Source: a virus. Taken from it: 64,000 nt of DNA. Numbering within the stretch: position 1 is the first letter of the stretch; every line of letters starts with the position of its first letter. The DNA is taken from IMG/VR virus record IMGVR_UViG_3300038393_002515; one strand, 5' to 3'. Shown here one piece after another: positions 1 through 64,000 of the stretch. The notes beneath the pieces are model-generated. The model saw only the letters and a list, made by a program, of their open reading frames with translations, ran no database searches and was not told the DNA's origin. A program made the position numbers and the translations under genes.

Positions 1-360
1 ATGGCGTCCGCGCCGCTGGCGACCATCCGTCCCGCCACTGCGCCCGGCCCCGTGTCCATGGCCGCCACCGACCTCCTCGACGCCCCCATGGACTGGTCCT
101 GGGAGCAGCTGCGCGACTACGTCATGCGCTCCATCGCCGAGCGCCACGGCCCCCAGCCACGCCACGAGTCGGCCAAGGTCAACTCGATCTTCAAGAGCTT
201 CGCCGACCGCTGGGGCAACCAGGCCGGGCCCATCGCGCGCTTCGCCTTCGAGCAGCAGGACGGCTTCTGGCGGTCCGCACCGGTCACCATCACCCGCTTC
301 ACCAAAGGCAACGACTCGTATTTCGCGGGGCCCATCAGCGAGCGGCTCGCCGATGTCTGA
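1..360 (+). CDS. hypothetical protein (possibly 5'-truncated by window edge)
   Basis: Reading frame is open from base 1 and GC3-rich. Its stop overlaps the next start (ATGTCTGA). Confidence 0.5.
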   Translation: MASAPLATIRPATAPGPVSMAATDLLDAPMDWSWEQLRDYVMRSIAERHGPQPRHESAKVNSIFKSFADRWGNQAGPIARFAFEQQDGFWRSAPVTITRFTKGNDSYFAGPISERLADV

Positions 361-664
361 GCTGTTCATGCTGCCCGCCGTGACCTTCCGCCCTGCCGAC
401 AGCGAGCCGACCTGCTGCCCCGACGCCTACCTCTGCCTCGGCGGCACCACTCCGGAGATGGAGTGCCCCCGCCACGGCGGCTTCGACGTCTGCTGCAGCC
501 AGCCCGAGCGCCACATCCCTCAGAACCGCGCCGTCTGGCACCAGAAGATGAGCAACTGGGAGCAGAACCTGCTCAACACGCACATCCAGCGGTTCAAGAT
601 CCTCCAGGCGTACGAGCTGGAAGACACCCCCTGCGCCGACAGCGTGCTCCGCAAGACCTTCTGA
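353..664 (+). CDS. hypothetical Cys-rich small protein
   Basis: ATG 353 overlaps the upstream stop. The protein has several Cys (TCCPD, CPRH, VCC). Confidence 0.5.
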   Translation: MSELFMLPAVTFRPADSEPTCCPDAYLCLGGTTPEMECPRHGGFDVCCSQPERHIPQNRAVWHQKMSNWEQNLLNTHIQRFKILQAYELEDTPCADSVLRKTF

Positions 665-711
665 TCCATCCTGCCCGGCCGCCACCGGGCCCTCATCAAG
701 GACCGCCAGCC

Positions 712-1560
712 TTGAAGCGACCGCCCCCGCCTCCGTCATGCCATCCGCTGTCCGACCCGGACTTCAACCGGCTCAAGGCCACCCGGCCCCGCCTGTGGAC
801 CGACCCCAAGAAGTCCTGCCTGACCTGCCTCAAGCGGGACGGCCAGACCTATCGCTGGTACGCCGACGACGCCGCAGGCCGCCGTACGGACGAGATCACC
901 ACCTACGAGTGCCAGTGCCAGCAGCAGTGGCTGATGCACCTCTGGTTCCTTAACGCGGGCATCCCGCTGAACTACCAGAGGCTGGGCTGGGACGACATCA
1001 AGGCGATCCCGGAGCACATCGTCTCCCAGGCCATGGACTACGCCCTGCAGGCGGCCCGCAACATCGCCGCAGGACGCAACCTCGTTCTGTGGTCCAAGGG
1101 CCCCGGCACCGGCAAGACGCTCCTCCTCGCGCTGTTGTGCAAGTTCCTCATGGCCAACGGATTCCAGGCTCACTTCTCCCAGTTCAACGACGTGCTCGAC
1201 CTGTTCACGTCCAGCTGGAGGGACAAGGACGAGAAGGAGCACTGGACGCGCCGCGTACGCAACGTGGACGTCCTCGCCATGGACGACATGGGCAAGGAGA
1301 ACAAGGGCCGGATCGACGTGGTCGACGACATGGTCGACCGCATCATCCGCTCCCGCGTCTCCGACGCCGCCCCCACGATCATCACCAGCAACCGCACCCC
1401 CGAAGAGATCCAGCAGGGTTACGGCGTCTACGCGATGAGCCTTCTCAGCGAGACCGCCGACTTCATCGAGGTCACCGGAGCCGACTACCGGCCCCAGCGA
1501 CGCGAACTCTCCCGCCAGGAAGCCGAACTCGGCCTGGCCCGACCCATCACGGCGGTATGA
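712..1560 (+). CDS. DnaC/IstB-like AAA+ ATPase (helicase loader)
   Basis: Walker A GPGTGKT, Walker B VLAMDD and ITSN sensor are present. The start is uncertain (TTG 712 after AAGGA); the Pro/Arg-rich N-extension of the 463 ORF looks non-coding. Confidence 0.7.
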   Translation: MKRPPPPPSCHPLSDPDFNRLKATRPRLWTDPKKSCLTCLKRDGQTYRWYADDAAGRRTDEITTYECQCQQQWLMHLWFLNAGIPLNYQRLGWDDIKAIPEHIVSQAMDYALQAARNIAAGRNLVLWSKGPGTGKTLLLALLCKFLMANGFQAHFSQFNDVLDLFTSSWRDKDEKEHWTRRVRNVDVLAMDDMGKENKGRIDVVDDMVDRIIRSRVSDAAPTIITSNRTPEEIQQGYGVYAMSLLSETADFIEVTGADYRPQRRELSRQEAELGLARPITAV

Positions 1561-1561
1561 C

Positions 1562-2215
1562 ATGAGCGACCTGTACGACTCCATCCCCAAGACCGTCGGC
1601 CAGGGGAGGGCCATCGTCGAAGCGGTCACTGCCTGGGAGGCCACCGCCGACAACCGGGTCACCCGACACTACGCGCCGAGGGCGGGCACCTCCGCCGTGA
1701 ACGCCGGTGAGCAGATCCGCGTCGTCGACCACAAGCTCCGCACCCTGCAGACCCTCCTGGGCACGTCGAAGACCGAACTCGACAAGCTGGAGGGCAGGCT
1801 CCGTGACCTCGTCCACGACTTCCGGGCCCCCGAGTCCGAGCTGGCCACCGCGAACCAGGCCTTGATCGACCTGCAGAAGCGCAACGACGCCATCATCAAG
1901 CAGTGCCGCGCCTGGAAGGAGCGCCTCGAACAGCAGCGCTACAGCGTTTCCACCGCGCTCGGTCTCGGTAGCGGCGCCCCCTGGCCCGAGATCTACAGGC
2001 GCGCGGCCGCCCTGGCCTCCGCCGTCAAGAAGGGCACCGAGGCACCTGTACAAGAAGACGTCCCCTTCCTGCGCCGTACCCCCGGCGATGCCATCCGCTA
2101 CTTCGCAGCCGAGATCATGAAGCACGCCGAGGACAACCCCTTCGTCGCGGGCTGCGCCATGGGCCTGCGCATGGTCGCCGACGACGTCGACAACCTGCCT
2201 CAGGGGCGCCCGTGA
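1562..2215 (+). CDS. hypothetical coiled-coil protein
   Basis: GC3-rich ORF that starts 1 nt after the upstream stop. Confidence 0.55.
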   Translation: MSDLYDSIPKTVGQGRAIVEAVTAWEATADNRVTRHYAPRAGTSAVNAGEQIRVVDHKLRTLQTLLGTSKTELDKLEGRLRDLVHDFRAPESELATANQALIDLQKRNDAIIKQCRAWKERLEQQRYSVSTALGLGSGAPWPEIYRRAAALASAVKKGTEAPVQEDVPFLRRTPGDAIRYFAAEIMKHAEDNPFVAGCAMGLRMVADDVDNLPQGRP

Positions 2216-3516
2216 GCCTGCACGCTGAGACCGTCCTCTACGCCAGCCTCACCGACGTAGACGCGCTGGAGGAGCTGGCCGATACCGGCCTGGAACCGGC
2301 GTGCATCCCGACGACCGGCATGCGCGACGTCGTCGACTGGGCGGTCTCCTACTTCTACCGCTCCGGCCGGAACAAGGCCCCCTCCCGCGAGCTCCTCATG
2401 GAGCAGTGGGGGCACCGGCTGGAGCAGTGCAACATCACGCTGCCCGACGAGGACCTGGAGCTCGACGACGTCGGCCCGGCGATCGAGTACCTGCAGTCCC
2501 AGTACGTCCTCGCCGAGTCCCAGCGCCTGCAACGTGAGATCGCTGTCGAGCTGGCGGGCGCCGAGCCGCACGAGCGCGTCGAGGCCGTCCACCGGGCCGC
2601 CGCCGCCTTCCAGCAGCTGTCCATGTCGGTCCGCAACCGCAAGGACGAGGTCGAGGGCGTCCAAGGCCTTCGAGACAGCCTCGCCCGCTACGACCAGCGC
2701 GCGGCCGCCCCGAAGGTCATCACCGGCATGTCCGTCGGCATGGACGCCGTCGACCAGCACACCCTCGGCATCCACGAAGGGGAGATCTGCGCATGGTGCG
2801 CACCCCCCAAGGGGGCCAAGTCCTGGTCGGCCAGCCATGTCGCGCACAACGAGTGGAAGCGCGGTCGCGTCACCGTGCTGTACACGCTGGAGAACAGCGT
2901 GACGATGACGTACGACCGGCTCGCCTGCCAGATCTGCTGCGTCGACTACCGCGAGTACCAGAAGGGCACCTGTACGCCCGAGGACGTCGACCGAGTCCGC
3001 ACCTGGCTCGCCGAGAACGAGCAGGACCTGAAGGACGGCCTGCACGTCCTCTCTCCGGACGCCAGCCTGCGCACTCCCACCACGCTCATCCGGCAGGCCC
3101 AGTCCTACGGCGCGAAGTCGATCATCATCGACCAGCTCTCCCACATCCAGCACCCCAGCCCGAACGCCCGGCGACCCAAGCACGAAACCATCGCAGAGAT
3201 CATGAACGAGCTGTCCCAGCTCATCACCACCGGCCGCTACACCCCGCCGGTGTTCCTGAACTGCCAGATCAACCGCGAAGGTGTCGCCGCTGCTCAGAAG
3301 GAAGGGCGGTTGGAGATGAGGCACATCGCCGACTCCGCCGCGATCGAGCGCTACAGCTCCTGGGTGTTCGGCCTCATCCGCTCAGAAACCGAGGTAGCCG
3401 CCGGTATGGCCACCCTGCAGATGCTCGCGTCCCGACGCATGGACCTGACCAACTGGCGCTGCGCCTGGGAGCCCTGGTACGGCACCCAGCACGTCCTCGG
3501 CGAGGTGACCCTGTGA
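2212..3516 (+). CDS. dnaB: DnaB-family replicative helicase
   Basis: Walker A APPKGAKS, Walker B IIIDQLSH, and the CQINREG and DSAAIERYS motifs of the DnaB C-domain. GTGA overlaps at both ends. Confidence 0.8.
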   Translation: MSLHAETVLYASLTDVDALEELADTGLEPACIPTTGMRDVVDWAVSYFYRSGRNKAPSRELLMEQWGHRLEQCNITLPDEDLELDDVGPAIEYLQSQYVLAESQRLQREIAVELAGAEPHERVEAVHRAAAAFQQLSMSVRNRKDEVEGVQGLRDSLARYDQRAAAPKVITGMSVGMDAVDQHTLGIHEGEICAWCAPPKGAKSWSASHVAHNEWKRGRVTVLYTLENSVTMTYDRLACQICCVDYREYQKGTCTPEDVDRVRTWLAENEQDLKDGLHVLSPDASLRTPTTLIRQAQSYGAKSIIIDQLSHIQHPSPNARRPKHETIAEIMNELSQLITTGRYTPPVFLNCQINREGVAAAQKEGRLEMRHIADSAAIERYSSWVFGLIRSETEVAAGMATLQMLASRRMDLTNWRCAWEPWYGTQHVLGEVTL

Positions 3517-4118
3517 TCGCCTACGCCTTCCCTTGCGCCCGTCACCCCGAGTGGTTCGACACCGGCAAGACGCGCGAGACCAAGGCCGCCCGCAAGGCCC
3601 TCCGGATCTGCGAGACCTGCCCTGCGAAGCTCTCCTGCCGCCGCGCTGGCCGCGAGGGCCGCGAGTGGGGCATCTGGGGCGGAGAGACCCAGTCCGAGCG
3701 CTGGGCCGCCCTCGGTATCACCGAGGCGGACATCATCCCGCCGGACTGCGGCAACGAGATGGCCTACCGCCGTCACAAGGAACTCGGCGAGACGTGCGAG
3801 CCCTGCCGCCTGGCCCACAACGCACGCCAGCAGGCCTACAAGGAGGCCGCAGCAGAGCGCAAGCGCAAAGAGAAGGCGGAGGCGGACGCCCGCCGCGCCG
3901 AGGAACAGAAGCAGTTCGCCGAGATCCCCGGCAGCCGGATCAACCCCTTCCACGCACCGCTCCGGCCCATCTGCGGCTCCGAACGCGGCTACCGTGCCCA
4001 CTTCAAGAAGGCTGAACTCCAGCTCGCTCCGCACCCGGAGTGCACTTGCCGCGAAGCCCACCGTGCCCTGCGCGCCACGGAGCGCGCCGTTCAGAAGGAA
4101 GCGAAGGCTGCCGCATGA
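3513..4118 (+). CDS. WhiB-like (Wbl) Fe-S transcription factor with long C-terminal extension
   Basis: C8-x24-C33-x2-C36-x5-C42 followed by GIWGG. The GTG start overlaps the dnaB stop. Confidence 0.8.
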   Translation: MIAYAFPCARHPEWFDTGKTRETKAARKALRICETCPAKLSCRRAGREGREWGIWGGETQSERWAALGITEADIIPPDCGNEMAYRRHKELGETCEPCRLAHNARQQAYKEAAAERKRKEKAEADARRAEEQKQFAEIPGSRINPFHAPLRPICGSERGYRAHFKKAELQLAPHPECTCREAHRALRATERAVQKEAKAAA

Positions 4119-4414
4119 CCTGCACCGCGCGCGGCCCGTGGCTCGTTGCCTTCACCGGCGACCCCGAGAGCCGCTGCCCAAAGTGCCTCACCCAGTTCCC
4201 CGTCACCGAGTACCACGACACCGTGGTCGTCGGCATGTGCAAGGAACGCCGCGACGCCATCGTCGCGATGTCCGAGGAGCCCGACCAGGTCCCTGATGAG
4301 ACCACCGAGCACCTCTGTCGGGGCTGTGCTGGCTGCGGATATGTCTGGAGCGAGCGAGTGGCCACCTCAGCCGACCTGGCCCGCGTCAAGGCGGCCTCCT
4401 CCTATGACGACTGA
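4115..4414 (+). CDS. small zinc-ribbon protein
   Basis: ATGA overlap with the upstream gene. Carries CPKC and CRGCAGC pairs. Confidence 0.55.
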   Translation: MTCTARGPWLVAFTGDPESRCPKCLTQFPVTEYHDTVVVGMCKERRDAIVAMSEEPDQVPDETTEHLCRGCAGCGYVWSERVATSADLARVKAASSYDD

Positions 4415-5495
4415 CCTCGACCAGCTGGCTGCGCTCCCCGACGAGCACAAGGCCCAGCTCGCCAAGGACGTCCTCGACTCCCTCGGCATCCAGGTCAAGC
4501 GGCAGGTCCGCGACGAGCTGATCATCCCGTGCCCGGTCGGCCTCTTCCACAACGACCAGGAACGCAACCCCACCGCCGCCCTGTCGGCATCGAAGCTACT
4601 TTTTAATTGTTTGGGCTGCCAGTCCAGCGGCACCATCCTCTGGCTCATCGCCACGGTGCGCGGCGACACCACCATCGACCAGGCCCGCGAATGGCTCCTG
4701 GGCGAAGCCGGACTCACCCGCGCCGTCGGCCTGCCCGACATGCTCAGCTTCTTCGACGCCCTCTACACCCCCAAGGCCCGGCCGCCCATGCCGGTCTACA
4801 GCGACCGCATGCTGGAGCGCTGGGAGGGCATCGACGGCTACATCCTCGACGACCGCCAGATCCCCATCGACACGGCCATCCGCATGCGCCTGTGCACCGA
4901 CCCCGACGGCTACGTCGACCGGCTGCGCACCGGCCCCCGCGCCGTCATCCCGCACTACTGGAGAGGCGACCTCGTCGGCTGGCAGTCCCGCCGCCTGCCC
5001 GGCGCCGACCCCACCGCACCGAAGTACCTGTCCACTCCGGCCTTCCCCCGCGACGAGACGATCTTCGACTACCGACCCCTGCGGACCGAGGTCGTCGTCG
5101 TCGAGTCACCCATGAGCCAGCTTCGCCACCAGCACCACAGCGACGTCGAGGGCACCTTCGGCGCTGTCGTTACCGACGAGCAGATCAAGCACCTGGTCAA
5201 CGGCCGTAAGAAGCTCATCTGGTTCATGGACAACGACCCCGCCGGGTGGCGCGCCGTCGCGGGCCGCACCTTCAACGGCCGGTTCTTCCCTGGCGCCCCC
5301 GAGCGGGCCTCCCGCTGGTGCCAGAACTGGGTCGTCCAGAGCCCCTTCGCCGCCGACCCCGCCGAGATGTCCGACGAGATGTACGACGTCCTCGTCAACG
5401 AGCATGCGGTGCCCTGGCAGGTCTGGGAGCAGCCGAAGGTCCTGTACTGCCACCGCTGCTTCCAGCCCGACCACCCTGGCCGGTGCGCTGTCTGA
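4404..5495 (+). CDS. dnaG: DnaG-like DNA primase (CHC2 zinc finger + TOPRIM)
   Basis: CPVGLFHND...CLGC zinc finger. TOPRIM Glu in VVVVESPMS and DxD in FMDNDPAG. Confidence 0.8.
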   Translation: MTTDLDQLAALPDEHKAQLAKDVLDSLGIQVKRQVRDELIIPCPVGLFHNDQERNPTAALSASKLLFNCLGCQSSGTILWLIATVRGDTTIDQAREWLLGEAGLTRAVGLPDMLSFFDALYTPKARPPMPVYSDRMLERWEGIDGYILDDRQIPIDTAIRMRLCTDPDGYVDRLRTGPRAVIPHYWRGDLVGWQSRRLPGADPTAPKYLSTPAFPRDETIFDYRPLRTEVVVVESPMSQLRHQHHSDVEGTFGAVVTDEQIKHLVNGRKKLIWFMDNDPAGWRAVAGRTFNGRFFPGAPERASRWCQNWVVQSPFAADPAEMSDEMYDVLVNEHAVPWQVWEQPKVLYCHRCFQPDHPGRCAV

Positions 5496-5537
5496 CCCGG
5501 GGCCAGAAGCCGAAGGGGTGACCCCAGGGAGGCACGT

Positions 5538-5684
5538 ATGCTCAAGTTCGGCACCGGCACGATCACTGCCGTGGCGAAGGACAACGAAGAGGGCCAGCTG
5601 GTCCGCACCGCCGTGGCGCTCAGCGAGGCGGAGCGCGCGGGCATCCTCGCGGAGGGCGAGGAGGCGGAGGGCGAGGGGGAGTAG
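5538..5684 (+). CDS. small acidic protein (48 aa)
   Basis: AGGGAGG SD precedes ATG 5538. GC3-rich; too short to appear in the ORF track. Confidence 0.4.
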   Translation: MLKFGTGTITAVAKDNEEGQLVRTAVALSEAERAGILAEGEEAEGEGE

Positions 5685-5687
5685 GCG

Positions 5688-6437
5688 ATGACGGGACTGC
5701 GGATCAAAGGCCGTCCCGAGCACATCATCATCTCCACCAGCACCGCCATGGTACCGGCGCCATCCCGTCCGGAGCCGGTCGTCCACGACGTCAACGGCTA
5801 CTACGCCCGGCTCGGCGTGCTGCCGACCGCTAGCAAGCGGGAGATCCGCGAGGCGTACCAGGCCCTCGGCGGCCCTGACGACGCCGAGCTGACCGAGATC
5901 TTCAAGGTGCTCATCAACGCCAAGCGCCGGGCCGCGTACGACCGCATGCAGTCCGGCAGCACCTTCGTCGATCGGTCCTCGGTCCAGGCGATCCTGCGCC
6001 AGGCTGCCGCTCAGGCCTCCCGGGAGAACGCCGAATACGGCACCGGAAGGACCGCCAGAGACATTATTGAAACTCTGGCCGAGGAGACGGAAAATCCGCT
6101 CCTCCGATTTCTTGCTTCGGGTTCCGCCGAAGGCTTTGATGATGACGGAGACGGGGACCGCCATCCCCCATCCAACCCCCCGGCCACATGGCCGTACTCC
6201 TACCTTCTACTGGCCTCTACCTGCGACGACGTCGGCAGGCTGGCCCGGTGGCGGGAAGGGCTCGCGCAGGCCCTGACGGGCCGTGGATGCACCCACTTCG
6301 CCGTGGGATTCCACGCCTCCAATGACCTGCCGTTCCTTGTGGTGCGAGACATCGGAATTCCCGTCGTCTTTCTCCACGAACGGGCCATAGTGACCGGGGA
6401 GTTGATTACGGCAGCCGCCACTGCCGTCGTCGCATAA
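5688..6437 (+). CDS. J-domain-like protein (HPD replaced by GPD)
   Basis: YYARLGVLPTASKREIREAYQAL..GPDD...AKRRAAYD resembles the DnaJ J-domain helices. The 3' third has atypical codon usage. Confidence 0.45.
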   Translation: MTGLRIKGRPEHIIISTSTAMVPAPSRPEPVVHDVNGYYARLGVLPTASKREIREAYQALGGPDDAELTEIFKVLINAKRRAAYDRMQSGSTFVDRSSVQAILRQAAAQASRENAEYGTGRTARDIIETLAEETENPLLRFLASGSAEGFDDDGDGDRHPPSNPPATWPYSYLLLASTCDDVGRLARWREGLAQALTGRGCTHFAVGFHASNDLPFLVVRDIGIPVVFLHERAIVTGELITAAATAVVA

Positions 6438-6475
6438 CCGGCTTCACCGCCCCATCAAGATCATCAGGAGCCTTC

Positions 6476-7456
6476 GTGACCGCCAACACGAACTCTGCCC
6501 CCATCAGCTTCCGCCGTGGTGGTACCGCCGCCGAGCAGGCCGAGAAGGAGGCCAACGTCTCCTCGTCCGGCCGCCGTGGCCCCGACTTCTTCGGCCTCAA
6601 GGACGACGGCGAGTCGACCGTCCTGCGCCTGCTGACCGACCACGACGACTGGATCTGGGTCGACCAGCACTCTTTCGTCCCCACCAAGCCGGGCCCCAAG
6701 GACGCCGAGAAGTGGCCCAAGGCCATGACCTCGGTCTGCCGCTACGACAAGGCCTTCACCGGCCACTACGGCGACTGCTACATCTGCGACGCCAAGCTCA
6801 AGAACTCCTTCGGCAAGCAGGCGACCCCCCGCGTCCGCGTCTGGGCCCTCGCCATCGAGCGAGAGCTGGTGCGCGGCGACGGCAGCGAGGCCCTCGGCGG
6901 CCCGGCCAAGCAGGGCGTCGTCATCGGCGTCCGCGACAAGATCGACGAGGTCGACGAACTCGACGCCAACGGCAAGCCGACCGGCAACAAGCTGAACTAC
7001 CCCCGCATCCTCGTCATCAACATGCCGATGAAGGGGTTCTTCAGCCACCTCAAGGCCCTCCACGGCCTGTACGGCACCGTCTCCGACCGGGACTTCTCCA
7101 TCACCCGCAGCGGCACCGGCACCGAGACCGAGTACAAGATCGTCCCGATCGACCCGATCCCGGACGTCCGACCCGGCACCCCCGCCTGGGAGAAGTACCT
7201 CCAGGCCGTCAACGAGCGCGGCATCTCCCTGGAGGAGATCGTCGGCGACAAGGCCACCGACGAGTACTACGCCCGCTTCTTCGACCCGACCAAGTCGGTC
7301 GAAAAGGACGGCACCGTCACCGCCGCCACGGCCACCACCGGAGGCATGGTGAACCTCCCGGCCGCCGACGCCAGCGGCCCGGCGAACATCTCCGACGACC
7401 TGCGCAGCCGCATCCAGATGCTCGGCACACCGCAGCAGGGCGCCGCAGCCGCCTGA
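6476..7456 (+). CDS. putative ssDNA-binding protein (gp32-like His/Cys3 module)
   Basis: H...C-x13-C-x2-C pattern (QHSF..SVCRYD..GDCYICD). It sits between the primase and polymerase genes. Confidence 0.35.
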   Translation: MTANTNSAPISFRRGGTAAEQAEKEANVSSSGRRGPDFFGLKDDGESTVLRLLTDHDDWIWVDQHSFVPTKPGPKDAEKWPKAMTSVCRYDKAFTGHYGDCYICDAKLKNSFGKQATPRVRVWALAIERELVRGDGSEALGGPAKQGVVIGVRDKIDEVDELDANGKPTGNKLNYPRILVINMPMKGFFSHLKALHGLYGTVSDRDFSITRSGTGTETEYKIVPIDPIPDVRPGTPAWEKYLQAVNERGISLEEIVGDKATDEYYARFFDPTKSVEKDGTVTAATATTGGMVNLPAADASGPANISDDLRSRIQMLGTPQQGAAAA

Positions 7457-7472
7457 CCCAGGCACACAGACA

Positions 7473-7561
7473 CCGGTCCGCCCCGGGTGCCCGTCAGATA
7501 CGGGCCCAGCCCTCCTCACGCCAAAGCTACGGGCTGCGTTGTTCCACCCGGGGCGGACCGG
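7473..7561 (+). promoter_or_regulatory. 89-nt intercistronic three-way structured element
   Basis: Perfect 15-bp outer inverted repeat CCGGTCCGCCCCGGG/CCCGGGGCGGACCGG encloses two hairpins (7489-7505 and 7507-7536). Confidence 0.45.
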
Positions 7562-7598
7562 GCCATCTTCAACACCCTTCAGCGCAAGGACCCACCAC

Positions 7599-10500
7599 GT
7601 GCTGCGCATCATCACCTCCTACGCCCATGAGCGCTTCCCCGGAGCCGAACACCGCGTCGGCAATCTGAAGCTGCACCTGCCCGCCCTTGTCGAGCACGAG
7701 GACGACGGCACTCGCTGGCTGCTCGTCCCCGGCTACATACCCACCGACGTCTCCGTGTCCGTATGGGCCCGCGCTGTCAAAGACGGCGCAGCCGGGATCA
7801 TGCACACCCTGCAGGACGGTGTGGGCGCCGTTCCGGCCCACCGCCTGGAAGAAGACGCCCAGAACCTCGGCAACGGGACTATGCGGCTCTCCTACCGCTA
7901 CAGTGCCCTCTTCTCCGACGCCGACGGCATCCCGACGTACCACGAGGTCCTCGACCAGCTCGAAGCCAAGCAGGACCCGCCGAAGGCGGCCGCCGGGTTC
8001 GTGCACCTGCACACCCACAGCGAGTACAGCCCCCTCGACGGCCTGTCCCGCATGGACGAGATCGTCCGTGAGGTCACCGCCCACGGTCAGACGGCTGTCG
8101 CCATCACCGACCACGGCACCTGCGCCGGGCACCCCGAGCTGCAGCGCGCGGCCGACAAGGCCGGGGTCAAGCCGATCTTCGGTATCGAGGCGTACCTGTG
8201 CGACGACCGCGTCATTCGCGCCGAGCCCGGAGACAAGGAGCTGCAGGCCAAGCTCCGCAACGACTACTGGCACGTCTGCCTGTTCGCCCAGGACAACACC
8301 GGCCTGCGCAACATCTGGGCCGCCAGCACCGAGAGCTTCCGCGACGGCTTCTACCACCGGCCCCGCATGGACTGGGACACCCTCGGCCGGTTCAACGAGG
8401 GCGTCATCGCCTCCACCGGCTGCCTGCGCGGCCCCGTGGCCGTAGCCATCAAGAACGGCGACGCCGACCTGGCCCGCCAGCGCCTGACCCGGCTCATGGA
8501 CCTCTACCCGGGCCGCCTGTACGTCGAGCTGCAGCCCAACGACATGCCCGACCAGGTCAAGCTCAACACGACCCTGGTCGCCCTGGCCCGCGAGTTCCAC
8601 CTGCCGCTGCTGGCCACCGTCGACTCCCACTTCCCGACCGCCGACGACGCCCACGCCCACGACGTCTGGATCGCCTGCCAGACCAACAAGGACGTCCAGG
8701 ACGAAGGCGACCTCTTCGCCGAGGACCTGAACCTCTACGTGATGGGCGAGGACGAGGTCCGCGCCGGACTGGCCTACCTCGGCCAGGACGTCGTCGAGGA
8801 GTCCATCGCCAACACCCGGGCGCTGGCAGACCGCTGCACCGCCCGTATCGAGGGCGAGACCACCACCCCGTCCTTCACCGGCACGCCGAAGCAGGACGAA
8901 GAGCGCCTGTGGCGGCTGATCGAGGACAACTGGGACCGCCTTCCGATCACCGACGAAGCCTCCCGGAAGACCTATATCGATCGCGTCGCCAGAGAGATGT
9001 CTCTCCTTGTCGACAAAGGCTTCTGCGGCTACTACCTGATGGTCGCCGACTACTGCGCCTGGGCGAAGGACAACGGCATCCTCGTCGGCCCCGGGCGTGG
9101 CTCCGGCGGCGGCTCGCTGGTCGCCTACCTCGCCCGCATCACCTCGCTGGACCCGGTCAAGCACGATCTTCTCTTCGAGCGATTCCTGACGCGCGGCCGG
9201 GCGGGCCTCCCGGACTTCGACGTCGACTTCCCCGCCAGCAAGAAGGCCGAGATCCTCGGCTACCTCCGCGAACGCTGGGGTGAGCGCAACGTCGTCTCCA
9301 TCGGTTCCGAGCTGCGCCTGAAGAACAAGGCGGTCATCAACGAGCTGGTCCGCGCGCTGGCCTCCTCCCTGCCCGAGGGCGCCGCCGCCGACCTGCGCCA
9401 GGTCTCCACCCTGATCGACGAGGCCGAGGCGGGCACGGCCGGGCTCGGCATGTCCTGGGAGGACCTCTGGGTCCAGCACGGCGAGCAGCTGCAGCCGTTC
9501 GCCGACCGCTACCCCGAGCTGTTCGCCATGGCCGAGCGCCTGGTCGGCCGCCTGAAGAGCTACGGCCGTCACGCGGCCGGTGTCGTTATCTCCACCGGCG
9601 CCCCGCTCACCGACTGGCTGCCGATGCGCACCATCGACGGCGAAGAGCAGATGGTGACGCAGTGGGCCATGGGCGACGTCGAGGCGATCGGACTGGTCAA
9701 ATTCGACATTTTGACCCTGCGCACCCTGGACACCATCCAGGAGACCCTCGACCTGGTCCGCGCCCAGCGCCGGTACGAGATCGACCTGGAGGCGTGGGAG
9801 GCCGAGTTCGAGGACCCCCTGGTCTGGGAGGAGTTGCAGGCCGCTCACACCCTCGGCGTCTTCCAGATCGAGACCCACAGCGGAACCAGGCTGTGTGAGC
9901 GGATGCGGCCTCAGAACGTCGCTGAGCTGGCCGACATGGTCACCATCGTCCGGCCCGGCCCGATGAACTCCGGCCTGACCGACCTCTATCTGCGCCGCCG
10001 CGCGGGGGAGCAGGCCGTCTCCTACCCCGACCCGCGCCTGGAGCAGGTCCTGGCGCCCACCTACGGCGCGATGATCTACCAGGAGCAGGTCATGGCCGTC
10101 ACCCGCCTGCTGGCCGGGTACGACGAGTCCGAGGCCGACGGCGTCCGCAGGATCTTGGGCAAGAAGAAGGTCTCCGCCATTGCCGACGCCGGGCAGGAGT
10201 TCCTCTCCCGGGTCGACATGCCTCGCGAGCAGGCAGAACGCCTGTGGGCCCAGATGGCTGAGTTCTCGAAGTACGGCTTCAACAAGTCCCACGCCTACGC
10301 GTACGCGTTCCTCGCGTTCTGGACCGCGTTCCTCAAGGTCAACTACCCCCGTGAGTTCCTCGTCGCCGCCATGAGCACCGTCGACAAGGACCGCGTCCCG
10401 GAGTTCGTCAAGGAAGCCCGGCGCCTGGACGTCGAGGTCCTCCCGCCGGACATCAACACCTCCGGCCCCGGCTTCACCGCCGACCCCGAGCGCTACGCCG

Positions 10501-11294
10501 TCCGCTACGGCCTCGGCTCCGTCAAGGGCGTCGGCGACGTCGCCGTCCGTGCCCTCGTCGAGGCCCAGCCGTACGCCTCCTGGGAGGACTTCGAGACCCG
10601 CCGCAGCCCCAAGGCCAACGCGGGCGTCGTCGCCCTCCTCGCCCGCGTCGGCGCCTTCGACACCCTCGCCGCCAACCGGCGCGGCCTGGAGGCCAAGCTG
10701 CTCGCCGCGAAGACCGGCGAGGACGCCCGCTGCGTGCACAAGGACGAGAGCCTCGCCCAGGACAACCTCGGAGCGAACCTCCTGCCCTGCAGCTTCGACT
10801 GGTCCAGCGAGCCCGCGCCGGTCAACCCCCGTACCGGCAAGATCCTCAAGCGCAAGCCGATGCCCAAGCGCTGCACCAAGGCCTGCCGCCAGTACACCGC
10901 GCCGCCGCCCCTGCAGATCGCCACGGTCGAGCCGTACAGCCCGGTGGACATCCGGCAGATCGAGCACGAGATGCTCGGCACCTACCTCAGCTCCACGCCG
11001 TTCGACGACCTCGACCCCAACGACCGCGCCGTCTGCCGGGCCCAGGCTGAGCAGCTGGCGAGCGGACCGAACGGCACCTACTACGTCGCCGCGATCGTGG
11101 CAGGAGCCCGCCCGCACAAGACGGGCGACATGGGCTTTCTGACCCTGGAGACCGAAACCTCCACCCTCCGCGTCGCGGTGTTCCGTGACGCCTGGGCCGT
11201 CGAGCAGCGCCGCTTCGTCAAGGGCGCCCTCTGTCTGGCCGAACTCCGCAAGAACGACCGGGGCCTGAGCCTCGTCGCCTACCAGCCCCTGTGA
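7599..11294 (+). CDS. dnaE: DNA polymerase III alpha subunit (DnaE-type, PHP domain)
   Basis: FVHLHTHSEYSPLDG PHP motif, GPGRGSGGGSLVAY, PDFDVDF and KFDILTLRTLD. GTG 7599 after AAGGA is preferred over ATG 7539. Confidence 0.9.
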   Translation: MLRIITSYAHERFPGAEHRVGNLKLHLPALVEHEDDGTRWLLVPGYIPTDVSVSVWARAVKDGAAGIMHTLQDGVGAVPAHRLEEDAQNLGNGTMRLSYRYSALFSDADGIPTYHEVLDQLEAKQDPPKAAAGFVHLHTHSEYSPLDGLSRMDEIVREVTAHGQTAVAITDHGTCAGHPELQRAADKAGVKPIFGIEAYLCDDRVIRAEPGDKELQAKLRNDYWHVCLFAQDNTGLRNIWAASTESFRDGFYHRPRMDWDTLGRFNEGVIASTGCLRGPVAVAIKNGDADLARQRLTRLMDLYPGRLYVELQPNDMPDQVKLNTTLVALAREFHLPLLATVDSHFPTADDAHAHDVWIACQTNKDVQDEGDLFAEDLNLYVMGEDEVRAGLAYLGQDVVEESIANTRALADRCTARIEGETTTPSFTGTPKQDEERLWRLIEDNWDRLPITDEASRKTYIDRVAREMSLLVDKGFCGYYLMVADYCAWAKDNGILVGPGRGSGGGSLVAYLARITSLDPVKHDLLFERFLTRGRAGLPDFDVDFPASKKAEILGYLRERWGERNVVSIGSELRLKNKAVINELVRALASSLPEGAAADLRQVSTLIDEAEAGTAGLGMSWEDLWVQHGEQLQPFADRYPELFAMAERLVGRLKSYGRHAAGVVISTGAPLTDWLPMRTIDGEEQMVTQWAMGDVEAIGLVKFDILTLRTLDTIQETLDLVRAQRRYEIDLEAWEAEFEDPLVWEELQAAHTLGVFQIETHSGTRLCERMRPQNVAELADMVTIVRPGPMNSGLTDLYLRRRAGEQAVSYPDPRLEQVLAPTYGAMIYQEQVMAVTRLLAGYDESEADGVRRILGKKKVSAIADAGQEFLSRVDMPREQAERLWAQMAEFSKYGFNKSHAYAYAFLAFWTAFLKVNYPREFLVAAMSTVDKDRVPEFVKEARRLDVEVLPPDINTSGPGFTADPERYAVRYGLGSVKGVGDVAVRALVEAQPYASWEDFETRRSPKANAGVVALLARVGAFDTLAANRRGLEAKLLAAKTGEDARCVHKDESLAQDNLGANLLPCSFDWSSEPAPVNPRTGKILKRKPMPKRCTKACRQYTAPPPLQIATVEPYSPVDIRQIEHEMLGTYLSSTPFDDLDPNDRAVCRAQAEQLASGPNGTYYVAAIVAGARPHKTGDMGFLTLETETSTLRVAVFRDAWAVEQRRFVKGALCLAELRKNDRGLSLVAYQPL

Positions 11295-11944
11295 GAGGCA
11301 CCGCCATGCCCATCATCTCCTCCATCAGCCACCCCTACTGGTCCGCCCTCGGTGCGGCCGCCAAGCAGACCCGCAAGGGCCTGCAGATCTCTCAGGCCAG
11401 CGTCGCCCAGCACGTCGGTCTGACGGTCCGCGAGTACGCGGCCCTGGAGAGCGGCTTCATCCCGCCGGACGTCGCCGAGGCCCTCGGCCACCTCAGCCTC
11501 TCCCGCCTCGACGAGGCCCTCGGATGGGAGGACGGCACCGCCCGCTCCCACGTCGATACGGCCCTTACGGCCGCCATGTGGCCGACCTCCGTCGCCAACA
11601 CCCTGCCGGTCGACGGCGAGACCCTCACCACCGGCGACCGCTCCGCCTACCCCGCCGCCGCCTGGGCCCGGCTCGGCAAGGCCGTCCGCGCCGCCCGCCT
11701 GGCACAGAAGATGACCAGAAACCAGCTCGCCTACGCCATGAAGTCCTCCAGCAAGACGATCATGCGCCTGGAGGAGGGCCGCATCTACGGCGACCCGCGC
11801 ACCGCGCCGCCCGGCGACTACAACTCCGAGCGCTACGTCCTGCGCCGCCTCGCCTTCCTGGAGATGGCCCTCGAATGGGACCTGGGCCAGGCCGCCGAAA
11901 TCCTCGAAGGCCAGAAAGAGGCCTCTGTCAGTCCTGCGGCGTAA
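11291..11944 (+). CDS. regulator with two XRE-type helix-turn-helix domains
   Basis: ISQASVAQHVGLTVREYAALESG and MTRNQLAYAMKSSSKTIMRLEEG. Confidence 0.7.
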   Translation: MRGTAMPIISSISHPYWSALGAAAKQTRKGLQISQASVAQHVGLTVREYAALESGFIPPDVAEALGHLSLSRLDEALGWEDGTARSHVDTALTAAMWPTSVANTLPVDGETLTTGDRSAYPAAAWARLGKAVRAARLAQKMTRNQLAYAMKSSSKTIMRLEEGRIYGDPRTAPPGDYNSERYVLRRLAFLEMALEWDLGQAAEILEGQKEASVSPAA

Positions 11945-12022
11945 GCTGCGAAATCAAGCCAACCGCCATTGGCCACAGCTGACCGCCATCAGCTGCTCCT
12001 ACCGCCAAGGAGACCCCGCACC

Positions 12023-13150
12023 ATGCCTCCCAAGAGCCGTCTCGCCAAGCTGCGCGCGGACCTGACCAAGGTCTACGGCGACCGCGTCACCCGGCGCGAC
12101 ACGATGGTCCGGCCCACCTTCATATCCAGCGGCAGCCTCACCCTCGACTACGCCCTCGGCGGCGGCTTCGCCCTGAAGCGCACCCACGAGATCGTCGGCC
12201 CCGAGGGCATGGGCAAGACGACACAGTGCATCCTCGCCATGGTCGACGCCCAGCGGATGTTCCCCGACCGGGGCGTGGCGATCATCGACATGGAGCAGTC
12301 CTTCGACTTCGAGTGGGCCGCGAAACTCGGCCTGGACCTCGACGAAGACCGCTTCGTCCACATCTACCCGGACCACTCCGAGGACGTCTCCGACCAGATC
12401 AGCATCTTCCTCCGAGACGGGGATATCTCTCTCGTCGTCGTCGACTCCGTCGGCGGCATGGAGTCTAAGGCCGCCTTCGAGAAAAAGGCCGAGGACTCCG
12501 CCATGGGCAAGAACTCCCAGGTCATCTCCCGCATGGTCAAGCGCGTCGCGGGCCTGTGCCGTGCGAACAACGCGGCCGTGATCTTCGTGAACCAGTACCG
12601 GGCCGACATCGGCAACCCGCGCGGTGGACAGAAGTCCGCCGGACCGAGCGCCCTGAAGTACAACACCACCACCAAGATCAAGATGAGCCGCACCGGCGAG
12701 CCGACGAAGAAGGTGTCCATCACCGACGCCGTCTCCAAGGCCCCCGCTGAACTGGAAGTTGCCCGCCAGATCCGAGCCAAGGTCGAGCGCAACAAGCTCG
12801 CCCCGCAGGGACGCGTCGCTGACTTCTGGTTCCGCAACGTCGCCACCGACAAGTACGGCCCCGTCGGCATCGACCGCGCCGACGAAGCCATCACCCTCGG
12901 CATCGCCACCGGCGCCATCAAGCGCCTGTCCACCGTGTCGTACGAGTTCCCCGACGGCAGCACCGTCAAGGGCGGCCGTCCTGGCGTCGAGGCCGCCATC
13001 GCCGAGCGACCCGAGCTGGTTGAGCAAGTCCGGGAGAAGGCCCTGGCCGCCATCTCCAGCGACGTCAAGGCCGACCACACCGTCTCCTACGACGACGTCC
13101 CCGACGGAGTCGACCCCACCACCGGCGAGATCCTGGAGGACGCCGCATGA
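12023..13150 (+). CDS. recA: RecA-like recombinase
   Basis: SGSLTLDYALGGG, Walker A GPEGMGKT, Walker B LVVVDSV and VIFVNQ. AAGGAG SD precedes ATG 12023. Confidence 0.85.
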   Translation: MPPKSRLAKLRADLTKVYGDRVTRRDTMVRPTFISSGSLTLDYALGGGFALKRTHEIVGPEGMGKTTQCILAMVDAQRMFPDRGVAIIDMEQSFDFEWAAKLGLDLDEDRFVHIYPDHSEDVSDQISIFLRDGDISLVVVDSVGGMESKAAFEKKAEDSAMGKNSQVISRMVKRVAGLCRANNAAVIFVNQYRADIGNPRGGQKSAGPSALKYNTTTKIKMSRTGEPTKKVSITDAVSKAPAELEVARQIRAKVERNKLAPQGRVADFWFRNVATDKYGPVGIDRADEAITLGIATGAIKRLSTVSYEFPDGSTVKGGRPGVEAAIAERPELVEQVREKALAAISSDVKADHTVSYDDVPDGVDPTTGEILEDAA

Positions 13151-13542
13151 ACCGCCTGCTCAACTTCCTCAACCGCCGCCCCATCAGGTGGACGGGACGG
13201 ACCCTGTCCGTCGCCGTCTTCGGCTACGTCTGGTACGGCCTCGGCACCACCTACGACCTGAACCAGCTGGACGACACCCCCGGCTTCCGTTTCGGCTTCA
13301 TCCTTGCGGCCACCGCCTTCTACGGCGTCGCCCTCATCGCCGCCTACCTGGAGCGCCGTCCCGTCAAGGAGCCTCTGCTCATCGACCCCGACTTCCCGCC
13401 GACCAAGATGGTCTACCTGCAGGGCGAAGGAGAGCCGGAGCGCTGCGCCTGCCACGGCCAGGTGATCGAGGACGGCACCGAGATCCTGCACTGGCCCCAG
13501 CCTGCCAAGCTCATCTGCGTCGAAAAGGACCGCGCCAAGTGA
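13147..13542 (+). CDS. membrane protein
   Basis: Two hydrophobic helices. ATGA overlap with recA. Confidence 0.55.
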   Translation: MNRLLNFLNRRPIRWTGRTLSVAVFGYVWYGLGTTYDLNQLDDTPGFRFGFILAATAFYGVALIAAYLERRPVKEPLLIDPDFPPTKMVYLQGEGEPERCACHGQVIEDGTEILHWPQPAKLICVEKDRAK

Positions 13543-13997
13543 ACCTCGACAAGGGCCTGAACAAGCGCATGGGAGACGCGCACGAGGAGCGCCTGGCCGA
13601 GGTGCTGGGGATGCGCCGGACCCGGGGGAGCGGCAACCAGTGGCGCGACCAGATGGACGCCAAGCACGACCGCACGGCCTGCACCTTCGCCTTCGCGGTC
13701 GACGGCAAGTCCACCCTGGCCCAGTCCATCAGCATCACCCGCGCCATGTGGGAGAAGGCCGGGGAGCAGGCCAGCGGCGAACTGCCCATGCTCGCCCTCC
13801 GCTTCTACAACAACGCCTCCCTGGAAGTTCACGCCGACCTTGCCGTCTGCGATCTCCTCGACTTTGCCGAGATGCGCGAGGCCGCCGAGAACTGGCACAA
13901 GGCCAAGCCCATCCTGCAGTCGCTCGTCGCACTCGACCCGCGCTGCATCCCGGTCCTCGTGAGCCTCGCGAGCCACCTCATCAACGCAGATCAGTGA
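13539..13997 (+). CDS. PD-(D/E)xK nuclease, Hjc-like Holliday-junction resolvase candidate
   Basis: E..L...RGSGNQ..D...AVDGKS pattern (E / GSG / D / DxK). GTGA overlap with the upstream gene. Confidence 0.5.
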   Translation: MNLDKGLNKRMGDAHEERLAEVLGMRRTRGSGNQWRDQMDAKHDRTACTFAFAVDGKSTLAQSISITRAMWEKAGEQASGELPMLALRFYNNASLEVHADLAVCDLLDFAEMREAAENWHKAKPILQSLVALDPRCIPVLVSLASHLINADQ

Positions 13998-14011
13998 AGT
14001 GAGAACCCACC

Positions 14012-14431
14012 ATGAATCCCCCGCACTTTGACCTCGCCAACTCCTGGAACTACATCCTCGCCAGCCTGGACGTCGTCGGCCTCGTCGCCCTGCGCGCCGT
14101 CGGCAAGAAGAACGCCAAGGGCTGGCTGTGGGCGATGTTCACTCAGGCCGTCTGGATGGTCTACTCCGTCTCCACCTTCCAGTGGGGCTTCCTCACCGTC
14201 GCCGCCGTCAAGTTCGGCGTCTACACCTGGAACTGGACCTCCTGGGTGCGCGGTGACAAGGCCGAGGCCAAGCCCAAGACGCGCGAGGAGCTGGCCCTGG
14301 AGCTGGCCCGCGATCGACTGCCGAAGGGCACGGACGAACTCACGGTGCTGCGAGCCGCCTCCATGCTGACCAAGGCACTCAAGGTAGTGGAGCTGTACCC
14401 GGAGAAGATGAAGGCAGGGCCGACCACGTGA
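14012..14431 (+). CDS. membrane protein
   Basis: Three predicted TM helices in the N-terminal 80 aa. Confidence 0.55.
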   Translation: MNPPHFDLANSWNYILASLDVVGLVALRAVGKKNAKGWLWAMFTQAVWMVYSVSTFQWGFLTVAAVKFGVYTWNWTSWVRGDKAEAKPKTREELALELARDRLPKGTDELTVLRAASMLTKALKVVELYPEKMKAGPTT

Positions 14432-15267
14432 CCTTCACCCCGTCCTTCCGCCGGGTCGGCGCCATGAACAACAACCTGGCGCTGATCCCGCTGATCGAGA
14501 ACGCCGTCCAGCAGTGCGCCTTCCCCAAGGACTTCACCGTGCGCCTGCACTCGTACTCCGCCAAGCGCGAGCCGGACGGCTGGTTCCACCCCTCGACCCA
14601 CCCGACCATGGACGAGCGGAAGCTGTACTACTACCTCGCCCAGCCGGACAAGTGGGACGAACCCGAGTGGGACTATGGCCCCCGCATGTCCGTCCTGGTC
14701 GGCACGATCATGCACGAGGTCATCCAGACCGTCATGATCAAGATGGGCCTGCTCGTACCGCCGAAGGGCACCTGCGTGTGCTGCGGCAAGCCGCACGGCA
14801 AGGGCAAGGGCAAGTGCGATGAGTGGGGCGTACGCGATGACCTCCTCGGCCGACGCGGCCACATGGACGGCCTCCTCGACCTCCCCGGCTGGTGCGCGCC
14901 CGGCGACGGCATCTTCGACCTGAAGACGTCAGCGCCCGCCGCCCTCCGAGGCATCGAGAGCCATGACCTGGACGCCTTCAAGCTCAAGTGGCCCTACTAC
15001 TACGGCCAGGCCCAGGAGTACATGGCCCTCACCGGCAAGCTCAAGGCCCTGATCCTCTTCATGGCCATGAGCGAGGGATGGGTGATGAAGGAGTTCACCA
15101 TCCCTCGCGACGACCTGTACATCGCCCGCCTGGAAGCGAAGTACCGCACCGTCCGCCGCCACGTCGAGATGGGCACCCCGCCGCCCGTCGCCTGCTGCCC
15201 CGGCGGCGCCAAGGCCCGCAAGTGCCCCGCCACCCGCTGCACCGTCAAGATCGGACTCGCCGCATGA
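14428..15267 (+). CDS. Cas4/RecB-family exonuclease
   Basis: GTIMHE, GHMDGLLD, IFDLKTS and QAQEYM motifs plus a C-terminal Cys cluster (CCPGGAKARKCPATRC). Confidence 0.7.
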   Translation: MTFTPSFRRVGAMNNNLALIPLIENAVQQCAFPKDFTVRLHSYSAKREPDGWFHPSTHPTMDERKLYYYLAQPDKWDEPEWDYGPRMSVLVGTIMHEVIQTVMIKMGLLVPPKGTCVCCGKPHGKGKGKCDEWGVRDDLLGRRGHMDGLLDLPGWCAPGDGIFDLKTSAPAALRGIESHDLDAFKLKWPYYYGQAQEYMALTGKLKALILFMAMSEGWVMKEFTIPRDDLYIARLEAKYRTVRRHVEMGTPPPVACCPGGAKARKCPATRCTVKIGLAA

Positions 15268-15692
15268 CCGTCGCCAAAGCGCCGTTCTACGCCGACGGCA
15301 GCCTCATGCACTTCGTGCACCGCGACTCCGACGTCGCCGAGTGGAGGGACAACGAGCCCTTCCACGAGATGCTCACGCTCGACGGTGCGGTGCGCGGCAT
15401 GTCCGCCGCCCGCCTGCGCTGGTATGCCGAGGGCGGCCGCCGGTTCGAGATGTTCCTGACCGACCTCGTCGACATGATCAACCGGACACCGAACCTCTAC
15501 AAGGGTGCCATCAGCGGCTGGTGGATGGTCAGCAAGCGCGGCCGGAACTACGGCATCCGCCTCGCCACCGACGAAGAACTCTCCAAGGCCGGACACACCG
15601 GCGGCAACGGCGAAGACTGCCCCGCCTGCCAGGGCGCCAACCTGCCCTACCCCTTCCTGTGTCCCGCCCCCGAGGACTCCGCCAAGTCCTGA
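15264..15692 (+). CDS. hypothetical protein
   Basis: ATGA overlap; GC3-rich; C-terminal CPAC..C motif. Confidence 0.55.
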   Translation: MTVAKAPFYADGSLMHFVHRDSDVAEWRDNEPFHEMLTLDGAVRGMSAARLRWYAEGGRRFEMFLTDLVDMINRTPNLYKGAISGWWMVSKRGRNYGIRLATDEELSKAGHTGGNGEDCPACQGANLPYPFLCPAPEDSAKS

Positions 15693-15725
15693 CCCGCCCG
15701 ACTCTGACCGCCATCGGAGACCCCC

Positions 15726-16376
15726 ATGAAGAACCAGCTCGCCATACCCGCCGTCGAGCGCATCGCCCGCCGCAACGCCTTCCGCCCGCCCGTCTTCAGC
15801 GACTTCGCCGTCGCCACGGTGCAGGCCTTCGACCAGTCCCTGAACAACACCGGCATGGTCCTGCTCCGCTCCTGGGGCGGCGGCATCACCCTGCTGGCCA
15901 CCGGCATGATCCGCCCCTCCGAAGAGGCCACCGACCAGCAGAGCTGGGAGGGCAACTTCGCCCGCGCCGAGGACATCCGCAAGGGCGTCGCCTACCACCG
16001 CACCGGCTACGCCTCCATGGCCGACGTCGTCGTCTACGAGCGGCCCCCGGTCCACGGCAAGCGCACCGAGTCCATCATCCTGGCCGGACGCGAGGTGCAC
16101 CGCGCCACCGACGGCCAGGCCGTCATGGTCGACAACCGCCACGCCAAGAAGGTTATCGTCGGCCGCGCCGGTTCCAGCCAGAACCCCGTCACCAAGGCCC
16201 ACGTCAAGGAAGCCGTCGAGGCGTACATCACCCCGCCCGAGGCCAGCGGCAAGACCATGCCCTGGAACGAGCACGTCCGCGACGCCTGCATGCTCGCGCT
16301 GGCCTGGCTCTACGACGAGAAGCAGCGACAGGCCCAGGAGGCCGCCCAGGCCCAGCCGCTGGCGGTCGCCGCATGA
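15726..16376 (+). CDS. ruvC: RuvC-like Holliday-junction resolvase
   Basis: AFDQSLNNTG (DxS..TG), VVYERPP (Glu) and a C-terminal RDACML (Asp). Confidence 0.6.
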   Translation: MKNQLAIPAVERIARRNAFRPPVFSDFAVATVQAFDQSLNNTGMVLLRSWGGGITLLATGMIRPSEEATDQQSWEGNFARAEDIRKGVAYHRTGYASMADVVVYERPPVHGKRTESIILAGREVHRATDGQAVMVDNRHAKKVIVGRAGSSQNPVTKAHVKEAVEAYITPPEASGKTMPWNEHVRDACMLALAWLYDEKQRQAQEAAQAQPLAVAA

Positions 16377-17089
16377 GCGACGCACAGGAGATCGTAGAGC
16401 TGGCCCAGTGGATGGGCGACGCGCAGGCCGCCAAGCAGGCCAACCGGGTCGTCGGCGAACTCGCCCGCGAGGCCGACCAGCCGCTGGCCGTCGACATCGA
16501 CCCCGACCGCACCCGCGAGACGTCCACGACCGGCTTCTCTCGCATGCGCACCGAGTGGCGGCCGGGAGAGGGCGCCGAGGTCGCAGGCATCGTCCAGCAG
16601 GCCCAGGGCATCATCCACCGCGCCTTCCCCGACGCCTACCTGGTCATGAACGAGCTGTGGATGCTCGTCCGCGAGCCGGTCATCGACCAGGGCACCGGCG
16701 AGATCAAGACCGACCTCTTCGGCTGGCCCGAGTGGCAGAAGCTCCCCTCCGGCGCCTACGTCGAGGACTACACCCGCCTCGCCAACCGCGAGAAGGACGA
16801 CTTCCTGCTGCGCATCACCACCGGCCTGCTGGAGTGGGAGCAGAAGGCGTCCACCCTGTGGCTGGAGTCCATGCTGGCCAAGGGCCGCTGGGAGGAATCC
16901 ATGGCCACCGGCTTCGTCGCCCCCACCGGCCGCGTCACCGTCGAGGAGCGCACCCAGCGCGGCCGGGCCTACGCCGCCGAGGACCGCTACCACGCCATCT
17001 TCCGCGCCTCCGTGAGCAGGTCGGCCGACAGCCTGATCCGCTCACTGGAGCGCATCGGCCAAAGGTTGAAGGACTCCCTGACGGCATGA
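16373..17089 (+). CDS. hypothetical protein
   Basis: ATGA overlap; GC3-rich. Confidence 0.55.
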   Translation: MSDAQEIVELAQWMGDAQAAKQANRVVGELAREADQPLAVDIDPDRTRETSTTGFSRMRTEWRPGEGAEVAGIVQQAQGIIHRAFPDAYLVMNELWMLVREPVIDQGTGEIKTDLFGWPEWQKLPSGAYVEDYTRLANREKDDFLLRITTGLLEWEQKASTLWLESMLAKGRWEESMATGFVAPTGRVTVEERTQRGRAYAAEDRYHAIFRASVSRSADSLIRSLERIGQRLKDSLTA

Positions 17090-17610
17090 CAGACAACCAG
17101 GCCGAGCGCCGTGAGAAGTACGCTGCAGCGATCCGCGCTCAGGTCCGCTTCCGACTCGGCGCCAGCGTCGCCAAGCTGGCCGCGCAGGGCCGACCGCTGG
17201 TGATGACCCCCAACGAGGCGGAGGCCGCAGCTGACGCCGCCATGGCCGTCGCGGACGCCGAACAAGCCGAACTGCGGCAGTTGCAGGCCACGCCCCCAGA
17301 CGTGGCTGTCACGCTGACCGACGCTGAGCGCCAGTTCCTCTCCTTCGCCCTCGATCAGGCCGCAGAGGAGATGTTCCACCGCGACGGGTTCACCGCTGAG
17401 GACTGGGCCGCGCTGGAGAAACTCCGCCGCGTGACCGCGCTCCCCGCAGCCGCCTCGGGACACGCTGACCGGGCTGCCGTCCTCCGTGAAGCCGCTGATG
17501 CGCTTGACGAGTCCGAGATCCTGCGCGACCTCACGGACGACCACATGCACGATGTGAACGCCGCTGCCAACGAGCTGCGCCGCATGGCCGACGAGACGCC
17601 GACCGCCTGA
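17086..17610 (+). CDS. hypothetical protein
   Basis: ATGA overlap; GC3-rich. Confidence 0.55.
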   Translation: MTDNQAERREKYAAAIRAQVRFRLGASVAKLAAQGRPLVMTPNEAEAAADAAMAVADAEQAELRQLQATPPDVAVTLTDAERQFLSFALDQAAEEMFHRDGFTAEDWAALEKLRRVTALPAAASGHADRAAVLREAADALDESEILRDLTDDHMHDVNAAANELRRMADETPTA

Positions 17611-17759
17611 GTCCTGTCTGTGGTGCAACTTCGATCGACGAAAAGTTGGAGTTGCGGGCGGGGGCCTGCTTATGCTGACACAGAATTCCAGATGTGCTGC
17701 CGCCACATGCACATCCGGGAAGGCGCGACCGCCACGCGTCAGTAAAGGAACCCGCCTGC

Positions 17760-18149
17760 ATGACAATAGACGTGCGCGTGCTCCGGGAACTGTTCCGGCA
17801 TCTCCAGGCGTGGAACACCCTCTACGAAACAGAGGGTAAGGACACGATAACTGGCCCGGACGGAACCGAGTACTGCATCCACGACATCGTCCGCCTCTAC
17901 GAGAACGCCGTAAACGGACGCGGCGCCAACGGAAAGCACCTGCTTTCCCCACGCCAGCGCGAAGCAATTCAGCTGTTCCTCATCGAGAACCGGCCCGAGC
18001 GGGAAGTCGCCCGCCTCATGGGAGTCTCCGAGGACAACCCCGTCGCCTCCTACGCCACCCAGGGCCTCGTCCGCCTGAACGATCTGATCAGCGCGGGCGT
18101 CATCCCCGGCAACGGCGCCGAGGACGACCTGGAGGTGGCCGCAGCATGA
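17760..18149 (+). CDS. sigma-70 region-4 / LuxR-like HTH regulator
   Basis: LSPRQREAIQLFLIENRPEREVARLMGVS. It is the first gene after a 150-nt less GC-rich gap. Confidence 0.55.
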   Translation: MTIDVRVLRELFRHLQAWNTLYETEGKDTITGPDGTEYCIHDIVRLYENAVNGRGANGKHLLSPRQREAIQLFLIENRPEREVARLMGVSEDNPVASYATQGLVRLNDLISAGVIPGNGAEDDLEVAAA

Positions 18150-18439
18150 GCGACCGCATCCGCCACGGAGTCGACGCCGACCTCGAAGCCCAGGCCGACG
18201 CGATCTTGCGCCAGTCCTTCCTGGATAACCCCGACCCGGAAGAGAAGGCCAAGATCCTCACCTCCTACATGCTGCAGAACCGCCTCAAGCGCGAGGTCTT
18301 CGTGCCCGGCGGCACCCCCGACGGCGCCGTCCGCAAGGGCAGCTTCCACCGGGCCATCAACCGCAAGCACCCCCACCTCAACGCCGCCGAGGGCGTCGCC
18401 CGGCCCCAGCACCGCGTCCCGCTGAAGGCCGAGGAATGA
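18146..18439 (+). CDS. hypothetical protein
   Basis: ATGA overlap. Confidence 0.55.
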   Translation: MSDRIRHGVDADLEAQADAILRQSFLDNPDPEEKAKILTSYMLQNRLKREVFVPGGTPDGAVRKGSFHRAINRKHPHLNAAEGVARPQHRVPLKAEE

Positions 18440-19086
18440 CCGACAACCTGCCCGCCCTTGCGGACCCCGAGGAGACCGGCCCGGCCAGCATGGTGCTGGT
18501 ACGCGTCGGCGGCCGCACGGTGCCCGCCAAGACCGGGGCCCGCTGCCGCGTCTGCCAATCCCCCCACCGCGCCCAGATCGAGGCCTGGATCCTGGAGGGC
18601 TACACCCGGCCCACCATCCTCGCCCACCTCGCCGACATGGAGGAAGGGCCCCTAGGCCACCCCACAGAGAAGGCCCTGCGCGTCCACACCGACCGCCACC
18701 TTCCGCTCAACGCCCGCGCCGAAGCCGCCATCCTGGAGCGCCGCGCCGAACAACTCGGCGAGGAGATAGAAAAAAGCGGCGGCCGCGTCGTCGACTACCG
18801 CTCCGCCGCGCATATGGTCGTACTCAAGGGCTTCGACCGCATCCAGCGGGGCGAGCTCCAGGTGGACGCCAGCACCTTCATGAAGGCCATCGACCTCATC
18901 CACAAGTTCGAGATGGCCGTCGAGGGCGGAATGGACGCCAACGTCTGGCGCGACGCCCTCATGGAGTACATGCGAATAGCAGTCCCCTTCATCCCTCCGG
19001 AGAAGCGAAAGGAATTCGCTGCCGCCCTCAGCGAAAGCCCCGTCCTTGCCGCGCTGGCCCGAAACCAGCAACAGCAACACATTTAA
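18436..19086 (+). CDS. Zn-finger/HTH protein, possible small terminase subunit
   Basis: CRVCQSPHRAQIEAWILEGY N-terminal module. The terminase call rests on position and architecture only. Confidence 0.35.
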   Translation: MTDNLPALADPEETGPASMVLVRVGGRTVPAKTGARCRVCQSPHRAQIEAWILEGYTRPTILAHLADMEEGPLGHPTEKALRVHTDRHLPLNARAEAAILERRAEQLGEEIEKSGGRVVDYRSAAHMVVLKGFDRIQRGELQVDASTFMKAIDLIHKFEMAVEGGMDANVWRDALMEYMRIAVPFIPPEKRKEFAAALSESPVLAALARNQQQQHI

Positions 19087-19148
19087 AAATCCGGCCCGCC
19101 AGCCGGACACCACCCACCACTCCTTCCGCCAGAGGAGAACCGCCCGTC

Positions 19149-20141
19149 ATGCACCTCCGCGAGCCCTCCACCATCACCCTCCGCGACCTCGACTTCGCCT
19201 GGAAGAACCGCGACCGCGAGTGGACCTCCGACGCCTGCGTCCCCACCGTCGACTTTCCCCAGGCCCCGGGCGTCGAGCCCACCGTCCTCCTCGGCGACCA
19301 CGAGATCACTCTGGACGAGAAGGCCATCGAGCTGCTCTGCGCCTTCTACCAGATCCCCACCGCGTACTTCCGGCGCATCACCCCCGAAGAGCGCCACTAC
19401 GTGATGAACATGCGCATGCAGCACGCCCTGGGCGAGGTGACGATCACCTACGGCGACCAGGGCGTCACCGACGTCCGCAAGCCCACCAAGCCTCGCCTGG
19501 AGGCCGAGGAGTTCGTCCGCATCGCCCACCGGCTCTGCCCGCCCTCCTCCACCGTCCTGGACGCCTGGGTCACCGCCGACGAGCTCCGCCTGGACGTCAT
19601 CTCCCGCGACGTCGAGGACGGCATCCGGGGCGGCCTGCGCTTCTCCCAGAACCGCAAGCAGAACCTGGCGCCGACCGTGGCACCCCTCCTCTTCCACGAG
19701 GACACCACCACGGTGATCGAGATCCCCGACCCCTCCCTCAAGATCGACGCACGCGGCGTCTCCGTCGACAAGATCGGCGAACGCCTGGCCGCCGAAGCCC
19801 TGCGCGCCGACGCCCGCCTGTACAAGGACGCCGAGCACCTGCTGAGCCTGCGCAGTACTTCCATCGCAGGCGACCGCATCATCCGCCTGCACCGCATCGC
19901 CGCCGAGCACAAGATGCCCGTCCGGCCGCTCGCCGACATCACCGTGGCGCTCTCCCGCAACGACGAGCCCACCCTGCTCGACATGGCGCTGGCCATCGCC
20001 AACACCGCGAACAGCCCCAAGATCCTGCAGGACCCCGACAAGCGGAAGCTGCGCGCCACCCTCCAGCACATCGCCGGAGCCGTCGTGGTCGACGAAGCCG
20101 AACGCTGCTCCTCCTGCCACGCCCTCGTCGCCGCCGCCTGA
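19149..20141 (+). CDS. hypothetical protein
   Basis: GAGGAGAA SD; GC3-rich. Confidence 0.6.
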   Translation: MHLREPSTITLRDLDFAWKNRDREWTSDACVPTVDFPQAPGVEPTVLLGDHEITLDEKAIELLCAFYQIPTAYFRRITPEERHYVMNMRMQHALGEVTITYGDQGVTDVRKPTKPRLEAEEFVRIAHRLCPPSSTVLDAWVTADELRLDVISRDVEDGIRGGLRFSQNRKQNLAPTVAPLLFHEDTTTVIEIPDPSLKIDARGVSVDKIGERLAAEALRADARLYKDAEHLLSLRSTSIAGDRIIRLHRIAAEHKMPVRPLADITVALSRNDEPTLLDMALAIANTANSPKILQDPDKRKLRATLQHIAGAVVVDEAERCSSCHALVAAA

Positions 20142-20158
20142 CCGCCACAGGAGAACCC

Positions 20159-20242
20159 GTGTCCGACAACACCCGCCGCACGATCTGCACGATCGCCTGG
20201 CTGGCCTTCTGCGCCTACCTCTTCTGGCTGGACAACCACTGA
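20159..20242 (+). CDS. 27-aa hydrophobic peptide
   Basis: AGGAGAA SD precedes the GTG start. Sequence TICTIAWLAFCAYLFWL; the stop overlaps the next ATG. Confidence 0.35.
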   Translation: MSDNTRRTICTIAWLAFCAYLFWLDNH

Positions 20243-20853
20243 TGACCGAGAACCTGCGCCAGCGCCCCGGCGACCAGCCGCTGCCCACTGAGGGCCAGGA
20301 GAACGTCCAGGACGCCCTGATCGCCCGCATCCTCAGCAGCCCGCGCCTCGGCGCCGGGGCCAACGAGCTGGCCGTCAAGATCATGCAGCGGCGGAAGTTG
20401 GGGGTCGAGCGCTACGGCCGCCCTCTGCAGACCTTCAACGGCCGCGACGCCGTCCAGGACCTGCTCGACGAACTCCTGGACGGCGCCACCTACGCCATGC
20501 AGATCAAGATGGAGCGCGAGGCGACCCAGGCCCGCATCGACGCCGCTCTGGCGGAACACCAGGCCGACTTCACCGGCCAGTGCTACGCCTGCAGGATCGC
20601 CTCGCCCTGCCCCACCCGCCGAATCCTCACCGGCCAGCAGACGGCCGGGCCCATCACCGTCACCCGAGTCGACCCGGTGCAGGAGATCGTCTGCTCGCCG
20701 GACGCTATCGACTTCGTACGCGAGCGCTTCCAGATCACCGAGGCTCAGACCGGCATCCCGGACGTCGGCGAGTACATGGGCCTGCCCGTCTACGTGGACG
20801 ACGTGCTCCCGCCGCGCACTGTCCGTCTGCGCCCCAGCACCCCCAAGCAGTAG
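20242..20853 (+). CDS. hypothetical protein
   Basis: TGATG coupling; GC3-rich. Confidence 0.55.
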   Translation: MTENLRQRPGDQPLPTEGQENVQDALIARILSSPRLGAGANELAVKIMQRRKLGVERYGRPLQTFNGRDAVQDLLDELLDGATYAMQIKMEREATQARIDAALAEHQADFTGQCYACRIASPCPTRRILTGQQTAGPITVTRVDPVQEIVCSPDAIDFVRERFQITEAQTGIPDVGEYMGLPVYVDDVLPPRTVRLRPSTPKQ

Positions 20854-20883
20854 CCGCCCCCTCCTGCCGCCAGAGGAGCCCCC

Positions 20884-21459
20884 ATGCCTGTCCCCAACCG
20901 CTTCGGCGCCAATGAGCCGCTGGACCTTCGCGGGTCCAAGCTGCGCCGCGACTACGCCGACTACCCGACCCCGGCCGCCCCCGGCGGCCTGATCCTGCCG
21001 CCGGGCGTGCAGTCCTCCAGCCCGTTCGGGCCCGCCGTCGACCGCGACCGCTTCGACAAGGAGTACGGCGGCGTCTACCAGCGCCAGGAGATGGCCCAGG
21101 GCGACATCCACGACAGCGAGATCCTCGCCCTCGAAGCGATCTTCAAGGACATGCAGGACCGCTACGGCGCCCGCGCCTTCAACGTCGAGGAGTTCGAGCG
21201 CGAGGCCAAGGACCGCTGCCACGACCAGCTCGGCCTCGCCATCGACATCCGCTGGAAGGCCCTCGCCGACGGCACCGGCCGCCTCATCGAAGGCGCTGCC
21301 AGCCCTGAGATCGAGATCGTCGGCCGCGTCGAGAAGAAGGACCGCAAGGCCTTCGACCACGACCAGAAGGTCTTCGAGGTCACCCACGACATCGCCGACC
21401 TCGGCACCCAGGGCGTCATCGCCTCCAGCGAGCCCGCGCGCGGAGAGCACACCCACTGA
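20884..21459 (+). CDS. hypothetical protein
   Basis: GAGGAG SD; GC3-rich. Confidence 0.55.
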   Translation: MPVPNRFGANEPLDLRGSKLRRDYADYPTPAAPGGLILPPGVQSSSPFGPAVDRDRFDKEYGGVYQRQEMAQGDIHDSEILALEAIFKDMQDRYGARAFNVEEFEREAKDRCHDQLGLAIDIRWKALADGTGRLIEGAASPEIEIVGRVEKKDRKAFDHDQKVFEVTHDIADLGTQGVIASSEPARGEHTH

Positions 21460-21710
21460 TGAGCCGCCTCCACGAATGGGACGACGACAGCGTCACCGTC
21501 GCCGTCATCCCGCAGACCTGCGGAAACTGCGGCGGCCGCACCGACCGCGTCCGCATGTCCCTGGAGGTCCTCATCTCCAGCGGCGCCGACTTCATGGGCA
21601 TCCGCACCGTCGCCGAGACCCCCTGCTGCGGCGGCAAGCGCAACGCCGCCTACCCGGCCGAGCGACTGGCCGCGCTCCTGGACCACCTGAAGCACTGCTC
21701 CAAACACTGA
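21459..21710 (+). CDS. hypothetical Cys-rich protein
   Basis: TGATG coupling; CGNCGG and CCGG motifs. Confidence 0.5.
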   Translation: MSRLHEWDDDSVTVAVIPQTCGNCGGRTDRVRMSLEVLISSGADFMGIRTVAETPCCGGKRNAAYPAERLAALLDHLKHCSKH

Positions 21711-21760
21711 GAAAACCGCATTTCCGCATATCCGTTGAGCCGCTGAAGGGGAACCCATCC

Positions 21761-22066
21761 ATGCTGGAGCTCATGGACCTGTCTGGCGCTGAGCGCTGGA
21801 TCCACAGCTACGTCTCACGTGGCATCCGCCACGGCTGGGACTACAAGGACGACACCTTCTTCGTCGTCCTGCAGGTCAAGCTGGACCTCGGCAGCGCCGA
21901 GGACTTCCGGCCCATGTCGGTCGGCCTGGACGTGGTCGCCTTCCCCAACGGCAGTGGGAGCCCCCTCACGGTCCGCTCCACGCTTCAGGAGCTGTCCAAG
22001 CAGAAGTTCTTCGAGGCGGGCATCGAGGTCGCCCAGGCTCTCGTGAAGGCCATTCCGGCCGACTGA
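21761..22066 (+). CDS. hypothetical protein
   Basis: ATG 21761 after GAAGGGGAA; GC3-rich. Confidence 0.55.
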   Translation: MLELMDLSGAERWIHSYVSRGIRHGWDYKDDTFFVVLQVKLDLGSAEDFRPMSVGLDVVAFPNGSGSPLTVRSTLQELSKQKFFEAGIEVAQALVKAIPAD

Positions 22067-22075
22067 CTCAGAGCC

Positions 22076-22113
22076 CGAGGCCCCTCCCCGACGAGAACCG
22101 GGGAGGGGCCTCG
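22076..22113. terminator. bidirectional hairpin terminator
   Basis: 14-bp stem CGAGGCCCCTCCCC/GGGGAGGGGCCTCG between convergent genes. Confidence 0.65.
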
Positions 22114-22125
22114 CTGTGCCCAAGG

Positions 22126-22329
22126 TCAGCCCGTGGTGATCTCGGCGGACTTCACGTACAGGAGCACGGACGTCTCCTCGTCCTTCTCCGGGTCCTGGAA
22201 GTAGACCTCGTGCCCCTCCCACTCCTCGGCGAGGTGCACCGCCAGGGACTCGTACTCCTTCAGTCGCGGCCCGTCGCTGTACTCGACCTCGAAGGTCATC
22301 GTCAGCGTGGGGTTCTTCTTCTTCGCCAT
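22126..22329 (-). CDS. small acidic protein (67 aa), lone minus-strand gene
   Basis: GAGGAG SD precedes ATG at 22329 (MAKKKNPTLTMTFEVEY...). Confidence 0.55.
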   Translation of the reverse strand: MAKKKNPTLTMTFEVEYSDGPRLKEYESLAVHLAEEWEGHEVYFQDPEKDEETSVLLYVKSAEITTG

Positions 22330-22643
22330 CTCGGGCTCCTCAACTCGCGTTCCTGCAAGGAGGGTTGGCCAACCCGGTGAGACCACAGTAGGCCAGCAAA
22401 GTCCCAGTTCAAAGCTTCGTCGTGGCGGCTCAGGAGAGGCTTGGGAAGCCCGATTCGGCCTTCCGGCGGCCCAGACGGCGCCGGAAGGGGTGCCGGGTGC
22501 TGCCGGGGAGTGCGTCCGGGGGTCGCGGAGGGTGTGCGAAGGCCAAAAACGCCACCCGCACTTCATTTATAACGGTCAGGTAACGGTTGTCTGCTGCTGT
22601 GCAAAGCCGCTCCGGCGCCCGAAGGGGCGAGGAGGGCACCGCC

Positions 22644-24839
22644 ATGAGCAGCAAGTTCGAGGACACATCCCCGCTGGCCAGCTTCGACCCGCTGGCCATC
22701 CACCAGCTGTACCTGGGGCTGGAGGTCCCCGACCCGATCACGTTCGTGGTCTCGCCGAAGTACCTGAACCGGCCGAACCTCTACCCCCGCCAGGCCACCC
22801 TCCTGAAGGTGTTCTTCCTGCGTGAGGACCTGTTCACCGCGTACGACTACAGGGTCGTCGCCGAGTGGGACGAGGCCTACCGCACCGCCAAGAGCGCCAA
22901 CGAGCAGCGCGCCGCCCGCGCCGCCGCGCTCGCCGAAACCCCCGAGGACGCGCTGGCGGCCGAGATCGACGGCATCATGACCGACGCCCTCGACGAGATC
23001 GCCGCGCAGGCCCTGCTGGAGGGCAACGAGGACGCCCCCAAGATGCCACTGTCCGGCAGCCCGGACCTCCTCGGCCGGATGCGCGCCTGCAAGGCCCTCG
23101 GCTACCGGTGGTTCAAGGAGATCCTCCTGGTGATGGGCCGCCGTGCAGGCAAGGGCCACATCTCCGCTATCGCCATGGCCTACGTCCTGTGGTGCTACAT
23201 GGCCAAGGGAGACCCCCAGGAGTTCTACGGCGTCGACCGCGACAAGAAGCTCGCCGTCCTGATCTTCGCGGGCAAGCGTGACCAGGCCAAGCAGAACCTG
23301 TGGCGCGACCTCGTCAACGTCGTCACCGGCGGCCCCTGCTTCGCCCCCTACATCGCCGACAGCCTCGGCGAGAAGCTGAGCGTCTACGCCCCCAACGACT
23401 TCATCCGCATGGACGAGATGCGCAAACGCGGCATCAAGACCGCTATGGACATGGCCACCTTCCACATCCTGCCGAAGGAGTCCACCGTCATGGCAGGCCG
23501 TGGCCCGGCCTCCATGATCCTCGGCTTCGACGAGATGGCCCACGTCGTCAACAGCGGCGCCAACCGCTCCGCCGGAGAGGTCTACGACGCCTCCACCCCC
23601 TCCCTCGACCAGTTCGGCAAGGACGGCTTCATCGTCGAACCCTCCAGCCCCTGGGAGATGAGCGGCAAGTTCTACGAGAACTGGCTGCGCGCCACCGAGT
23701 ACGAGCCCGACGGCACCCCCGTCTACCCGTCCGTCATGATGATCCAGCTGCCCAGCTGGGACGTCTACCTCGACTGGCAGATCGCCCACGAACTCCCCCT
23801 CTTCCCCGAAGGCTTCACCGGCGACAACGGGGAGTACACCGACTGTGAGCTGCCGAACTTCCAGCCGCTCAAGGGCGCCATCCAGAACTACGACGAAGAG
23901 ATGCGCAAGCTGGAGAAGGCCGACCCCGACACCTTCGCCGTCGAGCGCCGCGCCCAGTGGGCCACCGTCCTGGACGCCTACCTCAACCCAGACAAGGTCG
24001 AGGCCGTCTTCGGCCCCTGGCACGAGCGCCCCGAACGCTACGGCGGCAAGCTGATCCTGCCCACCACCCAGGGCATCCTCGCCTACACCTACAAGGGCCA
24101 CGCCGACCCAAGCTCGGTCAACTGCCGCTTCGGCGTTGCCATCGCCCACACCGAGACCGACGACGAGGGCCGCCCGCACGTCGTCTTCGACAAGATCCAC
24201 TACTTCGACCCGGCCGACTTCCCGGGCCACACCATCGACTACGAAGAGGTCGAGGACTGGATCTGGGACGACATGATCGTCCCCTACATGCCCGAGGACT
24301 TCACCTTCGACCAGTACCAGAGCGTCGGCTCCATCCAAAAACTGGTCAAGAGAGTCGCCCGCACCCGCATGCCGAAACCGGTCAACATCTGGGAGCGCAC
24401 CGCCACCAACCAGATCAACTGGAAGTACGCAGAGACCTTCAAAGCCGCGATCAACATGGGCCTCGTCCACGCACCCGAGCACGACGAAGGCATGCTGGAA
24501 CTGAAGTTCCTCCAGAAGCCGCCCGGCATCAACCGTGTCGATCACCCCACCGTCGGCCCCGTCCAGACCAAGGACATCGCCGATGCGATCATGATCACAA
24601 CGTACGCCCTGATCGGCGACTGGATCGAGGGCTACAAGGAGATGCTCAACGCCGCCCAGCCCACCGGCGCCATGCAAGGAGGCCTCCACGGCTCCAGCGC
24701 CCGCACACCCGACATGGCCGCCCCCGACTACGACATGCAGGCCCGCCTGGACGCCCTGCGCTCCTTCACACGGACCCGTACAGGACGCCACGGCTGGGAG
24801 CAAGGGCTGGGCCGCACAAGGTCCGGATATCGCCGTTGA
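22644..24839 (+). CDS. terL: terminase large subunit
   Basis: Walker A GRRAGKGH, LIFAGKRDQA and Walker B ILGFDEMAHV, followed by a C-terminal nuclease-like region. Confidence 0.8.
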   Translation: MSSKFEDTSPLASFDPLAIHQLYLGLEVPDPITFVVSPKYLNRPNLYPRQATLLKVFFLREDLFTAYDYRVVAEWDEAYRTAKSANEQRAARAAALAETPEDALAAEIDGIMTDALDEIAAQALLEGNEDAPKMPLSGSPDLLGRMRACKALGYRWFKEILLVMGRRAGKGHISAIAMAYVLWCYMAKGDPQEFYGVDRDKKLAVLIFAGKRDQAKQNLWRDLVNVVTGGPCFAPYIADSLGEKLSVYAPNDFIRMDEMRKRGIKTAMDMATFHILPKESTVMAGRGPASMILGFDEMAHVVNSGANRSAGEVYDASTPSLDQFGKDGFIVEPSSPWEMSGKFYENWLRATEYEPDGTPVYPSVMMIQLPSWDVYLDWQIAHELPLFPEGFTGDNGEYTDCELPNFQPLKGAIQNYDEEMRKLEKADPDTFAVERRAQWATVLDAYLNPDKVEAVFGPWHERPERYGGKLILPTTQGILAYTYKGHADPSSVNCRFGVAIAHTETDDEGRPHVVFDKIHYFDPADFPGHTIDYEEVEDWIWDDMIVPYMPEDFTFDQYQSVGSIQKLVKRVARTRMPKPVNIWERTATNQINWKYAETFKAAINMGLVHAPEHDEGMLELKFLQKPPGINRVDHPTVGPVQTKDIADAIMITTYALIGDWIEGYKEMLNAAQPTGAMQGGLHGSSARTPDMAAPDYDMQARLDALRSFTRTRTGRHGWEQGLGRTRSGYRR

Positions 24840-25043
24840 GCTGGAATGGCTGCCTTGCCCACGAGGAAAAATCCGTGGCACGATGACGTCGTCTCGTGAA
24901 TATGGACTGCCGGAAATGATCCGGCAGTGTAGCGGGCGTGCCTCGCGCTCCCGGCGTCTGGCCGAACAGGCCGGTCGGGACCAGCGCAGGGTGTGATGGC
25001 GTCTGGCGGGATTGACCATCGCTTAAAACGTCTCACGAGATGA

Positions 25044-25080
25044 GAGAAGCCCCCCGGCAAGGATCCACCGGGGGGCTCTC
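25044..25080 (+). terminator. putative hairpin terminator
   Basis: GAGA(A)GCCCCCCGG...CCGGGGGGCTCTC stem with no clear T-tract. Confidence 0.4.
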
Positions 25081-25137
25081 CCCTTTCCACCCTGTCCTCC
25101 ACTCCTTCACCGACGTGAAGGGCTGGAGGTGCAGGGG

Positions 25138-28100
25138 ATGACGGACATCAGCGCGGCCAGCTTCTTCCGCCAGGCGGCGGCCGATGGCGGGATCGACTTC
25201 GACCACGAAGAGACCGACACCGGCAGCTCGATCTGGCCCACCCGGATCAAGCTCAAGGCCCTGCACCCCGAGACCGGCGAGGAGATGGGCTTCCTCGACT
25301 ACCAGGTGCCCCGCCGCAAGGCCGACAAGATCACCGTCCATGAGCTGAAGACTCACGAGGACTACCGGCGCCAGGGCGTCGGCTCCGCCCTCATGGACGA
25401 GATGCAGCGCCGCCATCCCTCCACCCCCATCGATCACGGCGACCGCACCCCCGCCGGTAAGGCCTGGTGGAAGGGGTACACCGACGGCAAGCGAGTCCAG
25501 CGCGGCCGCACCATGGCCTCCCTCATCGACGCCTCCCACCCCCGCGCCGAGGTCCCGCCCGAGCAGGCAGAGGCCCTCGAACACCCCTCCTTCAGCGAGT
25601 ACCGGCGCCGCTCCCTGGAGCTGGCCAAGAACCCCACCCCCGGCACAGTCGTCTGGCGCGGCGAGACCCGCACCGGCGAGCCACACGACGCCCTGCGCTC
25701 CTCCGGCGTCGGTATGCACTGGACCGTCAACCCCGACTCCGTCCTCGTCCCGCGCCCGCAGCACGAAACCGAGCGCCGCGTCCTGTGGCAGGGACGCATC
25801 GAGAACCCCACCGAGCAGACCATCCCGCGCTCCCACCCCAGCTGGGGCGGCCGCACCGGCCACTCCATGGACCACGAGGCCGAGGTCCGCTTCCAGCCCG
25901 GCAGCAAGGTCCACATCGAGGGCGCCTACGTCTGGCACGGCCAGGGCGACCCCCAGGGCCAGCCCGTCCCCCGCAGGCCCGAGCGAACCCACCCCGGCTG
26001 GAAGTGGCACCCCGTCGGCGAGCACGCCGAGGTCCGCAACCTCGGCCACATCGACTACGGCCAGCACGAGACCCCGGCCAGCGACGCCAAGATGCCGCCC
26101 CTGTGGCACGGTGCCGACCCCCACACCGTGCTGCAGCACGAGCACGACGCGGGCAACCATCACTCCAGCCACCCCGGCGGCACCTACGACGACATCGACT
26201 GGGACGCCCCCGACGAGCACGTGGACGGCCACAGCGCCGCCGTCATGACCGACATGGCCCTCAAGGACGGCTACATCAAGCCCCACGAGCTCAGCCACGA
26301 GGACGCCTCCGAATGGCTGCGCTGGCACCCCGACCGCGCGGGTATCGAACAGCGCCACAGCGGCAAGACGGCCATGCGCCGCACCGCAGCCCTGCAGGAC
26401 GGCGACGACATCCCCTCCGGCCTCCTCAACCCCCACGGCCACCGTGTGAAGGTCAAGGTCGGCGGCCAACGCAACGTCGAGCTGGTGCCCCGCCACGAGG
26501 TCGAGCGCTACGCCAGCCAGGAGACCACCAAGGAGCACACCAAGGAGGTCGGCGAGCGCATCATCCACACCGGCGAGATGGAACCGCTCATCCTGCAGTA
26601 CCACCCCAAGAGCGGAGAGGCCTATCTGGGCGAGGGAAACCACCGCCTGCGCGCCGCCCGCACCCTGCAGATGGACCACGTCCCCGTCCGCGTCACCCGC
26701 AACAACTACGGCCTGGCCGGGCCCGGCGTGAAGGTGCCCCAGGACCATCCCGCCATCGCCGCTGGTGAGCACGTCCCCTACGACATCAAGCCCTCCGACA
26801 TCGGCCTGACCACGGTCCACAAGCCCACCATGTCTGAGGCCGACAAGCACACCGAGCTGCTCAACTACCGCCTCCTCCACGGCGGCAAGACGGCGGCCTA
26901 CACCCACGACCCACTGCCCGAGCAGGTCCGTTCCTGGAAGAACACCCGCTGGGATGTTCCCCACGAGGTCACCAGTTACATCCACCGTGGCCTGACCCTC
27001 CCCCTGACGCCCGAGGACCACGCCTACGTCCACGACGACTCCATCCCCGCTGGACGGCGCGCGGCCCACATCGTCGGCCTCGTCCACGCCCAGGGCGGCC
27101 TCGGACGGCACTGGACGGCCGACCCGGACATCGCAGGTCACTTCTCCCATTCCGGCGTCGGAGAACTGAAGCACCACCCCCACCTGCTCTCCGTCACCCT
27201 GCACGCGCACCCGCCCGCGCCCGAGCACATCGAGCACGATCCCGTCGAACTCGGCCGCATGGGAGTGCAGGGCCAGTCCGTCGAGAGCGAAGTCCCCCTC
27301 AAGGCCAGCTCTCCCGTGCGCCTGTTCGGCGTGTCCTGGCGCAACAGCCGCGACTTCGAGCAGCGCGGCCACTACCGGGCAGCCCCAGGAGCCAAGGGCA
27401 TCACCCGCAACGCATCGTCCGAGAAGCCCTGTCCCTGCTGCGGCGGCACCGGCGAGCACAGCACCGGCTTCGAGTGCTACCACTGCGACGGCGGCCTCAC
27501 AGTCCCTGTCAACAGTTCGGGTGATGCCACTTGCGACGGCACCTTGCCTGACGGCGGCCACAAGAGGATGGCGCGCGAGCTTGGTGTCTACGGGCCCCCT
27601 GACCGCTGGTATCACGCTTCACGGGAGAACCTGGATGAAGACGGATTTGAGGAGGGACACGTCAAGCCGGGCCATGACGAGGAATACGGCAAGCACTGGA
27701 ACAGCCACCTCGGCATCCACCTGACCTCGCACCACCCGACGGCGGTGGAACTCGCCGAGGGGATGTACGGCACCGTTCACCACGTCAGTCTGAACTCCAG
27801 CAACCCGCGCCACTACCCCTCCGAGCACGACCTGACCCACGACGTTCACTCGTGGGCCAGCAAGCACCCGGACTTTCGGCGCGACATGCCTGCCCCTGAC
27901 CACTCTCTGCCCGCCACTGAGGCGGCCGAGACGATGCTGCGCCACCACCCTCGCATCGCCGAACTCGCCCAGGGATTCCGTCAGCATCTGCGCAACCAGG
28001 GCCACGACGCCATCACCTATGGCAACGAGTACGAGGGGCCGCACGGTCATCTGTGCGCTATCGCTCTGAGCCCGCACGACGCACGGATAGACGGGGCTCA

Positions 28101-29016
28101 CAGCTGGGACGACGACGAGGAATGCGGGCACCTTGATGCGCTCCCCCCTCGCCACGCCTCCGTCGACACCCCCGTCCCTGACAACACCCGGCCGTACGAG
28201 CATCCCCACGACTGGCTCCCCCGCGATCACTTCTTCGCGCCGGGGGAGAAGGGCCTGGATCCGCGCCTGTTCGATGGCGACCGCATGCACCCCGAGGTCC
28301 GCCAGTACCTGCTGTCGCTGCTCAACGGCTTCTGGGCGCCCCGCTACGGCGACTCCTGGCAGTCCTGGGCCCGCGTCTACCTCGCCGGGTCCGAGGCCAG
28401 CCACTTCTACGGCAACGGCGACCTCGACATCCTGATCGGCATCAACTACGAGGCGCTCAACCAGCACTGCGACGCCTTCTGTGGCGAGCCCTGGAACGAG
28501 ATCGGTGACCGTCTCACCGCCGAGCTCAAGGCGAACCTCAACGACGACCTCCGCATGCTGCCCGGACCGGACGGCAAGGAGACCGGCCCCTGGGAGAACA
28601 CCTGGTTCGTCCTGAGGGACCCCTCTGGCACCGGCGACATCCGCAACATCAAGCCGTACGCCGCCTACGACATCACCGCCGACACCTGGGCCGTCCGCCC
28701 TGTCGAGGTGCCCGACGACTTCGGACCCGAAAAGCTGCCCGAGGCGAACTGGGATGTGGTGGACGCGGTGCGCGCCTTGGTGAAGGCTATTGGGGAACTT
28801 CCCCCCGGCACTCGCGAACGGGAAGGTGCAGCGTTGTACGATTACCTCCACTCCGACAGGTCCGCCGCCTTCGGAGATGAAGGGACCGGCCTCTACGACA
28901 CCGCCAATGTCCGCTGGAAGGCCCTCTCCGCAGCACCAGACGCACCCCTGCAGCAGCTCGTCGACTGGAAGCACGCCCACGGAACCGCCGCCACGGACCG
29001 GGAGACCGCCGCATGA
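25138..29016 (+). CDS. polyvalent multi-domain effector protein 1 (GNAT, two R-S-E ART-like, ParB-like, Zn finger, ART-PolyVal-like, nucleotidyltransferase)
   Basis: RRQGVGSAL; VVWRG..HWTVNP..EAEVRF; YIHRG..HWTADP..VESEV; GEGNHRLRAA; CPCCGGTG; WYHAS..HLTS..YGNEYEG; AGS-x10-DLD. Confidence 0.75.
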   Translation: MTDISAASFFRQAAADGGIDFDHEETDTGSSIWPTRIKLKALHPETGEEMGFLDYQVPRRKADKITVHELKTHEDYRRQGVGSALMDEMQRRHPSTPIDHGDRTPAGKAWWKGYTDGKRVQRGRTMASLIDASHPRAEVPPEQAEALEHPSFSEYRRRSLELAKNPTPGTVVWRGETRTGEPHDALRSSGVGMHWTVNPDSVLVPRPQHETERRVLWQGRIENPTEQTIPRSHPSWGGRTGHSMDHEAEVRFQPGSKVHIEGAYVWHGQGDPQGQPVPRRPERTHPGWKWHPVGEHAEVRNLGHIDYGQHETPASDAKMPPLWHGADPHTVLQHEHDAGNHHSSHPGGTYDDIDWDAPDEHVDGHSAAVMTDMALKDGYIKPHELSHEDASEWLRWHPDRAGIEQRHSGKTAMRRTAALQDGDDIPSGLLNPHGHRVKVKVGGQRNVELVPRHEVERYASQETTKEHTKEVGERIIHTGEMEPLILQYHPKSGEAYLGEGNHRLRAARTLQMDHVPVRVTRNNYGLAGPGVKVPQDHPAIAAGEHVPYDIKPSDIGLTTVHKPTMSEADKHTELLNYRLLHGGKTAAYTHDPLPEQVRSWKNTRWDVPHEVTSYIHRGLTLPLTPEDHAYVHDDSIPAGRRAAHIVGLVHAQGGLGRHWTADPDIAGHFSHSGVGELKHHPHLLSVTLHAHPPAPEHIEHDPVELGRMGVQGQSVESEVPLKASSPVRLFGVSWRNSRDFEQRGHYRAAPGAKGITRNASSEKPCPCCGGTGEHSTGFECYHCDGGLTVPVNSSGDATCDGTLPDGGHKRMARELGVYGPPDRWYHASRENLDEDGFEEGHVKPGHDEEYGKHWNSHLGIHLTSHHPTAVELAEGMYGTVHHVSLNSSNPRHYPSEHDLTHDVHSWASKHPDFRRDMPAPDHSLPATEAAETMLRHHPRIAELAQGFRQHLRNQGHDAITYGNEYEGPHGHLCAIALSPHDARIDGAHSWDDDEECGHLDALPPRHASVDTPVPDNTRPYEHPHDWLPRDHFFAPGEKGLDPRLFDGDRMHPEVRQYLLSLLNGFWAPRYGDSWQSWARVYLAGSEASHFYGNGDLDILIGINYEALNQHCDAFCGEPWNEIGDRLTAELKANLNDDLRMLPGPDGKETGPWENTWFVLRDPSGTGDIRNIKPYAAYDITADTWAVRPVEVPDDFGPEKLPEANWDVVDAVRALVKAIGELPPGTREREGAALYDYLHSDRSAAFGDEGTGLYDTANVRWKALSAAPDAPLQQLVDWKHAHGTAATDRETAA

Positions 29017-31760
29017 CCGAGCACAGCGCCACCGAGTTCTTCCGCACGGCCGCAGGCATCCCCGAGGGCGCGCCCAAGGGCCTCGCGACCAGCGAGCAGA
29101 CCTGGGGCCACTACCGGGCCGAGCACGCCGCCTTCAAGGACACGGACCAGCGGCAGTACCCGAGCACCAAGGCGGCCCAGCAGCACGCCGACGAGATCTG
29201 CGACAAGGAGGGCCTGCCGCGCGTCAAGGTGCGCGCGCACCGCTCACCGAACCCGAACTACTCGCGCTACGACTCGCAGCTCTACGTGAAGCCCGAGCGC
29301 CAGTACATGCCGGTGGTCTCCCTCGGGAAGTCCTCCTACAACGAGGGCGTGCTGATCCACGAGCTGGCGCACCACAAGCACTTCACGACGACGTTCCCCG
29401 ACGGCAAGGTGGACCCCGAGGGGCGGGAGAAGTACTTCGCCGACGACGAGGGCGGCCACGGCGCAGGCTTTCAGCAGCACTACCACCAGATGATCTCCGA
29501 CCACCACAGCGGCGGCAGCGACTTCGCCGACTCCGTACGAAGCCACGCCGCAGAGGGCGGCTTCTGGAAGGCGTCCGCACTGCAGGCCGAGCCCACGGGG
29601 GAGGAGGGGCCACTGAACGAGTCACTCGTCTGCCTCTCACCCACCGCCAGCCGCGAGACGAGCGAACCACACACCGCGACCGCGTTCTTCCGTGGCGCGT
29701 ACGATGCCCCCGAAGGAGGAGGCCATGGATCTGGACGAGCAGACCGACGAGATGATGTCTCCCGAGGTCGAGGCGGAGATCCTGCACCGGCAGGAGACCG
29801 CCGACGACCGCAGCCCGGTCAGCATGAACGAGCTGAAGCGGCGCCTCGCCGAGTCCACGCTTCAGCCGAGGTAGAACGCCACCCCGAGCTGCAGGGCGAC
29901 CTGGACCGCCTCGGCGGTGGCGCCCGGCACGTGCAGGACACCATCACCGCTCTGCAGCACGGGCACTCCAGCGTGAGCACCTACCCGCTCTCACACCCGC
30001 TGGAGGGCTGGCACGCCGCCATCACCTCCGGCGGCCACCAGGTCGTCCACCGCGTCGACCCCGACACCAAGACCCTTCACGTCGGCTACGCCGGACACAA
30101 CATCGCTGATGCCGAGGAACGCCTGGGTGCCAGTGGGGGAGAGGGCAGCTCCCTGCCGGTGGAGTTCCACAAGGGCGCGGAGAAGGACTTCGACAGCCTC
30201 CACCCCGAGGTCCAGGAGAAGGCTCTCAACACCATCGACCGCCTCGCGCGCGGCGAGCAGCACAAGTTCGACCACGCCCTGACAGGTAAGCACTGGGAGA
30301 CCGGCGGCTGGCGATCGGCCCGCGCCGACTTCCTGCACCGCGTCACCCACCGCTTCGAGGACAACGAGGGCAACCCCGTCTCGGCGCCCGAGCGCGCGGC
30401 CCGGCTGTTCATCGGCCACATCGGCCCCCACAACTACGAGGCCGCCCAGAAGCGCCTGTCCAGCCTGACGGCGTGGTTCCGGACAGCCAGCCTGCCGCAG
30501 GAGTGGTACCACGGCTCCGGTGCCGCCTTCGACCGCTTCGACATGAGCAAGAACAAGACGGTCCAGGACGATGACGACGCCAAGCACTGGAACAGCCACC
30601 TCGGCGCCCACTTCACCAGCGACCACCGCGTCGCCCAGGAGTTCGCGCAGCGCCAGGGCGGCGGCCACGTCTACCACGCCCGGCTCGACCTGCAGAACCC
30701 CAAGCACTACGAGTCCGAGCACGACCTGGACCGGGAAGCTGCTCACTGGGCCCATGCCAACGGGCACGACCTTGGGCCGACGATGAGCAACCCGGCCTAC
30801 CGGGAGCAGACCGAGCCGGACGAGTGGCAGTTCCTCATCAAGTACAACGACGAGGGTCACCCCAGGCCGGAGGCCCGCGAGATAGCCCACGGCTTCCGCA
30901 AGCACCTGCAGGCCCAGGGGCACGACGGCATTACCTACGGCAATGAGTTCGAGGGCGCCCACAACGGCTTCCACGCTGGAGAGCGGCACCTGTCCGCCAT
31001 CGCCTTCCACCCCGACCAGATCCAGATCACCCAGCGGCACGGCGGCGCCGAGGACCACGAGCCCCGCACTGCTGCTACCAGAGGCGTCGACAACGAGGGT
31101 CACCCCGTTGAACTCGACGACATCGACGGCTGGCACCATGCCGACGGATCCGTCTCTCATGACGATGGCACCACCATCTCTGACCACCCGGTCCGCGTGA
31201 CCGAGGCCGAAGAGCGGCTCATGCAGCGGCAGGCGGCCGCCGTGACGTACGACGACGGCATCATGGTGGCTTTCGTGCCGCCGCCCGAGATAGCCGCCCA
31301 ACTCGCCCAGGACGGCGGGCAGACGGCCGATGATCTGCACATCACCCTGGCCTACCTGGGCCATGTGGCTGACTACACTCCCGAGCAGCTTTCACTGCTG
31401 CCACAGCTGGTTTCAGCCTGGGCAATGCGCCAAAAGCCGGTTACGATCCGCATCGGAGGCGTTGGGACGTTCAACAACGCCTACAAGAACCAGCACGTCC
31501 TGTGGGCGCACCCCGACATCCCGGGTGGAGTTCAGATGCACGTCAGCCTGGTCCGCGAGCTGGAGCGCTACAAGTTCCGGCTCCCCAGCGAGCACGGCTG
31601 GACACCCCACATGACGCTGCAGTACGTCAACCAGCACCACCGCTTCATGCCGCAGCTGCCACAGATCGGCTGGGAAGCGACCGAGGTGGTCACCTTCATC
31701 GGAACGGCCCGCCACGCCGCTCGCCTCGGCTCCCGTCCCAGCACAACCACCACGCTCTAG
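29013..31760 (+). CDS. polyvalent multi-domain effector protein 2 (HExxH peptidase, two RelE/ParE-like, ART-PolyVal-like, 2H phosphoesterase)
   Basis: 915 codons are open in one frame. Motifs: HELAH; two RelE-like folds; WYHGS..HFTS..YGNEFEG; HITL and HMTL. Codons 29712-29876 look off-frame, so the gene structure is uncertain. Confidence 0.6.
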   Translation: MTEHSATEFFRTAAGIPEGAPKGLATSEQTWGHYRAEHAAFKDTDQRQYPSTKAAQQHADEICDKEGLPRVKVRAHRSPNPNYSRYDSQLYVKPERQYMPVVSLGKSSYNEGVLIHELAHHKHFTTTFPDGKVDPEGREKYFADDEGGHGAGFQQHYHQMISDHHSGGSDFADSVRSHAAEGGFWKASALQAEPTGEEGPLNESLVCLSPTASRETSEPHTATAFFRGAYDAPEGGGHGSGRADRRDDVSRGRGGDPAPAGDRRRPQPGQHERAEAAPRRVHASAEVERHPELQGDLDRLGGGARHVQDTITALQHGHSSVSTYPLSHPLEGWHAAITSGGHQVVHRVDPDTKTLHVGYAGHNIADAEERLGASGGEGSSLPVEFHKGAEKDFDSLHPEVQEKALNTIDRLARGEQHKFDHALTGKHWETGGWRSARADFLHRVTHRFEDNEGNPVSAPERAARLFIGHIGPHNYEAAQKRLSSLTAWFRTASLPQEWYHGSGAAFDRFDMSKNKTVQDDDDAKHWNSHLGAHFTSDHRVAQEFAQRQGGGHVYHARLDLQNPKHYESEHDLDREAAHWAHANGHDLGPTMSNPAYREQTEPDEWQFLIKYNDEGHPRPEAREIAHGFRKHLQAQGHDGITYGNEFEGAHNGFHAGERHLSAIAFHPDQIQITQRHGGAEDHEPRTAATRGVDNEGHPVELDDIDGWHHADGSVSHDDGTTISDHPVRVTEAEERLMQRQAAAVTYDDGIMVAFVPPPEIAAQLAQDGGQTADDLHITLAYLGHVADYTPEQLSLLPQLVSAWAMRQKPVTIRIGGVGTFNNAYKNQHVLWAHPDIPGGVQMHVSLVRELERYKFRLPSEHGWTPHMTLQYVNQHHRFMPQLPQIGWEATEVVTFIGTARHAARLGSRPSTTTTL
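29725..29874 (+). CDS. embedded +1-frame ORF, antitoxin-like (49 aa)
   Basis: GAAGGAGGAGG SD precedes the ATG. Only 3 of 49 codons end in A/T, against 36 of 55 in the host frame. The SPEVEAEILHRQE...SMNELKRRL tail resembles addiction-module antitoxin components. Confidence 0.5.
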   Translation: MDLDEQTDEMMSPEVEAEILHRQETADDRSPVSMNELKRRLAESTLQPR

Positions 31761-31796
31761 GTCCCGCCAGACGAGAGCAGTCAGGAGAGCACAGCA

Positions 31797-32588
31797 GTGA
31801 CCACCGCCACTCCCTCCAAGCCCATCCCCACCCACTACCAGGACGTCATCAGCAAGGCGCAGGCGATGGGCTGGGACGTGGAGCGCAACCCGTCCAGCGT
31901 CAAGGTCGTCCCGCCCAAGGGCTCGAAGATCAAGCCGTTCTCCCTGTCCCGGACCACGCCGCTGGTGCCGCCGCAGCTGGCCAACACGCTGGAGAAGAAC
32001 GGTTTCTCCAGCGCCTACCAGGACTGGCTGAAGAACGAGGGCAAGCGCGAGACGAAGCCCGAGCCGAAGGCCACGGCGGCCACCAAGCCTGAGAAGGAAG
32101 TGCGCGTGTGCCCGGAGTGCGTGGAGCAGGGCGTCGAGACGCCTTTCAGCACCACGCACCCCCCGGCCTTGGGTGTCCACCGCCGCTCCAAGCACGGCGT
32201 CGCTGGCAGCAGCCCTGAGGCCGTCCGTAAGCGGGGGGTCACGGCCGCCAAGAAGGGCGCCGCCAAGAAGACGGCCAAGAAGGCTCCGGCGGCCAAGAAG
32301 ACGGCCCCCGCCCCGGTGCCCGCGCCCCGCACGGCCGTGCCGGTCCCGGCCAAGCAGGAGCCGCTGATCAACATCTCCGGCCTGCCCGTTTCGGTGGCCG
32401 CGCCGCTCGGCGAGCTGCTCAACGCCATCAGTGCGACGAGTGGCGACGCGGAGGACCTGCAGAAGGAGGTCGAGATGCTGCGCGACTTCCGCGACCAGGT
32501 CGAGGCCGAGGTCAGCGACGCCAACAAGCCCCCGGTCCTGGTCGTCGCCAGCATCCACTCCCTGGTCACGGAGATCAAGCAGAAGTAG
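31797..32588 (+). CDS. Lys/Ala-rich (H1/HupS-tail-like) DNA-binding protein with C2H2-like motif
   Basis: CPEC..H....H motif and an AAKKGAAKKTAKKAPAAKKTA repeat. GTG start after AGGAGAG. Confidence 0.55.
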   Translation: MTTATPSKPIPTHYQDVISKAQAMGWDVERNPSSVKVVPPKGSKIKPFSLSRTTPLVPPQLANTLEKNGFSSAYQDWLKNEGKRETKPEPKATAATKPEKEVRVCPECVEQGVETPFSTTHPPALGVHRRSKHGVAGSSPEAVRKRGVTAAKKGAAKKTAKKAPAAKKTAPAPVPAPRTAVPVPAKQEPLINISGLPVSVAAPLGELLNAISATSGDAEDLQKEVEMLRDFRDQVEAEVSDANKPPVLVVASIHSLVTEIKQK

Positions 32589-32617
32589 GCCTCCACCTGG
32601 TGTGATCACCCCCATCC

Positions 32618-32646
32618 TTGTCACGCATCTATGTGTGCGTTAGGGT
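32618..32646 (+). promoter_or_regulatory. promoter-operator block, copy 1 (variant)
   Basis: TTGTCA-N17-TAGGGT. The spacer ACGCATCTATGTGTGCGT is a degenerate form of the 18-bp palindrome. Confidence 0.55.
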
Positions 32647-32687
32647 GGGGGTGTTCCGTTGGCCGCCACAACCGGAGGAGGCGCCCC

Positions 32688-33227
32688 ATGCCCGCCGAAC
32701 GCACGTCGCGCGCAGGAGAGCGCCGTCCCAGCCAGGAGATCGAAGCCGACCCCTTCAGCGTCGACATGTCCGAGATCCCTATGACCCCGGCCATGGTCGC
32801 CCTCCACGAGGCCGCGAAACTGCGCTACCTCGTACGCAAGGCCGAGCAGCTCCTGGACGACATGGTCATCGACGGCTCTCAGCTCACGGTCGCCGAAGGC
32901 CAGCTGATGCAGTTCATCATGCGAGCCCAGGGCAGGCCCTTCACCTGGCGCTCCCAGCTGAAGAAGCTCTTCGAACGCAGGCGCGGCATCAACCTCAGCG
33001 CCCGCACCTGGCGCCAACGCGCCGCTGGCACCATCGGCCTGGGAGAATCCGAGGAGGTCCCTGGCTACATGAACACCGAAACCCTCGCCGCGCTGCGCGA
33101 GCACATCGAGCCCCTCGCCGAACTGGTCGAGAACGCCGAGGCGCTGCGCAAGGAGCAGTTCCCGGCCCTCCAGCGGCGCACCAAGGCCGCCATCGAGGGC
33201 CCGGCCGTCGAGACCGAAGCCGTCTGA
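32688..33227 (+). CDS. hypothetical protein
   Basis: First ORF after block copy 1; GGAGGAG SD. Confidence 0.55.
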   Translation: MPAERTSRAGERRPSQEIEADPFSVDMSEIPMTPAMVALHEAAKLRYLVRKAEQLLDDMVIDGSQLTVAEGQLMQFIMRAQGRPFTWRSQLKKLFERRRGINLSARTWRQRAAGTIGLGESEEVPGYMNTETLAALREHIEPLAELVENAEALRKEQFPALQRRTKAAIEGPAVETEAV

Positions 33228-33331
33228 ACGAGGCAGCGCCCCCGACAAGGTCCCTGTCCGGACCCCAACGGAGGCGCTGCAACGACACGACCATCACCCA
33301 TTTTCCCGCCTAGGAAGAAGCGACGAGGACC

Positions 33332-34324
33332 ATGTCTGCCCCCCAGAGTACCGTCACCAACGCCGTGGTGTCCCACAGCACCACCACCTGGAAGACCAGA
33401 GCCACCCAGGCCGACTGGGACAAGATCATCACGGACGGGATGATCTACCTCCTCGCCGTCGGCGGCTTCTACCTCGGCTACCAGACCCTCTACGACCTCG
33501 CCACCACCGTCGGCTACACCCCCCACCAGGCCTTCGTCGCCGCCGCCCTCGCCGACATCGCGATCCTCGCCTACTCCCGCAAGGCCGTCGCCGAGATCAA
33601 GGCAGGCCGCTCCGCCTGGGGCATCCGCCTCATCGTCGCCGCCTTCTCCCTGGCCACCTTCGGCCTCCAGCTGCGCGCCGCCTGGCCCCACCCCACCGCC
33701 GTCGGCTTCCACGGCATGGCCCCCGCCGTCTGGATCCTCGGCCACGAGATGATGCTCCGAGGCCGCCTGCGCACCGCCAAGGCCGCCCGCCGCGCCGCCC
33801 AGGTCGCCGCCGGACTGCGCCCCGCCCCCCTCCCGGCCATCCGCCTGTCGTGGTGGCTGCTGGACCCGTACCACACCTTCATCATCTGGCGCCTGGTGAA
33901 GCTCTGGGAGAAGCCCCAGGACGAGGTCATCCGTAACGAGGCCGCCAAGCGCAAGGACAAGGGCAAGAACGTCCCCCGCGCCTGGGAGGGCTACCTGCTC
34001 ACCGCCGAGACTCCCGCCGCCGAGGAGACGGCGGAGGAGCCGGAGCAGGAAGAGGAGACCGCGCCGGAGACCGGCCTGTACCGACTGTCCGACCCCACCG
34101 AGAAGGTACCGACCGAGGACTTCGACGCCTTCCTGCTCAACCTCCCCGTCGCCCCGGTCAAGGGCCGCCCCGAAGACAAGGCCATCGAGTACATCCGCGA
34201 AGTCGACAAGCTGGCCGCCAAGGCCGACATCGCCGTCACCGACAGGTTCATCGCCGGACTGCTCGGCGTCCACGCCAGCCGCGTCTGCCGCCTGCGCAAG
34301 GTGATGGCTCCGGCCAACCCCTGA
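33332..34324 (+). CDS. DUF2637-like membrane protein with C-terminal HTH-like segment
   Basis: Four N-terminal TM helices, an acidic linker and IAGLLGVHASRVCRLRK. Confidence 0.45.
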   Translation: MSAPQSTVTNAVVSHSTTTWKTRATQADWDKIITDGMIYLLAVGGFYLGYQTLYDLATTVGYTPHQAFVAAALADIAILAYSRKAVAEIKAGRSAWGIRLIVAAFSLATFGLQLRAAWPHPTAVGFHGMAPAVWILGHEMMLRGRLRTAKAARRAAQVAAGLRPAPLPAIRLSWWLLDPYHTFIIWRLVKLWEKPQDEVIRNEAAKRKDKGKNVPRAWEGYLLTAETPAAEETAEEPEQEEETAPETGLYRLSDPTEKVPTEDFDAFLLNLPVAPVKGRPEDKAIEYIREVDKLAAKADIAVTDRFIAGLLGVHASRVCRLRKVMAPANP

Positions 34325-34345
34325 TACGCCGGTAGGGTGAATGAC

Positions 34346-34387
34346 AGCAGAGCCCAGACGGGAGTGACGGTCCGTCTGGGCTCTGCT
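34346..34387. terminator. bidirectional hairpin terminator
   Basis: 16-bp stem AGCAGAGCCCAGACGG/CCGTCTGGGCTCTGCT between convergent genes. Confidence 0.65.
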
Positions 34388-34731
34388 CACAGGCTGTAGA
34401 AGGCCCGGTTCGACTCGTACAGGTCGTCCGCCACGGTGGCCAGCAGGTCGTCGCTGGAGCCCCGGTCGCACATGGTTCCCAGGTCGGCCTCGAACTGCTT
34501 GACCGTGCTCGTCGAGGGCGCCCCGTCATCGCCGTCCGCACTCTTGGCGTTAGCCAGCAGCTCCTGAGCCGCGTCCCAGCGCTCACTGTCACTCAGGTGC
34601 CCGGCCCAGTCCGAGCACGTCTGCGCCCCGTACGGCACCGAGGAGTCCTTGCCGTCGCCGGAGCTGCTCCCGCACGCGACGGCCGAGGCCGCCAGGACGA
34701 CGGCCGCCAGCAACAGGCCCGCTCTGCACAT
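34387..34731 (-). CDS. probable lipoprotein
   Basis: Signal peptide ending in AVAC followed by GSSSG. Confidence 0.6.
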   Translation of the reverse strand: MCRAGLLLAAVVLAASAVACGSSSGDGKDSSVPYGAQTCSDWAGHLSDSERWDAAQELLANAKSADGDDGAPSTSTVKQFEADLGTMCDRGSSDDLLATVADDLYESNRAFYSL

Positions 34732-34777
34732 CAGTTCCCCACCTCTCCGGCCCGGCCCTCCCCGGCCGGGCGCGGGC

Positions 34778-35113
34778 CTATTGAACCAGGTCCGAGGAGA
34801 CGGCCAGCGCGCGACGGCATTCTTCGATGGCGGTCACGGGGTCCGGCCAGCAGAACAGCTGGTCGACGCTCAGGGCGCTGACGACCTCCACCCAGCCCAT
34901 CTGGGTCCAGGCACGCCCGCCTCCCCGAGCCATGGTGGAGACGCCCCAGCCAGGCTCCTTGGCCGCGCGCTGGCGGCGCACCAGAAGCTCCTCGCCGCCG
35001 TTCTCGGGGACGGGCACGCGGTACTCGGTGGCGTCGGCGGCGAGGGCCTTGGCAGCCGCCAGCTCGGCGCGCAGGCGGGCGATCTCTTCGGCGGGAGTCT
35101 CGGTCTGGCTCAT
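34778..35113 (-). CDS. hypothetical protein
   Basis: ATG 35113 is preceded by CCCGCCAGGAGGGCAC. Confidence 0.5.
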   Translation of the reverse strand: MSQTETPAEEIARLRAELAAAKALAADATEYRVPVPENGGEELLVRRQRAAKEPGWGVSTMARGGGRAWTQMGWVEVVSALSVDQLFCWPDPVTAIEECRRALAVSSDLVQ

Positions 35114-35152
35114 GTGCCCTCCTGGCGGGATGTGAGTTTTCATCATCTCGCA

Positions 35153-35977
35153 TCAGGCCCGCTCCAGTTCGCCGAACGGGCTGGGGGAGAGGGCGACCAT
35201 GTCGGGAGTGATGCGGGTGGGCAGCTCGGGGGCATCGGGGTCAGGGCAGGCGAGGGCCACGACCTGGCGCAGGATGGTGCGCGGCGTGTGCTGGGGGTCG
35301 AGCCGGTTGCCCCGGTAGCTGACCAGGAGCGGGCCCCGGTCCTCGAACGACTGCGGCGGCCGGTGGGTGCGCACCGGCAGGTAGGCGCGGACGGCGGCGC
35401 GGATCTCGTCGGGGAAGGCGTAGCGGCGGGTGCCGCCGCCCTTCTGCCAGACGTCGCCGATCATCCGGCCGGACTGCTCGAAGCGGACGCCGGGCAGCTC
35501 GAACTCGGTGATCTGCCGAGAGCGCAGCCCGGCCAGCTGCAGGTAGGCGAAGAGCCGGTCGCGCTCGGCCGTCTCGCCCTCAAGCTGGTCGGCGCCCCAG
35601 CGCAGCAGCTCCATCTGGCCGGGGGTGAGCAGCTCGGTCCTGGGTGCGTTCCAGGCGCCGGTGCCCATCTTCGGGTCGACCGGCGTGGTCGTGGTGTGCC
35701 CGAAGTGGTGGGCGTAGGTGTAGAAGGCGCCGACGGCGGAGACGCGCAGGGCCCGGGTGCGGATGCTGCCGCCCTGCATGTCGAGCCAGGTGACGAAGTG
35801 GGAGGGGCGGGCGCGCCAGGCGCCGATCTGGACAGTGTCCTCGATGAAGTCGAGCCAGGCACTCACGTGCTCGGCGTACCGCTCGGGGCTGGTGCCCTGC
35901 AGCAGGCGTCCTTGCTTGCCCCGTCGGTCGGGGTTGTTCTCGTCGAGCCAGGTGGCCAGCACGGTGCGCGCGTCCAT
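35153..35977 (-). CDS. tyrosine-recombinase-like protein with degenerate C-terminal catalytic motifs
   Basis: SAM-like N-domain and an AGLRSRQI Arg box. I see no clear HxxR or terminal Tyr box by eye. Confidence 0.5.
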   Translation of the reverse strand: MDARTVLATWLDENNPDRRGKQGRLLQGTSPERYAEHVSAWLDFIEDTVQIGAWRARPSHFVTWLDMQGGSIRTRALRVSAVGAFYTYAHHFGHTTTTPVDPKMGTGAWNAPRTELLTPGQMELLRWGADQLEGETAERDRLFAYLQLAGLRSRQITEFELPGVRFEQSGRMIGDVWQKGGGTRRYAFPDEIRAAVRAYLPVRTHRPPQSFEDRGPLLVSYRGNRLDPQHTPRTILRQVVALACPDPDAPELPTRITPDMVALSPSPFGELERA

Positions 35978-36012
35978 GGCGGACCATCCTGGCACCTGGG
36001 GCTGACAAACGC

Positions 36013-36043
36013 CGAAGGCCCCGTTGTGTACGCGGGGCCTTCG
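36013..36043. terminator. hairpin
   Basis: 11-bp stem CGAAGGCCCCG/CGGGGCCTTCG. Confidence 0.45.
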
Positions 36044-36145
36044 GGTGCTGCGGGCGTTCCCTGTGGAGCAGAGTCGGCCGTCGGCGTTTGGATCCTCGCC
36101 CTGGGCGCTGGTGAGCTTGTTTCGATCCCTCTCGGGCCGTATGAC

Positions 36146-36214
36146 CTCCGCTAGCGCGGAGCCAAGCTCTGAGTCACCCCCGCTGACGCGGGGACCAACT
36201 CCGCTTGCGCGGAG
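36146..36214. repeat. three tandem 16-bp palindromes CYCCGC-N4-GCGGRG
   Basis: Located at 36146-36161, 36178-36193 and 36199-36214. Confidence 0.6.
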
Positions 36215-36314
36215 CGACCGGCGAGGTCCCAGGGCCCTTGCCGGTGAGGAAGACATTACCTGTTCGCGGGCCGGGGTGTGGGCGGTTCGTCGAGATTCAC
36301 CCCAGCGGAGCGCG

Positions 36315-36572
36315 TCAGGACAGGAGTCCCAGCTTGCGCTGGTCGTTGCGGTCGGCGTTCTTGCACTCCCGGTCGCAGTAGGCGGCGTCGGAGCGCTTGC
36401 GCAGGCGTCGGTGGGGGCCGTCGCCGGTGGTGGCGCATGGTGCGTTCTGGGACTGGCACATGGAGCACCAGTCGATGGGGTCGATGTGGGCGCCGCACCA
36501 GGCGCAGTGGCGGGTGCCGTCGCCGTAGACGACGGCCTGCTCGGACTGACGGCGGGCGTACCGGTTCCTCAT
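36315..36572 (-). CDS. zinc-finger protein, probably leaderless
   Basis: CAWCG..CSMC..C..C motifs. TAGGGT lies 6 nt upstream of the ATG on the minus strand. Confidence 0.55.
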   Translation of the reverse strand: MRNRYARRQSEQAVVYGDGTRHCAWCGAHIDPIDWCSMCQSQNAPCATTGDGPHRRLRKRSDAAYCDRECKNADRNDQRKLGLLS

Positions 36573-36594
36573 GGGTTCACCCTACTCAGCATCG

Positions 36595-36610
36595 ACTTCA
36601 TACAAAAGCC
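36595..36610. repeat. AT-rich 16-bp inverted repeat, left arm
   Basis: ACTTCATACAAAAGCC, the reverse complement of 36700-36715. Confidence 0.7.
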
Positions 36611-36699
36611 CAGCCGTTCCCAGGTGAAGGAGTCGGCTGAGGACGGCACGGAAAGTTCGGGGCGGGGCCGCGCGCGTGCGGGTTAGAGGGTGGTGCCTC

Positions 36700-36715
36700 G
36701 GCTTTTGTATGAAGT
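36700..36715. repeat. AT-rich 16-bp inverted repeat, right arm
   Basis: GGCTTTTGTATGAAGT. Confidence 0.7.
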
Positions 36716-36863
36716 GACCGTATCCGGGTGGGAACGCCGGATGACCTGGGGTGCTGCAGAAGGGTTCGGCGGCTGGCGGGCCGCGTGGCGGATACCCCGA
36801 TCCTGCCACGGCCTCCACGGCGGAGGCCAGCAGCGCCGCGCCCCATTTCGCTAGGCTCCGCCC

Positions 36864-37259
36864 ATGCGAAGCACCGAGCCCGACCAGCCCCTCCACCCCG
36901 ACGACATGCCCCCCGAACTGCGGGCCGCCCTGGCCAAGATGAGCGAACGCGGCAACGTCGTCGACCTCGGCACCGGCGACGTCGTCGCCAAGGACGGCCA
37001 CCTCGTCGGCGACCTCGTCGCCTGCCAGGAATGCGCCCGCGCCGTCGCCCTCGGCTGGTGGGGCTCCACCGCCCGCCACTGCGGCGACCCGGGCTCCCCC
37101 GTCTGCCAGCTGTGCAGCGAAGGCGAAGCCACCCTGACGGCCACGGCCTGGTTCTCGCTGACACTGGAGCTGATCATCCGCAACACCGCCAGCGGCGCCC
37201 GGCGCACCTGGCGCGACGACTCCGTCAAAGGGCTCGGCATCACCCCGCCGCAGACATGA
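36864..37259 (+). CDS. hypothetical Cys-containing protein
   Basis: GC3-rich ORF with CQEC and CQLC pairs. Confidence 0.5.
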   Translation: MRSTEPDQPLHPDDMPPELRAALAKMSERGNVVDLGTGDVVAKDGHLVGDLVACQECARAVALGWWGSTARHCGDPGSPVCQLCSEGEATLTATAWFSLTLELIIRNTASGARRTWRDDSVKGLGITPPQT

Positions 37260-37411
37260 CGGTCCCGCCGGAGCGCGTCCGGGGGGAGGACAATGCGCAG
37301 CGTCGGCGGGACCTTGGCAGGCGTGTACCCGGGTCCCGCTTCTTCATGCGCACGCGAAAGGCCCCGCCCATGCGCCACGGGGGTAGCGCACGAGCGGGGC
37401 CGTCTGAGGGG

Positions 37412-38416
37412 TCAGGCTCCGGCGACCTTCCGGCGCCGGGTCGCGGGCCCGGAGGAGGCGCGGTGGCCGCCGTCCGGGGTGAAGACCCGCGTGGCCATGG
37501 CGGCCTGGGTGAGGTGGTCGGCGATGGCGCGGGAGATGACCATGCCGGTGGTGACCTCCACGAACCCGAACTGGCCCGAGGGGTTGGCCTCCAGGAACCA
37601 CCAGGTGCCATTGTGGTCGACCGCGAAGTCCAGGGCTGCGTACGCCAGGTCCAGCCTGCGCATCAGCGCCGTTACCTTCTTGGCCATCGGCAGCGTTATC
37701 GGCGCCGCCTCGTAGTGCTGCTCGTCCTCCGGCACGGCCCGCCAGTCCAGGCCGTCGGCGGTGATCTTGCAGGGGAACATGCGGTCCCCGATCACCGTCA
37801 GCCGGATGTCGTGCGTCTTGGCGATCGGCTGCTGGAAGTAGTGCACCCCGCGCTGGATGTTCTCCCAGCTGTCCCGGATCTCCTGGGTGGAGACCAGGCG
37901 GGCCTGCACGAAGCGGTCCGGGTGGCCGACGAGCGTCTTGCACACCACCTGGCCGCCGCACTCCTCGGCGAACACGGCGGCCTTGTCGGGCTCGTTGGTG
38001 AACAGCGCGTCCGGGGTACGGAAGCCGAGGTCGCGTGCCGTCTTGAGCTGCACCGGCCCCGGCCGGGCGGCCAGGGACCGGTGCGGGTGGTTCACCCACA
38101 GCACATCGCTCAGGCCGTACAGGAAGGACTCCAGGATGGTCCTGGACTCCGTCTGCGCCCATTCGGCCGGGTGCTCCGGATGCCACCAGAAGACCGACAC
38201 GATCGACGCCGACAGGGTGGTGCGGTGGCCGTCGTCGACGGTGAACCGCAGCGGCTCGCCGTCGGCCATGCCGGTCATGCGCAGCACGCCGGGCCGGGCC
38301 AGGTCGTTGGGGTCGATCCGGTGGACGTCCATGTCGCGGTCGGCGAGGTGCCGCACGACGAGATCGGCACCTACGTCATTGGGTGCGGCGACCATGAGCA
38401 CTGTGGGAGGGAGCAT
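37412..38416 (-). CDS. ATP-grasp ribosomal-peptide maturase (graspetide ligase)
   Basis: About 330 aa with MvdC/MvdD-like architecture (LKTARDLGF, VVCKTL, WWFLEANPSGQF). It starts 2 nt after the precursor gene's stop. Confidence 0.8.
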   Translation of the reverse strand: MLPPTVLMVAAPNDVGADLVVRHLADRDMDVHRIDPNDLARPGVLRMTGMADGEPLRFTVDDGHRTTLSASIVSVFWWHPEHPAEWAQTESRTILESFLYGLSDVLWVNHPHRSLAARPGPVQLKTARDLGFRTPDALFTNEPDKAAVFAEECGGQVVCKTLVGHPDRFVQARLVSTQEIRDSWENIQRGVHYFQQPIAKTHDIRLTVIGDRMFPCKITADGLDWRAVPEDEQHYEAAPITLPMAKKVTALMRRLDLAYAALDFAVDHNGTWWFLEANPSGQFGFVEVTTGMVISRAIADHLTQAAMATRVFTPDGGHRASSGPATRRRKVAGA

Positions 38417-38418
38417 GA

Positions 38419-38697
38419 TCAGTCGTCGTCCTTCGTGGTGCCGGAGGAGTTGACGGTGTAGGAGGGGCCGAAGAGCATCGACTTGGCCGGGGGCGGGGCG
38501 ACCCAGTCGTCGTCCTTCTTCGTGCCGGAGGAGTTGGTGGTGATGGTCTCGTTGGCCAGCTCGTGCCGGGCGACGTCGATGACGGGGGTGCCGCAGGAGG
38601 CCACGTTGAGCTGGCGGGCCCGGTCGTAGGTGAAGGCCGGAGTGCGGTCGGTGACCAGCGGGGGGCGCTCTGCGAGGAGGGCGAACGGAGAGGTCAT
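38419..38697 (-). CDS. graspetide (omega-ester peptide) precursor with two core repeats
   Basis: Leader SPFALLAE resembles the microviridin PFFARFL box. The cores are TTNSSGTKKDDD and TVNSSGTTKDDD. Confidence 0.7.
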   Translation of the reverse strand: MTSPFALLAERPPLVTDRTPAFTYDRARQLNVASCGTPVIDVARHELANETITTNSSGTKKDDDWVAPPPAKSMLFGPSYTVNSSGTTKDDD

Positions 38698-38785
38698 GGT
38701 GGGATCCTTCCGAGCGTTGAGGGGAGCCTAGCGCGAGGCGGGGCTCAACTCGCCCCTGTGCGGGGCGGGTTCACTCATGAAGTTA

Positions 38786-38835
38786 TGACATATTCTCAGA
38801 TCGGAAAAAGTCCTCGGCGCGACTTGGCATATGCC
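38786..38835. repeat. cassette-flanking inverted repeat, left
   Basis: TGACATATTCTCA...GACTTGGCATATGCC. Confidence 0.6.
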
Positions 38836-38889
38836 ACTCCTGTCGGGCCCGCTCCGGCCAGCTCCAAGGGCTGGAGAGAGGAGCCCGCC

Positions 38890-39138
38890 ATGCCGCCCCG
38901 TCAGAAGAAGCCCGCCCGCACCGCCATCCGTCTCCCCGTCTGGCCCGAGCGGGCCTGCCGCGATCTGGTCGCCGGGGAGTTCGCCAACCACTCCTGCGAC
39001 GTTGTCGAGGGCCACCTGGGCCCGCACGCCTCGACGTCCGTGCCGATCTCCGTGGAGACGCGGCTGGCGTGGGAGAACAAGAACCTCGACAAGCTGGAGC
39101 CGACCGAGGCCGCCGACCCCTTCGTGAACGCGCTGTGA
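38890..39138 (+). CDS. hypothetical protein
   Basis: GGAGAGAGGAG SD precedes ATG 38890. Confidence 0.45.
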   Translation: MPPRQKKPARTAIRLPVWPERACRDLVAGEFANHSCDVVEGHLGPHASTSVPISVETRLAWENKNLDKLEPTEAADPFVNAL

Positions 39139-39338
39139 GCGGCGCTGAGCAGTTCCCGGCGCCGCCGACGGCCGATCCCGCCATCGCCCTCCACGACGCG
39201 GCCGTGGCGGCCCTGCAGCGCCTGCACAACTGGCTGGCGGTGAACCGGCCCAAGACGTTGGCGGCCGCCGCCGGGGGCGAGGACGCGGTCGAGGTCGCCG
39301 TGCGACTGCTGGAGCAACTCCCACCGGAGCGCGCGTGA
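39135..39338 (+). CDS. hypothetical protein
   Basis: GTGA overlap. Confidence 0.45.
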   Translation: MSGAEQFPAPPTADPAIALHDAAVAALQRLHNWLAVNRPKTLAAAAGGEDAVEVAVRLLEQLPPERA

Positions 39339-39634
39339 TGGGTGTCCGCGACCGCAGCAGTTCGCCGACCGAGTGGTGCGACTGGTGGACCGGGGTGCAC
39401 CCGCTGGCACCCCACATCGCCTACGGCTGGGTGCCCGAAGGGCTGACGGCAGACCCGTCCGACCCCAACCCCTGGTTCTGGCACTGGTGTTCTCAGCAGG
39501 GCCGGTGGATGGCGCAGGCGACACCCGACCACACCCTCGTCTCGCGCGAGCCGCTCCACATGGAGCCGTCTCTGCTGTGGCCGTGTTGCGGTACGCACGG
39601 GTTCGTCCGGGATGGCCAGTGGATCGACGTGTGA
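39335..39634 (+). CDS. Trp/Cys-rich small protein
   Basis: GTGATG overlap; EPSLLWPCCGTHGFVRDGQW tail. Confidence 0.5.
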   Translation: MMGVRDRSSSPTEWCDWWTGVHPLAPHIAYGWVPEGLTADPSDPNPWFWHWCSQQGRWMAQATPDHTLVSREPLHMEPSLLWPCCGTHGFVRDGQWIDV

Positions 39635-39641
39635 GCGTCCC

Positions 39642-39688
39642 GGCATATGCCAAGTCAGAGAATTCTCGCGGGAAGTGAGAAAATGTCA
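39642..39688. repeat. cassette-flanking inverted repeat, right
   Basis: GGCATATGCCAAGTC...TGAGAAAATGTCA. Confidence 0.6.
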
Positions 39689-39827
39689 CCCGCCCGGGTG
39701 CATACTGGTCTCACTTCGGCCTCACGGCCGGAGCAGACCCTGACTCCGTACAGCTCGTGCGGTGCCTGCAGACTCTGCCGCCGCGCAAGCTGAGGGTCGA
39801 CTGCGTCACAAGGAGATACCCCCGAAG

Positions 39828-39869
39828 CAAGAGGCCCTCACCAGCCGTCCCGCCGGTGAGGGCCTCTTG
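39828..39869. terminator. hairpin terminator
   Basis: 15-bp stem CAAGAGGCCCTCACC/GGTGAGGGCCTCTTG. Confidence 0.65.
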
Positions 39870-39897
39870 TCGTGCCGGATCGAGCGGGATGAGAACG

Positions 39898-40383
39898 TCA
39901 GTCCTCGTCGAAGACGTCGCCGGACTCCTCGGCGGCCATCCGGTCCAGCTGCTCCTCGAAGGCCTGCTGGATAGGGCCCATGCGCGGCTCGACCGGCACA
40001 CCGGTGCGGGCCTCCTCGGCCTCGGCCTCCAGAATCATCTGGTGGCGCTCCTCCAGCAGGGCACGCCACAGAGCCACGGAGCCGTTCTGGACCTTGTAGC
40101 GATGCCCCTGGTACTCCGCCTGGAAGGCGCCGAGGTGGGCCTTCATCGGGCCCGTGAACTTCACCGACGCCTTCGTCACGACGGACAGCCTGGTGCCCAT
40201 CCGGCCGCCCGGCGCCAGCATGAAGTTGAGCTGGGGCTTGGACGGCGCCGACGGCTCCGGCTCCGGGGTGGGGTCGGGGACGGCCTGCAGCACCCGCTCG
40301 GGGGGCTGCTCCTGCTCGGTCCGGGCAGCGGCCTGTGCCGCCGCACGCCGTGCTGCCCGCGCGGGACTCTGCTTCTTACCCAT
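39898..40383 (-). CDS. hypothetical protein
   Basis: GC3-rich; basic N-terminus and acidic C-terminus. Confidence 0.55.
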   Translation of the reverse strand: MGKKQSPARAARRAAAQAAARTEQEQPPERVLQAVPDPTPEPEPSAPSKPQLNFMLAPGGRMGTRLSVVTKASVKFTGPMKAHLGAFQAEYQGHRYKVQNGSVALWRALLEERHQMILEAEAEEARTGVPVEPRMGPIQQAFEEQLDRMAAEESGDVFDED

Positions 40384-40414
40384 GACGACCTCCCACGGTG
40401 ATAGGCACCCAGTC

Positions 40415-40440
40415 TAACCGCATCAACGGACATGCGGTTA
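40415..40440. repeat. 9-8-9 palindrome at the 3' end of int (candidate recombination core)
   Basis: TAACCGCAT-CAACGGAC-ATGCGGTTA, followed by an extra TGCGGTT half-site. Confidence 0.45.
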
Positions 40441-41403
40441 TGCGGTTTTTCCTTGATCGGGCGTCGCCAGGAACTTCGCCAGGTCGTACACCGGCGACTC
40501 GTCCAGGTCACCCCGGGACAGGTCGTAGCGGGTCGTGGTGCGTGGGTCGGCGTGGCCGAGGAAGCGCTGGACCTTCCGCAGCGGCACCTTGGCGTCCAGC
40601 ATCAGCGTGGCGCAGGTGTGTCGCAGGCCATGCGGGGAGATCCGTGTGACCCGGGCGGCCCGGCAGGAGCGGGAGACGATGACGGCGATGCGCCGGTTGG
40701 TCAGCCGGGCGCCGTCGGCGCACAGGATCAGCGGGTCCTCGGGCTGGCGGTGGGGCCGCATCGCGAGGTGGGCGTCGAGCGCCTTCGCCGCGTCCGGCGG
40801 CACCACGAGCGTCTGCTTCTTCGTCCGCTTGCGGGTGACCTGCAGCGTGCGGTGGCCGCGCTCGCCGTCGTAGTGCTGCACGTTGGCGCTCTCCAGCTCG
40901 GCCGAGCGCAGCCCCATGCCCAGCAGCACCTCGCAGACGGCCGAGTCCACCGCCCCGTACTCCCGGGCCATCTTGCGGAAGGCGCGGGCTTGCGCCCTGT
41001 CCAGGCCGAGCGTCTGCGACTCCTCGGAGACCTCGACGCGGTGCTTGCGCCGGTACGGCGAGCGCCGGATCTCGTACGCCTGCTCGTACTCGTCCAGGCC
41101 GAACTCGTACCAGCCGCTCATGGCGCTGAGCGCCTGGTTCACCGAGGACGGGGCGAACACCTCCTGCAGGTCGGCCGACCACTGCGCGGAGTGTTCACGG
41201 CGGGCCGCCAGCGGGGAGACCCCGTTGTCGAGCGTCCAGTCGAACCACGCCTCGATGCACCGCTTGTAGGCAGCGCGAGTGTGGGCGTTGCGGTGCTCCA
41301 GCAGCCACTGCCGCTCGATCTCCCCGCACACCCGGCGGATGTACGCCTCGTTCTCGTCCAGCTGCAGCGCGCCCGCCGGGGCGACGACCAGGTCAGTGGT
41401 CAT
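40438..41403 (-). CDS. int: tyrosine recombinase / integrase
   Basis: GLRSAEL (Arg), HGLRHTCAT (HxxR) and LGHADPRTTTRY (His/Tyr). ATG 41403 overlaps the upstream stop. Confidence 0.85.
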   Translation of the reverse strand: MTTDLVVAPAGALQLDENEAYIRRVCGEIERQWLLEHRNAHTRAAYKRCIEAWFDWTLDNGVSPLAARREHSAQWSADLQEVFAPSSVNQALSAMSGWYEFGLDEYEQAYEIRRSPYRRKHRVEVSEESQTLGLDRAQARAFRKMAREYGAVDSAVCEVLLGMGLRSAELESANVQHYDGERGHRTLQVTRKRTKKQTLVVPPDAAKALDAHLAMRPHRQPEDPLILCADGARLTNRRIAVIVSRSCRAARVTRISPHGLRHTCATLMLDAKVPLRKVQRFLGHADPRTTTRYDLSRGDLDESPVYDLAKFLATPDQGKTA

Positions 41404-41795
41404 GACGTGATCTTGCCGTACCTCTCCTCGATCTCGGCCTTGCACGGCCTGCAGGTGCTGTGCCCGTACGTCCAGGCCGTCTTGTCGAACTGGTCGCGGT
41501 CGAGCCAGCGGAAGCACGAGCCGCACAGCTCCTGGCCCTCCGTGGGCGGGCCCGAGTGCAGGCGCCAGCCGGTCTTGCGCTCCTTGCCCTGCTTGGTGGT
41601 GCCGGACTCGTGCAGGTTGCGGCGGGCGATCCAGCGGAAGCCGCCCAGGCGCTGGCCGCCGGACGGGTCCCAGACCTTGATCCTGTCGCCGTCCACGCTC
41701 CACACGACGAACGGCTTGTGGCGCGTCTCCCCCCAGAGGTAGTCCGTCTTGCACGGCACGTACGTCTGTTCCGGCAGCACCTCGAAGTCACTCAC
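41400..41795 (-). CDS. hypothetical protein
   Basis: GTG 41795 (VSDFEVLPE...) with overlaps at both ends; CGSC and CRPC pairs. Confidence 0.55.
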   Translation of the reverse strand: MSDFEVLPEQTYVPCKTDYLWGETRHKPFVVWSVDGDRIKVWDPSGGQRLGGFRWIARRNLHESGTTKQGKERKTGWRLHSGPPTEGQELCGSCFRWLDRDQFDKTAWTYGHSTCRPCKAEIEERYGKITS

Positions 41796-42085
41796 GAGTC
41801 CCCCTTGGTCAGCTTGGCCACGGTGGCCTCCAGGTTGGCGATGCGCTGCTGCTGATAGACGAGCAGGCTGGCGAGGCGCTCGATGGCGTCGCTCTGGATC
41901 TCCCGGTAGTCGCCGGGGTCGTCCGGCGTGACGGCGTCGCACAACGCGGAGTTGACGTCCTGGGCGGTCACGGAGCCGACTCGGGTGCGTGCGGCGCACC
42001 ACTCGCCGACGGGCTCTCCGTTCCAGGCGTCGACACCGATGGCGGGTTCGTCGCCGCAGTAGCAGATGTTCGTGTTGGCGGTCAC
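41792..42085 (-). CDS. hypothetical protein
   Basis: GTG 42085 is preferred because the TTG-42154 extension has low GC3. Confidence 0.5.
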   Translation of the reverse strand: MTANTNICYCGDEPAIGVDAWNGEPVGEWCAARTRVGSVTAQDVNSALCDAVTPDDPGDYREIQSDAIERLASLLVYQQQRIANLEATVAKLTKGDS

Positions 42086-42116
42086 GGAGAGATTTTTACA
42101 TACCCCCCGAGGGTTC

Positions 42117-42142
42117 GCGTCGATAATGCCAGTTATCGACGC
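42117..42142. promoter_or_regulatory. 9-8-9 palindrome upstream of the int operon (candidate operator)
   Basis: GCGTCGATA-ATGCCAGT-TATCGACGC in an AT-richer gap. Confidence 0.45.
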
Positions 42143-42154
42143 GTAGATGATCAA

Positions 42155-42180
42155 GAAAAAGGCCCCGCCGTCGCGGGGCC
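42155..42180 (-). terminator. intrinsic terminator
   Basis: On the minus strand: GGCCCCGC-GACG-GCGGGGCC followed by TTTTT. Confidence 0.7.
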
Positions 42181-42184
42181 AGAC

Positions 42185-42673
42185 TCAGGGGCGCTCGTCC
42201 GGCTCCAGGAAGAGGCCGGTGTGAGCCACCGGCGCGCGGCGCGACTCCTCCGGCGCGGGAGGTTGGTGCTGCTGCGTCCCGTCGTCCTTGGCGTTGCGCT
42301 GGATGTTCCTGACGGCGATCCAGGTCCGGGAGATCGAGGTGGTGCGGTACCTGGTGATTCTCGTGGAGTCGAGATTCAGCAGGACGCCGTACCGGCCGAT
42401 CCGGCGGGGCGCTTCCAGGCGGAGTTGCGGCAGCTCACGGTGCTGGTAGACCCGGCCCGCCACGGCGCTGTAGGTGAGCAGCTCCACAAGGTGCTGGGCG
42501 GCCAGGTCCTCCGAGACGCCGTGGATGCGACTGTAGGTCTGCGCGGTCGCGGGAGAGACGTTTACCAGGCGGCCGAGGGCGGCGGCCTCCTCCGAGGTGA
42601 AGCCGTTCGTTTCCGCCCAGTCGGGATGGTTCGGCTTGAACCAACTCTCGTTCGTGCGCCCCCTGTCAGTCAT
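42185..42673 (-). CDS. hypothetical protein
   Basis: GC3-rich ORF. Confidence 0.55.
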   Translation of the reverse strand: MTDRGRTNESWFKPNHPDWAETNGFTSEEAAALGRLVNVSPATAQTYSRIHGVSEDLAAQHLVELLTYSAVAGRVYQHRELPQLRLEAPRRIGRYGVLLNLDSTRITRYRTTSISRTWIAVRNIQRNAKDDGTQQHQPPAPEESRRAPVAHTGLFLEPDERP

Positions 42674-42773
42674 GACGGCAGCGTACCGTCGCCGCGTCCT
42701 ACCGCGCTGTGGCTCTTACGGAGTCGACAGGAGGGGTAACGGAGGTAACCGCACCTATCGCGGCCCGGCAGGG

Positions 42774-43049
42774 CTATCCACCCTGCGCGTAGGCGCGCGC
42801 CTCGTCGTACTCGGCGGCGCAGAGGGCGCAGTCGTCGGTCAGCTCGGCGTGGCCGTGCTGCCAGCGTGCCTGGATGAAGAAGTACCGGCGCGAGGGACCG
42901 TAGGGGCCTGTCGGATCTGCGCCACGCCCGAGGACGCACCTGGCGTCCTGGCAAGCGTGGTCGTCGATGAGCGGTGCATAGATCAGGGGTGTGCCGTGGA
43001 TGGGGCACACGCAGGTCTCGTCGCACCGGTGCGGCATGGTGGCGGCCAT
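42774..43049 (-). CDS. hypothetical Cys-rich protein
   Basis: ATG 43049 chosen; start uncertain. Confidence 0.4.
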   Translation of the reverse strand: MAATMPHRCDETCVCPIHGTPLIYAPLIDDHACQDARCVLGRGADPTGPYGPSRRYFFIQARWQHGHAELTDDCALCAAEYDEARAYAQGG

Positions 43050-43279
43050 GGGGGAAGCGTACGGCCCTCCCGGGCGCCGTGCGGCGCCGCACCCCTCGGC
43101 ATAGTCGCGCCACCCGCGCGCCTCGAACGCAGGTTCGATAACGTGGGGCGCGGACCGAGAGGAGGTGTCCGAGCCGTCCGAGCGCAGGATCGCTCTCACA
43201 GAACTGTGTCGACGTCGAGAAGTTGAACATCGCTCACATCGCTCAACATACGTGCTGCCTGCACGAACGTTGCACCCAC

Positions 43280-43294
43280 CCCCTTGATGGGGTA
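43280..43294 (+). repeat. 15-nt direct repeat, copy 1
   Basis: CCCCTTGATGGGGTA. Confidence 0.65.
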
Positions 43295-43424
43295 GGTTCG
43301 CGATTGCCTCGACATTCAACAATTTCGCCTTGATGTGATGTCGTTCAGTACCCGCCACCAGGCGCATTCACATCGGGCAAAGAAGGCATTAGTGCGCATG
43401 TAACGATACGAGAAAAGGCAGGCC

Positions 43425-43895
43425 ATGAGTGGGGAGTCCACTGCCGATAGCGACCCGGAATCCCGCCCCGAGTCCTTTCGGCTTGAACACCGCAACCGCA
43501 AAATGCCAAAACGCGCGTATCTCATGGGAATAGGGGGCCTGGTGCTCGGCCTTTTTGCCGGGTTCTCCATAGCCTCCCAGTCCGTACCTCCTGCGCCGCT
43601 GCCCTCGGTCGCGCCGCACACCCTGCAGACGCCTACGGCCTGGACCATCCCGGGGGAGGGCGAGTTCCTCGTCGGCGCGGACAGCCTGGCCGACGTCCGC
43701 CCCGGCCTGTACCGCTCGTCGCGCAACACCGAGCGGTGCATGTGGCAGCGGGAGAAGGACGCCACCGGCGAACATGTCATCGCCAGTGACAGTGCCGAAG
43801 GCATCACCTATGTCGAGCTGCACGCCGGTGAGTTCTTCGACACGTCGAGCTGCACCACCTGGCATCGCGTCGACGGCCCTGGGGCGCCCAGGTGA
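43425..43895 (+). CDS. membrane-anchored/secreted protein
   Basis: A single N-terminal TM segment (YLMGIGGLVLGLFAGFSIA). Confidence 0.55.
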   Translation: MSGESTADSDPESRPESFRLEHRNRKMPKRAYLMGIGGLVLGLFAGFSIASQSVPPAPLPSVAPHTLQTPTAWTIPGEGEFLVGADSLADVRPGLYRSSRNTERCMWQREKDATGEHVIASDSAEGITYVELHAGEFFDTSSCTTWHRVDGPGAPR

Positions 43896-43901
43896 CGGAG
43901 A

Positions 43902-43916
43902 CCCCTTGATGGGGTA
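43902..43916 (+). repeat. 15-nt direct repeat, copy 2
   Basis: CCCCTTGATGGGGTA. Confidence 0.65.
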
Positions 43917-43926
43917 CTAAATACAG

Positions 43927-43963
43927 GCGAGGCCCCGCCGAACTTTCCTCGGCGGGGCCTCGC
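43927..43963. terminator. bidirectional hairpin terminator
   Basis: 15-bp stem GCGAGGCCCCGCCGA/TCGGCGGGGCCTCGC. Confidence 0.65.
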
Positions 43964-43979
43964 TGTGTCTGAGGGAAGA

Positions 43980-44192
43980 TCAGACGGTCAGGCCGTCGAC
44001 GAACGCCGCCCAGGCCTCGGGCCGGAAGGCGAGAATGCGGGCGTCGGCGGAGTCCTGCTTGCTGTCGTAGACGCCGACGGCGGCCACGGCACCCGTGGTG
44101 TCCTGCTGGATTCCCTGGAAAACGCAGTTCTCGCCCGAACCGCTCTCGCTCGACTTGTGCCAGCCGGTGAACTGCTCCTTCGTGTACTGCAT
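43980..44192 (-). CDS. DUF397 (BldB-like) protein
   Basis: WHKSSESGSGENCVFQG signature. Confidence 0.8.
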   Translation of the reverse strand: MQYTKEQFTGWHKSSESGSGENCVFQGIQQDTTGAVAAVGVYDSKQDSADARILAFRPEAWAAFVDGLTV

Positions 44193-44223
44193 GGACTGCG
44201 TTCCTTTCATCGGTTTCCCCGGC

Positions 44224-45090
44224 TCACAAGCGGCTGAGGAAGTTGTGGAGGTACCGGCGGGAATCCGGTACCGACAGGGCTTGGCTCTGCAGCCTGTCAT
44301 AACGGGCACGGTACATGGAAACCTGCTCTTCGTCCTCGAAGAACGTTCCGTCTCCGTACCCCTCACGAAACGTCAACTCCACGTCAACTACGGTCAGTAG
44401 AGTGAAGGATCCAGACATCCCGGCGTGCAGGCCCGAGGCCAGAGGGAGGATCTGGATGCTGGCCCTCGTCTCTCCCAGGTTGAGCAGGTGTTGGATCTGT
44501 TCGCGATGCGCCTCGACGTCCCCCTCGGCAGGGGGCGTCAGGACCGCAGCCTCTCCTATGATCGCCCACACCTGCGGCGGGTGTTCGGTCTGCAGCAACT
44601 TCTTGCGCGTCTCACGCAGCGCCAAGTGCCCCTCGATCACCCCCGGATCCACCAGCGGCTGGCCCGGCTGGGCCAGATTGCCCCTGCGGATGGCCTCCTC
44701 GGAGGTTCGCGCCGTCTGCAGGAGGCCGGGGATGACGTACGGCTCCCAGGTACGCAGGGCGGTCGCCATGCTCTCCGCGTCGGCATAGTCGGTGTAGGTG
44801 GGCCCGAGACGGCTGGCCACACCAAGCGGAGCGCGCTCCTTGGCCCGGGTCGCCCACTCCTCCATGCGCTCGATCTGCCGGGAGTCGCTGATCCCGTAGA
44901 TACGGCAGTAGGCGCCGATCATGCCCTTCTTGACGGCCGTGTGACCGGACTCGTTCCGGTAGATCGTCGGCACAGACAGGCCGATCTTGTCGGCGACCTC
45001 CTTGGCTGTAAGTCCGGCCTCGTCACGGGCCAGCTTGAGCATGCGCCCGAGGATGCGTCTGCGGATGGTAGGCAGCGATCCGTACGCCAC
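44224..45090 (-). CDS. XRE-family HTH regulator, WhiJ/Scr1-like (DUF5753-type C-domain)
   Basis: LKLARDEAGLTAKEVADKIGLSVPTIYRNESG. GTG 45090 after GAGGGGAGGA. Confidence 0.8.
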   Translation of the reverse strand: MAYGSLPTIRRRILGRMLKLARDEAGLTAKEVADKIGLSVPTIYRNESGHTAVKKGMIGAYCRIYGISDSRQIERMEEWATRAKERAPLGVASRLGPTYTDYADAESMATALRTWEPYVIPGLLQTARTSEEAIRRGNLAQPGQPLVDPGVIEGHLALRETRKKLLQTEHPPQVWAIIGEAAVLTPPAEGDVEAHREQIQHLLNLGETRASIQILPLASGLHAGMSGSFTLLTVVDVELTFREGYGDGTFFEDEEQVSMYRARYDRLQSQALSVPDSRRYLHNFLSRL

Positions 45091-45294
45091 GAGCCTGTCC
45101 TCCCCTCGTCGGTCAGTGCGGCAAGTCTGCACCCCCGTCAGGCTCTTAGACCAGTCACCCGCATGTGCACATTCTCATTCTGAGGACTTGCAGAACGAGA
45201 GATCTTCCGCCACGGTGGGTGACAACCCGCTTGCGCCAGGTACCGCATCGGTGTGAGCAGGCCTCACCTGCCCATCCTGCAACGGGAGTTACAC

Positions 45295-45774
45295 ATGCAC
45301 TCCCAGACTCGCCAGGGTCCGCCAACCCTGGGTCTGCTTGGGAACATCCGCTACACCCGCGCCTATTCGAAGGAACTGGCGAGCGTGCCTCTCGCTCGTG
45401 CGCGGTTCCACGAGGCCGCCGACGACAGCAAGCTCGACCACGAGATCGCCGAGAAGGCCGTGCTGTGCCTGTCCGAGCTGGCCGGTAACGCCGTCAGACA
45501 CGCCCACGACCCGCGCAAGATCCGCCGGTTCCTCGTCGAGTCCACGATCCGCCCGATACGCCGCCGCTTCACCCTGGAGGTCAGCGTTTGGGACATCGAC
45601 CTCTGCCACATCCCCCCTCTGCCGGACCCCGCCACGGCCGCCGCGCGGCTCTTCTCCATGGACGAGGACGCCATGAGCGGGCGAGGGCTGCTGTTCGCCG
45701 CCTCCCTGTCCGACGGCATCGGCATCGACCGTGGCCCCCACGGCAAACGAGTCTGGTGCCGCTGGCACCTCTGA
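45295..45774 (+). CDS. HATPase-type anti-sigma-factor-like protein (AbaA-like)
   Basis: ELAGNAVRHA N-box and SGRGLLFAASLSD G-box. Confidence 0.7.
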   Translation: MHSQTRQGPPTLGLLGNIRYTRAYSKELASVPLARARFHEAADDSKLDHEIAEKAVLCLSELAGNAVRHAHDPRKIRRFLVESTIRPIRRRFTLEVSVWDIDLCHIPPLPDPATAAARLFSMDEDAMSGRGLLFAASLSDGIGIDRGPHGKRVWCRWHL

Positions 45775-45802
45775 CCCCGCGCCCGGCGCGACGCCCCCAC
45801 CC

Positions 45803-45833
45803 TTGACGCACGCATCTATAGATGCGTTAGGGT
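45803..45833 (+). promoter_or_regulatory. promoter-operator block, copy 2
   Basis: TTGACG-N19-TAGGGT. The spacer holds a perfect 18-bp palindrome ACGCATCTATAGATGCGT (45810-45827). Confidence 0.65.
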
Positions 45834-45954
45834 GGGGGCGTTGTCGTCGGAGCTGTTTCCAACTCGCGCCATCCACCGCCATGGAGCCGCGCGTAGCGTG
45901 AACACCCGACCGAGCAAGGGCCCGCCAGCCCTTCACCGTCAGGAGTCCCCCGCC

Positions 45955-46491
45955 ATGGACACCATCTCCCTGGAGCAGTTCGTCACCGGCCTCGATTCCG
46001 GCATCGCGGAACGGGTCACTGCCGAGGAGCTCACGCCCGGCTGTGTCATCGCCACCGGCTCGTGGAGGCGGCACGTCGTCGTCGAGCAGCCCCGGCGCCT
46101 GAACAGCCACACCGCGACGCTCGTCCTGCCCGTGCGCCACCTCGGCGGCGGACACACCTGCCTGCCGTACCTGCCCGGCGGCGCCAGCGTGATGCGCATC
46201 TACCGCACCCGCCTGCCGGAGTCCCTGCTGGCCGACGTGCCCTACGTCCCGCCGTGCGTGATCCCCGACGAACCCGCCGTCGGCGACCGTGTCGTGATGA
46301 ACTGGCGCACCGAGGGCCGCCCCTACGTCCACGAGTGGGACGGCGAACACTGGTGCTCGCCCGCCGTCGCCGAGGACGGGCACCCCCAGGTCGCGCGGTA
46401 CTCCACCCACGCGGTGCGCGCCTTCGTGCGGCTGGCGGACACGCCCATCCAGTACGGATGGTACGTCTACGAGCCCGCACAAACGGCCTGA
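45955..46491 (+). CDS. hypothetical protein (ORFan)
   Basis: AGGAG SD; about 115-nt leader after block 2. Confidence 0.55.
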   Translation: MDTISLEQFVTGLDSGIAERVTAEELTPGCVIATGSWRRHVVVEQPRRLNSHTATLVLPVRHLGGGHTCLPYLPGGASVMRIYRTRLPESLLADVPYVPPCVIPDEPAVGDRVVMNWRTEGRPYVHEWDGEHWCSPAVAEDGHPQVARYSTHAVRAFVRLADTPIQYGWYVYEPAQTA

Positions 46492-46522
46492 CCTGCACGT
46501 TCGGCGGACCTTGCCCAACGGA

Positions 46523-46553
46523 TTGACACACGCATCTATGGATGCGTTAGGGT
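46523..46553 (+). promoter_or_regulatory. promoter-operator block, copy 3
   Basis: TTGACA-N19-TAGGGT; ACGCATCTATGGATGCGT at 46530-46547. Confidence 0.65.
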
Positions 46554-46602
46554 GGGATCCGTTGAGAGCAAGGCCCGCCCTTCCCGCCACCAGGAGAACA
46601 CC

Positions 46603-46818
46603 ATGAGCATCGCCGAGGGCGCCACGCCCGACCCGGCCACCATCCTCGCCGAGGTCATCAGCGCGTCGATGGAGTTCGAGACCGACCTGAACAGCGAGCG
46701 CTGCCGCACGGCGCACCACATCGCCATCGGCTTCGCCGACGCCTTGATGGTCCACCGCCCCGACTTCGACCGCGCCGCCTTCAGGGAGGCCTGCAAGCCC
46801 TCTTGGATGAACAAGTGA
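46603..46818 (+). CDS. hypothetical protein
   Basis: AGGAGAA SD after block 3. Confidence 0.55.
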   Translation: MSIAEGATPDPATILAEVISASMEFETDLNSERCRTAHHIAIGFADALMVHRPDFDRAAFREACKPSWMNK

Positions 46819-47381
46819 TCGCCCGCAAGCTGCCGCCGCCGATCAAGCCGCGCACGCTGGTCCGGCGCAAGAACCCGATCCACGGCTACGACTACTCCAC
46901 CAACGACGGCCGGTACGAGATCTACCCGATCTACAAGGACCGCCGGTACAGCGGCCGGTCCAACGTCGTCGACTCCTGGGGGATCAGGGACCTGCACAGC
47001 GGCGAGAAGCGCGCCACGTACTACCCCCGGCTGGAGGACATCCGGCTGTACTACTGCACGCCGGTCAACGAGATGCCGTGGATCGTGCACGACGTGGACG
47101 ACGGCGTGCTGCGGGTGGAGCCGACCCGGAAGGCCGCCATCGCCTGGGCCTCCTCGCTCGCCGAGGCCACCAAGGTCCTGGAGCGCCACCGGTACGCCAG
47201 CGGCGGCTATGAGTACGTCTTCGGCGACTCCGACGGCGACGTCTGCGGCAACTACAACATCGTCCGCGCCGACCTCGCCTACATCGCCCACATCGACGCC
47301 ACGCAGCAGCCGCTGTACCCCTTCCCCGACGACCCGTTCGAGCAGGTCGACCGGCCCGCCCCGAAGACGGCCACCGCGTGA
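46815..47381 (+). CDS. hypothetical protein
   Basis: GTGA overlap. Confidence 0.5.
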   Translation: MIARKLPPPIKPRTLVRRKNPIHGYDYSTNDGRYEIYPIYKDRRYSGRSNVVDSWGIRDLHSGEKRATYYPRLEDIRLYYCTPVNEMPWIVHDVDDGVLRVEPTRKAAIAWASSLAEATKVLERHRYASGGYEYVFGDSDGDVCGNYNIVRADLAYIAHIDATQQPLYPFPDDPFEQVDRPAPKTATA

Positions 47382-47629
47382 CCGGCGAGACCTGCGGCGC
47401 GGAGCACCCCGAGCAGCCCGGCACCACGTGCGACCGCAAGCCACACCACAACGTCGGCTTCCACCGCGACAGCCGCACCGGCACCGTCTGGGAGGCCGAC
47501 CCGCTGCCCGTCGTCGAGGGCAGCGGCCGGGCCGCCCTCGCCGCCATCGCCGCCCGCACCACCCGACACCACCACACCGGCCCCGCCACCGGGGCCGTCA
47601 ACACCTGGAAGGACCGCCATGGGGACTGA
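47378..47629 (+). CDS. hypothetical protein
   Basis: GTGA overlap. Confidence 0.5.
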   Translation: MTGETCGAEHPEQPGTTCDRKPHHNVGFHRDSRTGTVWEADPLPVVEGSGRAALAAIAARTTRHHHTGPATGAVNTWKDRHGD

Positions 47630-48116
47630 CCCCGCCCGCCTGAAGATCACCGTCACCCGCGACGACGTACTGAAGGGCCTGGAGAAGCACGCCAGCAACC
47701 TCAGCACCATCGCCGACATCGCGCGCGCCGTCGTCGCCGGTGTCCACGGGGTCGAAGGCGTCTGGGACGGCAAGACCGCCCTGTCTTACGTCCATCAGGC
47801 CGACCTCAAGCGGCTGCTGGCCGACATGGTCGCCGACGGCTCCCTGATCCTGCGTCCGGGCCCCGAGTGGGTCGAGCGTGGCGCGCCCACGTGGAACATC
47901 CGCAAGGGCGGCCACTACTACGCCTTGCCGCAGGAGGCCCGCCAGTGGCAGGAGGCGGCCGACCAGAGGCGCGCCCAGGCCCGCCAGGAGACGGCCGAGC
48001 GGCTCGCCCGGAACAAGCTGGTCGAGCTGCACCCGCGCCAGTACGCGGACCTGGTGAACGAGTACCTCGCCGCGTACGACCGCGTCGGCGCCCAGGAGAC
48101 GGAGCCCCTCGCGTGA
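47619..48116 (+). CDS. hypothetical protein
   Basis: 11-nt overlap with the upstream gene; GC3-rich. Confidence 0.5.
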   Translation: MGTDPARLKITVTRDDVLKGLEKHASNLSTIADIARAVVAGVHGVEGVWDGKTALSYVHQADLKRLLADMVADGSLILRPGPEWVERGAPTWNIRKGGHYYALPQEARQWQEAADQRRAQARQETAERLARNKLVELHPRQYADLVNEYLAAYDRVGAQETEPLA

Positions 48117-48658
48117 GCAGCCTGCAGACGCCGGAGCCGCTTCAGCGGCTGACCCGCAACGCCTACCACCTCAACGTGCACTCCCTGGTCGACTGGGCCG
48201 AGCGCCATTACGTCGACTTCGACCCGCCGTACCAGCGTCAGGCCGTGTGGGGCGTGCGACGTCGTCAGCGACTGATCATGTCCCTCCTTCAGCAGCTCGC
48301 CGTCGGCGGCATCACGGTCAACAAGCGCGACGACCGGCTGACCTGGCCGAACGAGGCCGCGTTTGCCGTCATCGACGGCAAGCAGCGTTGGCAGACGCTG
48401 CTGATGTTCATGCGCGACGAGCTGGCCGTGCCGCGCTCCTGGTGGGACTCCAGCGAGCTGACCGACGCCTACGAGGAGACCCCCGACGGCCCGCACGTGC
48501 GGTACTCCCAGCTCACCCAGCGCGGACAATTCCGGTTCGATGCCCTCGCCATCCCGTTCGATGAGATGTACCTGAAGAGCGTGGACGCCGAACACAAGGT
48601 GTTCCGCCTGCTCAACACGGGCGGCCTGGCCCAGGGCGAGGAGGACGACGACAGGTGA
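48113..48658 (+). CDS. DUF262 (ParB-like/GmrSD N-terminal type) domain protein
   Basis: DFDPPYQRQAVW and VIDGKQRWQTL motifs. No HNH/DUF1524 half is present. Confidence 0.6.
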   Translation: MSSLQTPEPLQRLTRNAYHLNVHSLVDWAERHYVDFDPPYQRQAVWGVRRRQRLIMSLLQQLAVGGITVNKRDDRLTWPNEAAFAVIDGKQRWQTLLMFMRDELAVPRSWWDSSELTDAYEETPDGPHVRYSQLTQRGQFRFDALAIPFDEMYLKSVDAEHKVFRLLNTGGLAQGEEDDDR

Positions 48659-48736
48659 CGGCCGGGCATGTCAGTGCCCTCCCCTACGGTGGCGCCGAGC
48701 GTGATGCCCGGCGCCACATGCGTTTTCGGCACCGGG

Positions 48737-48767
48737 TTGACACATGCATCTATGGATGCGTTAGGGT
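48737..48767 (+). promoter_or_regulatory. promoter-operator block, copy 4
   Basis: TTGACA-N19-TAGGGT; ATGCATCTATGGATGCGT at 48744-48761. Confidence 0.65.
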
Positions 48768-48798
48768 GGAGTCAAGCCCGCCAAGGAAGGTGCACACC

Positions 48799-50502
48799 AT
48801 GACCCAGTCGCCCACCCTCGCCGAGACCCTTGCGATCCGGCCCGAGCAGCTCACCGGCCTCACGCCGGTCGAGGTCGACCGCTACAACGCCGTGCTGTGG
48901 ACCGAGTACGCCCGCCTCGCCGCCGCGATCGACAAGGCCGCCGACGGCATCCACAGCGCGCTGCTGCAGCGGAAGAAGAGCGAGCGGCACGGGCGCGGCT
49001 ACACCCAGGTGTGGCCGACGACGTTCGCCGAGGCCCTGCGCACGGCGCAGGAGCACCTGACCACCGGCTGGGAGCCGGACCAGGCCACCCGGGTGCAGCA
49101 CGGCCTGTACCGCGAGGGCGCCTACGCCGCGAGCCTGCGCAAGGCGCTGGACTTCTACAACGCCTTGGGCGCCGCGCGGCAGCGGCTCAGCGACGGCCCC
49201 GGCGCCGTCCTCGACGGTGAGTTCACCCGGCGGGGCGGCTGGTCGCGCATGTACCTGTGCACCTCCGACGGCGGCCACATCCACAGCGGCCGCCAGTGCC
49301 CGAGCATCGGCCCGCGCACCGAGCTGGCGTGGCTGCCGGACGTCTCCGGCATGGACTGGCGCGAGGCGTACAAGGCCCTGCCGCAGAACCTCTCCGCCGG
49401 GAGCCCGGCGATCATGTGCACCAAGTGCTACCCGGACGCCCCGGTCGACTGGACCGTCAAGCAGGCCGACCCGACCGTCTGTCCCGGCTCCGGCAAGTCC
49501 GCGTGGGAGCACATGACGGAGCACCAGCGCGGCCTGTACATGAAGTACGGCAAGTGCCCGTACTGCCCCGACGACGCCGACCTCGTGAGCGTGACCAGCG
49601 GGTGGAAGTTCCGCAAGCACAAGACGGCCGCCCAGGCGGCGCCGGTCGCCGAGGAGCAGCCCGCCCCGCCCGCCCCGAAGGCGGCCGCCCCCAAGCTGAC
49701 GCCGACCCAGCAGAGCGCCCTCGACCTCATGCGCTCCCGCCACACCGGCATGATCCACAGCGGCGAGGGCTTCGCCATCACCACGGTGGACGCCCTCGCC
49801 CGGCACGGCCTGTGCACGGTGGAGAAGTCCAGGCGCGCCGACGGCGTCCTCCGCACCACCGCGTACACCTACTTCGAGGCCACCCTGACCGACAAGGGCT
49901 GGGAGGGCCACGAGCGCCCCGCCGAGCCCGGCCCCGCCTACGGCGAGCCCACCCCGAACGACGAGCTCGGCAAGGGCGACCGGGTGATCAACATCCACAC
50001 CGGCTCCGAGGGAGTGTGGCAGGGCCCCAGCCAGCTGGGCGGCTGGAGCGTCCGGGAGGACATCGGCGCGACGTTCAACATCCATGCGGGCGGCGGCGAT
50101 CACTGGCGCCTCTTGGAGCGGGCCCCTGAGGCGCCTGCCGAGCCCGTCGTTGAGCCGCAGGAGGCCGCCAGCGCCCCGGCCGAGGACGACGTGCCCCTCG
50201 ACCAGGACAAGCCCGTGACGCACGCCTACGGGCCCGCCGGGGTCCGCTACGAGCCCGGCATGCGGGTGACCCGGCGCGGCCGTGACGGCATGTGGGAGCA
50301 CGGGGAGGTGACCGAGGTCTTTGAGGCCGCCCACACCCGGGAGCCGCGCCTGCGCTTCACGGTGGACGCCTACCAGGCCGCCCCGCCCCGGCGTAAGCAG
50401 AAGTGGATGGACAACAAGCCCGGCAAGCGCCGGTCGACCGAGCCCCGCTCGGCAATCGCCCTCGTCGCCGACAAGGACTTGAGCCCCGAAATCATCGCCT
50501 GA
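48799..50502 (+). CDS. hypothetical protein (567 aa ORFan)
   Basis: AAGGAAGG SD after block 4. Confidence 0.6.
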   Translation: MTQSPTLAETLAIRPEQLTGLTPVEVDRYNAVLWTEYARLAAAIDKAADGIHSALLQRKKSERHGRGYTQVWPTTFAEALRTAQEHLTTGWEPDQATRVQHGLYREGAYAASLRKALDFYNALGAARQRLSDGPGAVLDGEFTRRGGWSRMYLCTSDGGHIHSGRQCPSIGPRTELAWLPDVSGMDWREAYKALPQNLSAGSPAIMCTKCYPDAPVDWTVKQADPTVCPGSGKSAWEHMTEHQRGLYMKYGKCPYCPDDADLVSVTSGWKFRKHKTAAQAAPVAEEQPAPPAPKAAAPKLTPTQQSALDLMRSRHTGMIHSGEGFAITTVDALARHGLCTVEKSRRADGVLRTTAYTYFEATLTDKGWEGHERPAEPGPAYGEPTPNDELGKGDRVINIHTGSEGVWQGPSQLGGWSVREDIGATFNIHAGGGDHWRLLERAPEAPAEPVVEPQEAASAPAEDDVPLDQDKPVTHAYGPAGVRYEPGMRVTRRGRDGMWEHGEVTEVFEAAHTREPRLRFTVDAYQAAPPRRKQKWMDNKPGKRRSTEPRSAIALVADKDLSPEIIA

Positions 50503-50512
50503 CCCGCATGGA

Positions 50513-50547
50513 CGGCCCGCCCCCAGACCGGGGCGGGCCGTGTTGTT
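50513..50547 (+). terminator. intrinsic terminator
   Basis: CGGCCCGCCCC/GGGGCGGGCCG stem followed by TGTTGTT. Confidence 0.65.
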
Positions 50548-50556
50548 CCTGAAGGA

Positions 50557-50587
50557 TTGACACACGCATCTATGGATGCGTTAGGGT
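50557..50587 (+). promoter_or_regulatory. promoter-operator block, copy 5
   Basis: TTGACA-N19-TAGGGT; palindrome at 50564-50581. Confidence 0.65.
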
Positions 50588-50627
50588 GAAGCTATCGATC
50601 CCGCCAAGGAAGACGAAGGAGGGCCGC

Positions 50628-51920
50628 ATGGCCACCCCCGAGAACGAGAAGAAGATCCGCCTTCAGACGGTGGGTTGGGTGCCCGCCGACGAGGTCGGAA
50701 ACCTGGAGGTCGGCGACCGGATCATGTGGAACGGCGGCAACACCTCCGAGGTCACCGACATCGAGCAGGTGTCGCGCTGCTTCCGGATGATCTCCCTCAA
50801 GTCCTCGGAGACCGGCAAGCCGCAGACGCCGCGCAGGCTCAAGACCACCGCCCTGGTCGCCCGCATCCCGCAGGCCAAGGAGGAAACCCCGACCACCGCC
50901 GAGATCCCGCCCGTCCGCCTGGCCATCGGTACCCGTGTGCGGCACTCCGGCCAGGAGTGGGCCACCAGCGTGCAGGCGCCCGAGGGCACCGCCATCGTGC
51001 TCGGTGTCGGCCGCACCCACGCCGATGGGTCGGTTGAGTACAAGGTACTGGCCGGACAGGACTTCTCCCGGCACATCGGCGGAGACAACCCCATGAACAC
51101 GCCGAAGGAGTGGAACAGCCTCCGCGTGCGGGAGGTCGCGCCGCCGCCCTTCGAGATGCCGGAGCCGCCCAACGGGTATCGGTTCGAGATCGAGCCGGGC
51201 CCGGGGCGGGTCACGGTGAAGATGTACGCCGACGGCATGGCCGCTCCCGTTCACCAGGACTGGACCGGGCACCCCATCGACAGCCCCGTCATCCCCGGCA
51301 TGGCCCGGGAAATGATCAGAGTGGAGACGGCCCACCGGGAGGAGACGGCCGCGCTGCTCGCCCTCGACGACGCCACCCTCTACGAGGTGTGCGAGTACCG
51401 GGGGAGCATGCCGACCGGGGACGCCGTCACGATGACCGGGAGCGCCGCGCGCGCCCGTCTCCAGGCCGCCCGCGAGGAGGCCGGGCCCGAGCGGCTCCAC
51501 GGCCGCAACTCGCCCCGTTTCACCCTGGAGCACTCTGGTGCCCACTGGTGGGCCACCACGCACGCCTACACCGCCGCCGGGCACCGGGACCAGGGGAACC
51601 GGCGCCACATCGCGGTGCAGCCCCTGGTTACGGCCCGCGCCGCCCAGGTGCTCATGGAGTACACGGGAGACGGCTGCATCACCCCGGTGGAGCAGCCCAG
51701 CGTGAGGGCGTTCGGCCCGTGGGTGCGGCCGGTGCCCAACTTCCCTGAGGACGTGGTGGTGCACTGGGTGACGTGCGGCACGCCGGTGCAGCCGGGGGCT
51801 GAGCGGTACGCGGACCACATGGAGACCTACCGGGCCGCCCTGGAGGGCGCCGGGTGGGAGTTCAAGGCCGCCACCGCCGACGGCGGCATGGTGTTCCAGG
51901 AGCCCGAGCGCACGGCCTGA
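50628..51920 (+). CDS. hypothetical protein (ORFan)
   Basis: AAGGAGG SD after block 5. Confidence 0.6.
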   Translation: MATPENEKKIRLQTVGWVPADEVGNLEVGDRIMWNGGNTSEVTDIEQVSRCFRMISLKSSETGKPQTPRRLKTTALVARIPQAKEETPTTAEIPPVRLAIGTRVRHSGQEWATSVQAPEGTAIVLGVGRTHADGSVEYKVLAGQDFSRHIGGDNPMNTPKEWNSLRVREVAPPPFEMPEPPNGYRFEIEPGPGRVTVKMYADGMAAPVHQDWTGHPIDSPVIPGMAREMIRVETAHREETAALLALDDATLYEVCEYRGSMPTGDAVTMTGSAARARLQAAREEAGPERLHGRNSPRFTLEHSGAHWWATTHAYTAAGHRDQGNRRHIAVQPLVTARAAQVLMEYTGDGCITPVEQPSVRAFGPWVRPVPNFPEDVVVHWVTCGTPVQPGAERYADHMETYRAALEGAGWEFKAATADGGMVFQEPERTA

Positions 51921-51951
51921 CCTGCATAAACAGCGGCATGGCCCCACTCGC

Positions 51952-51980
51952 TAGACACGCATCTATGGATGCGTTAGGGT
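51952..51980 (+). promoter_or_regulatory. promoter-operator block, copy 6 (variant -35)
   Basis: TAGACA-N17-TAGGGT; palindrome at 51957-51974. The block is bracketed by a 13-bp inverted repeat. Confidence 0.6.
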
Positions 51981-52039
51981 GGGGCCATGCCTGCCGGGGA
52001 AACCCGGCAGGAACCGACACTCCCGCCTAGGAGGAACCC

Positions 52040-52645
52040 GTGAGCGAGCAGCTGTTCAACGCCGGTGACCGCGTCCACATCGCCGAGAGCGAGCGCAACG
52101 GTCACACCTTCGGTGAGGCGTTCGGCCGCGTCGACCGCGACTACGGCGGCGAGTGGGTGAAGGTCTGCGTCGACGGCGAGCAGTACCCGTACCCGCACGA
52201 CGTCCCCGCGATCCCCCGCGAGCTGCTCACCCTGGTCGAGGCCGCCGAGGACGACGACGAGGAGGGGGAGACCGCGCCGCAGCCGCGCCGCGTCGAGTCG
52301 AGCAGCCAGGACCTGACCAGCGAGACCGCGTGGGACGGCACGAACTACCCGACGCACATGGTCGAGGTCTGGATCATGAACGACGGTAAGTTCATCGACA
52401 TCGCCCGCAACTTCGCCCGGTTCGACGAGACCGGCAAGCAGCTCGGCGAGTACCTCGGCCGCGTGCTGTTCGACCGGCGCGCGCTGCCCGCCGAGGAGCG
52501 CCGCCGGATCACCCGGGACACCGCCCACACGCTGGACCTGGTCGCCGGTGACCTCACGCAGGACGGCGACGACACCCCCGCCCGCGAGGCGCTGAAGCGG
52601 GTCGACTGGAAGCGCATCGCCTCCAGCCTGACCGACGGACAGTAG
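52040..52645 (+). CDS. hypothetical acidic protein
   Basis: AGGAGGAA SD precedes the GTG start. Confidence 0.55.
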   Translation: MSEQLFNAGDRVHIAESERNGHTFGEAFGRVDRDYGGEWVKVCVDGEQYPYPHDVPAIPRELLTLVEAAEDDDEEGETAPQPRRVESSSQDLTSETAWDGTNYPTHMVEVWIMNDGKFIDIARNFARFDETGKQLGEYLGRVLFDRRALPAEERRRITRDTAHTLDLVAGDLTQDGDDTPAREALKRVDWKRIASSLTDGQ

Positions 52646-52653
52646 GCACGACG

Positions 52654-52717
52654 GCCCCGGCCCCGCCCACCCAGGGCGGGGCGGCGGACCGAGCCGGGTT
52701 CGATGCCCGGCCGGGGC
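52654..52717 (+). ncRNA. tRNA-like intercistronic element 1 (acceptor-like stem + hairpin + T-arm, no D-arm)
   Basis: GCCCCGG pairs with CCGGGGC. The T-arm is CCGGG-TTCGATG-CCCGG, and there is an 8-bp GC hairpin. Confidence 0.4.
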
Positions 52718-52755
52718 GCTCATCACCCACCCGCCACCACCACGAGGGGAACCCC

Positions 52756-53391
52756 ATGGCCGAGCGCCGCACCCGAGTCAGCAAGAGGACCGCCAACAAG
52801 GCCGCCGCCGAGGTGGCCGAACTGCTCGGCACCCTGGAGGGCTGGCAGAAGCGCAACCCCAACGTTGCCGACTACCGCGTGACCGAGGCCCTTGAGCACC
52901 TGCGCCGCGTCTCCGTCCTCGTGGGATACCTGGTCGACGACCGGGACCCCGAGGGGGACGCCGCCCGCGCCAAGCTGCGCGCGACTCGCGACGCCGAGGC
53001 GGCCCGAGGGATGGCCGACGCCGTTTGGAGCGACCTGCGAGACGGGAACGCCCACGTGGCCGACGTGTCCCCCAAGGGCGACGGTAAGACCTACACCCCG
53101 CCCACGGCCCTGCTGTTCCACTACGCCAGCCGTGACGTGCGCCTGACCCGGAGGAACGGCGCCGTGTACGCCACGATCACCGCCGGGCCGGGGACCGGCC
53201 GGGAGTGGTGGTCGAGCGCCGGAGCCGAGGAGGCCGTCAAGGCCATGGTTCGGGACCTCTACGGCGTCCACTGCGCCCACGAGTACGGCACCGGCCGCGA
53301 CTCCTGCCCCGGCTGCGACTACACCGAGGAGCAGTTCGAGGACCGCTACGCCGGGCGTCTGGGCATGATGCCCGCCAACCCGCTCGCCTGA
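52756..53391 (+). CDS. hypothetical protein
   Basis: GAGGGGAA SD precedes the ATG. Confidence 0.55.
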   Translation: MAERRTRVSKRTANKAAAEVAELLGTLEGWQKRNPNVADYRVTEALEHLRRVSVLVGYLVDDRDPEGDAARAKLRATRDAEAARGMADAVWSDLRDGNAHVADVSPKGDGKTYTPPTALLFHYASRDVRLTRRNGAVYATITAGPGTGREWWSSAGAEEAVKAMVRDLYGVHCAHEYGTGRDSCPGCDYTEEQFEDRYAGRLGMMPANPLA

Positions 53392-53398
53392 CACCACC

Positions 53399-53466
53399 GC
53401 CCCGGCCCCGCCCGCCGCCGACCGGGCGGGGCACGGTCCGAGACAGGTTCGATGCCTGTCCGGGGC
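53399..53466 (+). ncRNA. tRNA-like intercistronic element 2
   Basis: Same architecture as element 1. The T-stem ACAGG/CCTGT carries two compensatory pair changes, and the T-loop is identical. Confidence 0.4.
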
Positions 53467-53502
53467 ACTCCTGACCGTCCCGCCAGACACAAGGGGGAGA
53501 GC

Positions 53503-54240
53503 ATGACCACCGCAACGCAACCCCGCCCGTCCGTCTCCAACGTCCGCGCGCTGGCCTCCTGGCTCGCCGACAACGACCTTCCCGGCCAGCGCAGCATGAC
53601 CGCCATCACGCGCCTGCGCCGCGAGCGCTCCACCAACCTGCCGCCCGTCGCCACCACGCCGGAGCCGGTGACCGCCCGGCTCGCCCGCCGCCTGGTCGCC
53701 GAGGCCCGCCGGGAGATCCGGCGCCGGGGCGGGGAAACCGTGATCCTGGGCAAGAACGACAGCGTGAGCGGCTCCCTGGTGCTCGCCGACCGCGACCGCG
53801 CGCAGCGCATCATCCTGGTGCGCGCCGAGGGCTGGCGCTACTACTCCAGCCGCTTCGGATCGCGGCACGTCGAACTGGCCTACCTGTACGGCCGCGACGA
53901 CGCCGGACCGTGGGCCGTGCGCGTCCCCGGCAGCATCACCACGGTGCGCGAGGGGCTCGCCTGGCTGACCCCGGCCGCCGTGAAGCAGGCCCGCGCCGAG
54001 AGGCGCCGGGTGCGCCGCCAGGGCGACGTGTACGCCGTGGAGACCACCGCCCGCCGCGACGGCCGGGGCGTGGCCGACCTGCCCGAGGCCCACGAGTGGC
54101 GCGCGTCCACGCGCCACCTGGTCCACAACCCCGACGACGGCCGCAAGCACCGCCCGCTGCGCCTGCCGTACCCGGTGGAGTTCATCCCCCAGCGCGCGTA
54201 CGAGATGGGCCGCAGCGGCGCGCGCGGCGCCGCCGACTGA
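53503..54240 (+). CDS. hypothetical protein
   Basis: AAGGGGGAGAG SD precedes the ATG. Confidence 0.55.
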   Translation: MTTATQPRPSVSNVRALASWLADNDLPGQRSMTAITRLRRERSTNLPPVATTPEPVTARLARRLVAEARREIRRRGGETVILGKNDSVSGSLVLADRDRAQRIILVRAEGWRYYSSRFGSRHVELAYLYGRDDAGPWAVRVPGSITTVREGLAWLTPAAVKQARAERRRVRRQGDVYAVETTARRDGRGVADLPEAHEWRASTRHLVHNPDDGRKHRPLRLPYPVEFIPQRAYEMGRSGARGAAD

Positions 54241-54273
54241 CCACCATCCACCACCACACCCCGAGGGGGAGCC

Positions 54274-54660
54274 GTGAACATCCCGCGCATGGTGCGCAAG
54301 TACGCCCAGGATGCCCACAAGCGCTACACGACCGAGCTGGAGGCGATGCGCGAGCGCATCACGGAGCGCCCGGCAGATCTCACCGGAGACCGCTTCACCG
54401 AGTTCCACGCCGCCCGCGAGCTGTACAACCTCTACGCCAAGCCGCTTGCCCTGGACGCCGTCGGCAACAGTGCATACGACGACGCCAAGGTGTTGGACCG
54501 CATCGAGGACGCACGCCGCACCGCGCTCCGGTGGCTGCTGACCAGCAAGCCCCCCATGAGCGGCGTCATGGTCGTAGAGCAGCAGATCGCCGAGAACGAG
54601 GCGCGCCGGTTCCTCTCTCAGATGCAGGTGCTCGACATGCAGGAGGGCGAGGAGCAGTGA
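54274..54660 (+). CDS. hypothetical protein
   Basis: GAGGGGGAG SD precedes the GTG start. Confidence 0.5.
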   Translation: MNIPRMVRKYAQDAHKRYTTELEAMRERITERPADLTGDRFTEFHAARELYNLYAKPLALDAVGNSAYDDAKVLDRIEDARRTALRWLLTSKPPMSGVMVVEQQIAENEARRFLSQMQVLDMQEGEEQ

Positions 54661-55061
54661 GCAAGAGCAGCGCCGCTCTGCTGGCCGAATTGCAGACGAA
54701 GGCGACGGCCGCCGTCGCCCACCTGGAGGCCATGCGCGAACGCATGCGCCGCCAGCTGGACCAGGGTTTTTACCTGGACGAGTTCGCCGCTTATGACCTC
54801 TTGTTGGCCGAAGGCATTCATGCCCAGTACCGGGAGATCGGCATCACGGCCGACGGTACCCTGCGCCGCCACGACGGTGAGACCGACGCCGACATGATCC
54901 AGGGCGCCCGCAACATCCGCCAGGAGATCCGGCGCAGGCTGGTCGAGGTGCCCGAGAGCATTCAGGTTGGCCTCTCCGCCGTCCGCCAGCACCAGACCCG
55001 GGAGGGCATGCGCCGCTTCCTTCGGGAGACCGAGTTCCTCGCCAAGGAGGTGACCGAGTGA
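54657..55061 (+). CDS. hypothetical protein
   Basis: GTGA overlap. Confidence 0.5.
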   Translation: MSKSSAALLAELQTKATAAVAHLEAMRERMRRQLDQGFYLDEFAAYDLLLAEGIHAQYREIGITADGTLRRHDGETDADMIQGARNIRQEIRRRLVEVPESIQVGLSAVRQHQTREGMRRFLRETEFLAKEVTE

Positions 55062-55121
55062 GCCACCCGCGCCACCCCAAGAGGCCGAAGAGGCCGAGCC
55101 GCCCCCGGTAGGAGAGAGATC

Positions 55122-55358
55122 GTGAGCGAGATGCAGTGGCCCGCCCGGGGGGCGACCGTGCTGGTTCAGGACGTCATGAGCGAGGCTCTCGCGCAGATGA
55201 GGACCAGCAAGGAGCCGCCCGCCCGTAGGGGCGTGGTGGTCGAGACGCCCGCCGACGGCGGCGTTCATCTGACCATCGACACCGGCGGCGAGTACGGATG
55301 CGTGACCTACCCCGCGTTCGGCTTCGCCTCCTCGCACACCTGGAAGGGAGCCGCCTAG
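55122..55358 (+). CDS. hypothetical protein
   Basis: AGGAGAGAG SD precedes the GTG start. Confidence 0.5.
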   Translation: MSEMQWPARGATVLVQDVMSEALAQMRTSKEPPARRGVVVETPADGGVHLTIDTGGEYGCVTYPAFGFASSHTWKGAA

Positions 55359-55449
55359 ACGGTAGCCATCGGCGGGAGTCCAGCAGGCCAGTGACCAGGG
55401 CAGATACGCCCCGGTTGCTGGCCTGCTGGCATTGGTGCGCTCAAGGGGC

Positions 55450-55480
55450 TTGACTCATGCATCTATGGATGCGTTAGGGT
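55450..55480 (+). promoter_or_regulatory. promoter-operator block, copy 7
   Basis: TTGACT-N19-TAGGGT; palindrome at 55457-55474. Confidence 0.65.
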
Positions 55481-55524
55481 GGGACCAGTCCCGCCGGACA
55501 CCACCACCCGAAGGAGGGCCCACC

Positions 55525-57489
55525 ATGGCCACCACGCGACTCAGCGACACGATGATCACTGCGCTGCTGGACGCGCTCACCCACAGGGGGAGCGACGGCC
55601 GCTATCAGCTTCTCACCCGGGGCGCCACCCGCGCCGCGCTGGAGGCTCGCGGCAAGGTCGAGCGAGAGGACGGCCGCGACAACTACGGACGGCCGCGCAC
55701 GCACCACTACCTCACCGCCGACGCCGTCACCTACCTGCGCAACGCGCTGGAGTACACGCTGAACCAGCGCGGCGAGGACCGTGACCGGGTGTGGCAGGAG
55801 TGGCTGAACGCTGATCGCCGCCACGAGTGGGCCTTGATCGACTTCCTGGGCCTGACGGCCGACACGTACGAGATCACCACCACCACGCCCCAGGAGCGCA
55901 AGCCGCACCGCGAGACCCTCGGCCGCGCGGACGCCTGGGAGCGCATCGGCAACACCCTGCGCAACGGCCAGCGCATCACCCTGGACGACGGCGCCATGAC
56001 GGCACACACCAAGCTGGGTGCCACCTGGACGTTCACGCCGATCCGCCCGGCCGCCGAGGAGGCCCCGGCCGCGCCCGAGCCGCGCCCGGCCGCCGAGGTG
56101 CTCGCCGCCGACCCGATCCCGGCGGACACCTCGGTCCTGGAGGGCATGCCGGGCCAGCCGGTCGGCCGCGAGGGCGTGCCCACCACGGACGCGGTCACGC
56201 ACGAGGCGTACGTGGTCCAGATCCGCAACAGGGACGCGTGGCAGCTCCCCAACCACGACGACGGCGCCCACATGACGCGCGCCAGCGTGATCAGCTCGCT
56301 GGCGTGGGCGCGCCAGGCCGCCCCGGGCCACACGCGGGCCTCGGTCGACACGGACGGCACGGTGTACGTGTCCACGGGCCGCCAGGCCGCCCGCTACATC
56401 CCCGCCTCGCTGCTCGCCGACTACTCCGCCGACACCTGCCCCGGCTGCGGCACCGCGTACGCCACGAACGGCGACGGCCCGTGTGACGGCTGGGCCGCCC
56501 TGCCCTCCCTGCCGGTCGCCGAGGAGGCCGACCCCGAGGCCAAGCCGTGCGAGGGCTGCGGCGCCCCTGCGGGTGAGCCGTGCGAGCCCATGAGCATGTG
56601 CGAGGCCGCCCGCGAGGAGGCCGTGTCGGCGCGGCTCGCCGAGGAGGACGGGGAGCGCGGCATGGTCTACGGGCCGCACCGCATCACCAACACCGGCGAC
56701 GACATCGAACACACGGCCCAGGACGGCGGCAAGTACGGCATCCGTGCGTTCGAATGCACCCGGTGCCACAAGCGCGCCATCCTTGCTGACTTCGAGTACG
56801 GCCGCGTGGAGTGCACCGAGGAGGCCGAGGCCGAGTGGGCCCGCGAGCGCGCTGAGGGGCTGCTCAACGACCACTTCTTCAAGGGCGCCACCGCGTATGA
56901 GGTGGACGTGCCCACCGACGACAAGGGCGGGAGCGTCACCTACACCCACGACCGGGAGACGGCCGCGCGGTTCGTCGCTGCCCTGCTCGGCCTGGGGGCG
57001 ACTCACGGATGGTTCCGTGATGGTCTGCGCCTGACGCACGACGGCAGTGTGAACAAGGTGCGGCCCGTTGTTGCGCGGGTGCAGGAGGACGAGGAGGCCG
57101 AGCCCCTCGACGAGATGGGCACTGATGCCCTCCTGGAGGTGCTGCGCGAGCACGCGGGCGAGCTCCCCGCCGACAGCACGTTCGCCAAGGCGTGGGCGCT
57201 CATGGACCGCATCTTGACCGACGGCGGCATCGAGTGCCTTCCCGCGCCGTGGGACGGCTACGCCGACCAGGCGGAGCCCATCGACCTGCAGGCGCTTCCG
57301 CCCCGCGCCAAGTACGTGACGGTGGGTGAGCTGCAGGTGGGTGACGTGTTCGTGACGCGCTGCGCGTGGATCGTGCGCGCCATCGACGGCGGCACGTTCA
57401 CCGCTGAGCGGTGGGACGGTGAGCAGACGGTGACTCAGACCGTGCCGGAGAGCACGAAGGTTCTGCGGACGCGCCGCGCCCAGGGCTGA
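55525..57489 (+). CDS. hypothetical protein (654 aa ORFan)
   Basis: AAGGAGG SD after block 7. Confidence 0.6.
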   Translation: MATTRLSDTMITALLDALTHRGSDGRYQLLTRGATRAALEARGKVEREDGRDNYGRPRTHHYLTADAVTYLRNALEYTLNQRGEDRDRVWQEWLNADRRHEWALIDFLGLTADTYEITTTTPQERKPHRETLGRADAWERIGNTLRNGQRITLDDGAMTAHTKLGATWTFTPIRPAAEEAPAAPEPRPAAEVLAADPIPADTSVLEGMPGQPVGREGVPTTDAVTHEAYVVQIRNRDAWQLPNHDDGAHMTRASVISSLAWARQAAPGHTRASVDTDGTVYVSTGRQAARYIPASLLADYSADTCPGCGTAYATNGDGPCDGWAALPSLPVAEEADPEAKPCEGCGAPAGEPCEPMSMCEAAREEAVSARLAEEDGERGMVYGPHRITNTGDDIEHTAQDGGKYGIRAFECTRCHKRAILADFEYGRVECTEEAEAEWARERAEGLLNDHFFKGATAYEVDVPTDDKGGSVTYTHDRETAARFVAALLGLGATHGWFRDGLRLTHDGSVNKVRPVVARVQEDEEAEPLDEMGTDALLEVLREHAGELPADSTFAKAWALMDRILTDGGIECLPAPWDGYADQAEPIDLQALPPRAKYVTVGELQVGDVFVTRCAWIVRAIDGGTFTAERWDGEQTVTQTVPESTKVLRTRRAQG

Positions 57490-57565
57490 CCAGCACGAAC
57501 AGCGGGGGTCGGGAGCAGCACCCCGGCCCCTGCTGTCATGCCCGGGGCCGGTCGGCACAAGGGGC

Positions 57566-57596
57566 TTGACTCATGCATCTATGGATGCGTTAGGGT
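57566..57596 (+). promoter_or_regulatory. promoter-operator block, copy 8
   Basis: TTGACT-N19-TAGGGT; palindrome at 57573-57590. About 75 nt is nearly identical to copy 7. Confidence 0.65.
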
Positions 57597-57637
57597 GGGC
57601 CAGTCCCGCCGGACACCACCACCCGAAGGAGCACCAC

Positions 57638-59056
57638 ATGACCACGAAGCTGAAGATCACCAAGACGATGGGCGAGCACCTGGTGCGCGCGCTCGCCAAC
57701 GGCAACCGCGAGGTCGTCGGCGCCCGCACCAACACCGAGCGCGCCATGATCGGTCACGGACTCGTGCGTCACCAGGAGCTGAAGACGCGCGTCACGGACT
57801 CGCATGGTCACCTGGTCCGCTCGCACGGCCTGGTGCTCACCGAGCAGGGTGAGGCCGAGGCCAAGCGCCTGACGGGGCCGACGACCACCGAGGAGCGCGC
57901 GGCGGCCGTCACCCGCGAGGACGTGGCCGAGGGTGTGCGGCTGGCGCTGAACTACCTCGGGTTCGGCGAGCGCCGCCGGGAGGCCGAGCAGGCCCCCGCC
58001 TCCGAGGTGCTGGAGGGTGAGTTCCAGCGGATTCGCCGCGTGATGCGCCGCGCCATGAAGCACAACGGCGCCGAGGCCGCACACCAGGCGCTCAAGCAGT
58101 ACAACCACACCGAGGCGCTGCTGATCGCGGCGCGCCGGTTCGAGGCGGAGGACGCGGCCCAGGAGGCCGCCCAGGAGGGGAGCAAGGTGGAGGAGCAGCA
58201 GGAGCAGGGGGCACCGGTGACCGAGCAGCCCGCCGACCGCATGGCGTGCGGGTGCACGCTGGAGGAGGTCGCCAACAAGCACCGGTCCGGCTGCGGCTTC
58301 AACCGCCGCCCCGGCTACAACCCGTGGGCGCCGTACATGAGCCGCAACAGCGGCCCGTACCGGGACCCGCGCCCGGCGCTGGCCATCTGCTCGGTGCACG
58401 AGGGTGAGCACATGGGTTCGGCTGAGTGCCGTTACCCCTACATTCCGGCGCGCGCCGCCGTCAATGAGCCCGCTGAATTCCGGGGGCTCACCCGCGCCGA
58501 CGTCGCCGAGGAGGCCGCGCGGGCGCTGGAGACGCTGAGCGCCGAGGACCGGGCCACGGTCGAGGGACACGCGCCGTCCGTGATTCTGGGCATGGCGTTC
58601 CGCCGGGCGCAGACGGCCTACTGCGCCGACCGCCGCGAGCGCACCGCCGAGGAGGAGGCCGCTTACGATCGTTGCGCCAACATCGCGAGCGCCGCCCTGA
58701 TCTTCGAGCGGGCCGACGACCCCGAGGCCGCCGCCGCCGCGCGGGCCGATGACTTCCGCATCACGAGCGCCGAGCGCGCCGAGGAGGCCAAGCGCCGCGA
58801 GGAGGCGCACGCGCGGGTGATGGCGGCCCAGTGGCGCGGCGCGCAGCGTCACGGTAAGTACCTGGTGCGCACCGAGGAGGTTGGTCACGGCCTGGTGCGG
58901 GTGTGGGTCCGGGGCCCGGCCACGGAGATCGAGAGCATCGAGCGCGCGTCGGTCGCGTACGCCCGGGGCAACGGTCTGCGCCCGGGAGCGTCCGCCGGGG
59001 GCGGGGAGTTCTTCGAGGGCGACTACATCGCCCAGCGCGCCTACCACCGCGCCTGA
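57638..59056 (+). CDS. hypothetical protein (ORFan)
   Basis: AAGGAG SD after block 8. Confidence 0.6.
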   Translation: MTTKLKITKTMGEHLVRALANGNREVVGARTNTERAMIGHGLVRHQELKTRVTDSHGHLVRSHGLVLTEQGEAEAKRLTGPTTTEERAAAVTREDVAEGVRLALNYLGFGERRREAEQAPASEVLEGEFQRIRRVMRRAMKHNGAEAAHQALKQYNHTEALLIAARRFEAEDAAQEAAQEGSKVEEQQEQGAPVTEQPADRMACGCTLEEVANKHRSGCGFNRRPGYNPWAPYMSRNSGPYRDPRPALAICSVHEGEHMGSAECRYPYIPARAAVNEPAEFRGLTRADVAEEAARALETLSAEDRATVEGHAPSVILGMAFRRAQTAYCADRRERTAEEEAAYDRCANIASAALIFERADDPEAAAAARADDFRITSAERAEEAKRREEAHARVMAAQWRGAQRHGKYLVRTEEVGHGLVRVWVRGPATEIESIERASVAYARGNGLRPGASAGGGEFFEGDYIAQRAYHRA

Positions 59057-59089
59057 GCGCCCAGGTCGCAGAGCTGACAGCACCACCAC

Positions 59090-59116
59090 GGGCGCCCCGA
59101 CCCCACCGGGGCGCCC
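59090..59116 (+). terminator. hairpin terminator
   Basis: GGGCGCCCC/GGGGCGCCC stem. Confidence 0.5.
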
Positions 59117-59184
59117 CCGCACAGACAGAAGACCGAGCACCCCATGACGGTGGTGCGCCGACTGGAGCCGGGGGAGTGGCAGTA

Positions 59185-59499
59185 GTGAGCTGGCTGGAGG
59201 AGTACCGGGCGTACAGGGCGCCGGACAACGTGGAGCAGGCACGCCACCGTAAGGCCATGCGGGGAGTCGCGGTGTACCCCATGGCGCCCGTGCGTGAGGG
59301 GGCGACGCTGGAGGAGTGGGCGGCGTGGCTGGAGGCAGACCAGACCGAGCGCGACTACATGAGCGCGTACAGGGAGAGCGGGTACGGGTTCATGCACCCC
59401 ATCGTGACGGCACTCAGTGAGTACCGGGCGGTGGCCCAGGCGGTGCACGGACGGATGGAGTACACGAACGCCCACCGGGACGAGTGGGGCGACGAGTAG
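59185..59499 (+). CDS. hypothetical protein
   Basis: GTG start after GGGGGAG; GC3-rich. Confidence 0.45.
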   Translation: MSWLEEYRAYRAPDNVEQARHRKAMRGVAVYPMAPVREGATLEEWAAWLEADQTERDYMSAYRESGYGFMHPIVTALSEYRAVAQAVHGRMEYTNAHRDEWGDE

Positions 59500-59516
59500 G
59501 GGCAGGAGCCAGCGAA

Positions 59517-59555
59517 CGGCAGGGGCAGGCACAGGAGCGCGCCCCTGCCGTTTCG
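59517..59555 (+). terminator. intrinsic terminator
   Basis: CGGCAGGGGC/GCCCCTGCCG stem followed by TTTCGT. Confidence 0.65.
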
Positions 59556-59652
59556 TATGCCTGTGTGCGCATATGTGGCGAGTCGGACACCCCTTGGGAG
59601 GGGGTGAGACCGGGCCGGGCCTGGGCGCTCCGGATTGATTCGGGTAAGGGGC

Positions 59653-59683
59653 TTGACCCATGCATCTATGGATGCGTTAGGGT
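59653..59683 (+). promoter_or_regulatory. promoter-operator block, copy 9
   Basis: TTGACC-N19-TAGGGT; palindrome at 59660-59677. Confidence 0.65.
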
Positions 59684-59716
59684 GAGGCTCCCGCCGTACA
59701 GTGAGGAGCATTGATC

Positions 59717-61096
59717 ATGAGCATCATTCGTTGCACCGACCCGCACGCCGCCGCCGACCAGGGCTACAGCCCCAACAGCTCCGGCCTGGGCGCGGCCTGG
59801 GAGGCGCACCAGGAGGCCGCGCACGAGGAGACGTTCAAGGGCGCGGTGCTGCGCCTGAGGGAGCGCAACGGCTACGACGACAGTGACTTCTACGCCCTGG
59901 TGTGGGACGAGGAGCAGCAGGCGACGCGGGAGATCATGTACGCGACCACGCGCGGGTGGACGTACCACAACGGCGCCGACATCGACGCGACCCGTGAGGT
60001 GATCGGCAAGGCCATCGCATGGGAGACGGAGCAGCGTTTCAAGGAGGCGCAGCGCCGCTACCAGGAGACGCCGCGCAAGGGCTGCACGGCGCGCGCCACG
60101 GAGCGGGGGCAGGTCGTCGAGGGCGTCATCGCGTGGGTGGGTGAGGACAAGCCGCGCTCGCAGTGGGCGGCCCGCTACGGCACCCGTACCGCTCGCTACG
60201 GCATCCGCGTCGAGGGGCGCAGGGGCCTGGTGTTCCGTAACGCCGACGCGGCCGACTTCGAGTTCGACGTGCCCCCGGTGAGCGAGGAGGATGCGGCGGA
60301 GTGGCGGGCCACGTGCGCCCACAACGCGCGGGCCGAGTTCTCCCAGGCGCTGGCGCTGGCCGACAAGCGCGAGCCGCTGCCGGGCCCGGGTGACGTGGTG
60401 GACGCCCAGGAGGCGGACGCGGACGGGTGGCGGCTGTACGCCATCGGCGAGAGCTTCTGCGATGACGAGTGGGCGCAGCGGGTGGCGGTGGCCGTGGTCG
60501 ACGAGGCGGCCGAGTACCGGGTGACGGGGGTGCGCGCCGACGGGCGGCCCATGGCGGTGCGGGAGGCCACGGCGTTCCAGGCGCTGCGGCACGTGTCGCG
60601 GTGGGCGGACGTGGACGGCACGCGGATCATGCACGACGGTGCGGGGGCGGTGCTCATGGTCCGTGAGGACGGCGGGCGGCTGGTGCTGCGGCCGGTGCGC
60701 GCCGGGGAGGGGCCGCAGGAGGGTGTGAGCGGGCCCGTGGGGGCCGAGGAGCAGCGGGAGGGCCAGGAGGGCGCCGACGGCGTCCAGGGGGCCCAGGAGG
60801 ACGTGACGGGGGCCGAGGGTGACCCGGCGTGGGTGGCGCGCCGTGATGTGGCGTGGCGGGCGCTGGGGGACGTGTTGGACGGGGGTGCGGCGCGGTACCG
60901 GCGGGCGGTGCTGGTCGAGGGTTCGGAGGCGCGGGGGGTGTCGGACACGATGCCGACGGAGGCGGCGCGGGTGTACCTGGCGGGGGAGCTGGCCGACGGG
61001 GGCGAGCTGTCCAAGTCGGGCATGGGGGTGCGGCTGGTGTTGACGCGGGCGAACGGGGCGCGGCTGGAGCTGTACCCGGTGCGGGGCGTGGCGTAG
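59717..61096 (+). CDS. hypothetical protein (ORFan, G-rich 3' half)
   Basis: GAGGAG SD after block 9. Confidence 0.6.
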   Translation: MSIIRCTDPHAAADQGYSPNSSGLGAAWEAHQEAAHEETFKGAVLRLRERNGYDDSDFYALVWDEEQQATREIMYATTRGWTYHNGADIDATREVIGKAIAWETEQRFKEAQRRYQETPRKGCTARATERGQVVEGVIAWVGEDKPRSQWAARYGTRTARYGIRVEGRRGLVFRNADAADFEFDVPPVSEEDAAEWRATCAHNARAEFSQALALADKREPLPGPGDVVDAQEADADGWRLYAIGESFCDDEWAQRVAVAVVDEAAEYRVTGVRADGRPMAVREATAFQALRHVSRWADVDGTRIMHDGAGAVLMVREDGGRLVLRPVRAGEGPQEGVSGPVGAEEQREGQEGADGVQGAQEDVTGAEGDPAWVARRDVAWRALGDVLDGGAARYRRAVLVEGSEARGVSDTMPTEAARVYLAGELADGGELSKSGMGVRLVLTRANGARLELYPVRGVA

Positions 61097-61191
61097 TTGC
61101 GGATTCCGTGGTGTCCGCCGGTGGGCCGACCGTGCGTTTTCGTTGCGGCGGCCCCTGGTGGGTGCGGATTTCGTTGTTTTGCTGCGCCCTC

Positions 61192-61221
61192 TCCCTCATG
61201 CATCTATGGATGCGTTAGGGT
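61192..61221 (+). promoter_or_regulatory. promoter-operator block, copy 10 (degenerate -35)
   Basis: The -35 position reads TCCCTC. Palindrome at 61198-61215 and TAGGGT at 61216-61221. Confidence 0.55.
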
Positions 61222-61253
61222 GGACTCCCCGCCAGACACTGAGGAGCATGATC

Positions 61254-62546
61254 ATGAACGCCACCACCGTCGAGACCGTCACGCTGATCTTCGAGATGAC
61301 CCCGTGCGGGCGCTGCGGAGGCACCGGCCAGCACCTGTACAACCAGCGTGACGGCCGCGTGTGCTGGGGCTGCTCCGGCGCCGGTGAGCACCTCTCCCCC
61401 CGGGGCAAGCGCGCCGCCGAGGCCCTCGATGTGGCGATGCGCGAGTCGGCGGGCACCGTGGCCGTCGCCGACATCACGCCCGGCATGCGCATCAAGTGCC
61501 CGGCGCACGGCGGCCTCGACGGCCAGGCGCGCCCCTGGAACTACAAGCCCGCATGGCGCACCGTGGCCTCCGTCGAGATCACCGAGTACACCGGGCGCGG
61601 CCAGGAGGGCGGGTACATCATCGACGTGCCGTGCGTGCGCGCCTCGCTCGTCTTCGAGGACGGCAAGACCTGGACGGCGGAGTCTTCCGACCACCCCGCC
61701 TACTGGGCCAAGGGCGCGTTCCGCACGACCTACAGCGAGCGCTCGTTCTGGCTCGGCGGCGAGGAGGCCCGCGCCGCCCGCATGGAGGTGCGCCGCGCCA
61801 TCGCCCGCCGGTTCGTCGGCGCCTGGCTGGAGGGCGAGGAGCCCCCGGCGCGCCCCGAGCGCAAGCCCCGCACCCCCAAGCCCGCCCAGGAGGCCCCCGC
61901 GCCCAAGCCGCTCGCCTCCAACAGGTTCGCCGGTGACTGCCGCAAGTGCGGCACCCGGGTGGAGGCGGAGCAGGGCGAGCGCGAGCGCGTGGACGGCCGC
62001 TGGGAGGTCCAGCACAAGGCCGGTGAGTGCCAGGAGCGCCCGGCCGCCGAGGAGGCCCAGGAGGCGCCCCAGGGGGCCGCCGCTCCCGCCCAGGAGCGCC
62101 CGGCTCGCCCCGCCATGGTGAACAAGTTCCCCGGCAAGTGCGCGCGCTGCGGTGTGCGGGTGCTGGCCGAGCAGGGCGAGCGGGTGCGCGTGGACGGCGA
62201 GTGGATCACCCGGCACCGTGAGGGCGAGTGCCCCGCCAGCACCACGACCATGATCACCGAGGAGGGCATGTACGCCCGCGAGGGGGAGGTGTACCGGGTC
62301 CGTCGCTCCGAGAGCGGCAACCTCTACGCCGAGCGTCTCACCCCGCCCGCCCACGCGGACGGCGGCGCCACGTTCACGTACGACCCGGCCGCCGTGTACG
62401 CCCTCACCCCCGCCGACCGCATGACGGTGGAGGCGGCCGCCGAGGTGGGCCGACGGCTTCACGCGTGCTGCGTGTGCGGGCAGCGCCTCACCGACCCGGC
62501 GAGCGTGAAGCGGGGGATCGGCCCGGTGTGCCGCAAGCGGGTGTAG
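61254..62546 (+). CDS. multi-zinc-ribbon protein with DUF6011-like C-terminus
   Basis: CGRCGGTG..CWGCSGAG; two repeats of C..CG.RV.AEQGER.RVDG.W..H..GEC; CCVCGQRLTDPASVKRGIGPVC. Confidence 0.6.
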   Translation: MNATTVETVTLIFEMTPCGRCGGTGQHLYNQRDGRVCWGCSGAGEHLSPRGKRAAEALDVAMRESAGTVAVADITPGMRIKCPAHGGLDGQARPWNYKPAWRTVASVEITEYTGRGQEGGYIIDVPCVRASLVFEDGKTWTAESSDHPAYWAKGAFRTTYSERSFWLGGEEARAARMEVRRAIARRFVGAWLEGEEPPARPERKPRTPKPAQEAPAPKPLASNRFAGDCRKCGTRVEAEQGERERVDGRWEVQHKAGECQERPAAEEAQEAPQGAAAPAQERPARPAMVNKFPGKCARCGVRVLAEQGERVRVDGEWITRHREGECPASTTTMITEEGMYAREGEVYRVRRSESGNLYAERLTPPAHADGGATFTYDPAAVYALTPADRMTVEAAAEVGRRLHACCVCGQRLTDPASVKRGIGPVCRKRV

Positions 62547-62556
62547 CAGGGCGCGC

Positions 62557-62595
62557 CACGGGGGCCGGGTGGACCGCCACTGCCCGGCCCCCGTG
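62557..62595 (+). terminator. hairpin terminator
   Basis: 13-bp stem CACGGGGGCCGGG/CCCGGCCCCCGTG. Confidence 0.6.
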
Positions 62596-62615
62596 GGCGA
62601 GTTTCCGCAACCCGC

Positions 62616-62646
62616 TTGACCCACGCATCTATGGATGCGTTAGGGT
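62616..62646 (+). promoter_or_regulatory. promoter-operator block, copy 11
   Basis: TTGACC-N19-TAGGGT; palindrome at 62623-62640. Confidence 0.65.
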
Positions 62647-62677
62647 GGACTACCCGCCGTTGATAAGGAGCATGATC

Positions 62678-64000
62678 ATGAACAACCTCGACACCCTCCA
62701 GAGCATCCTCGACGGCTACTACCACGACGGCGCCGACCTGGAGACCCTCGCCGCCCAGGTGAGCCGCCTCGCCGCCGAGACCCGCGCCCCCTCCCTGCTC
62801 GCCGCCGCCGAGGGCTACTACGGCAACACCCTCGACGCCGAGGAGTTCATCGGCCTCGCCGCCAGCGCCCGGCGCGAACTGACCAACCCCCAGCCCCAGG
62901 AGGCCCCCACCATGCCGACCACCCCCGCCCCCGCCGAGGACACCGTGACCCTGCGCATCCCCGGCCGCGTCGCCGCCTTCTTCCAGGACCGCACCCCCGA
63001 CGCGCACGCCAGCCTCGACGCCATGGACCGCGACATTGCCCGCGCCCTGGACACCGCCGAGGAGCGCCGCCACGGCAAGACCGGCACCGTCACCATCATG
63101 ATCACCACCCCCGCCGTCGCCGCCGGATTCCTCGCCACCCTCGCCAACCTCTGCGAGATCGAGTTCGACGCCGACGACGCCGACACCAAGACCGCCACCG
63201 CCGGACTCGCCTACGTCCAGCGCTGCCAGGCCCAGGGCATCACCACCACCATCCCCGACGACTACCGCATGCAGGACCCGGCCGCCCAGGCCGCCCTCGA
63301 CGCCGACCGCGCCCAGGCCGCCCAGGAAGCGCAGCAGCGCGCCGCCCAGCGCGAGGAGAACACCACCCACCGCGCCGCCTGGGAGTCCCTCACCCGCGAG
63401 GAGCGCCAGGAGCGCACCACCGCCCTCCTCGACGCCGCGTGCACCGTGCTCGGCCTCCAGCGCGCCGACCGCCGCAACTGGCTCGACATGGGCAGCGTCG
63501 CCGCCAGCGTCACCGACGGCCGCCTGTACATGGAGGTCCGCCGCCTCGCCGACCCCACCGCCCAGCCCGCCCTCGACGCCGCCCGCAACGCCCTGCAGGC
63601 CGCCGGATGGACCGTGACCGACTGGGGCACCCACTTCTACGCCCAGGCCCCCCAGGAGCCCGCCCAGGGGCCCCAGGAGGCCCGGGAGGTCCTGTTCACC
63701 GACCACCACCGCTGCGAGCACCGCAAGACCGCCAGCGCCGACCACGCCCCCACCTGCCCCGTGTACGACGAGGGCGCCACCGCCGAGCGCTGCACCTGCC
63801 ACTACTCCGACGCCCTGTGCGAGGAGCGCCAGACCACCGCCACCCCCGTCACCGTCGAGTGGACCCACACCGTGCGCGGCCACCGCAACGGCACCGCCCG
63901 GATCGGCTCCACCACCTACCGGATCACCCACATCACCCACGCCAGCCGCAAGCGCGGCGCCCTGGGCGACCACCTCGCCCACACCCCCGCCGCCGACGGC
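62678..64000 (+). CDS. hypothetical protein, 3'-truncated by window edge (absent from supplied ORF track)
   Basis: AAGGAG SD precedes the ATG. 441 codons are open to the window end and nearly all end in C or G. The 507-aa minus-strand ORF here is a shadow. Confidence 0.7.
   Translation, partial: MNNLDTLQSILDGYYHDGADLETLAAQVSRLAAETRAPSLLAAAEGYYGNTLDAEEFIGLAASARRELTNPQPQEAPTMPTTPAPAEDTVTLRIPGRVAAFFQDRTPDAHASLDAMDRDIARALDTAEERRHGKTGTVTIMITTPAVAAGFLATLANLCEIEFDADDADTKTATAGLAYVQRCQAQGITTTIPDDYRMQDPAAQAALDADRAQAAQEAQQRAAQREENTTHRAAWESLTREERQERTTALLDAACTVLGLQRADRRNWLDMGSVAASVTDGRLYMEVRRLADPTAQPALDAARNALQAAGWTVTDWGTHFYAQAPQEPAQGPQEAREVLFTDHHRCEHRKTASADHAPTCPVYDEGATAERCTCHYSDALCEERQTTATPVTVEWTHTVRGHRNGTARIGSTTYRITHITHASRKRGALGDHLAHTPAADG

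Follow-up and report, generated by a model that had tools for sequence, protein, structure and literature searches.

How can a gene whose reading frame is open from end to end appear to change its coding frame partway along and then change it back? The question arises in the window, the whole stretch of 64,000 nucleotides of viral DNA analysed here (IMG/VR virus record IMGVR_UViG_3300038393_002515), at a gene for a polyvalent protein. The element is a Streptomyces phage-plasmid on which TerL-like, DnaE, RecA and DUF2637 genes are also found in the window, and the polyvalent gene sits in its terminase/head-gene region. Its relatives comprise a circular plasmid of 154 kb and contigs from IMG/VR; a DNA similarity search against known phages gave no match. 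The ATG of the gene shares the tetranucleotide ATGA with the TGA of an upstream gene for another polyvalent protein of 1295 amino acids, and the plasmid pRLB1-9.1 encodes a full-length homologue of its product.

That product is polyvalent in the sense that several unrelated effector domains are joined in one polypeptide, namely an ART-PolyVal domain, a 2H/LigT domain and two RelE-fold domains (Table 1). The N-terminal module looks zincin-like from its HELAHH motif, for which Pfam gives no match, and it is missing from the short-form relatives L006, L008, L015 and L016. The motif TATAFFRGAYD, which lies ahead of the antitoxin-toxin-like cassette that concerns us here, recurs at the N-terminus (residues 5-15) and again at residues 484-494; in the short-form relatives the N-terminal copy is fused straight to the point at which the cassette-side motif stands.

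Table 1. Features of the polyvalent-protein gene and of the reading frame nested within it (window coordinates).
Feature	Position	Strand	Basis
Polyvalent-protein gene, 915 aa ("long frame")	29013..31760	+	ORF and translation; reading frame open end to end
HELAHH motif of the N-terminal module, residues 116-121	29358..29375	+	invariant H116, E117, H120, H121
Junction motif TATAFFRGAYD, residues 221-231, ahead of the cassette	29673..29705	+	sequence
Shine-Dalgarno (SD) site GAAGGAGGAGG, inside the long frame (codons E-G-G-G), serving the nested ORF	29712..29722	+	sequence
Long-frame reading: Arg/Gly/Asp/Pro-rich linker (EGGGHGSGRADRRDD...HASAEVE) in rare codons	29712..29876	+	translation, codon usage
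Nested +1-frame ORF, 49 codons + TAG: MDLDEQTDEMMSPEVEAEILHRQETADDRSPVSMNELKRRLAESTLQPR; proposed antitoxin/immunity peptide	29725..29874	+	composition, conservation, core substitutions, weak P0018 link
GTAG junction: nested TAG overlapped by GTA (Val287, with which RelE-like domain 1 opens)	29871..29874	+	sequence
RelE-like domain 1 (d1), residues 287-374	29871..30134	+	AlphaFold2 pLDDT 91.4, pTM 0.83
RelE-like domain 2 (d2), residues 379-485	30147..30467	+	homology with d1 and the type B domain
ART-PolyVal ADP-ribosyltransferase domain, residues 495-671	30495..31025	+	PF18760, 40.8 bits (cut-off 31.2)
2H phosphoesterase/LigT-like domain, residues ~763-878	31299..31646	+	PF13563, 50.9 bits; PF02834, 32.4 bits; above Pfam cut-offs

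The apparent change of frame shows in the base composition. The codon-ending counts on which the first-pass annotation had based its claim were reproduced exactly, as were its coordinates: between 29712 and 29876 the long frame has 36 of 55 codons ending in A or T while the +1 ORF has 3 of 49, and the SD, the ATG and the TAG that had been assigned to that ORF are all present. Over positions 29700-29880 the GC3 of the long frame falls to 0.35-0.42 and that of the +1 frame rises to 0.95-0.97, and the median codon usage per thousand is 7.9 for the long frame against 35.2 for the +1 frame, the flanking domain standing at 40.7. By codon position the GC content of the nested ORF is 0.69/0.37/0.94. 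This is the only place among 10,889 fifty-codon windows in the 26 genes of the window at which internal GC3 drops below 0.6. The SD of the nested ORF is equally singular, being the one GGAGG among 108 in 35.9 kb of coding sequence that precedes an out-of-frame start opening a nested ORF of at least 45 codons. Neither the peptide nor the RelE-like domain has a second copy elsewhere in the window.

Read in the +1 frame, the DNA gives a predicted peptide that includes QETADDRSPVSMNELK; read in the long frame it gives a linker that includes GGDPAPAGDR. AlphaFold2 assigns residues 221-283 a pLDDT of 31-35 and no secondary structure, a prediction of disorder for the linker. The earlier observation that the long frame offers no ATG, GTG or TTG between the nested ATG and the toxin domain holds in the window, and the linker region lacks both a long-frame start codon and a long-frame stop codon in every relative of the same cassette type. 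The downstream RelE-like, ART and 2H domains need read-through of the long frame because no other start codon is available to them.

Comparison with orthologous loci had been suggested by the first-pass annotation. One finished plasmid shows the two-frame architecture, as do the genomes of three isolates, contigs of IMG/VR and metagenome contigs from ENA and Logan; the comparison set is of 14 distinct relatives from independent assemblies of plasmids, genomes and metagenomes that fall into two cassette types. In all 14 the +1 ORF retains its SD, start, peptide core and stop, and in all 14 the long frame is open. A G-rich, SD-like stretch lies just 5' of the start at each of the 13 tabulated loci (mostly GGAGG, with GGAGA in L016 and L014), and the start codon follows it by 5-9 nucleotides in every relative; in L023 the nested ORF begins with GTG and is preceded by AGAAGGAGG. 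The GTAG junction is present in 13 of the 14, the exception being L014, a low-quality contig in which the stop is displaced. The codon-position GC signature of about 0.7/0.4/0.95 recurs in every lineage. The second cassette type (type B) joins a different RelE-like domain to a divergent peptide (about 30% identity) and has the same +1 nesting and the same GTAG. Both cassette types, whatever the domain context, have the nested ORF ahead of a RelE-fold domain, and it occurs nowhere else. The nested peptides range from 38 to 60 amino acids. It counts against an antitoxin that some variants are basic rather than acidic, and that no relative was found in which antitoxin and toxin are carried as separate, unfused genes.

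What follows the nested stop was labelled RelE-like at the outset, and the label has fared unevenly. Curated sequence thresholds do not support it, for the RelE-like domains of the window have no Pfam or NCBIfam match above threshold and a PDB sequence-profile search was empty. Structure does support it: when the d1 model was compared with the PDB by Foldseek, all 50 of the matches listed were RelE, YafQ, YoeB, ParE or HigB toxins (best TM 0.70-0.73). The d2 model (pLDDT 71-88) has a beta-alpha-alpha-beta3-alpha topology and matches RelE-family folds with target TM up to 0.80, and nearly all the Foldseek matches of a larger model were to the same five kinds of toxin. These predicted structures, which are built on shallow alignments, place both d1 and d2 in the RelE/YafQ/YoeB fold. 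An alignment of d1, d2 and the type B domain (A3) has invariant GW, H.V.HR and G..G.H motifs, and the conserved His/Arg/Tyr positions are present (H.V.HR, G.HNY), save that d1 has HNI in place of HNY and so is without the motif tyrosine. The alignment and the d1 model agree that the first domain begins exactly at the nested stop, as had been proposed. The type B domain gives sub-threshold matches to ParE_toxin (E = 0.021) and RelE_StbE (E = 0.005), and also to YafQ and HigB, and a type B fragment has been named a RelE/ParE toxin by NCBI. A word-indexed protein search with the RelE tandem returned nothing, its profile version returned one partial family member only, and a metagenome scan with the domain profile returned nothing. 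We infer from the predicted fold that d1 and d2 are putative toxins.

These observations suggest that the nested ORF is translated independently and that its product is a candidate antitoxin or immunity peptide for a polyvalent toxin delivered with the virion or during transfer, probably derived from a captured cassette of the RelBE type; we consider this the probable explanation of the locus. It corresponds to the first of three possibilities raised at the outset, an overprinted antitoxin-like ORF, which emerges as the best supported given that SD, start, core and stop are kept in the 14 relatives.

An account with some claim to attention is that the captured toxin-antitoxin cassette now functions only through read-through in the long frame, the +1 ORF being a decaying relic that is untranslated or functionless. 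The openness of the +1 ORF is not in itself significant by a stop-avoidance test (P ~0.45), being compatible with chance under a GC-biased mutation spectrum, and the peptide belongs to no recognised family. Taken as a whole, the nested ORF has a high pN/pS of 0.84 and a flat spread of substitutions among codon positions (40/37/42), and constraint in its C-terminal tail looks stronger on the long frame than on the nested one; these figures too count against a functional nested gene, although whole-ORF dN/dS is weakly informative because GC-biased third positions saturate and the bona fide flank itself stands at 0.65. The conserved core (sPEVEAEIL.R..T..DR..VS.NEL) is another matter. Across its 26 codons the substitutions at nested-frame positions 1, 2 and 3 number 17, 11 and 25, a pattern indistinguishable from that of the bona fide coding flank (P = 0.86), whereas the same core read in the long frame differs from the flank (P = 0.0045); core pN/pS is 0.59 under the nested reading and 1.45 under that of the long frame. 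It is the +1 reading, not the long one, in which the core evolves as a coding sequence does. Furthermore, were the +1 frame neutral, the third positions of the long frame (GC 0.35-0.47) should have drifted toward the value of about 0.9 that is typical of the genome, yet the SD, the start, the position of the stop and the compositional signature persist in 14 sequences of two types whose peptides are only some 30% identical. A relic is, in our judgement, improbable. Composition, the core substitutions and the conservation of SD and start for the nested frame, and for the long frame its openness and its being the sole way to the conserved downstream domains, are sequence-level signs that both are translated or selected.

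It is also conceivable, if again rather unlikely, that the nested ORF is translated but does not neutralise a toxin, serving instead to tune or pause translation of the linker, or acting as a packaging or assembly factor. Translation of mok regulates hok, and a strong internal SD together with 36 rare long-frame codons would be expected to affect elongation here. The poor conservation of the peptide tails would suit such a role, as would the weakness of the antitoxin homology. The nested peptide has no Pfam, NCBIfam or PDB family match, a PDB profile search yielding chance-level results only, and when the peptide profile was run with HMMER against a full set of 1.84 billion representatives, only its own small family and repetitive proteins came back. 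No RHH, HTH, Phd or AbrB DNA-binding domain was matched in Pfam or NCBIfam, which counts against an antitoxin of the familiar sort. A likeness to PF09720 or to the C-terminus of E. coli RelB was supported by no search. The only outside relative of the peptide is P0018, and the relationship is weak (E = 0.024 in the database search; 95% by hhalign, over 27 columns). The P0018 gene stands where an antitoxin would, ahead of a YafQ_toxin gene (34.9 bits, cut-off 30) with which it overlaps, and the nested peptide aligns solely with the portion of P0018 that follows a weakly RHH-like N-terminus; profile comparison of the RelE-like domains with the YafQ-like neighbour of P0018 was not significant. 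Against a regulatory role stands the conservation of an amino-acid core that is shared with this antitoxin-position gene beside a YafQ toxin. Moreover, the restriction of the nested ORF to positions ahead of RelE-fold domains ties it to that domain and not to translation of the gene in general.

Programmed recoding appears very unlikely. On this account ribosomes would enter the nested frame by a +1 shift and leave it by a -1 shift at GTAG, or else initiate at 29725 and change frame at the stop, and the peptide would be an in-frame antitoxin domain. The strict conservation of GTAG might be taken to point this way, and an internal SD ahead of a shift site recalls prfB, in which an internal SD lies upstream of the site of the shift. 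In-frame antitoxin-toxin fusions are also known (PMC11980606). Neither junction has a conserved slippery sequence, however, the bases before TAG varying among GAGG, GGCG, GAAG, GCAG, GCTG and CCTG, and an Rfam scan for recoding elements produced a sub-threshold chance match only. A start codon has been kept after the SD in every relative, for which recoding has no need, and the conservation of GTAG follows from double coding, since it specifies both the Val-Glu of the first strand of the domain and the nested stop. The GTA codon of Val287 is itself rare, at 0.7 per thousand. Paired sequencing or assembly indels that mimic a frame switch are ruled out by the comparative data, the same architecture being present in a plasmid, isolate genomes and metagenome contigs among which all indels are multiples of three; the third of the original possibilities, compensating frameshifts or recoding, is unsupported in view of this independent recurrence, of the ORF's own SD and start and of the lack of a conserved slippery site.

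If the nested ORF does encode an antidote, ribosomes would initiate internally at the strong SD and make a peptide of about 49 amino acids, which would bind one or both RelE-like domains of the nascent polyvalent protein and render them harmless in the producing cell. The protein would then accompany the DNA on its delivery to a new cell, presumably as in polyvalent and MuF systems, and loss or decay of the peptide there would free the toxin. The arrangement may have arisen when the polyvalent gene acquired an antitoxin-toxin cassette by capture, the second of the possibilities first proposed and a likely origin: loss of the start codon of the toxin and of the stop codon of the upstream module would have allowed the antitoxin gene to be read through in the -1 frame, creating the linker. 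We regard the case as evenly balanced for the fuller proposition, in which the antidote to a delivered RelE-type toxin lies wholly inside the frame of that toxin but out of frame with it, the linker was born de novo when a captured antitoxin gene came to be read through, the nested gene is the older of the two, and two or more diverged cassette types have preserved the layout. Toxin and antidote would be inseparable by recombination because the one is encoded inside the reading frame of the other.

Such an arrangement, if confirmed, would show how a mobile element shields the cell that makes a polyvalent effector from the toxin domain buried within it, a matter that the passages on antitoxins, RelE and immunity in the paper on polyvalent proteins (PMC5512222) do not address. 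It would represent a new layout for toxin and antidote genes, with an out-of-frame nested antidote 5' of the toxin domain, and a case of a reading frame created by read-through of an existing gene that can be dated across relatives. The two frames are separable, in that single-base changes can silence either while leaving the other unchanged. The locus also confounds gene callers: the small ORF is missed in pRLB1-9.1, and where it is called, in L015 and L016, the long gene is truncated and its annotation no longer includes RelE-like domain 1. A conserved, antitoxin-placed peptide nested out of frame before RelE-type domains was not found in the literature searched, and four known systems offer the nearest comparisons.

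The layout matches that of RelBE, DinJ-YafQ and YefM-YoeB operons in having a small, co-oriented gene with its own strong SD directly 5' of a RelE-fold toxin, the stop of the one overlapping the coding sequence of the other by four bases, here GTAG, as is expected of a type II antitoxin. In size and position the peptide resembles the C-terminal, toxin-binding segment of these antitoxins, and its motif is held in common with the antitoxin-position gene next to a YafQ toxin; it is from such resemblances that we infer an antitoxin activity. Classical type II antitoxins carry a DNA-binding domain. The nested peptide, unlike them, is without an RHH, HTH or Phd domain and falls short of curated thresholds, its ORF lies entirely within the toxin frame and out of frame with it, and the toxin has no start of its own, being a domain of a 915-amino-acid polyvalent protein. 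In phage lambda, Rz1 is nested in the +1 frame of Rz and the two encode subunits of a lysis system. There, as here, a short gene is fully embedded in the +1 frame and both products form one functional unit; at the present locus, in contrast, the pair would be toxin and antidote, and it is the embedded gene that appears to be older and the enclosing frame, the read-through linker, that is the novelty.

In the RelE/ParE superfamily, in-frame antitoxin-toxin fusion genes are known (Gerdes 2025, PMC11980606), and these too represent a toxin-antitoxin cassette collapsed to one gene and BECR-fold domains set in multidomain proteins; they yield a single polypeptide, whereas the present locus would yield two separate products from overlapping frames. 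Comparable in context are the polyvalent proteins of phages and conjugative elements (Iyer et al. 2017, PMC5512222) and the MuF polymorphic toxins (Jamet et al. 2017, PMC5576092). They resemble our protein in joining multiple effectors (ART-PolyVal, 2H, BECR/RelE-fold RNase-like and HExxH) beside terminase and head genes. The antitoxin, RelE and immunity passages of the first of them describe no nested antidote, and our locus differs from the systems set out there in that its candidate antidote lies 5' of its toxin domain, inside the same gene and in another frame.

Within the polyvalent-protein gene (the long frame) the coding signal passes to the +1 frame for a short stretch that ends where the first of two RelE-like domains, d1 and d2, begins. 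The window has a G+C content of 69% and its real genes a GC3 of about 0.92; across 29700-29880 GC3 falls to 0.35-0.42 in the long frame and rises to 0.95-0.97 in the +1 frame. The first-pass annotation had counted codons ending in A or T, 36 of 55 in the long frame against 3 of 49 in the nested +1 ORF, and we reproduced both counts exactly; the Shine-Dalgarno (SD) sequence, the ATG and the TAG at the d1 border that it had described were all in place. Codons of the long frame have a median usage of 7.9 per thousand, those of the +1 frame 35.2 and those of the flank 40.7. The signal is unique within the window: the overlap region is the sole internal stretch with GC3 below 0.6 (10,889 fifty-codon windows, 26 genes), and GGAGG before the out-of-frame start of a nested ORF of at least 45 codons occurs at 1 of 108 sites in 35.9 kb of coding sequence, this one. 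As had been claimed, the toxin domains have no independent start, the long frame from the nested ATG to the next domain being free of ATG, GTG and TTG. Translation thus reaches them in the long frame, through a rare-codon linker predicted to be disordered (residues 221-283; pLDDT 31-35 and no secondary structure in an AlphaFold2 model of residues 221-494).

Relatives were sampled from one finished plasmid, three Streptomyces genomes and nine IMG/VR contigs; since they were recovered via the long protein, the sample is unbiased towards an intact small ORF. The comparison with orthologous loci that had been proposed shows SD, start, core and stop to recur. Every distinct cassette sequence of the window type (type A) has an uninterrupted long frame, an SD and start codon in the +1 frame, the peptide core sPEVEAEIL.R..T..DR..VS.NEL, and GTAG, in which the TAG overlaps a GTA codon, immediately 5' of ERHPELQGD. 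The long-ORF ATG of the window shares ATGA with the TGA of a 1295-aa ORF upstream. Several relatives lack the N-terminal zincin-like module, so that their long ORF begins only about 20 codons 5' of the nested ATG (MTEFNAVAHFRGAYDAPEGG...), still ATGA-coupled to the upstream gene. Two loci, L002 and L004, carry in place of the type A cassette another RelE-like domain (type B; VSFHPAA...), with sub-threshold matches to ParE_toxin, RelE_StbE, YafQ and HigB. It is preceded by a divergent nested +1 ORF, MTTEAPEPQDEGNHGVSPELTRELQERAKTPTEQHVPWEQLKVELGL, that shares about 30% identity with the window peptide; its SD, ATG and GTAG are all as in the window. The pattern recurs in L016 and L023, the latter starting with GTG. 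In L002, L004, L016 and the degraded L014 the long frame has a GTG 110-122 nt inside the overlap, which arises as a side effect of the codon for a conserved Trp of the peptide. On the sequence evidence the overlap region of the window is dual-coding.

A search with the peptide profile brought up 16 small family ORFs that gene callers had already annotated elsewhere, two of the 16 as NCBI 'hypothetical proteins'. In the contexts examined the architecture was unchanged, the long gene having merely been truncated by the callers. Records differ in their annotation: in some the small ORF is called and the long gene begins downstream, with loss of the first RelE-like domain; in others the long gene alone is called and the small ORF missed.

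Coordinates of features in the window and in related loci
Feature	Locus	Position	Strand	Remark
Long ORF	window	29013..31760	+	915 aa; reading frame uninterrupted
SD of nested ORF, GAAGGAGGAGG	window	29712-29722	+	sequence
Nested start ATG	window	29725	+	sequence
Nested stop TAG	window	29872-29874	+	sequence
H-N-I, d1	window	30105-30113
H-N-Y, d2	window	30438-30446
ASdes sRNA match	window	30003-30070	-	within d1 coding sequence
DnaE-type polymerase	window	7353-11294
RecA	window	11945-13150
Cas4/RecB-like exonuclease	window	14257-15267
Terminase-like gene	window	22587-24836
1295-aa ORF	window	25129-29016		between terminase-like gene and long ORF
DUF2637 protein	window	33332-34324
(S/T)A(T/S)xFF(R/Q/K)xA	window	25138-25180, 29025-29057, 29673-29705, 30462-30494		also in L002, L003, L004, L011 long ORFs
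Type B nested ORF	L002	7103-7246
Type B nested ORF	L004	7037-7183
Type B nested ORF	L016	4001-4153
Type B nested ORF	L014	654-839		degraded
Inconsistent annotation	L015	4001-4252
Inconsistent annotation	L016	4001-4153
Inconsistent annotation	L001	6001-8487

At positions 1, 2 and 3 of the nested codons, GC content is close to 0.7/0.4/0.95 throughout the nine type A sequences, the three type B sequences and one outlier, a pattern that is normal for genes of this genome and has outlasted 30-50% nucleotide divergence. Minimum substitutions in the 26-codon core number 17/11/25 at those positions, in agreement with 108/83/153 in bona fide coding flank (P = 0.86); taken in the long frame, the core counts are unlike the flank (P = 0.0045). 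One crude method gives a core pN/pS of 0.59 nested and 1.45 in the long frame, and 0.65 for the flank. These comparisons indicate that +1 is the coding frame of the peptide core, that the peptide tails are fast-evolving and that the long-frame sequence of the overlap is essentially unconstrained, save near the domain start: constraint seems stronger in the long frame than in the nested one over the last dozen or so nested codons (12 alignment columns). A +1 frame surviving as a fossil would suit the flat counts over the whole nested ORF (40/37/42; pN/pS 0.84) and a freedom from stop codons that is not significant. Such a relic would be expected to lose its GC pattern, and the persistence of that pattern, with SD, start and stop, over deep divergence contradicts it; we consider it unlikely.

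The peptide has no match in Pfam, NCBIfam or PDB, and 1.84 billion representatives scanned in full with HMMER gave nothing beyond its own family and repetitive proteins. Its one outside relative is P0018, an 86-aa protein (weak, database-wide E = 0.024). The alignment covers 27 columns around TPEVEAEILRRAATPTD, with an hhalign probability of 95%, in a segment of P0018 that follows a weakly RHH-like N-terminus. The P0018 gene lies directly 5' of, and overlaps, a 91-aa gene above the Pfam YafQ_toxin threshold, and so has the place of the antitoxin in a RelE-superfamily pair. Across two cassette types and several domain contexts, the nested ORF is associated exclusively with domains of RelE fold. 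Given this association, its position and the weak P0018 link, 'antitoxin-like' is the best label for the peptide, with binding and neutralisation putative; a regulatory or other non-neutralising role is about as improbable as a fossil. Programmed recoding between the frames, an earlier suggestion, is very improbable: conserved slippery sites are lacking, the nested ORF has retained a start codon of its own and Rfam elements are absent. A sequencing artefact, including the compensating indels once proposed, is refuted by recurrence of the two-frame architecture among independent assemblies.

Above threshold, Pfam recognises ART-PolyVal (PF18760) and 2H/LigT domains in the long ORF; its N-terminal module has an HExxH motif and no family match. 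Neither d1 nor d2 matches any Pfam, NCBIfam or PDB sequence model, and alignment shows homology between the two and with a third domain type of the relatives. Predicted structure supports the RelE-like label that they had been given: for the d1 model (pLDDT 91.4) all 50 Foldseek PDB matches listed are RelE, YafQ, YoeB, ParE or HigB toxins (best TM 0.70-0.73), and the model of residues 221-494 has RelE topology in both domains, nearly all its matches being to the same families. Near the C-terminal helix d1 reads H-N-I, against H-N-Y in d2 and in the type B domain; d1 might be a catalytically altered copy. A sub-threshold Rfam match to ASdes sRNA (22 bits against a gathering threshold of 40; E = 0.017) is probably chance.

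The best description of the long ORF is a polyvalent effector gene as Iyer et al. 2017 (PMC5512222) use the term. A terminase-like gene lies just upstream, the window also encodes DnaE, RecA and DUF2637 proteins, the nearest relative is the 154-kb circular plasmid pRLB1-9.1, and related contigs are carried as viral in IMG/VR, relatives being circular plasmids of about 150 kb; taken together, this makes Streptomyces phage-plasmid the best description of the element. The 1295-aa ORF, which matches GNAT and ParB_N weakly and whose C-terminal region is well conserved and common to all relatives, looks like another polyvalent protein; its position suggests that it may include a portal function, for which no family match was found. 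Both polyvalent genes carry the motif (S/T)A(T/S)xFF(R/Q/K)xA at the N-terminus and at internal domain borders, and presence or absence of the zincin-like module falls exactly between two copies. The motif may serve for proteolytic processing or as a joint at which recombination shuffles modules.

The nested ORF has a strong initiation signal independent of the long frame. Internal initiation there would yield a peptide that binds d1, d2 or both and so protects the producing cell; the polyvalent protein would be delivered with the DNA and become active after loss of the peptide. At the junction with d1 the frames are related exactly as in an NTGA-type overlap. The arrangement may have originated in a RelBE-type cassette in which stop and start overlapped by four bases; the toxin of that cassette would then have lost its start codon and been fused to the upstream module.

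The closest structural analogy to the nested ORF is Rz1 inside Rz. A full-text literature search for nested, overlapping or overprinted antitoxin or immunity genes found no out-of-frame antidote inside its toxin gene. Toxin-antitoxin fusions are on record (PMC11980606), but these are in frame, whereas the candidate antidote here is nested out of frame. Polymorphic-toxin genes such as MuF have their immunity ORFs directly 3' of the toxin gene (PMC5576092), in contrast to a candidate that lies inside it. We rate the finding as a joining of known kinds: a type II toxin-antitoxin pair, a polyvalent effector and a nested gene.

Follow-up and report, generated by a model that had tools for sequence, protein, structure and literature searches.

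Near-identical host-type promoters sharing a lineage-specific palindrome, the putative operator of a phage-encoded regulator, in a Streptomyces-type actinophage

In phage phiC31, conserved inverted repeats (CIRs) are bound by the repressor c and lie beside conserved early promoters. In lambdoid phages, the cI/Cro operators, bound by dimeric helix-turn-helix (HTH) proteins, measure about 17-18 bp and overlap elements of the core promoter. Cluster A mycobacteriophages carry stoperators, 13-bp asymmetric sites that block elongation, number up to ~30 per genome and mostly lie outside promoters (PMC6550527). Promoter-early stem-loop (PeSL) cassettes have been described in T4-type phages (PMC2839356, PMC4122927). 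Here we analyze a repeated promoter block in an uncultivated, Streptomyces-type actinophage of ~152-155 kb with terminase, integrase and replication genes, for which IMG/VR contains a family of relatives of ~154-157 kb. The stretch under analysis (64,000 nucleotides) is referred to as the window.

All 11 blocks of the original prediction were recovered at the positions given there, on the plus strand and between genes (Table 1), and the flanking ORFs of every copy are backed by third-position GC content. The exact core GCATC-N4-GATGC occurs in 10 of the 11 copies; shuffled windows contained it 0.07 times on average and never more than once. Scored with a position-weight matrix built on the 29-nt core, the 11 sites reach 46.7-53.9 bits and the best of 20 shuffles 13.9; the repetition is thus far beyond chance. 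Nine copies have in common an identical 23-mer (GCATCTATGGATGCGTTAGGGTG), the non-palindromic centre TATG included, which exceeds what a binding site needs and points to concerted evolution. The spacer between -35 and -10 measures 19 nt in 8/11 copies, with the dyad (7-4-7) centred, and 17 nt in copies 1 and 6. TTGAC had been attributed to all 11 blocks; copy 10 (61200) lacks it, and has to its left a degenerate inverted TGAGGGAG, the left flank resembling the -10 region in inverted, degenerate form (CCCTCTCCCTCA). Start codons preceded by a Shine-Dalgarno sequence follow the end of TAGGGT by 31-121 nt. GC hairpins of -33 to -59 kcal/mol lie ahead of copies 5 (12 bp, 50512-50541), 7 (-57 kcal/mol), 8, 10 and 11, and copies 4 and 9 also have upstream hairpins (7/11 in total). 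No comparable hairpin was found before copies 1, 2, 3 and 6, where the upstream stop codon is 26-30 nt away (the AbaA-like gene ends 27 nt before copy 2). The description of the arm as "ten separately terminated units" was therefore overstated.

Table 1. Operator blocks and neighbouring features of the window, with the units that the blocks are predicted to drive.
Feature	Position	Strand	GCATC core start	Characteristics	Predicted unit
Copy 1	32618..32647	+	32625	TTGTCA, 17-nt spacer, degenerate palindrome ACGCATC-TATG-TGTGCGT, TAGGGT	32688-33227 and DUF2637 gene 33332-34324
Copy 2	45803..45834	+	45812	TTGACG, 19-nt spacer, perfect 18-bp palindrome ACGCATCTATAGATGCGT, TAGGGT	
Copy 3	46523..46554	+	46532	TTGACA, 19 nt, ACGCATC-TATG-GATGCGT, TAGGGT; orthologs in relatives	46603-48658, five genes
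Copy 4	48737..48768	+	48746	TTGACA, 19 nt, operator, TAGGGT	48799-50502
Copy 5	50557..50588	+	50566	TTGACA, 19 nt, operator, TAGGGT	50628-51920
Copy 6	51952..51981	+	51959	TAGACA, 17-nt spacer, operator, TAGGGT	52040-55358, about six genes
Copy 7	55450..55481	+	55459	TTGACT, 19 nt, operator, TAGGGT	55525-57489
Copy 8	57566..57597	+	57575	TTGACT, 19 nt, operator, TAGGGT; after hairpin	57638-59056
Copy 9	59653..59684	+	59662	TTGACC, 19 nt, operator, TAGGGT	59717-61096
Copy 10	61198..61222	+	61200	operator and TAGGGT without -35	61254-62546
Copy 11	62616..62647	+	62625	TTGACC, 19 nt, operator, TAGGGT	62678 onward; 483-aa product running past window end
Candidate regulator 1	11291..11944	+		217 aa, two XRE-type HTH domains; Pfam HTH_31/HTH_3/HTH_25	
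Candidate regulator 2	44224..45132	-		WhiJ-like XRE protein, HTH_31 + DUF5753 (Pfam); PHROG 9908	
Tyrosine integrase	40438..41754	-		Pfam Phage_integrase, E=6e-22; marks lysogeny-type module	
Actinobacterial LexA (SOS) box	43123..43144	+		TCGAACGCAGGTTCGA; directly abuts -10-like TAACGT	
DUF397 (BldB-like) partner gene	43980..44201	-		Pfam DUF397, E=3.8e-12; downstream of WhiJ-like gene	
AbaA-like HATPase_c_2 (anti-sigma-like) gene	45295..45774	+		Pfam; conserved in relatives	

The series continues rightward beyond the window: 7-10 kb past the right end there are one variant copy (L092 14216) and one symmetric double -10 element (L092 11684-11703), which, like copy 10, has no -35. To the left of the window, 10 kb of sequence contains no copy. 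Near-identical host-type promoters sharing one palindrome thus appear to drive at least 13 transcription units. As anticipated, the cargo of the rightward arm is almost entirely uncharacterisable (ORFan), with one DUF262/NsnA-like domain as the sole exception. The driven proteins had no similarity when compared with one another, indicating that the repeated blocks are not a by-product of gene duplication.

Orthologous promoters in relatives have a -35 of TTGACA, TTGCAA or TAGACA, a spacer of 17 or 19 nt and a G-rich (GGGG) discriminator. Their -10 takes the forms TAGGGT, TACGGT, TACCGT, TAGAGT, TAGTGT and TAAGGT: T1, A2 and T6 are invariant and positions 3-5 vary, and at 14 further sites in two relatives the variation is likewise confined to the three inner bases. 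The TAGACA/17-nt class of copy 6 was also found in L001, L092, L144 and L145. Orthologs of copy 1, present in seven contigs of related phages, retain the -35 (TTGCAA, TTGTCA or TTGCAG), the 17-nt spacing, a -10 (TAGAGT, TACGGT, TAGGGT or TAAGGT) followed by GGGGG, and the leader, and the spacer sequence itself has changed. A kept -35, spacer, TANNNT -10 and G-rich discriminator are the signature of a vegetative promoter, supporting the prediction that each block, which has a G-rich discriminator as well, is read by the vegetative (HrdB-type) RNA polymerase of the host.

Two inverted arms of 7 bp, ACGCATC and GATGCGT, occupy the spacer, with their centres 11 bp apart (one helical turn); the perfect palindrome reported for copy 2 was confirmed. 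We distinguished two operator types, A (GCATC-N4-GATGC) and B (GCAAC-N4-GTTGC), with A/B counts of 10/0 in the window, 4/0 in L145 and 0/5 in L144. L145 keeps the arms (A/G)CGCATC...GATGCG(C/T) around a variable centre (TCGA, TCAA, TTGA or TTTG). L144 and L140 have the type B sequence at all sites, the orthologs of copies 2 and 3 included; orthologs of copy 2, with lineage-specific arms, are present in L145, L144 and L140. The types are mutually exclusive per genome, and the base change is present in both arms. Such joint, lineage-specific change without mixing argues for a dimeric, sequence-specific, phage-encoded regulator, in line with the single dimeric DNA-binding protein originally proposed, and the occurrence of different types in phages whose RecA (91-95% identical) and TerL (91% identical) are so close to those of the window points to a phage rather than a host factor. 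Thus, the palindrome is most likely the symmetric, lineage-specific operator of a putative phage-encoded dimeric regulator, most likely a repressor. The lineages that independently back this covariation number only three or four, so that shared ancestry could produce it.

Two genes are candidates for the binder, 11291-11944 and the WhiJ-like gene. The former sits between the DNA polymerase III alpha and RecA genes, and its second HTH is 83% identical in a relative of the same operator type (64% overall) and 53% identical in a lineage of the other type (74% overall). The latter stands where the minus-strand integrase block meets the rightward arm, divergent from the AbaA-like gene that lies directly upstream of copy 2, and the two operator types go with different recognition helices in it (SVPTIYRNE or SVPAIYRHE against S[RQ]PVVYRQE). 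Both candidates co-vary with operator type, and a control HTH protein does not. The product of 17760-18149 had also been put forward as a binder; its HTH is invariant across lineages with different operators, which argues against it. The matrix scan found no operator in the upstream region of either candidate gene. WhiJ-like proteins also occur beside the same operator on plasmid L105 and integrative element L003, with unrelated recognition helices. In the adjacent module, a LexA box (consensus TCGAAC-N4-GTTCGA) precedes a small ORF and an Rv1352-like gene (43425-43895), is conserved in L134 and L135, and is placed relative to TAACGT with the geometry of the operator blocks; the rightward-arm switch may be linked to an SOS-controlled gene here. 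A temperate context for the phage is supported by its integrase, by the XRE regulator located where transcription diverges and by the conserved LexA box.

From these sequence comparisons, we consider it probable that a phage HTH dimer acts on the spacer operators of HrdB-type promoters to switch at least 13 units as one. The phage-encoded protein would bind the operator as a dimer and, since the operator lies between -35 and -10, would most likely exclude RNA polymerase, suggesting repression rather than activation. One switch would then control no fewer than 13 units of the rightward arm, each with its own promoter; it could work in lysogeny, while the phage is carried as an episome, or to shut off early genes. 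That related phages keep the promoters with a different palindrome would imply a phage-specific dimeric regulator switching a whole gene set.

Activation is possible but doubtful: a dimer in the over-long 19-nt spacer, or standing in for an absent -35, would realign or recruit RNA polymerase in the MerR manner, and the arm would be a middle-gene set turned on by a phage protein. The eight 19-nt spacers with a centred dyad have this architecture, the -35 is poor or absent both in symmetric double -10 elements and in the integrative-element copies, and in one candidate family the sole member studied, WhiJ9, is an activator of transcription that binds direct repeats (PMC10294661). However, every lineage has 17-nt copies with the same operator and 5/6 matches to the -35 (TAGACA, TTGTCA, TTGCAA), expected to be active without DNA remodelling, and a MerR-family domain was not found in about 50 window proteins scanned. 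The dyad also lies ~2 bp nearer the -10 than that of MerR and SoxR promoters. Recognition by an alternative sigma factor, either SigB/SigF-like (GCATC-N15-GGGTGG) with the AbaA-like protein as anti-sigma-type partner or phage-encoded, seems very improbable. An AbaA-like HATPase_c_2 gene does adjoin the block in the window, L103 and L002/L005, and the block loosely resembles GNNTN-N14-16-GGGTAY; but TAGAGT, TACCGT and TAGTGT in relatives destroy GGGT and keep TANNNT, the -35 position conserves TTGACN/TTGCAA, and the only sigma-region-4-like protein of the window is invariant with operator type. It is scarcely credible that the repeat folds into a hairpin, as RNA or as single-stranded DNA, with a part in processing, attenuation or replication, and that its arm changes are stem covariation. 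Complementarity is indeed preserved through changes in both arms, but copies within a genome keep the arm sequence itself beyond mere pairing ability, in a fixed -35/-10 register upstream of the predicted start; strong terminator-like hairpins already precede most copies, and an Rfam search gave no family match.

The same 30-bp cassette is present, with unrelated flanks, on Streptomyces integrative elements and plasmids. Its 28-30 nt core is identical on the phage, on integrative elements in five Streptomyces species and on plasmids, with no detectable regulator gene common to them, as would be the case if mobile elements exploited a conserved host transcription factor, and the host LexA box holds the same position relative to the -10. 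We judge this unlikely, because close phage relatives have different, mutually exclusive operator types and the exact motif has only five matches in 185,579 representative species genomes, all in mobile-element contexts (adjoining FtsK-like TraSA, DUF2637, GntR and Nudix genes). A further reading, distinctly unlikely, sees in the block chiefly a mobile cassette of promoter and terminator, PeSL-like and kept identical by recombination or gene conversion rather than by a regulator. The shared 23-mer, the frequent hairpins, the unrelated flanks on other elements and the genes at 46603-47381, without homologs in relatives that keep the copy-3 promoter, agree with it. Recombination alone leaves unexplained the palindromic form of the arms, their joint change between lineages and their retention while the L145 centre drifts, and population contigs (99.97-100% identical) show no cassette indels. 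Since downstream genes differ between relatives and the cassette occurs on these other elements, the cassettes probably also serve as recombination points, alongside the favoured role as operator-bearing promoters.

Like the phiC31 CIRs, the blocks are many copies of one inverted repeat in a Streptomyces phage, tied to a conserved early promoter set and presumably to a single phage repressor. The sequences are not known to be related; the repeat described here fills the -35/-10 spacer of a vegetative-consensus promoter, the genome is ~four times larger, and the window phage yielded no homolog of the phiC31 repressor. Lambdoid phages similarly show operators of this size that overlap promoter elements, specificity variants among relatives and an XRE-type gene that sits next to the integrase at the point of divergence, but have two or three operator clusters rather than at least 13 single sites, and an S24 peptidase domain in the repressor where the WhiJ-like candidate has DUF5753; unlike in those phages, no operator was found where the WhiJ-like and AbaA-like genes diverge. 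MerR-family promoters also have near-consensus hexamers 19 nt apart with a dyad in the spacer, whereas the blocks include 17-nt spacers, their dyad is offset toward the -10, and no MerR gene was found. PeSLs likewise combine a terminator hairpin with a conserved early-type promoter, repeated among the ORFan genes in a plastic region whose downstream gene content differs between relatives; unlike the blocks they have no operator palindrome, and they are defined by element-bounded indels between close relatives, which were not seen for the window cassettes. Cluster A stoperators share with the blocks a large number of sites per genome, pointing throughout in the direction of transcription, and a lineage-specific consensus, which in Cluster A tracks the cognate repressor in a heteroimmunity-like fashion (PMC6550527); the sites in the window are instead symmetric 7-4-7 palindromes, every one inside a promoter. 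The resemblance to CIRs and stoperators drawn in the original prediction fits as analogy and not as membership.

The block described in the original prediction was recovered in all 11 copies, as the core GCATC-N4-GATGCGT followed by TAGGGTG, always on the + strand. An exact GCATC-N4-GATGC is present in 10 copies (mean of 0.07 in the shuffled window), nine copies share an identical 23-mer, and a weight-matrix scan with the 29-nt core gave 11 sites of 46.7-53.9 bits, the top shuffle score being 13.9. The copies were said to be intergenic, and indeed all lie between ORFs backed by third-position GC content, with a start codon and Shine-Dalgarno sequence 31-121 nt downstream of each. Two details stood in part: TTGAC, assigned as -35 to every block, is found in most copies, the -35 being absent from copy 10; and a strong hairpin precedes seven copies, not the ten that separately terminated units would need. 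The series extends 7-10 kb beyond the right end of the window, where there is one variant copy plus a symmetric element, and the window phage has at least 13 operator sites in total; there is no copy in the 10 kb to the left. Paralogy of the driven genes was rejected as the source of the repeat: their proteins are mutually unrelated, and the blocks are thus not a residue of gene duplication. A simple consensus scan called one hairpin; it called no promoters, since TAGGGT does not satisfy the TATAAT rule that it applies. No RNA genes turned up when the window and the first loci were scanned with Rfam and for tRNAs.

In the symmetric elements the operator has an outward-facing TAGGGTGGGG on both sides (CCCCACCCTA-operator-TAGGGTGGGG), a layout that is kept between two phages and that implies a second promoter directed antisense. 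Logan short-read contigs of the window phage (L108-L111, L113) begin and terminate inside blocks. Since the repeat breaks assemblies, such arms are expected to be fragmented in many metagenomes.

The reading of the blocks as HrdB-type promoters is backed for both hexamers by comparison across lineages. Orthologs of copy 1 in seven contigs have TTGCAA, TTGTCA or TTGCAG, a 17-nt spacer and TAGAGT, TACGGT, TAGGGT or TAAGGT, followed by GGGGG and by a leader that is also conserved; at 14 more sites from two relatives the -10 is TACGGT, TAGGGT, TACCGT, TAGAGT or TAGTGT. Across these orthologs and paralogs T1, A2 and T6 are fixed and only the three inner bases vary, giving TANNNT, the pattern of actinobacterial vegetative promoters. 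In the window, a TTGACA-like -35 lies 19 nt from the -10 in 8/11 copies (TTGACN) and 17 nt from it in 2/11 (TAGACA or TTGTCA). It is also kept in relatives, and two spacing classes, 19 nt with TTGACN and 17 nt with TAGACA, are present in every lineage. This comparison supports the prediction that each block is a vegetative sigma-70 (HrdB-type) promoter.

Another element, CCCGCC(A/G)...CC(A/C)GGAGC, is found upstream of start codons in the right arm and in L092, which covers sequence past the right end of the window. The share of starts with CCCGCC within 60 nt is 12/14 in the right arm and 10/10 in L092 but 6/27 in the left arm; CCCGCC is also seen in intergenic regions with a hairpin but no promoter block. 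We rejected it as a part of the promoter block and consider it a separate start-associated element, reminiscent of those in Cluster K mycobacteriophages.

In contrast to the hexamers, the spacer is lineage-specific. The window, its close relative L001 and L092 have the operator ACGCATC-N4-GATGCGT (type A). In another phage, L145 (IMGVR_UViG_3300018933_000004), seven sites keep the arms with four centres (TCGA, TCAA, TTGA and TTTG). The conserved arms and free centre of these seven sites, and the 13 or more sites of the window phage, match what is expected of an immunity-type repressor-operator regulon, with an inverted repeat at many of the promoters in a genome. Two further phages, L144 (IMGVR_UViG_3300046506_000327) and L140 (2917802685_000001), have GCAAC-N4-GTTGC (type B) at all their sites; among these are the orthologs of copies 2 and 3, identified by their leaders. 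Where one arm changes from T to A, the other changes from A to T, and types A and B never occur together in one genome. Conserved arms with centres 11 bp apart, a free centre and paired arm changes form the pattern expected from a dimeric helix-turn-helix (HTH) protein, in agreement with the single dimeric binder proposed for all units. An RNA stem, another reading of such a palindrome, would not keep one arm sequence across all copies in a genome; moreover, the predicted start is downstream of the repeat.

Sequence identical to the window (GC 69%) is present on JGI metagenome contigs that are 152-155 kb long and differ in their end points, and the IMG/VR relatives form a 154-157 kb family, with TerL 52-94% identical and several members from isolate-genome assemblies. 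Four relatives of 150-157 kb (L123, L127, L130 and L149; UViGs 2917802685, 2862465376, 2818991472 and 2758568729) are whole contigs in isolate assemblies, which suggests that cultured strains carry them as episomes or are persistently infected. No GenBank phage matched when 44 kb of the window was compared by megablast, and the motif is absent from these phages as well. The polymerase shares about 31% identity with its counterparts in Rhodococcus phage E3 and Gordonia phage Pupper; the lack of nucleotide matches and the distant polymerase indicate an undescribed group of large actinophages. A search for relatives with one ORFan protein of the right arm found none.

Coordinates of the features discussed (positions are those of the window unless another locus is named)
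Feature	Position	Strand	Remarks
DnaC-like loader, DnaB, primase-like protein, DNA polymerase III alpha, tandem-HTH protein, RecA	left part	+	
Tandem-HTH protein	11291-11944	+	candidate regulator
Sigma-70 region-4-like protein	17760-18149		
Large terminase, polyvalent proteins	further right	+	ADP-ribosyltransferase and LigT domains
Two very large proteins	25129-31760		after terminase; 1295 aa (weak GNAT match) and 915 aa (ART-PolyVal and LigT/2H phosphoesterase domains, polyvalent-protein type)
Promoter blocks, copies 1-11	32618-62647	+	
Tyrosine integrase, WhiJ-like XRE/DUF397 pair	34.4-45.1 kb	-	
Rejected regulator	42185-42673		
LexA box	43123-43144		TCGAACGCAGGTTCGA, perfect actinobacterial; abuts -10-like TAACGT; upstream of small ORF and Rv1352-like gene
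Direct repeat	43280-43294, 43902-43916		CCCCTTGATGGGGTA; flanks Rv1352-like gene
Rv1352-like gene	43425-43895		
WhiJ-like XRE protein	44224-45132	-	candidate regulator
WhiJ-like/AbaA-like intergenic region	45133-45294		lineage-specific short palindromes
AbaA-like gene, then mostly ORFan genes	from 45.3 kb	rightward	
Start-associated element	45.9-64 kb; L092 5-15 kb		L092 examples 6573-6659, 6978-7065, 7426-7523
181-aa protein	48113-48658		
ORFan used as query	48799-50502		
Symmetric elements	61198-61222; L092 11684-11703 (about window +69.2 kb); L001 about 7389		
17-nt spacer site	L092 14216		
Cassette next to AbaA-like gene	L002 3054-3087; L005 6540-6572		
Cassette in integrative element	L003 3821-3900; L004	L004 reverse	

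The 181-aa protein encoded inside the operator-controlled arm has a match to the N-terminal DUF262/GmrSD_N domain only (PADLOC NsnA, E=1.6e-15) and is kept in relatives.

As a general answer to what binds the operator, a host factor is unlikely, since the operator type differs between phages with RecA 91-95% identical to that of the window, and since the exact motif occurs in just five of 185,579 representative genomes. Three HTH proteins of the phage were compared across lineages, and two of them co-vary with operator type, over three or four lineages only. The tandem-HTH protein is 64% identical overall between the window and a relative of the same type, with 83% in the second HTH and an identical recognition helix (SSSKTIMRLE); against the type-B lineage it is 74% identical overall and 53% in the second HTH, the helix there being STSKSILRIE. 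Identity in the second HTH is thus discordant with overall identity and matches operator type. The gene belongs to the replication module, however, so that its variation could instead track the replication origin. In two contigs co-occurring in sample 3300047470 (L162 and L169; 3300047470_000462 and _000480) the protein is shuffled, with HTH1 of one type and HTH2 of the other, and these natural recombinants could tell which HTH domain tracks the operator.

The gene for the other co-varying protein, which is WhiJ-like, adjoins the integrase and is divergent from the rightward arm, usually the site of a temperate phage repressor. Its recognition helix splits by operator type, without excess conservation. 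WhiJ-like proteins located beside the same operator on a plasmid (L105) and an integrative element (L003) have unrelated recognition helices, which weakens the case for a shared WhiJ-like binder on all mobile elements. The only WhiJ protein studied, WhiJ9, is a transcriptional activator that recognises direct repeats within its own intergenic region (PMC10294661). By Pfam, the genes for XRE-DUF5753, DUF397 and HATPase_c_2 are clustered in the window, as in a WhiJ/BldB/AbaA cassette, and the cassette is kept in relatives and in the metagenome contig L103. The tandem-HTH and WhiJ-like proteins are both candidates for the binder, and from these comparisons we prefer neither; searches of solved structures with the two gave nothing informative. 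The sigma-70 region-4-like protein, a candidate of the original prediction, was rejected, its HTH being invariant across operator types, as was gp42185-42673, which has no homolog in the relatives that retain the system. The WhiJ-like/AbaA-like intergenic region has short palindromes of its own (GAGAATTCTC twice in L140 and L141 and once in L139; GAAGATCTC in the window, L137 and L138), putative local sites that the WhiJ-like protein may bind.

With hexamers close to consensus in most copies, and a spacer of the optimal 17 nt in some, the promoters should be active on their own, and RNA polymerase should be kept off by a protein that occupies the spacer. From the position of the operator between -35 and -10, repression is the probable mode of control and is favoured over activation. 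The main argument for activation, which we consider the less probable, is that a 19-nt spacer with a centred dyad resembles MerR promoters. These, however, have invariably over-long spacers of 19-20 bp, whereas here the same operator is also found in 17-nt spacers, in copies 1 and 6, one site in L092, three in L001 and sites in L144 and L145. In addition, Pfam identified no MerR domain in the roughly 50 proteins scanned, all from the window, beyond which the genome extends for about another 90 kb. The LexA box that lies in the same module may point to an SOS-controlled input to the switch. Nucleotide-level conservation in L134 and L135 (both relatives) and in L103 covers this box plus about 60 nt on its downstream side.

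The 28-30 nt core, identical including the central TATG, was also detected outside the phage. Five Streptomyces genomes have it next to genes of integrative elements (FtsK-like TraSA, DUF2637, GntR, Nudix), and on a 46-kb plasmid a near-identical core stands ahead of two genes, one of 88 aa and one HTH_31. The metagenome motif scan gave one relevant contig, L103, whose 3 kb are syntenic with the WhiJ/DUF397/AbaA cassette of the window. Since the centre is free in L145 and yet the same across these elements, transfer of the cassette is indicated rather than convergence, and the nine uniform copies in the window phage suggest concerted evolution. In L002 and L005 the cassette is found 12 nt past an AbaA-like HATPase_c_2 gene, antisense into that gene and about 65 nt upstream of a divergent GntR gene. 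In the integrative element of L003 and L004 it is followed after 12 nt by TTGTCAGTG-N8-TATGGC, which we take to match the PafBC-dependent RecA-NDp promoter motif and which lies about 270 nt upstream of a gene for an 85-aa membrane protein.

A 30-bp cassette common to phages, integrative elements and plasmids suggests cassette movement or regulatory cross-talk. A more elaborate reading, which we regard as quite unlikely, is that a Streptomyces developmental-type cassette (WhiJ-like XRE, BldB-like DUF397 and AbaA-like anti-sigma-type proteins) and a LexA-controlled trigger gene form the switch for lysis/lysogeny or carriage, and that the same promoter-operator cassette lets integrative conjugative elements and plasmids read the phage regulator. 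If so, a resident prophage would keep an element gene silent, or infection would switch it on, and the arrangement would serve as a phage sensor or as cross-talk among mobile elements.

The blocks also resemble the PeSL cassettes of T4-type phages (PMC2839356, PMC4122927) in the uniformity of the copies, the hairpins ahead of many of them (7/11) and the replacement of genes after conserved promoters, all within a plastic ORFan region with a repeated early-type promoter. In L134 and L135, for example, other genes stand in place of those that follow copy 3 in the window. Contigs of the same population gave no informative cassette indels, since they are 99.97-100% identical and short-read assemblies break at the repeat. 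A PeSL-like role would be second to regulation, not an alternative to it.

Overall, the original observation and its main interpretation hold, both supported by the comparative evidence. The result is a regulon map for an uncultivated family of Streptomyces-type phages of about 155 kb, with at least 13 promoters, two operator specificities and two candidate regulators. The natural operator types differ by one base per half-site, so that the regulator should be identifiable by a simple binding experiment, and the system may provide orthogonal, tightly controlled promoter/repressor pairs for Streptomyces engineering. Its kind is known: in phiC31, Cluster A mycobacteriophages and lambdoid phages, a phage regulator acts on many operators in early-type promoters with lineage-specific specificity. 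Cluster A mycobacteriophages are an example of the same kind of system (PMC6550527), but their stoperators are 13-bp, asymmetric and mostly non-promoter, whereas the window sites are symmetric and all within promoters. What is new here is the undescribed phage group, together with a cassette that is unusual in spanning mobile elements.

Follow-up and report, generated by a model that had tools for sequence, protein, structure and literature searches.

Our analysis indicates that positions 37,403–38,844 of the analysed DNA (64 kb, in the following called the window) represent a self-contained, horizontally exchangeable cassette of two genes for a graspetide, an accessory cargo within the variable region of a phage-plasmid. 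We give this reading a probability of about 80%. The natural product type as such is known; here it is a swappable phage cargo that was missed by standard annotation.

Organization of the gene pair

The cassette comprises a precursor gene and a ligase gene located downstream of it on the same strand. The following features were assigned:

37,403–38,844, no strand (.): whole exchangeable cassette, ~1.44 kb; homology to pRLB1-9.1 (81–84% nt, blastn) is found on either side
38,698–38,844, minus strand: 5′ region specific to the cassette; AT-richer stretch, −10-like hexamer TAGGCT, and Shine-Dalgarno sequence GGAAGGA ahead of the precursor ATG
38,419–38,697, minus strand: precursor gene, 92 aa, ATG start; supported by the ORF, a GC3 of 0.96, matches to TIGR04186 (26.5 bits) and Pfam Strep_pep (22.4 bits), and 31 homologous clusters
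38,674–38,688, minus strand: leader box 1, PFALL, matching the canonical graspetide leader motif P-h-h-x-h
38,602–38,634, minus strand: leader box 2, FTYDRARQLNV, the best-conserved leader segment
38,506–38,547, minus strand: core 1, TITTNSSGTKKDDD, followed by W65; from the core alignment
38,422–38,463, minus strand: core 2, SYTVNSSGTTKDDD, C-terminal and directly before the stop codon; from the core alignment, with a conserved LFGP junction just N-terminal of it
37,412–38,416, minus strand: ATP-grasp graspetide macrocyclase, 334 aa, PruB/SAV_5884-like, ATG start; supported by family, PDB and fold matches and by invariant residues

The precursor begins with a leader of about 50 aa, which is followed by core 1, a linker of 14 aa (its first residue is the W after core 1) and the C-terminal core 2. 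Only 2 nt (38,417–38,418) separate the stop codon of the precursor gene from the ATG of the ligase gene. The GC3 values of 0.96 for the precursor and 0.95 for the ligase are the coding signature of a high-GC genome. For the ligase we prefer the 334 aa model with the long start over the 327 aa gene call of the database, because the N-terminal stretch MPLPPTVL is conserved across the clade. The 5′ region (38,698–38,844) is a putative own promoter of the cassette. A consensus scan for sigma-70 promoters and terminators gave nothing usable or decisive directly upstream of the precursor gene, and no RNA-seq runs holding the region of the pair were found.

Both open reading frames and their 2 nt spacing had been recognized in the preliminary description of this DNA, and they are present at the coordinates given there, on the minus strand. 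It had also reported that no transporter, protease or acetyltransferase gene is adjacent. This was borne out by domain searches of the genes around the pair (33.3 to 46.5 kb), none of which revealed such a domain. Neither a peptidase nor an exporter was found within the module, and a PADLOC scan returned no defence-system match for either of the two genes.

The ligase groups with graspetide macrocyclases

Among the NCBIfam families the ligase fits best to TIGR04187 (254.2 bits, E = 1.6e-75), compared to 52 bits for RimK (TIGR00768) and 35 bits for LysX. The score does not reach the curated whole-protein cutoff of TIGR04187, which is 350, and the scores of 121 and 94 bits for the MvdC and MvdD models are to be seen in relation to cutoffs of 425 and 475. 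All six sequence matches in the PDB (9BOU, 5IG8, 7M4S, 5IG9, 7DRM, 7MGV) are graspetide macrocyclases. When an AF2 model of the ligase (pTM 0.75) was compared to known folds by Foldseek, ranks 1–32 were all taken by graspetide ligases (PruB, AMdnB, MdnC, CdnC, MdnB, PsnB), with PruB (9BOU) as top match (E = 1e-26, 33% sequence identity). RimK and LysX followed from rank 33 on, with E-values that were weaker by about 11 orders of magnitude.

The residues K160, R205, D224-W225-R226, D263, E276 and N278 are invariant in 23 members of the clade. Within the family, K160 corresponds to the ATP-grasp Lys, R205 is the equivalent of R213 of PsnB, D224-W225-R226 form the loop, and D263, E276 and N278 belong to the Mg/ATP site. 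The motifs align with the DWR and ELR motifs of MdnB, MdnC, AMdnB and CdnC; the D(F/W)R loop and the active-site Arg have been defined as graspetide motifs before (10.1101/2021.03.09.434688). By sequence and predicted fold the protein is placed in the RiPP macrocyclase group and not with metabolic ligases. Since the RiPP macrocyclase matches outrank RimK and LysX (6/6 in the PDB, ranks 1–32 in Foldseek), the ligase does not fall among primary-metabolism ligases, an outcome that the preliminary description had named as evidence against its own view. Its claim of a graspetide pair agrees with our data for both proteins, as the precursor matches TIGR04186 and the best families of the ligase are all graspetide macrocyclases. 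Its assignment to the MvdC/MvdD type holds as far as a graspetide ligase is concerned, but not for MvdC/MvdD proper, since the protein is of the SAV_5884/PruB type (254 versus 121 and 94 bits).

Leader and duplicated core of the precursor

The match of the precursor to TIGR04186 ('putative ATP-grasp-modified RiPP') lies only just above the cutoff (26.5 bits versus 25), while the score for Strep_pep (PF14404) is under it (22.4 bits versus 25). The family match spans residues 3–62 only, which comprise the leader and the first core, and the leader is homologous to tgmA/Strep_pep leaders. In an alignment of 29 precursor homologues A6, L7 and L8 of box 1 are invariant and F5 is nearly so; the microviridin-like leader box (SPFALLAE) proposed earlier is real. 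Leader motifs of the type 'Phhx(1,2)h' are known for graspetides (PMC8939145). In box 2 Q29 and N31 are invariant and D25 is nearly invariant. This box is common to canonical prunipeptin-type precursors (YDSGLQLNV) and is also present in distant precursors. It reaches the top local pLDDT (81–83) in an AF2 model of low overall confidence, and a beta-hairpin is predicted.

The two near-identical cores of the preliminary description were both found, at 38,506–38,547 and 38,422–38,463; they share 10/14 amino acids and 35/45 nucleotides. The two-core pattern is not a matter of chance, because the layout recurs in 27 of the 32 distinct homologous precursors. The consensus of the 14-residue cores in the clade is [TS]xTHNxxGxKKDDD (also written [TS]xTxNxxGxKKDDD), and T1, T3, K10/11 and D12-14, the predicted donor and acceptor positions, are conserved in both cores. 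In core 1 of the two-core homologues T3, N5 and G8 are invariant (27/27), DDD is kept in 26/27, and the following residue is always F or W. The variable positions of the two cores within one precursor co-vary (permutation p = 0.014). Core 1 is under purifying selection at exactly these donor and acceptor positions.

There are also single-core relatives (L007, L081, P0117–P0119), and core 2 is the only core present in them, which suggests that core 2 is probably the ancestral copy. Decay of core 1, with loss of the Asp triplet or more, was seen in P0113 and P0116, and this indicates that core 1 may be dispensable. The LFGP junction is conserved before core 2 only. Intermediate precursors keep the frame FGPTMT...(K/R)KDDD, with loops of varying length. 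Each core is predicted as a beta-hairpin, at low confidence (AF2, precursor pLDDT 67, pTM 0.30).

Carrier element and exchange of the cassette

From position 46 to position 61,243 the window is collinear with pRLB1-9.1 (NZ_CP041653.1), on both sides of the gene pair. This circular 'plasmid' of 154,158 bp encodes an HK97 major capsid protein, baseplate J, ParA and ParB and is therefore a phage-plasmid. Circularity and ParA/ParB were seen in pRLB1-9.1, and the corresponding regions fall outside the 64-kb window. TerL of the window (22,587–24,839) is related to that of large actinophages, namely myoviruses of Gordonia, Rhodococcus and Mycobacterium (~30% identity across >90% of the protein). Judged by its relationship to pRLB1-9.1, the element of the window is probably a Streptomyces phage-plasmid of ~150 kb. 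Of the earlier claim of a phage element, the phage-like nature stands (TerL, and capsid and baseplate genes of pRLB1-9.1), but the generic prophage gives way to a probable ~150-kb phage-plasmid.

At the same position pRLB1-9.1 harbors a deeply divergent single-core graspetide cassette, annotated as tgmA and 'MvdC/MvdD family ATP grasp'. As seen by blastn, the homology of the flanks to L016/pRLB1-9.1 (81–84% nt) breaks exactly at the ends of the cassette, stopping at window position 38,844, and the interior of the cassette is non-orthologous. We also considered divergence in place from the pRLB1-9.1 cassette; this was rejected because the two ligases belong to different major branches of the tree while the flanks are 81–84% identical. 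The arrangement of the pair is repeated in an independent 58-kb JGI contig, to which nine further contigs are similar, and 11 sequencing runs hold the sequence of the pair.

Distribution of related cassettes

When the single precursor sequence was used as query, just 2 proteins were retrieved; further homologues were obtained by a profile search. The clade comprises ~28 ligase clusters and 31 precursor clusters from Streptomyces, and its ligases form a separate long-branch clade in the tree. Precursor and ligase genes are adjacent in 13 of the 14 close-clade loci inspected, and every inspected locus lies on a phage, a phage-plasmid or another mobile-element-like region. A look at other prophages had been suggested in the preliminary description: close relatives of the pair do occur in integrated prophages and also in unrelated phages of ~90 kb (IMG/VR viral genomes). 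Together with the swap at the cassette ends, these relatives in unrelated phages and prophages strongly support the view of a mobile, minimal graspetide module.

A ZL12-like nature of the ~90-kb carriers is unsupported, since neither the 8.8-kb neighbourhood nor the S. africanus locus had a megablast match among 50,697 phage genomes from deposited records. Nearly all members of the clade are annotated as 'hypothetical' (every NCBI record except the single-core precursors), and the close-clade ligases are all named 'hypothetical protein' at NCBI. Both genes of the pair are called 'hypothetical' because their scores are at or below the curated cutoffs. An unannotated graspetide cassette was also observed in a Leptospira plasmid-prophage. 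Among the carriers that can be cultured are Streptomyces sp. RLB1-9 (with pRLB1-9.1), S. africanus NRRL B-24243 and Streptomyces sp. GDS52.

Comparison to known graspetide systems

Prunipeptin is a bicyclic peptide with one ester and one isopeptide bond, which is produced by a single ligase from a two-gene cluster. The prunipeptin type, to which the ligase of the window belongs, is taken as graspetide 'group 11'; for this assignment and for the bond topology we draw on the PDB title. Like the cassette described here, prunipeptin-type systems (PruA/PruB; TIGR04186/TIGR04187 tgmA/tgmB; Strep_pep) consist of a precursor and an ATP-grasp gene in Streptomyces, to which this BGC family is nearly confined. 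The leaders are homologous (PFAL-type box and YDxxxQLNV box), both systems have a C-terminal core that starts with Thr donors and ends in an Asp cluster, and PruB (PDB 9BOU) is the closest solved structure. In contrast to the prunipeptin type, the ligase of the window shows only ~33–37% identity, stays below the family cutoff and belongs to the separate long-branch clade. The core [TS]xTHNxxGxKKDDD is duplicated in the window, whereas prunipeptin-type precursors have a single C-terminal core, TTTSTAGSKTHFDD; canonical precursors extracted from at least 30 loci contained one core each. A further difference is the location of the window's clade on phages, phage-plasmids or mobile-element-like regions at every inspected locus.

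The cassette of pRLB1-9.1 occupies the same slot in the same orientation, with the precursor gene preceding the ligase gene, and has relatives on plasmids of Streptomyces sp. NBC_01240 and NBC_01238. Its ligase is 37% identical to that of the window, its single-core precursor has the core TSTTTSTAGSATHNDDD, and the ligase gene is followed by a third conserved, Cys-rich ORF (117–130 aa), which the window does not have.

Multi-core graspetides (plesiocin, group 2; thuringinin, group 3; chryseoviridin; Gra-4 with two TxxKxxDD repeats) also combine one leader and one ligase with repeated cores. Each repeat forms a small hairpin-like (bi)cycle, and many of the products are protease inhibitors. They differ from the window in ligase clade, core motif and taxa, and are encoded by chromosomal clusters, often with PCAT-type or other transporters. 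Microviridin systems (MdnA-E/MvdA-F, group 1) share the ATP-grasp macrocyclase fold, the P-h-h-x-h leader helix motif and cross-links from Thr/Ser/Lys to Asp/Glu side chains, as they are proposed for the window. They require two ligases (for ester and amide bonds) and a core of the type TxKxPSDx(D/E)(D/E), together with an ABC transporter and a GNAT acetyltransferase; none of this is present at the locus described here. Membership of the pair in the microviridin group was rejected, considering the single ligase, the MvdC/MvdD scores of 121 and 94 bits (cutoffs 425 and 475), the absence of the core motif, and the lack of adjoining GNAT or transporter genes.

Small RiPP clusters have been described as cargo of temperate phages, as found here, in 'Phages weaponize their bacteria with biosynthetic gene clusters'; the main text makes no mention of ATP-grasp or microviridin-type clusters. 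The titles and abstracts of 22 papers with both 'graspetide' and 'phage' gave no pointer to a phage-encoded graspetide.

Proposed maturation and function

We propose co-transcription of both genes and, as the gap between them is only 2 nt, probably also translational coupling. The ligase would bind the leader via the PFALL and YDRxRQLNV boxes and, in an ATP-dependent reaction, phosphorylate the side-chain carboxylates of the C-terminal Asp triplet of each core, with R205 and the DWR loop acting as in PsnB. Capture of the acyl-phosphates by the hydroxyls of Thr/Ser in positions 1 and 3 of the core would result in omega-esters, and the Lys at position 10 or 11 may capture an acyl-phosphate to form an isopeptide. 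Each 14-residue core would become a small bi- or tricyclic hairpin, and one leader would give rise to a 'two-headed' product with 4–6 dehydrations in total; the putative positions and number of cross-links are derived from residue conservation only. Target specificity would be set by the loop of variable sequence that is flanked by the fixed T-x-T and K-K-D-D-D positions. Removal of the leader and release presumably occur by host functions or lysis, as the module contains no peptidase or exporter. A leader that serves multi-repeat cores is usual in graspetides (PMC9576775, PMC8939145). As known from rosaritide, some TIGR04187-type ligases require a partner protein, and none is evident at this locus.

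One may argue that only the C-terminal core is a true substrate, with core 1 as an unmodified spacer, a decoy or an extension of the leader, and a single-core prunipeptin-like product. Single-core relatives retaining the C-terminal copy alone, the loss of the Asp triplet or more from core 1 in P0113 and P0116, and the LFGP junction that precedes core 2 only are in agreement with this. We consider it rather unlikely, because core 1 has kept T3/N5/G8, almost always DDD and an aromatic residue next to it, because its variable positions co-vary with those of core 2, and because multi-core modification from one leader is well documented in the two studies cited above. For the ATP-grasp protein, an activity like that of RimK or LysX, i.e., attachment of amino acids to the C-terminal end of a protein (a ribosomal protein, or the small protein with its DDD tail), is suggested by a PHROG match to 'ribosomal protein S6 glutaminyl transferase' (E = 7.8e-11), the weak TIGR00768 match (52 bits) and the acidic end of the precursor. 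It is nevertheless very improbable: the RiPP maturase models are far ahead (254 bits), all PDB matches and fold ranks 1–32 are graspetide macrocyclases, the graspetide-specific D(F/W)R loop and active-site Arg are invariant, and the leader is homologous to tgmA/Strep_pep leaders. Still less credible is an origin of the pair from host chromosomal DNA beside a prophage or from mis-assembly. The window stems from soil and rhizosphere metagenomes, and one contig bearing the protein exceeds pRLB1-9.1 in size (310 kb), but collinearity with the circular pRLB1-9.1 on either side of the pair, the independent JGI contig and 11 sequencing runs, and relatives inside ~90-kb IMG/VR viral genomes all speak against it.

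With regard to the activity of the matured graspetide, a tight-binding protease inhibitor that benefits the phage-plasmid or the carrier cell would be the first candidate, by analogy to other graspetides, which are commonly protease inhibitors; we suggest this tentatively and regard it as somewhat doubtful. There is a reasonable chance that the cassette is functional in a role unrelated to protease inhibition, as an interbacterial toxin, a signal by which the development of Streptomyces is altered, or a factor used by the phage inside the cell for counter-defence or in superinfection. The cassettes have a typical moron position near recombinases and at prophage ends, and pairs of XRE-DUF5753/DUF397 regulators of the developmental type recurrently lie alongside (PMC13097080). 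The absence of an exporter fits intracellular action, rosaritide does not inhibit growth, and for many groups of graspetides no bioactivity is known. On the other hand, no defence model matched the pair, and the characterised graspetides of known activity are mostly protease inhibitors.

Implications

A wider interpretation is that temperate phages and phage-plasmids recurrently carry graspetide cassettes as an exchangeable payload, with three unrelated Streptomyces backbones and the Leptospira plasmid-prophage as examples, and that the two-headed peptide is a protease inhibitor deployed by the phage. It would then represent a new class of factors for counter-defence or host manipulation and not a bacterial 'antibiotic'. 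This is speculative, and we would not rely on it. If true, the peptide may act inside the cell and block a protease of the host by which defence is triggered or phage proteins are degraded, or its target may be the protease cascade of Streptomyces development.

Graspetides are usually studied as bacterial products, and here a distinct, largely unannotated clade with duplicated core resides, at all inspected loci, on phages, phage-plasmids or DNA resembling mobile elements, as a 1.4-kb plug-in module that is swapped among phage backbones. As a two-gene system it is small and tractable for analysing how one leader serves two cores. The annotation of both genes as 'hypothetical' exposes a blind spot of annotation pipelines. 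Our findings raise the testable question of why a probable protease inhibitor recurs as cargo of temperate Streptomyces phages. Should the role of the product lie in the conflict between phage and host or in host development, RiPPs of the graspetide class would join the accessory toolkit of phages.

The gene pair and its ligase

Anatomy, homology, conservation and mobility of the pair were read directly from the data. ORF reading placed the two genes as follows, the ligase starting 2 nt past the precursor stop codon:

38419-38697 (-), precursor gene, 92 aa
37412-38416 (-), ligase gene, 334 aa

All sequence details quoted in the preliminary description (ORFs, leader, two cores) were found. GC3 is 0.96 for the precursor and 0.95 for the ligase, the level of real genes (window GC 69%). 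Domain searches of the cassette and neighbouring genes revealed no peptidase, exporter or acetyltransferase within the cassette.

The best NCBIfam model for the ligase was TIGR04187 ('ATP-grasp ribosomal peptide maturase, SAV_5884 subfamily'; E=1.6e-75, 254 bits), with 121 bits for MvdC, 94 for MvdD, 52 for RimK and 35 for LysX. By sequence, 6/6 matching PDB chains are graspetide ligases (9BOU, MdnB, AMdnB, MdnC, PsnB, CdnC). The AlphaFold2 model (pTM 0.75; pLDDT >85 across most of the ATP-grasp core) matched S. coelicolor PruB best (9BOU; E=1e-26, 33% identity); AMdnB, MdnC, CdnC, MdnB and PsnB fill the structural matches to rank 32, and RimK, LysX and ArgX enter only from rank 33 (E ~1e-15). 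A study of PsnB (10.1101/2021.03.09.434688) described an active-site Arg (R213) and a D(F/W)R loop as signatures conserved across graspetide ligases. Both are present in the window ligase as R205 (within HDIRLTVIG) and D224-W225-R226, and these residues, K160 and the Mg/ATP ligands D263, E276 and N278 are invariant in 23 clade members. Since model, PDB, fold and signature-residue evidence all indicate a graspetide ligase, the enzyme does not group with the ligases of primary metabolism. Sequence and structural model argue that it is a graspetide macrocyclase, as the preliminary description had proposed.

The precursor and its two cores

The precursor reads MTSPFALLAERPPLVTDRTPAFTYDRARQLNVASCGTPVIDVARHELANE-TITTNSSGTKKDDD-WVAPPPAKSMLFGP-SYTVNSSGTTKDDD (leader, core 1, linker, core 2). 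It passed TIGR04186, 'putative ATP-grasp-modified RiPP' (26.5 bits, cutoff 25), and narrowly missed Pfam Strep_pep (22.4 bits, cutoff 25). Its two 14-residue cores are identical at 10/14 aa and 35/45 nt. For comparison we assembled 32 distinct precursors from ORFs upstream of the ligase in related loci, a profile search and the Tu6071 locus. The whole set has in common a PFALL box, which conforms to the canonical Phhx(1,2)h leader motif of graspetides (PMC8939145), a YDRxRQLNV box, and an LFGP junction preceding the C-terminal core. Two cores are present in 27/32 precursors, with the consensus [TS]-x-T-H-N-x-x-G-x-K-K-D-D-D. In these 27, T3 and N5 never vary, G8 is likewise fixed in core 1 and kept in 23/27 in core 2, DDD is kept in 26/27 (core 1) and 25/27 (core 2), and the residue after core 1 is always F or W (27/27). 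This bears out the dual-core precursor with a microviridin-like leader box that the preliminary description had seen; the small ORF can be regarded as a genuine graspetide precursor, and the two-core design as a character of the clade.

In alignment, the single-core relatives (Tu6071, P0117-P0119 and L081) match the two-core form except that the core-1 block is missing, which makes it probable that the C-terminal core came first and that core 1 arose by internal duplication. With regard to variable positions, cores match at a mean of 10.3/14 within a precursor versus 9.6 between precursors (permutation p=0.014). Where ligases are 45-50% identical to that of the window, precursors are single-core (FGPTMT...(K/R)KDDD), and their loops are longer and unrelated. 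The core comparison is as expected if cross-links form at fixed sites, T1/T3 and the Asp triplet, and the loop varies as the part that faces the target. An AlphaFold2 model of low confidence (pLDDT 67) shows one beta-hairpin per core, with the turn at core positions 6-7; the leader box FTYD...LNVA forms a third hairpin, which has the highest local confidence.

A separate clade of ligases

The window ligase shares 58-73% identity with about 28 ligase clusters; below this, relatives follow at 50%, 45%, 41% and then ~35%, the level of the canonical Streptomyces 'ATP-grasp ribosomal peptide maturase'. In a NJ tree the close clade is monophyletic on a long branch. All NCBI/JGI records of the clade name the ligase 'hypothetical protein', and the two-core precursors are likewise 'hypothetical'; the only precursor named as an ATP-grasp-modified RiPP is a 64-aa single-core form. 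The window pair belongs to a separate, under-annotated clade.

Carrier element and exchange of the cassette

The window encodes DnaB, primase, Pol III alpha, a UvsX/RecA-like recombinase, RuvC, a polyvalent ART/2H-phosphoesterase protein and a large terminase. The latter is ~30% identical over >90% of its length to terminases of 135-165-kb actinophage myoviruses (Gordonia RedWattleHog, Rhodococcus E3, Mycobacterium Myrna). The polyvalent protein (915 aa, 29013-31760(+)) has ART-PolyVal ADP-ribosyltransferase and 2H/LigT phosphoesterase domains; distant versions (26-28% identity) adjoin the graspetide pair in the ~93-kb phages. The 1295-aa protein at 25129-29016(+) gave nothing beyond a weak GNAT match. 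The exact pair sequence was found in 11 metagenome runs from soil and rhizosphere.

Window positions 46-61243 are collinear with 33.7-95.7 kb of pRLB1-9.1 (NZ_CP041653.1), a circular 154,158-bp 'plasmid' of Streptomyces sp. RLB1-9 (41 kb aligned, 70-90% nt identity). Because pRLB1-9.1 carries genes for an HK97-fold capsid protein, baseplate J, ParA and ParB, and IMG/VR catalogues it as a viral genome too, it appears to be a ~154-kb phage-plasmid, with the window a 70-90% identical relative. It also carries NlpC/P60, Pol III alpha and DnaB genes. The accessible literature treats pRLB1-9.1 solely as a plasmid.

At the same position pRLB1-9.1 has a graspetide pair, named tgmA and 'MvdC/MvdD family ATP grasp protein' by PGAP. 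Its ligase is only 37% identical to that of the window and belongs to another major branch, the precursor carries a single core of canonical type (TSTTTSTAGSATHNDDD) instead of two, and a Cys-rich ORF, absent from the window cassette, follows the ligase. Homology of 81-84% (nt) between both elements extends to window position 38844, 147 nt upstream of the precursor ATG, and restarts at 37403, directly beyond the ligase stop codon. This alignment marks the window pair out as an exchangeable cassette.

The variable region in which the cassette lies is flanked by two tyrosine-recombinase genes. The one at 35153-36256(-), which has no Pfam match, shares 76% identity with a 'tyrosine-type recombinase/integrase' of pRLB1-9.1. 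The other, at 40438-41754(-), reaches only 39% identity with its counterpart on pRLB1-9.1, so it was either replaced or diverged strongly.

The third ORF (117-130 aa) is conserved immediately after the ligase in HNDDD-type cassettes. Its Cys-rich pattern is MSWP..CN.C.D.EM.WAYPV ... HHA.Q.W.AC.RC, and it may encode a partner protein:

L078 (pRLB1-9.1) 9981-10334, FNV58_RS00895
L079 (NBC_01240) 6945-7337, OG466_RS40735

The circular NBC_01240 plasmid (88.5 kb) also carries a 'phiSA1p31-related' phage gene and a PhlD-like type III polyketide synthase gene (L079 3163-4212, 1.6 kb upstream of tgmA), which recalls the type III PKS reported for the Streptomyces plasmid-phage ZL12.

The window's clade is also found in unrelated backbones without common flanking genes:

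IMG/VR genomes of 76-96 kb, including an S. africanus contig
GDS52 'plasmid', pair beside holin, amidase, Dit and tape-measure genes
integrated prophage-like blocks, starting with a serine recombinase and an XRE-DUF5753/DUF397 pair

Each of the 14 close-clade loci inspected, all with >=10 kb of flank, has the look of a mobile element. In L082, one of these loci, IS elements abound and the precursor has been lost. No nucleotide similarity to deposited phages was found for the ~93-kb S. africanus element. In the GDS52 record (JBQQCR010000003.1, 126,646 bp; L005/L006) the pair is present twice, 87.8 kb apart, each time among the same phage genes (holin, amidase, Dit, tape measure); rather than a 127-kb plasmid, the record probably represents a ~88-kb phage genome assembled as a concatemer or with terminal redundancy.

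Only two deposited phage genomes show similarity to the ligase. One of them, Leptospira phage vB_LalZ_80412-LE1 (KF114876.1, L088), has a relative of 27% identity annotated 'RimK-like ATP-grasp', with a ParB-like gene nearby:

L088 ~2170-3460 (record ~58.8-60.1 kb), candidate pair

Upstream of this ligase, an unannotated ~107-aa ORF continues in one frame into an annotated 37-aa ORF. It contains a leader box (PELTYDRKSGLNF) resembling YDRxRQLNV and three core-like repeats (TKTFTQRESDDEE, TKTDTIREVDDD, TKTEENKEQDE). To judge by these features, the genes resemble a multi-core graspetide pair that has gone unrecognised, carried by a spirochaete plasmid-prophage.

Neighbouring genes

About 5.5 kb from the pair lies a regulator-type trio (WhiJ/BldB/anti-sigma-like):

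43980-44192 (-), DUF397
44224-45132 (-), XRE/HTH_31-DUF5753
45253-45774 (+), HATPase_c_2

An XRE-DUF5753/DUF397 pair adjoins the graspetide pair in three integrated prophage loci (L080, L081, L086) and is near it in the Tu6071 locus (L007). Graspetides of groups 11 and 13 are reported to co-occur with DUF397/DUF5753 (Carter et al. 2026). The trio possibly regulates the cassette. A 181-aa ORF (48113-48658(+)) with a GmrSD_N/DUF262-type domain matches PADLOC NsnA (E=1.6e-15) and PD-T4-2_A, and is a candidate anti-phage defence gene in the same accessory region; the next ORF (615 aa, 48655-50502) matches solely PHROGs of unknown function.

Proposed biosynthesis and function

We consider it likely (about 80%) that the two genes form a graspetide biosynthetic pair. 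We infer that precursor and ligase would be co-transcribed, with translational coupling probable, and that the ligase would dock on the leader and turn Asp side chains of each DDD tail into acyl-phosphates. Thr/Ser at core positions 1 and 3 would capture these as esters, and Lys at position 10 or 11 may capture one as an isopeptide, yielding one peptide with two small bi- or tricyclic hairpins. Prunipeptin, the product of a two-gene cluster with a single ligase, has one ester and one isopeptide, a topology that the proposed chemistry parallels. The modification of two cores would resemble that of multi-repeat graspetides (PMC8939145, PMC9576775). That the product is a protease inhibitor useful to the phage-plasmid or its carrier we hold with low confidence; it could instead be a toxin, a signal in development or, inside the cell, a factor in counter-defence.

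A microviridin cluster was rejected for the window pair. The pair is homologous to prunipeptin-type pairs (tgmA/tgmB, PruA/PruB) and would work like them; it departs from these in that its ligase scores below the curated cutoff, its core motif is another one and is duplicated, and its clade is a separate one. Prophage-borne RiPP clusters are already known ('Phages weaponize their bacteria with biosynthetic gene clusters'), and among 22 searchable papers that contain both 'graspetide' and 'phage', no title or abstract indicated a phage-encoded graspetide. The novelty of the pair therefore lies in its ecology, as mobile phage cargo, and not in its chemistry, and the pair offers a solid, tractable system.
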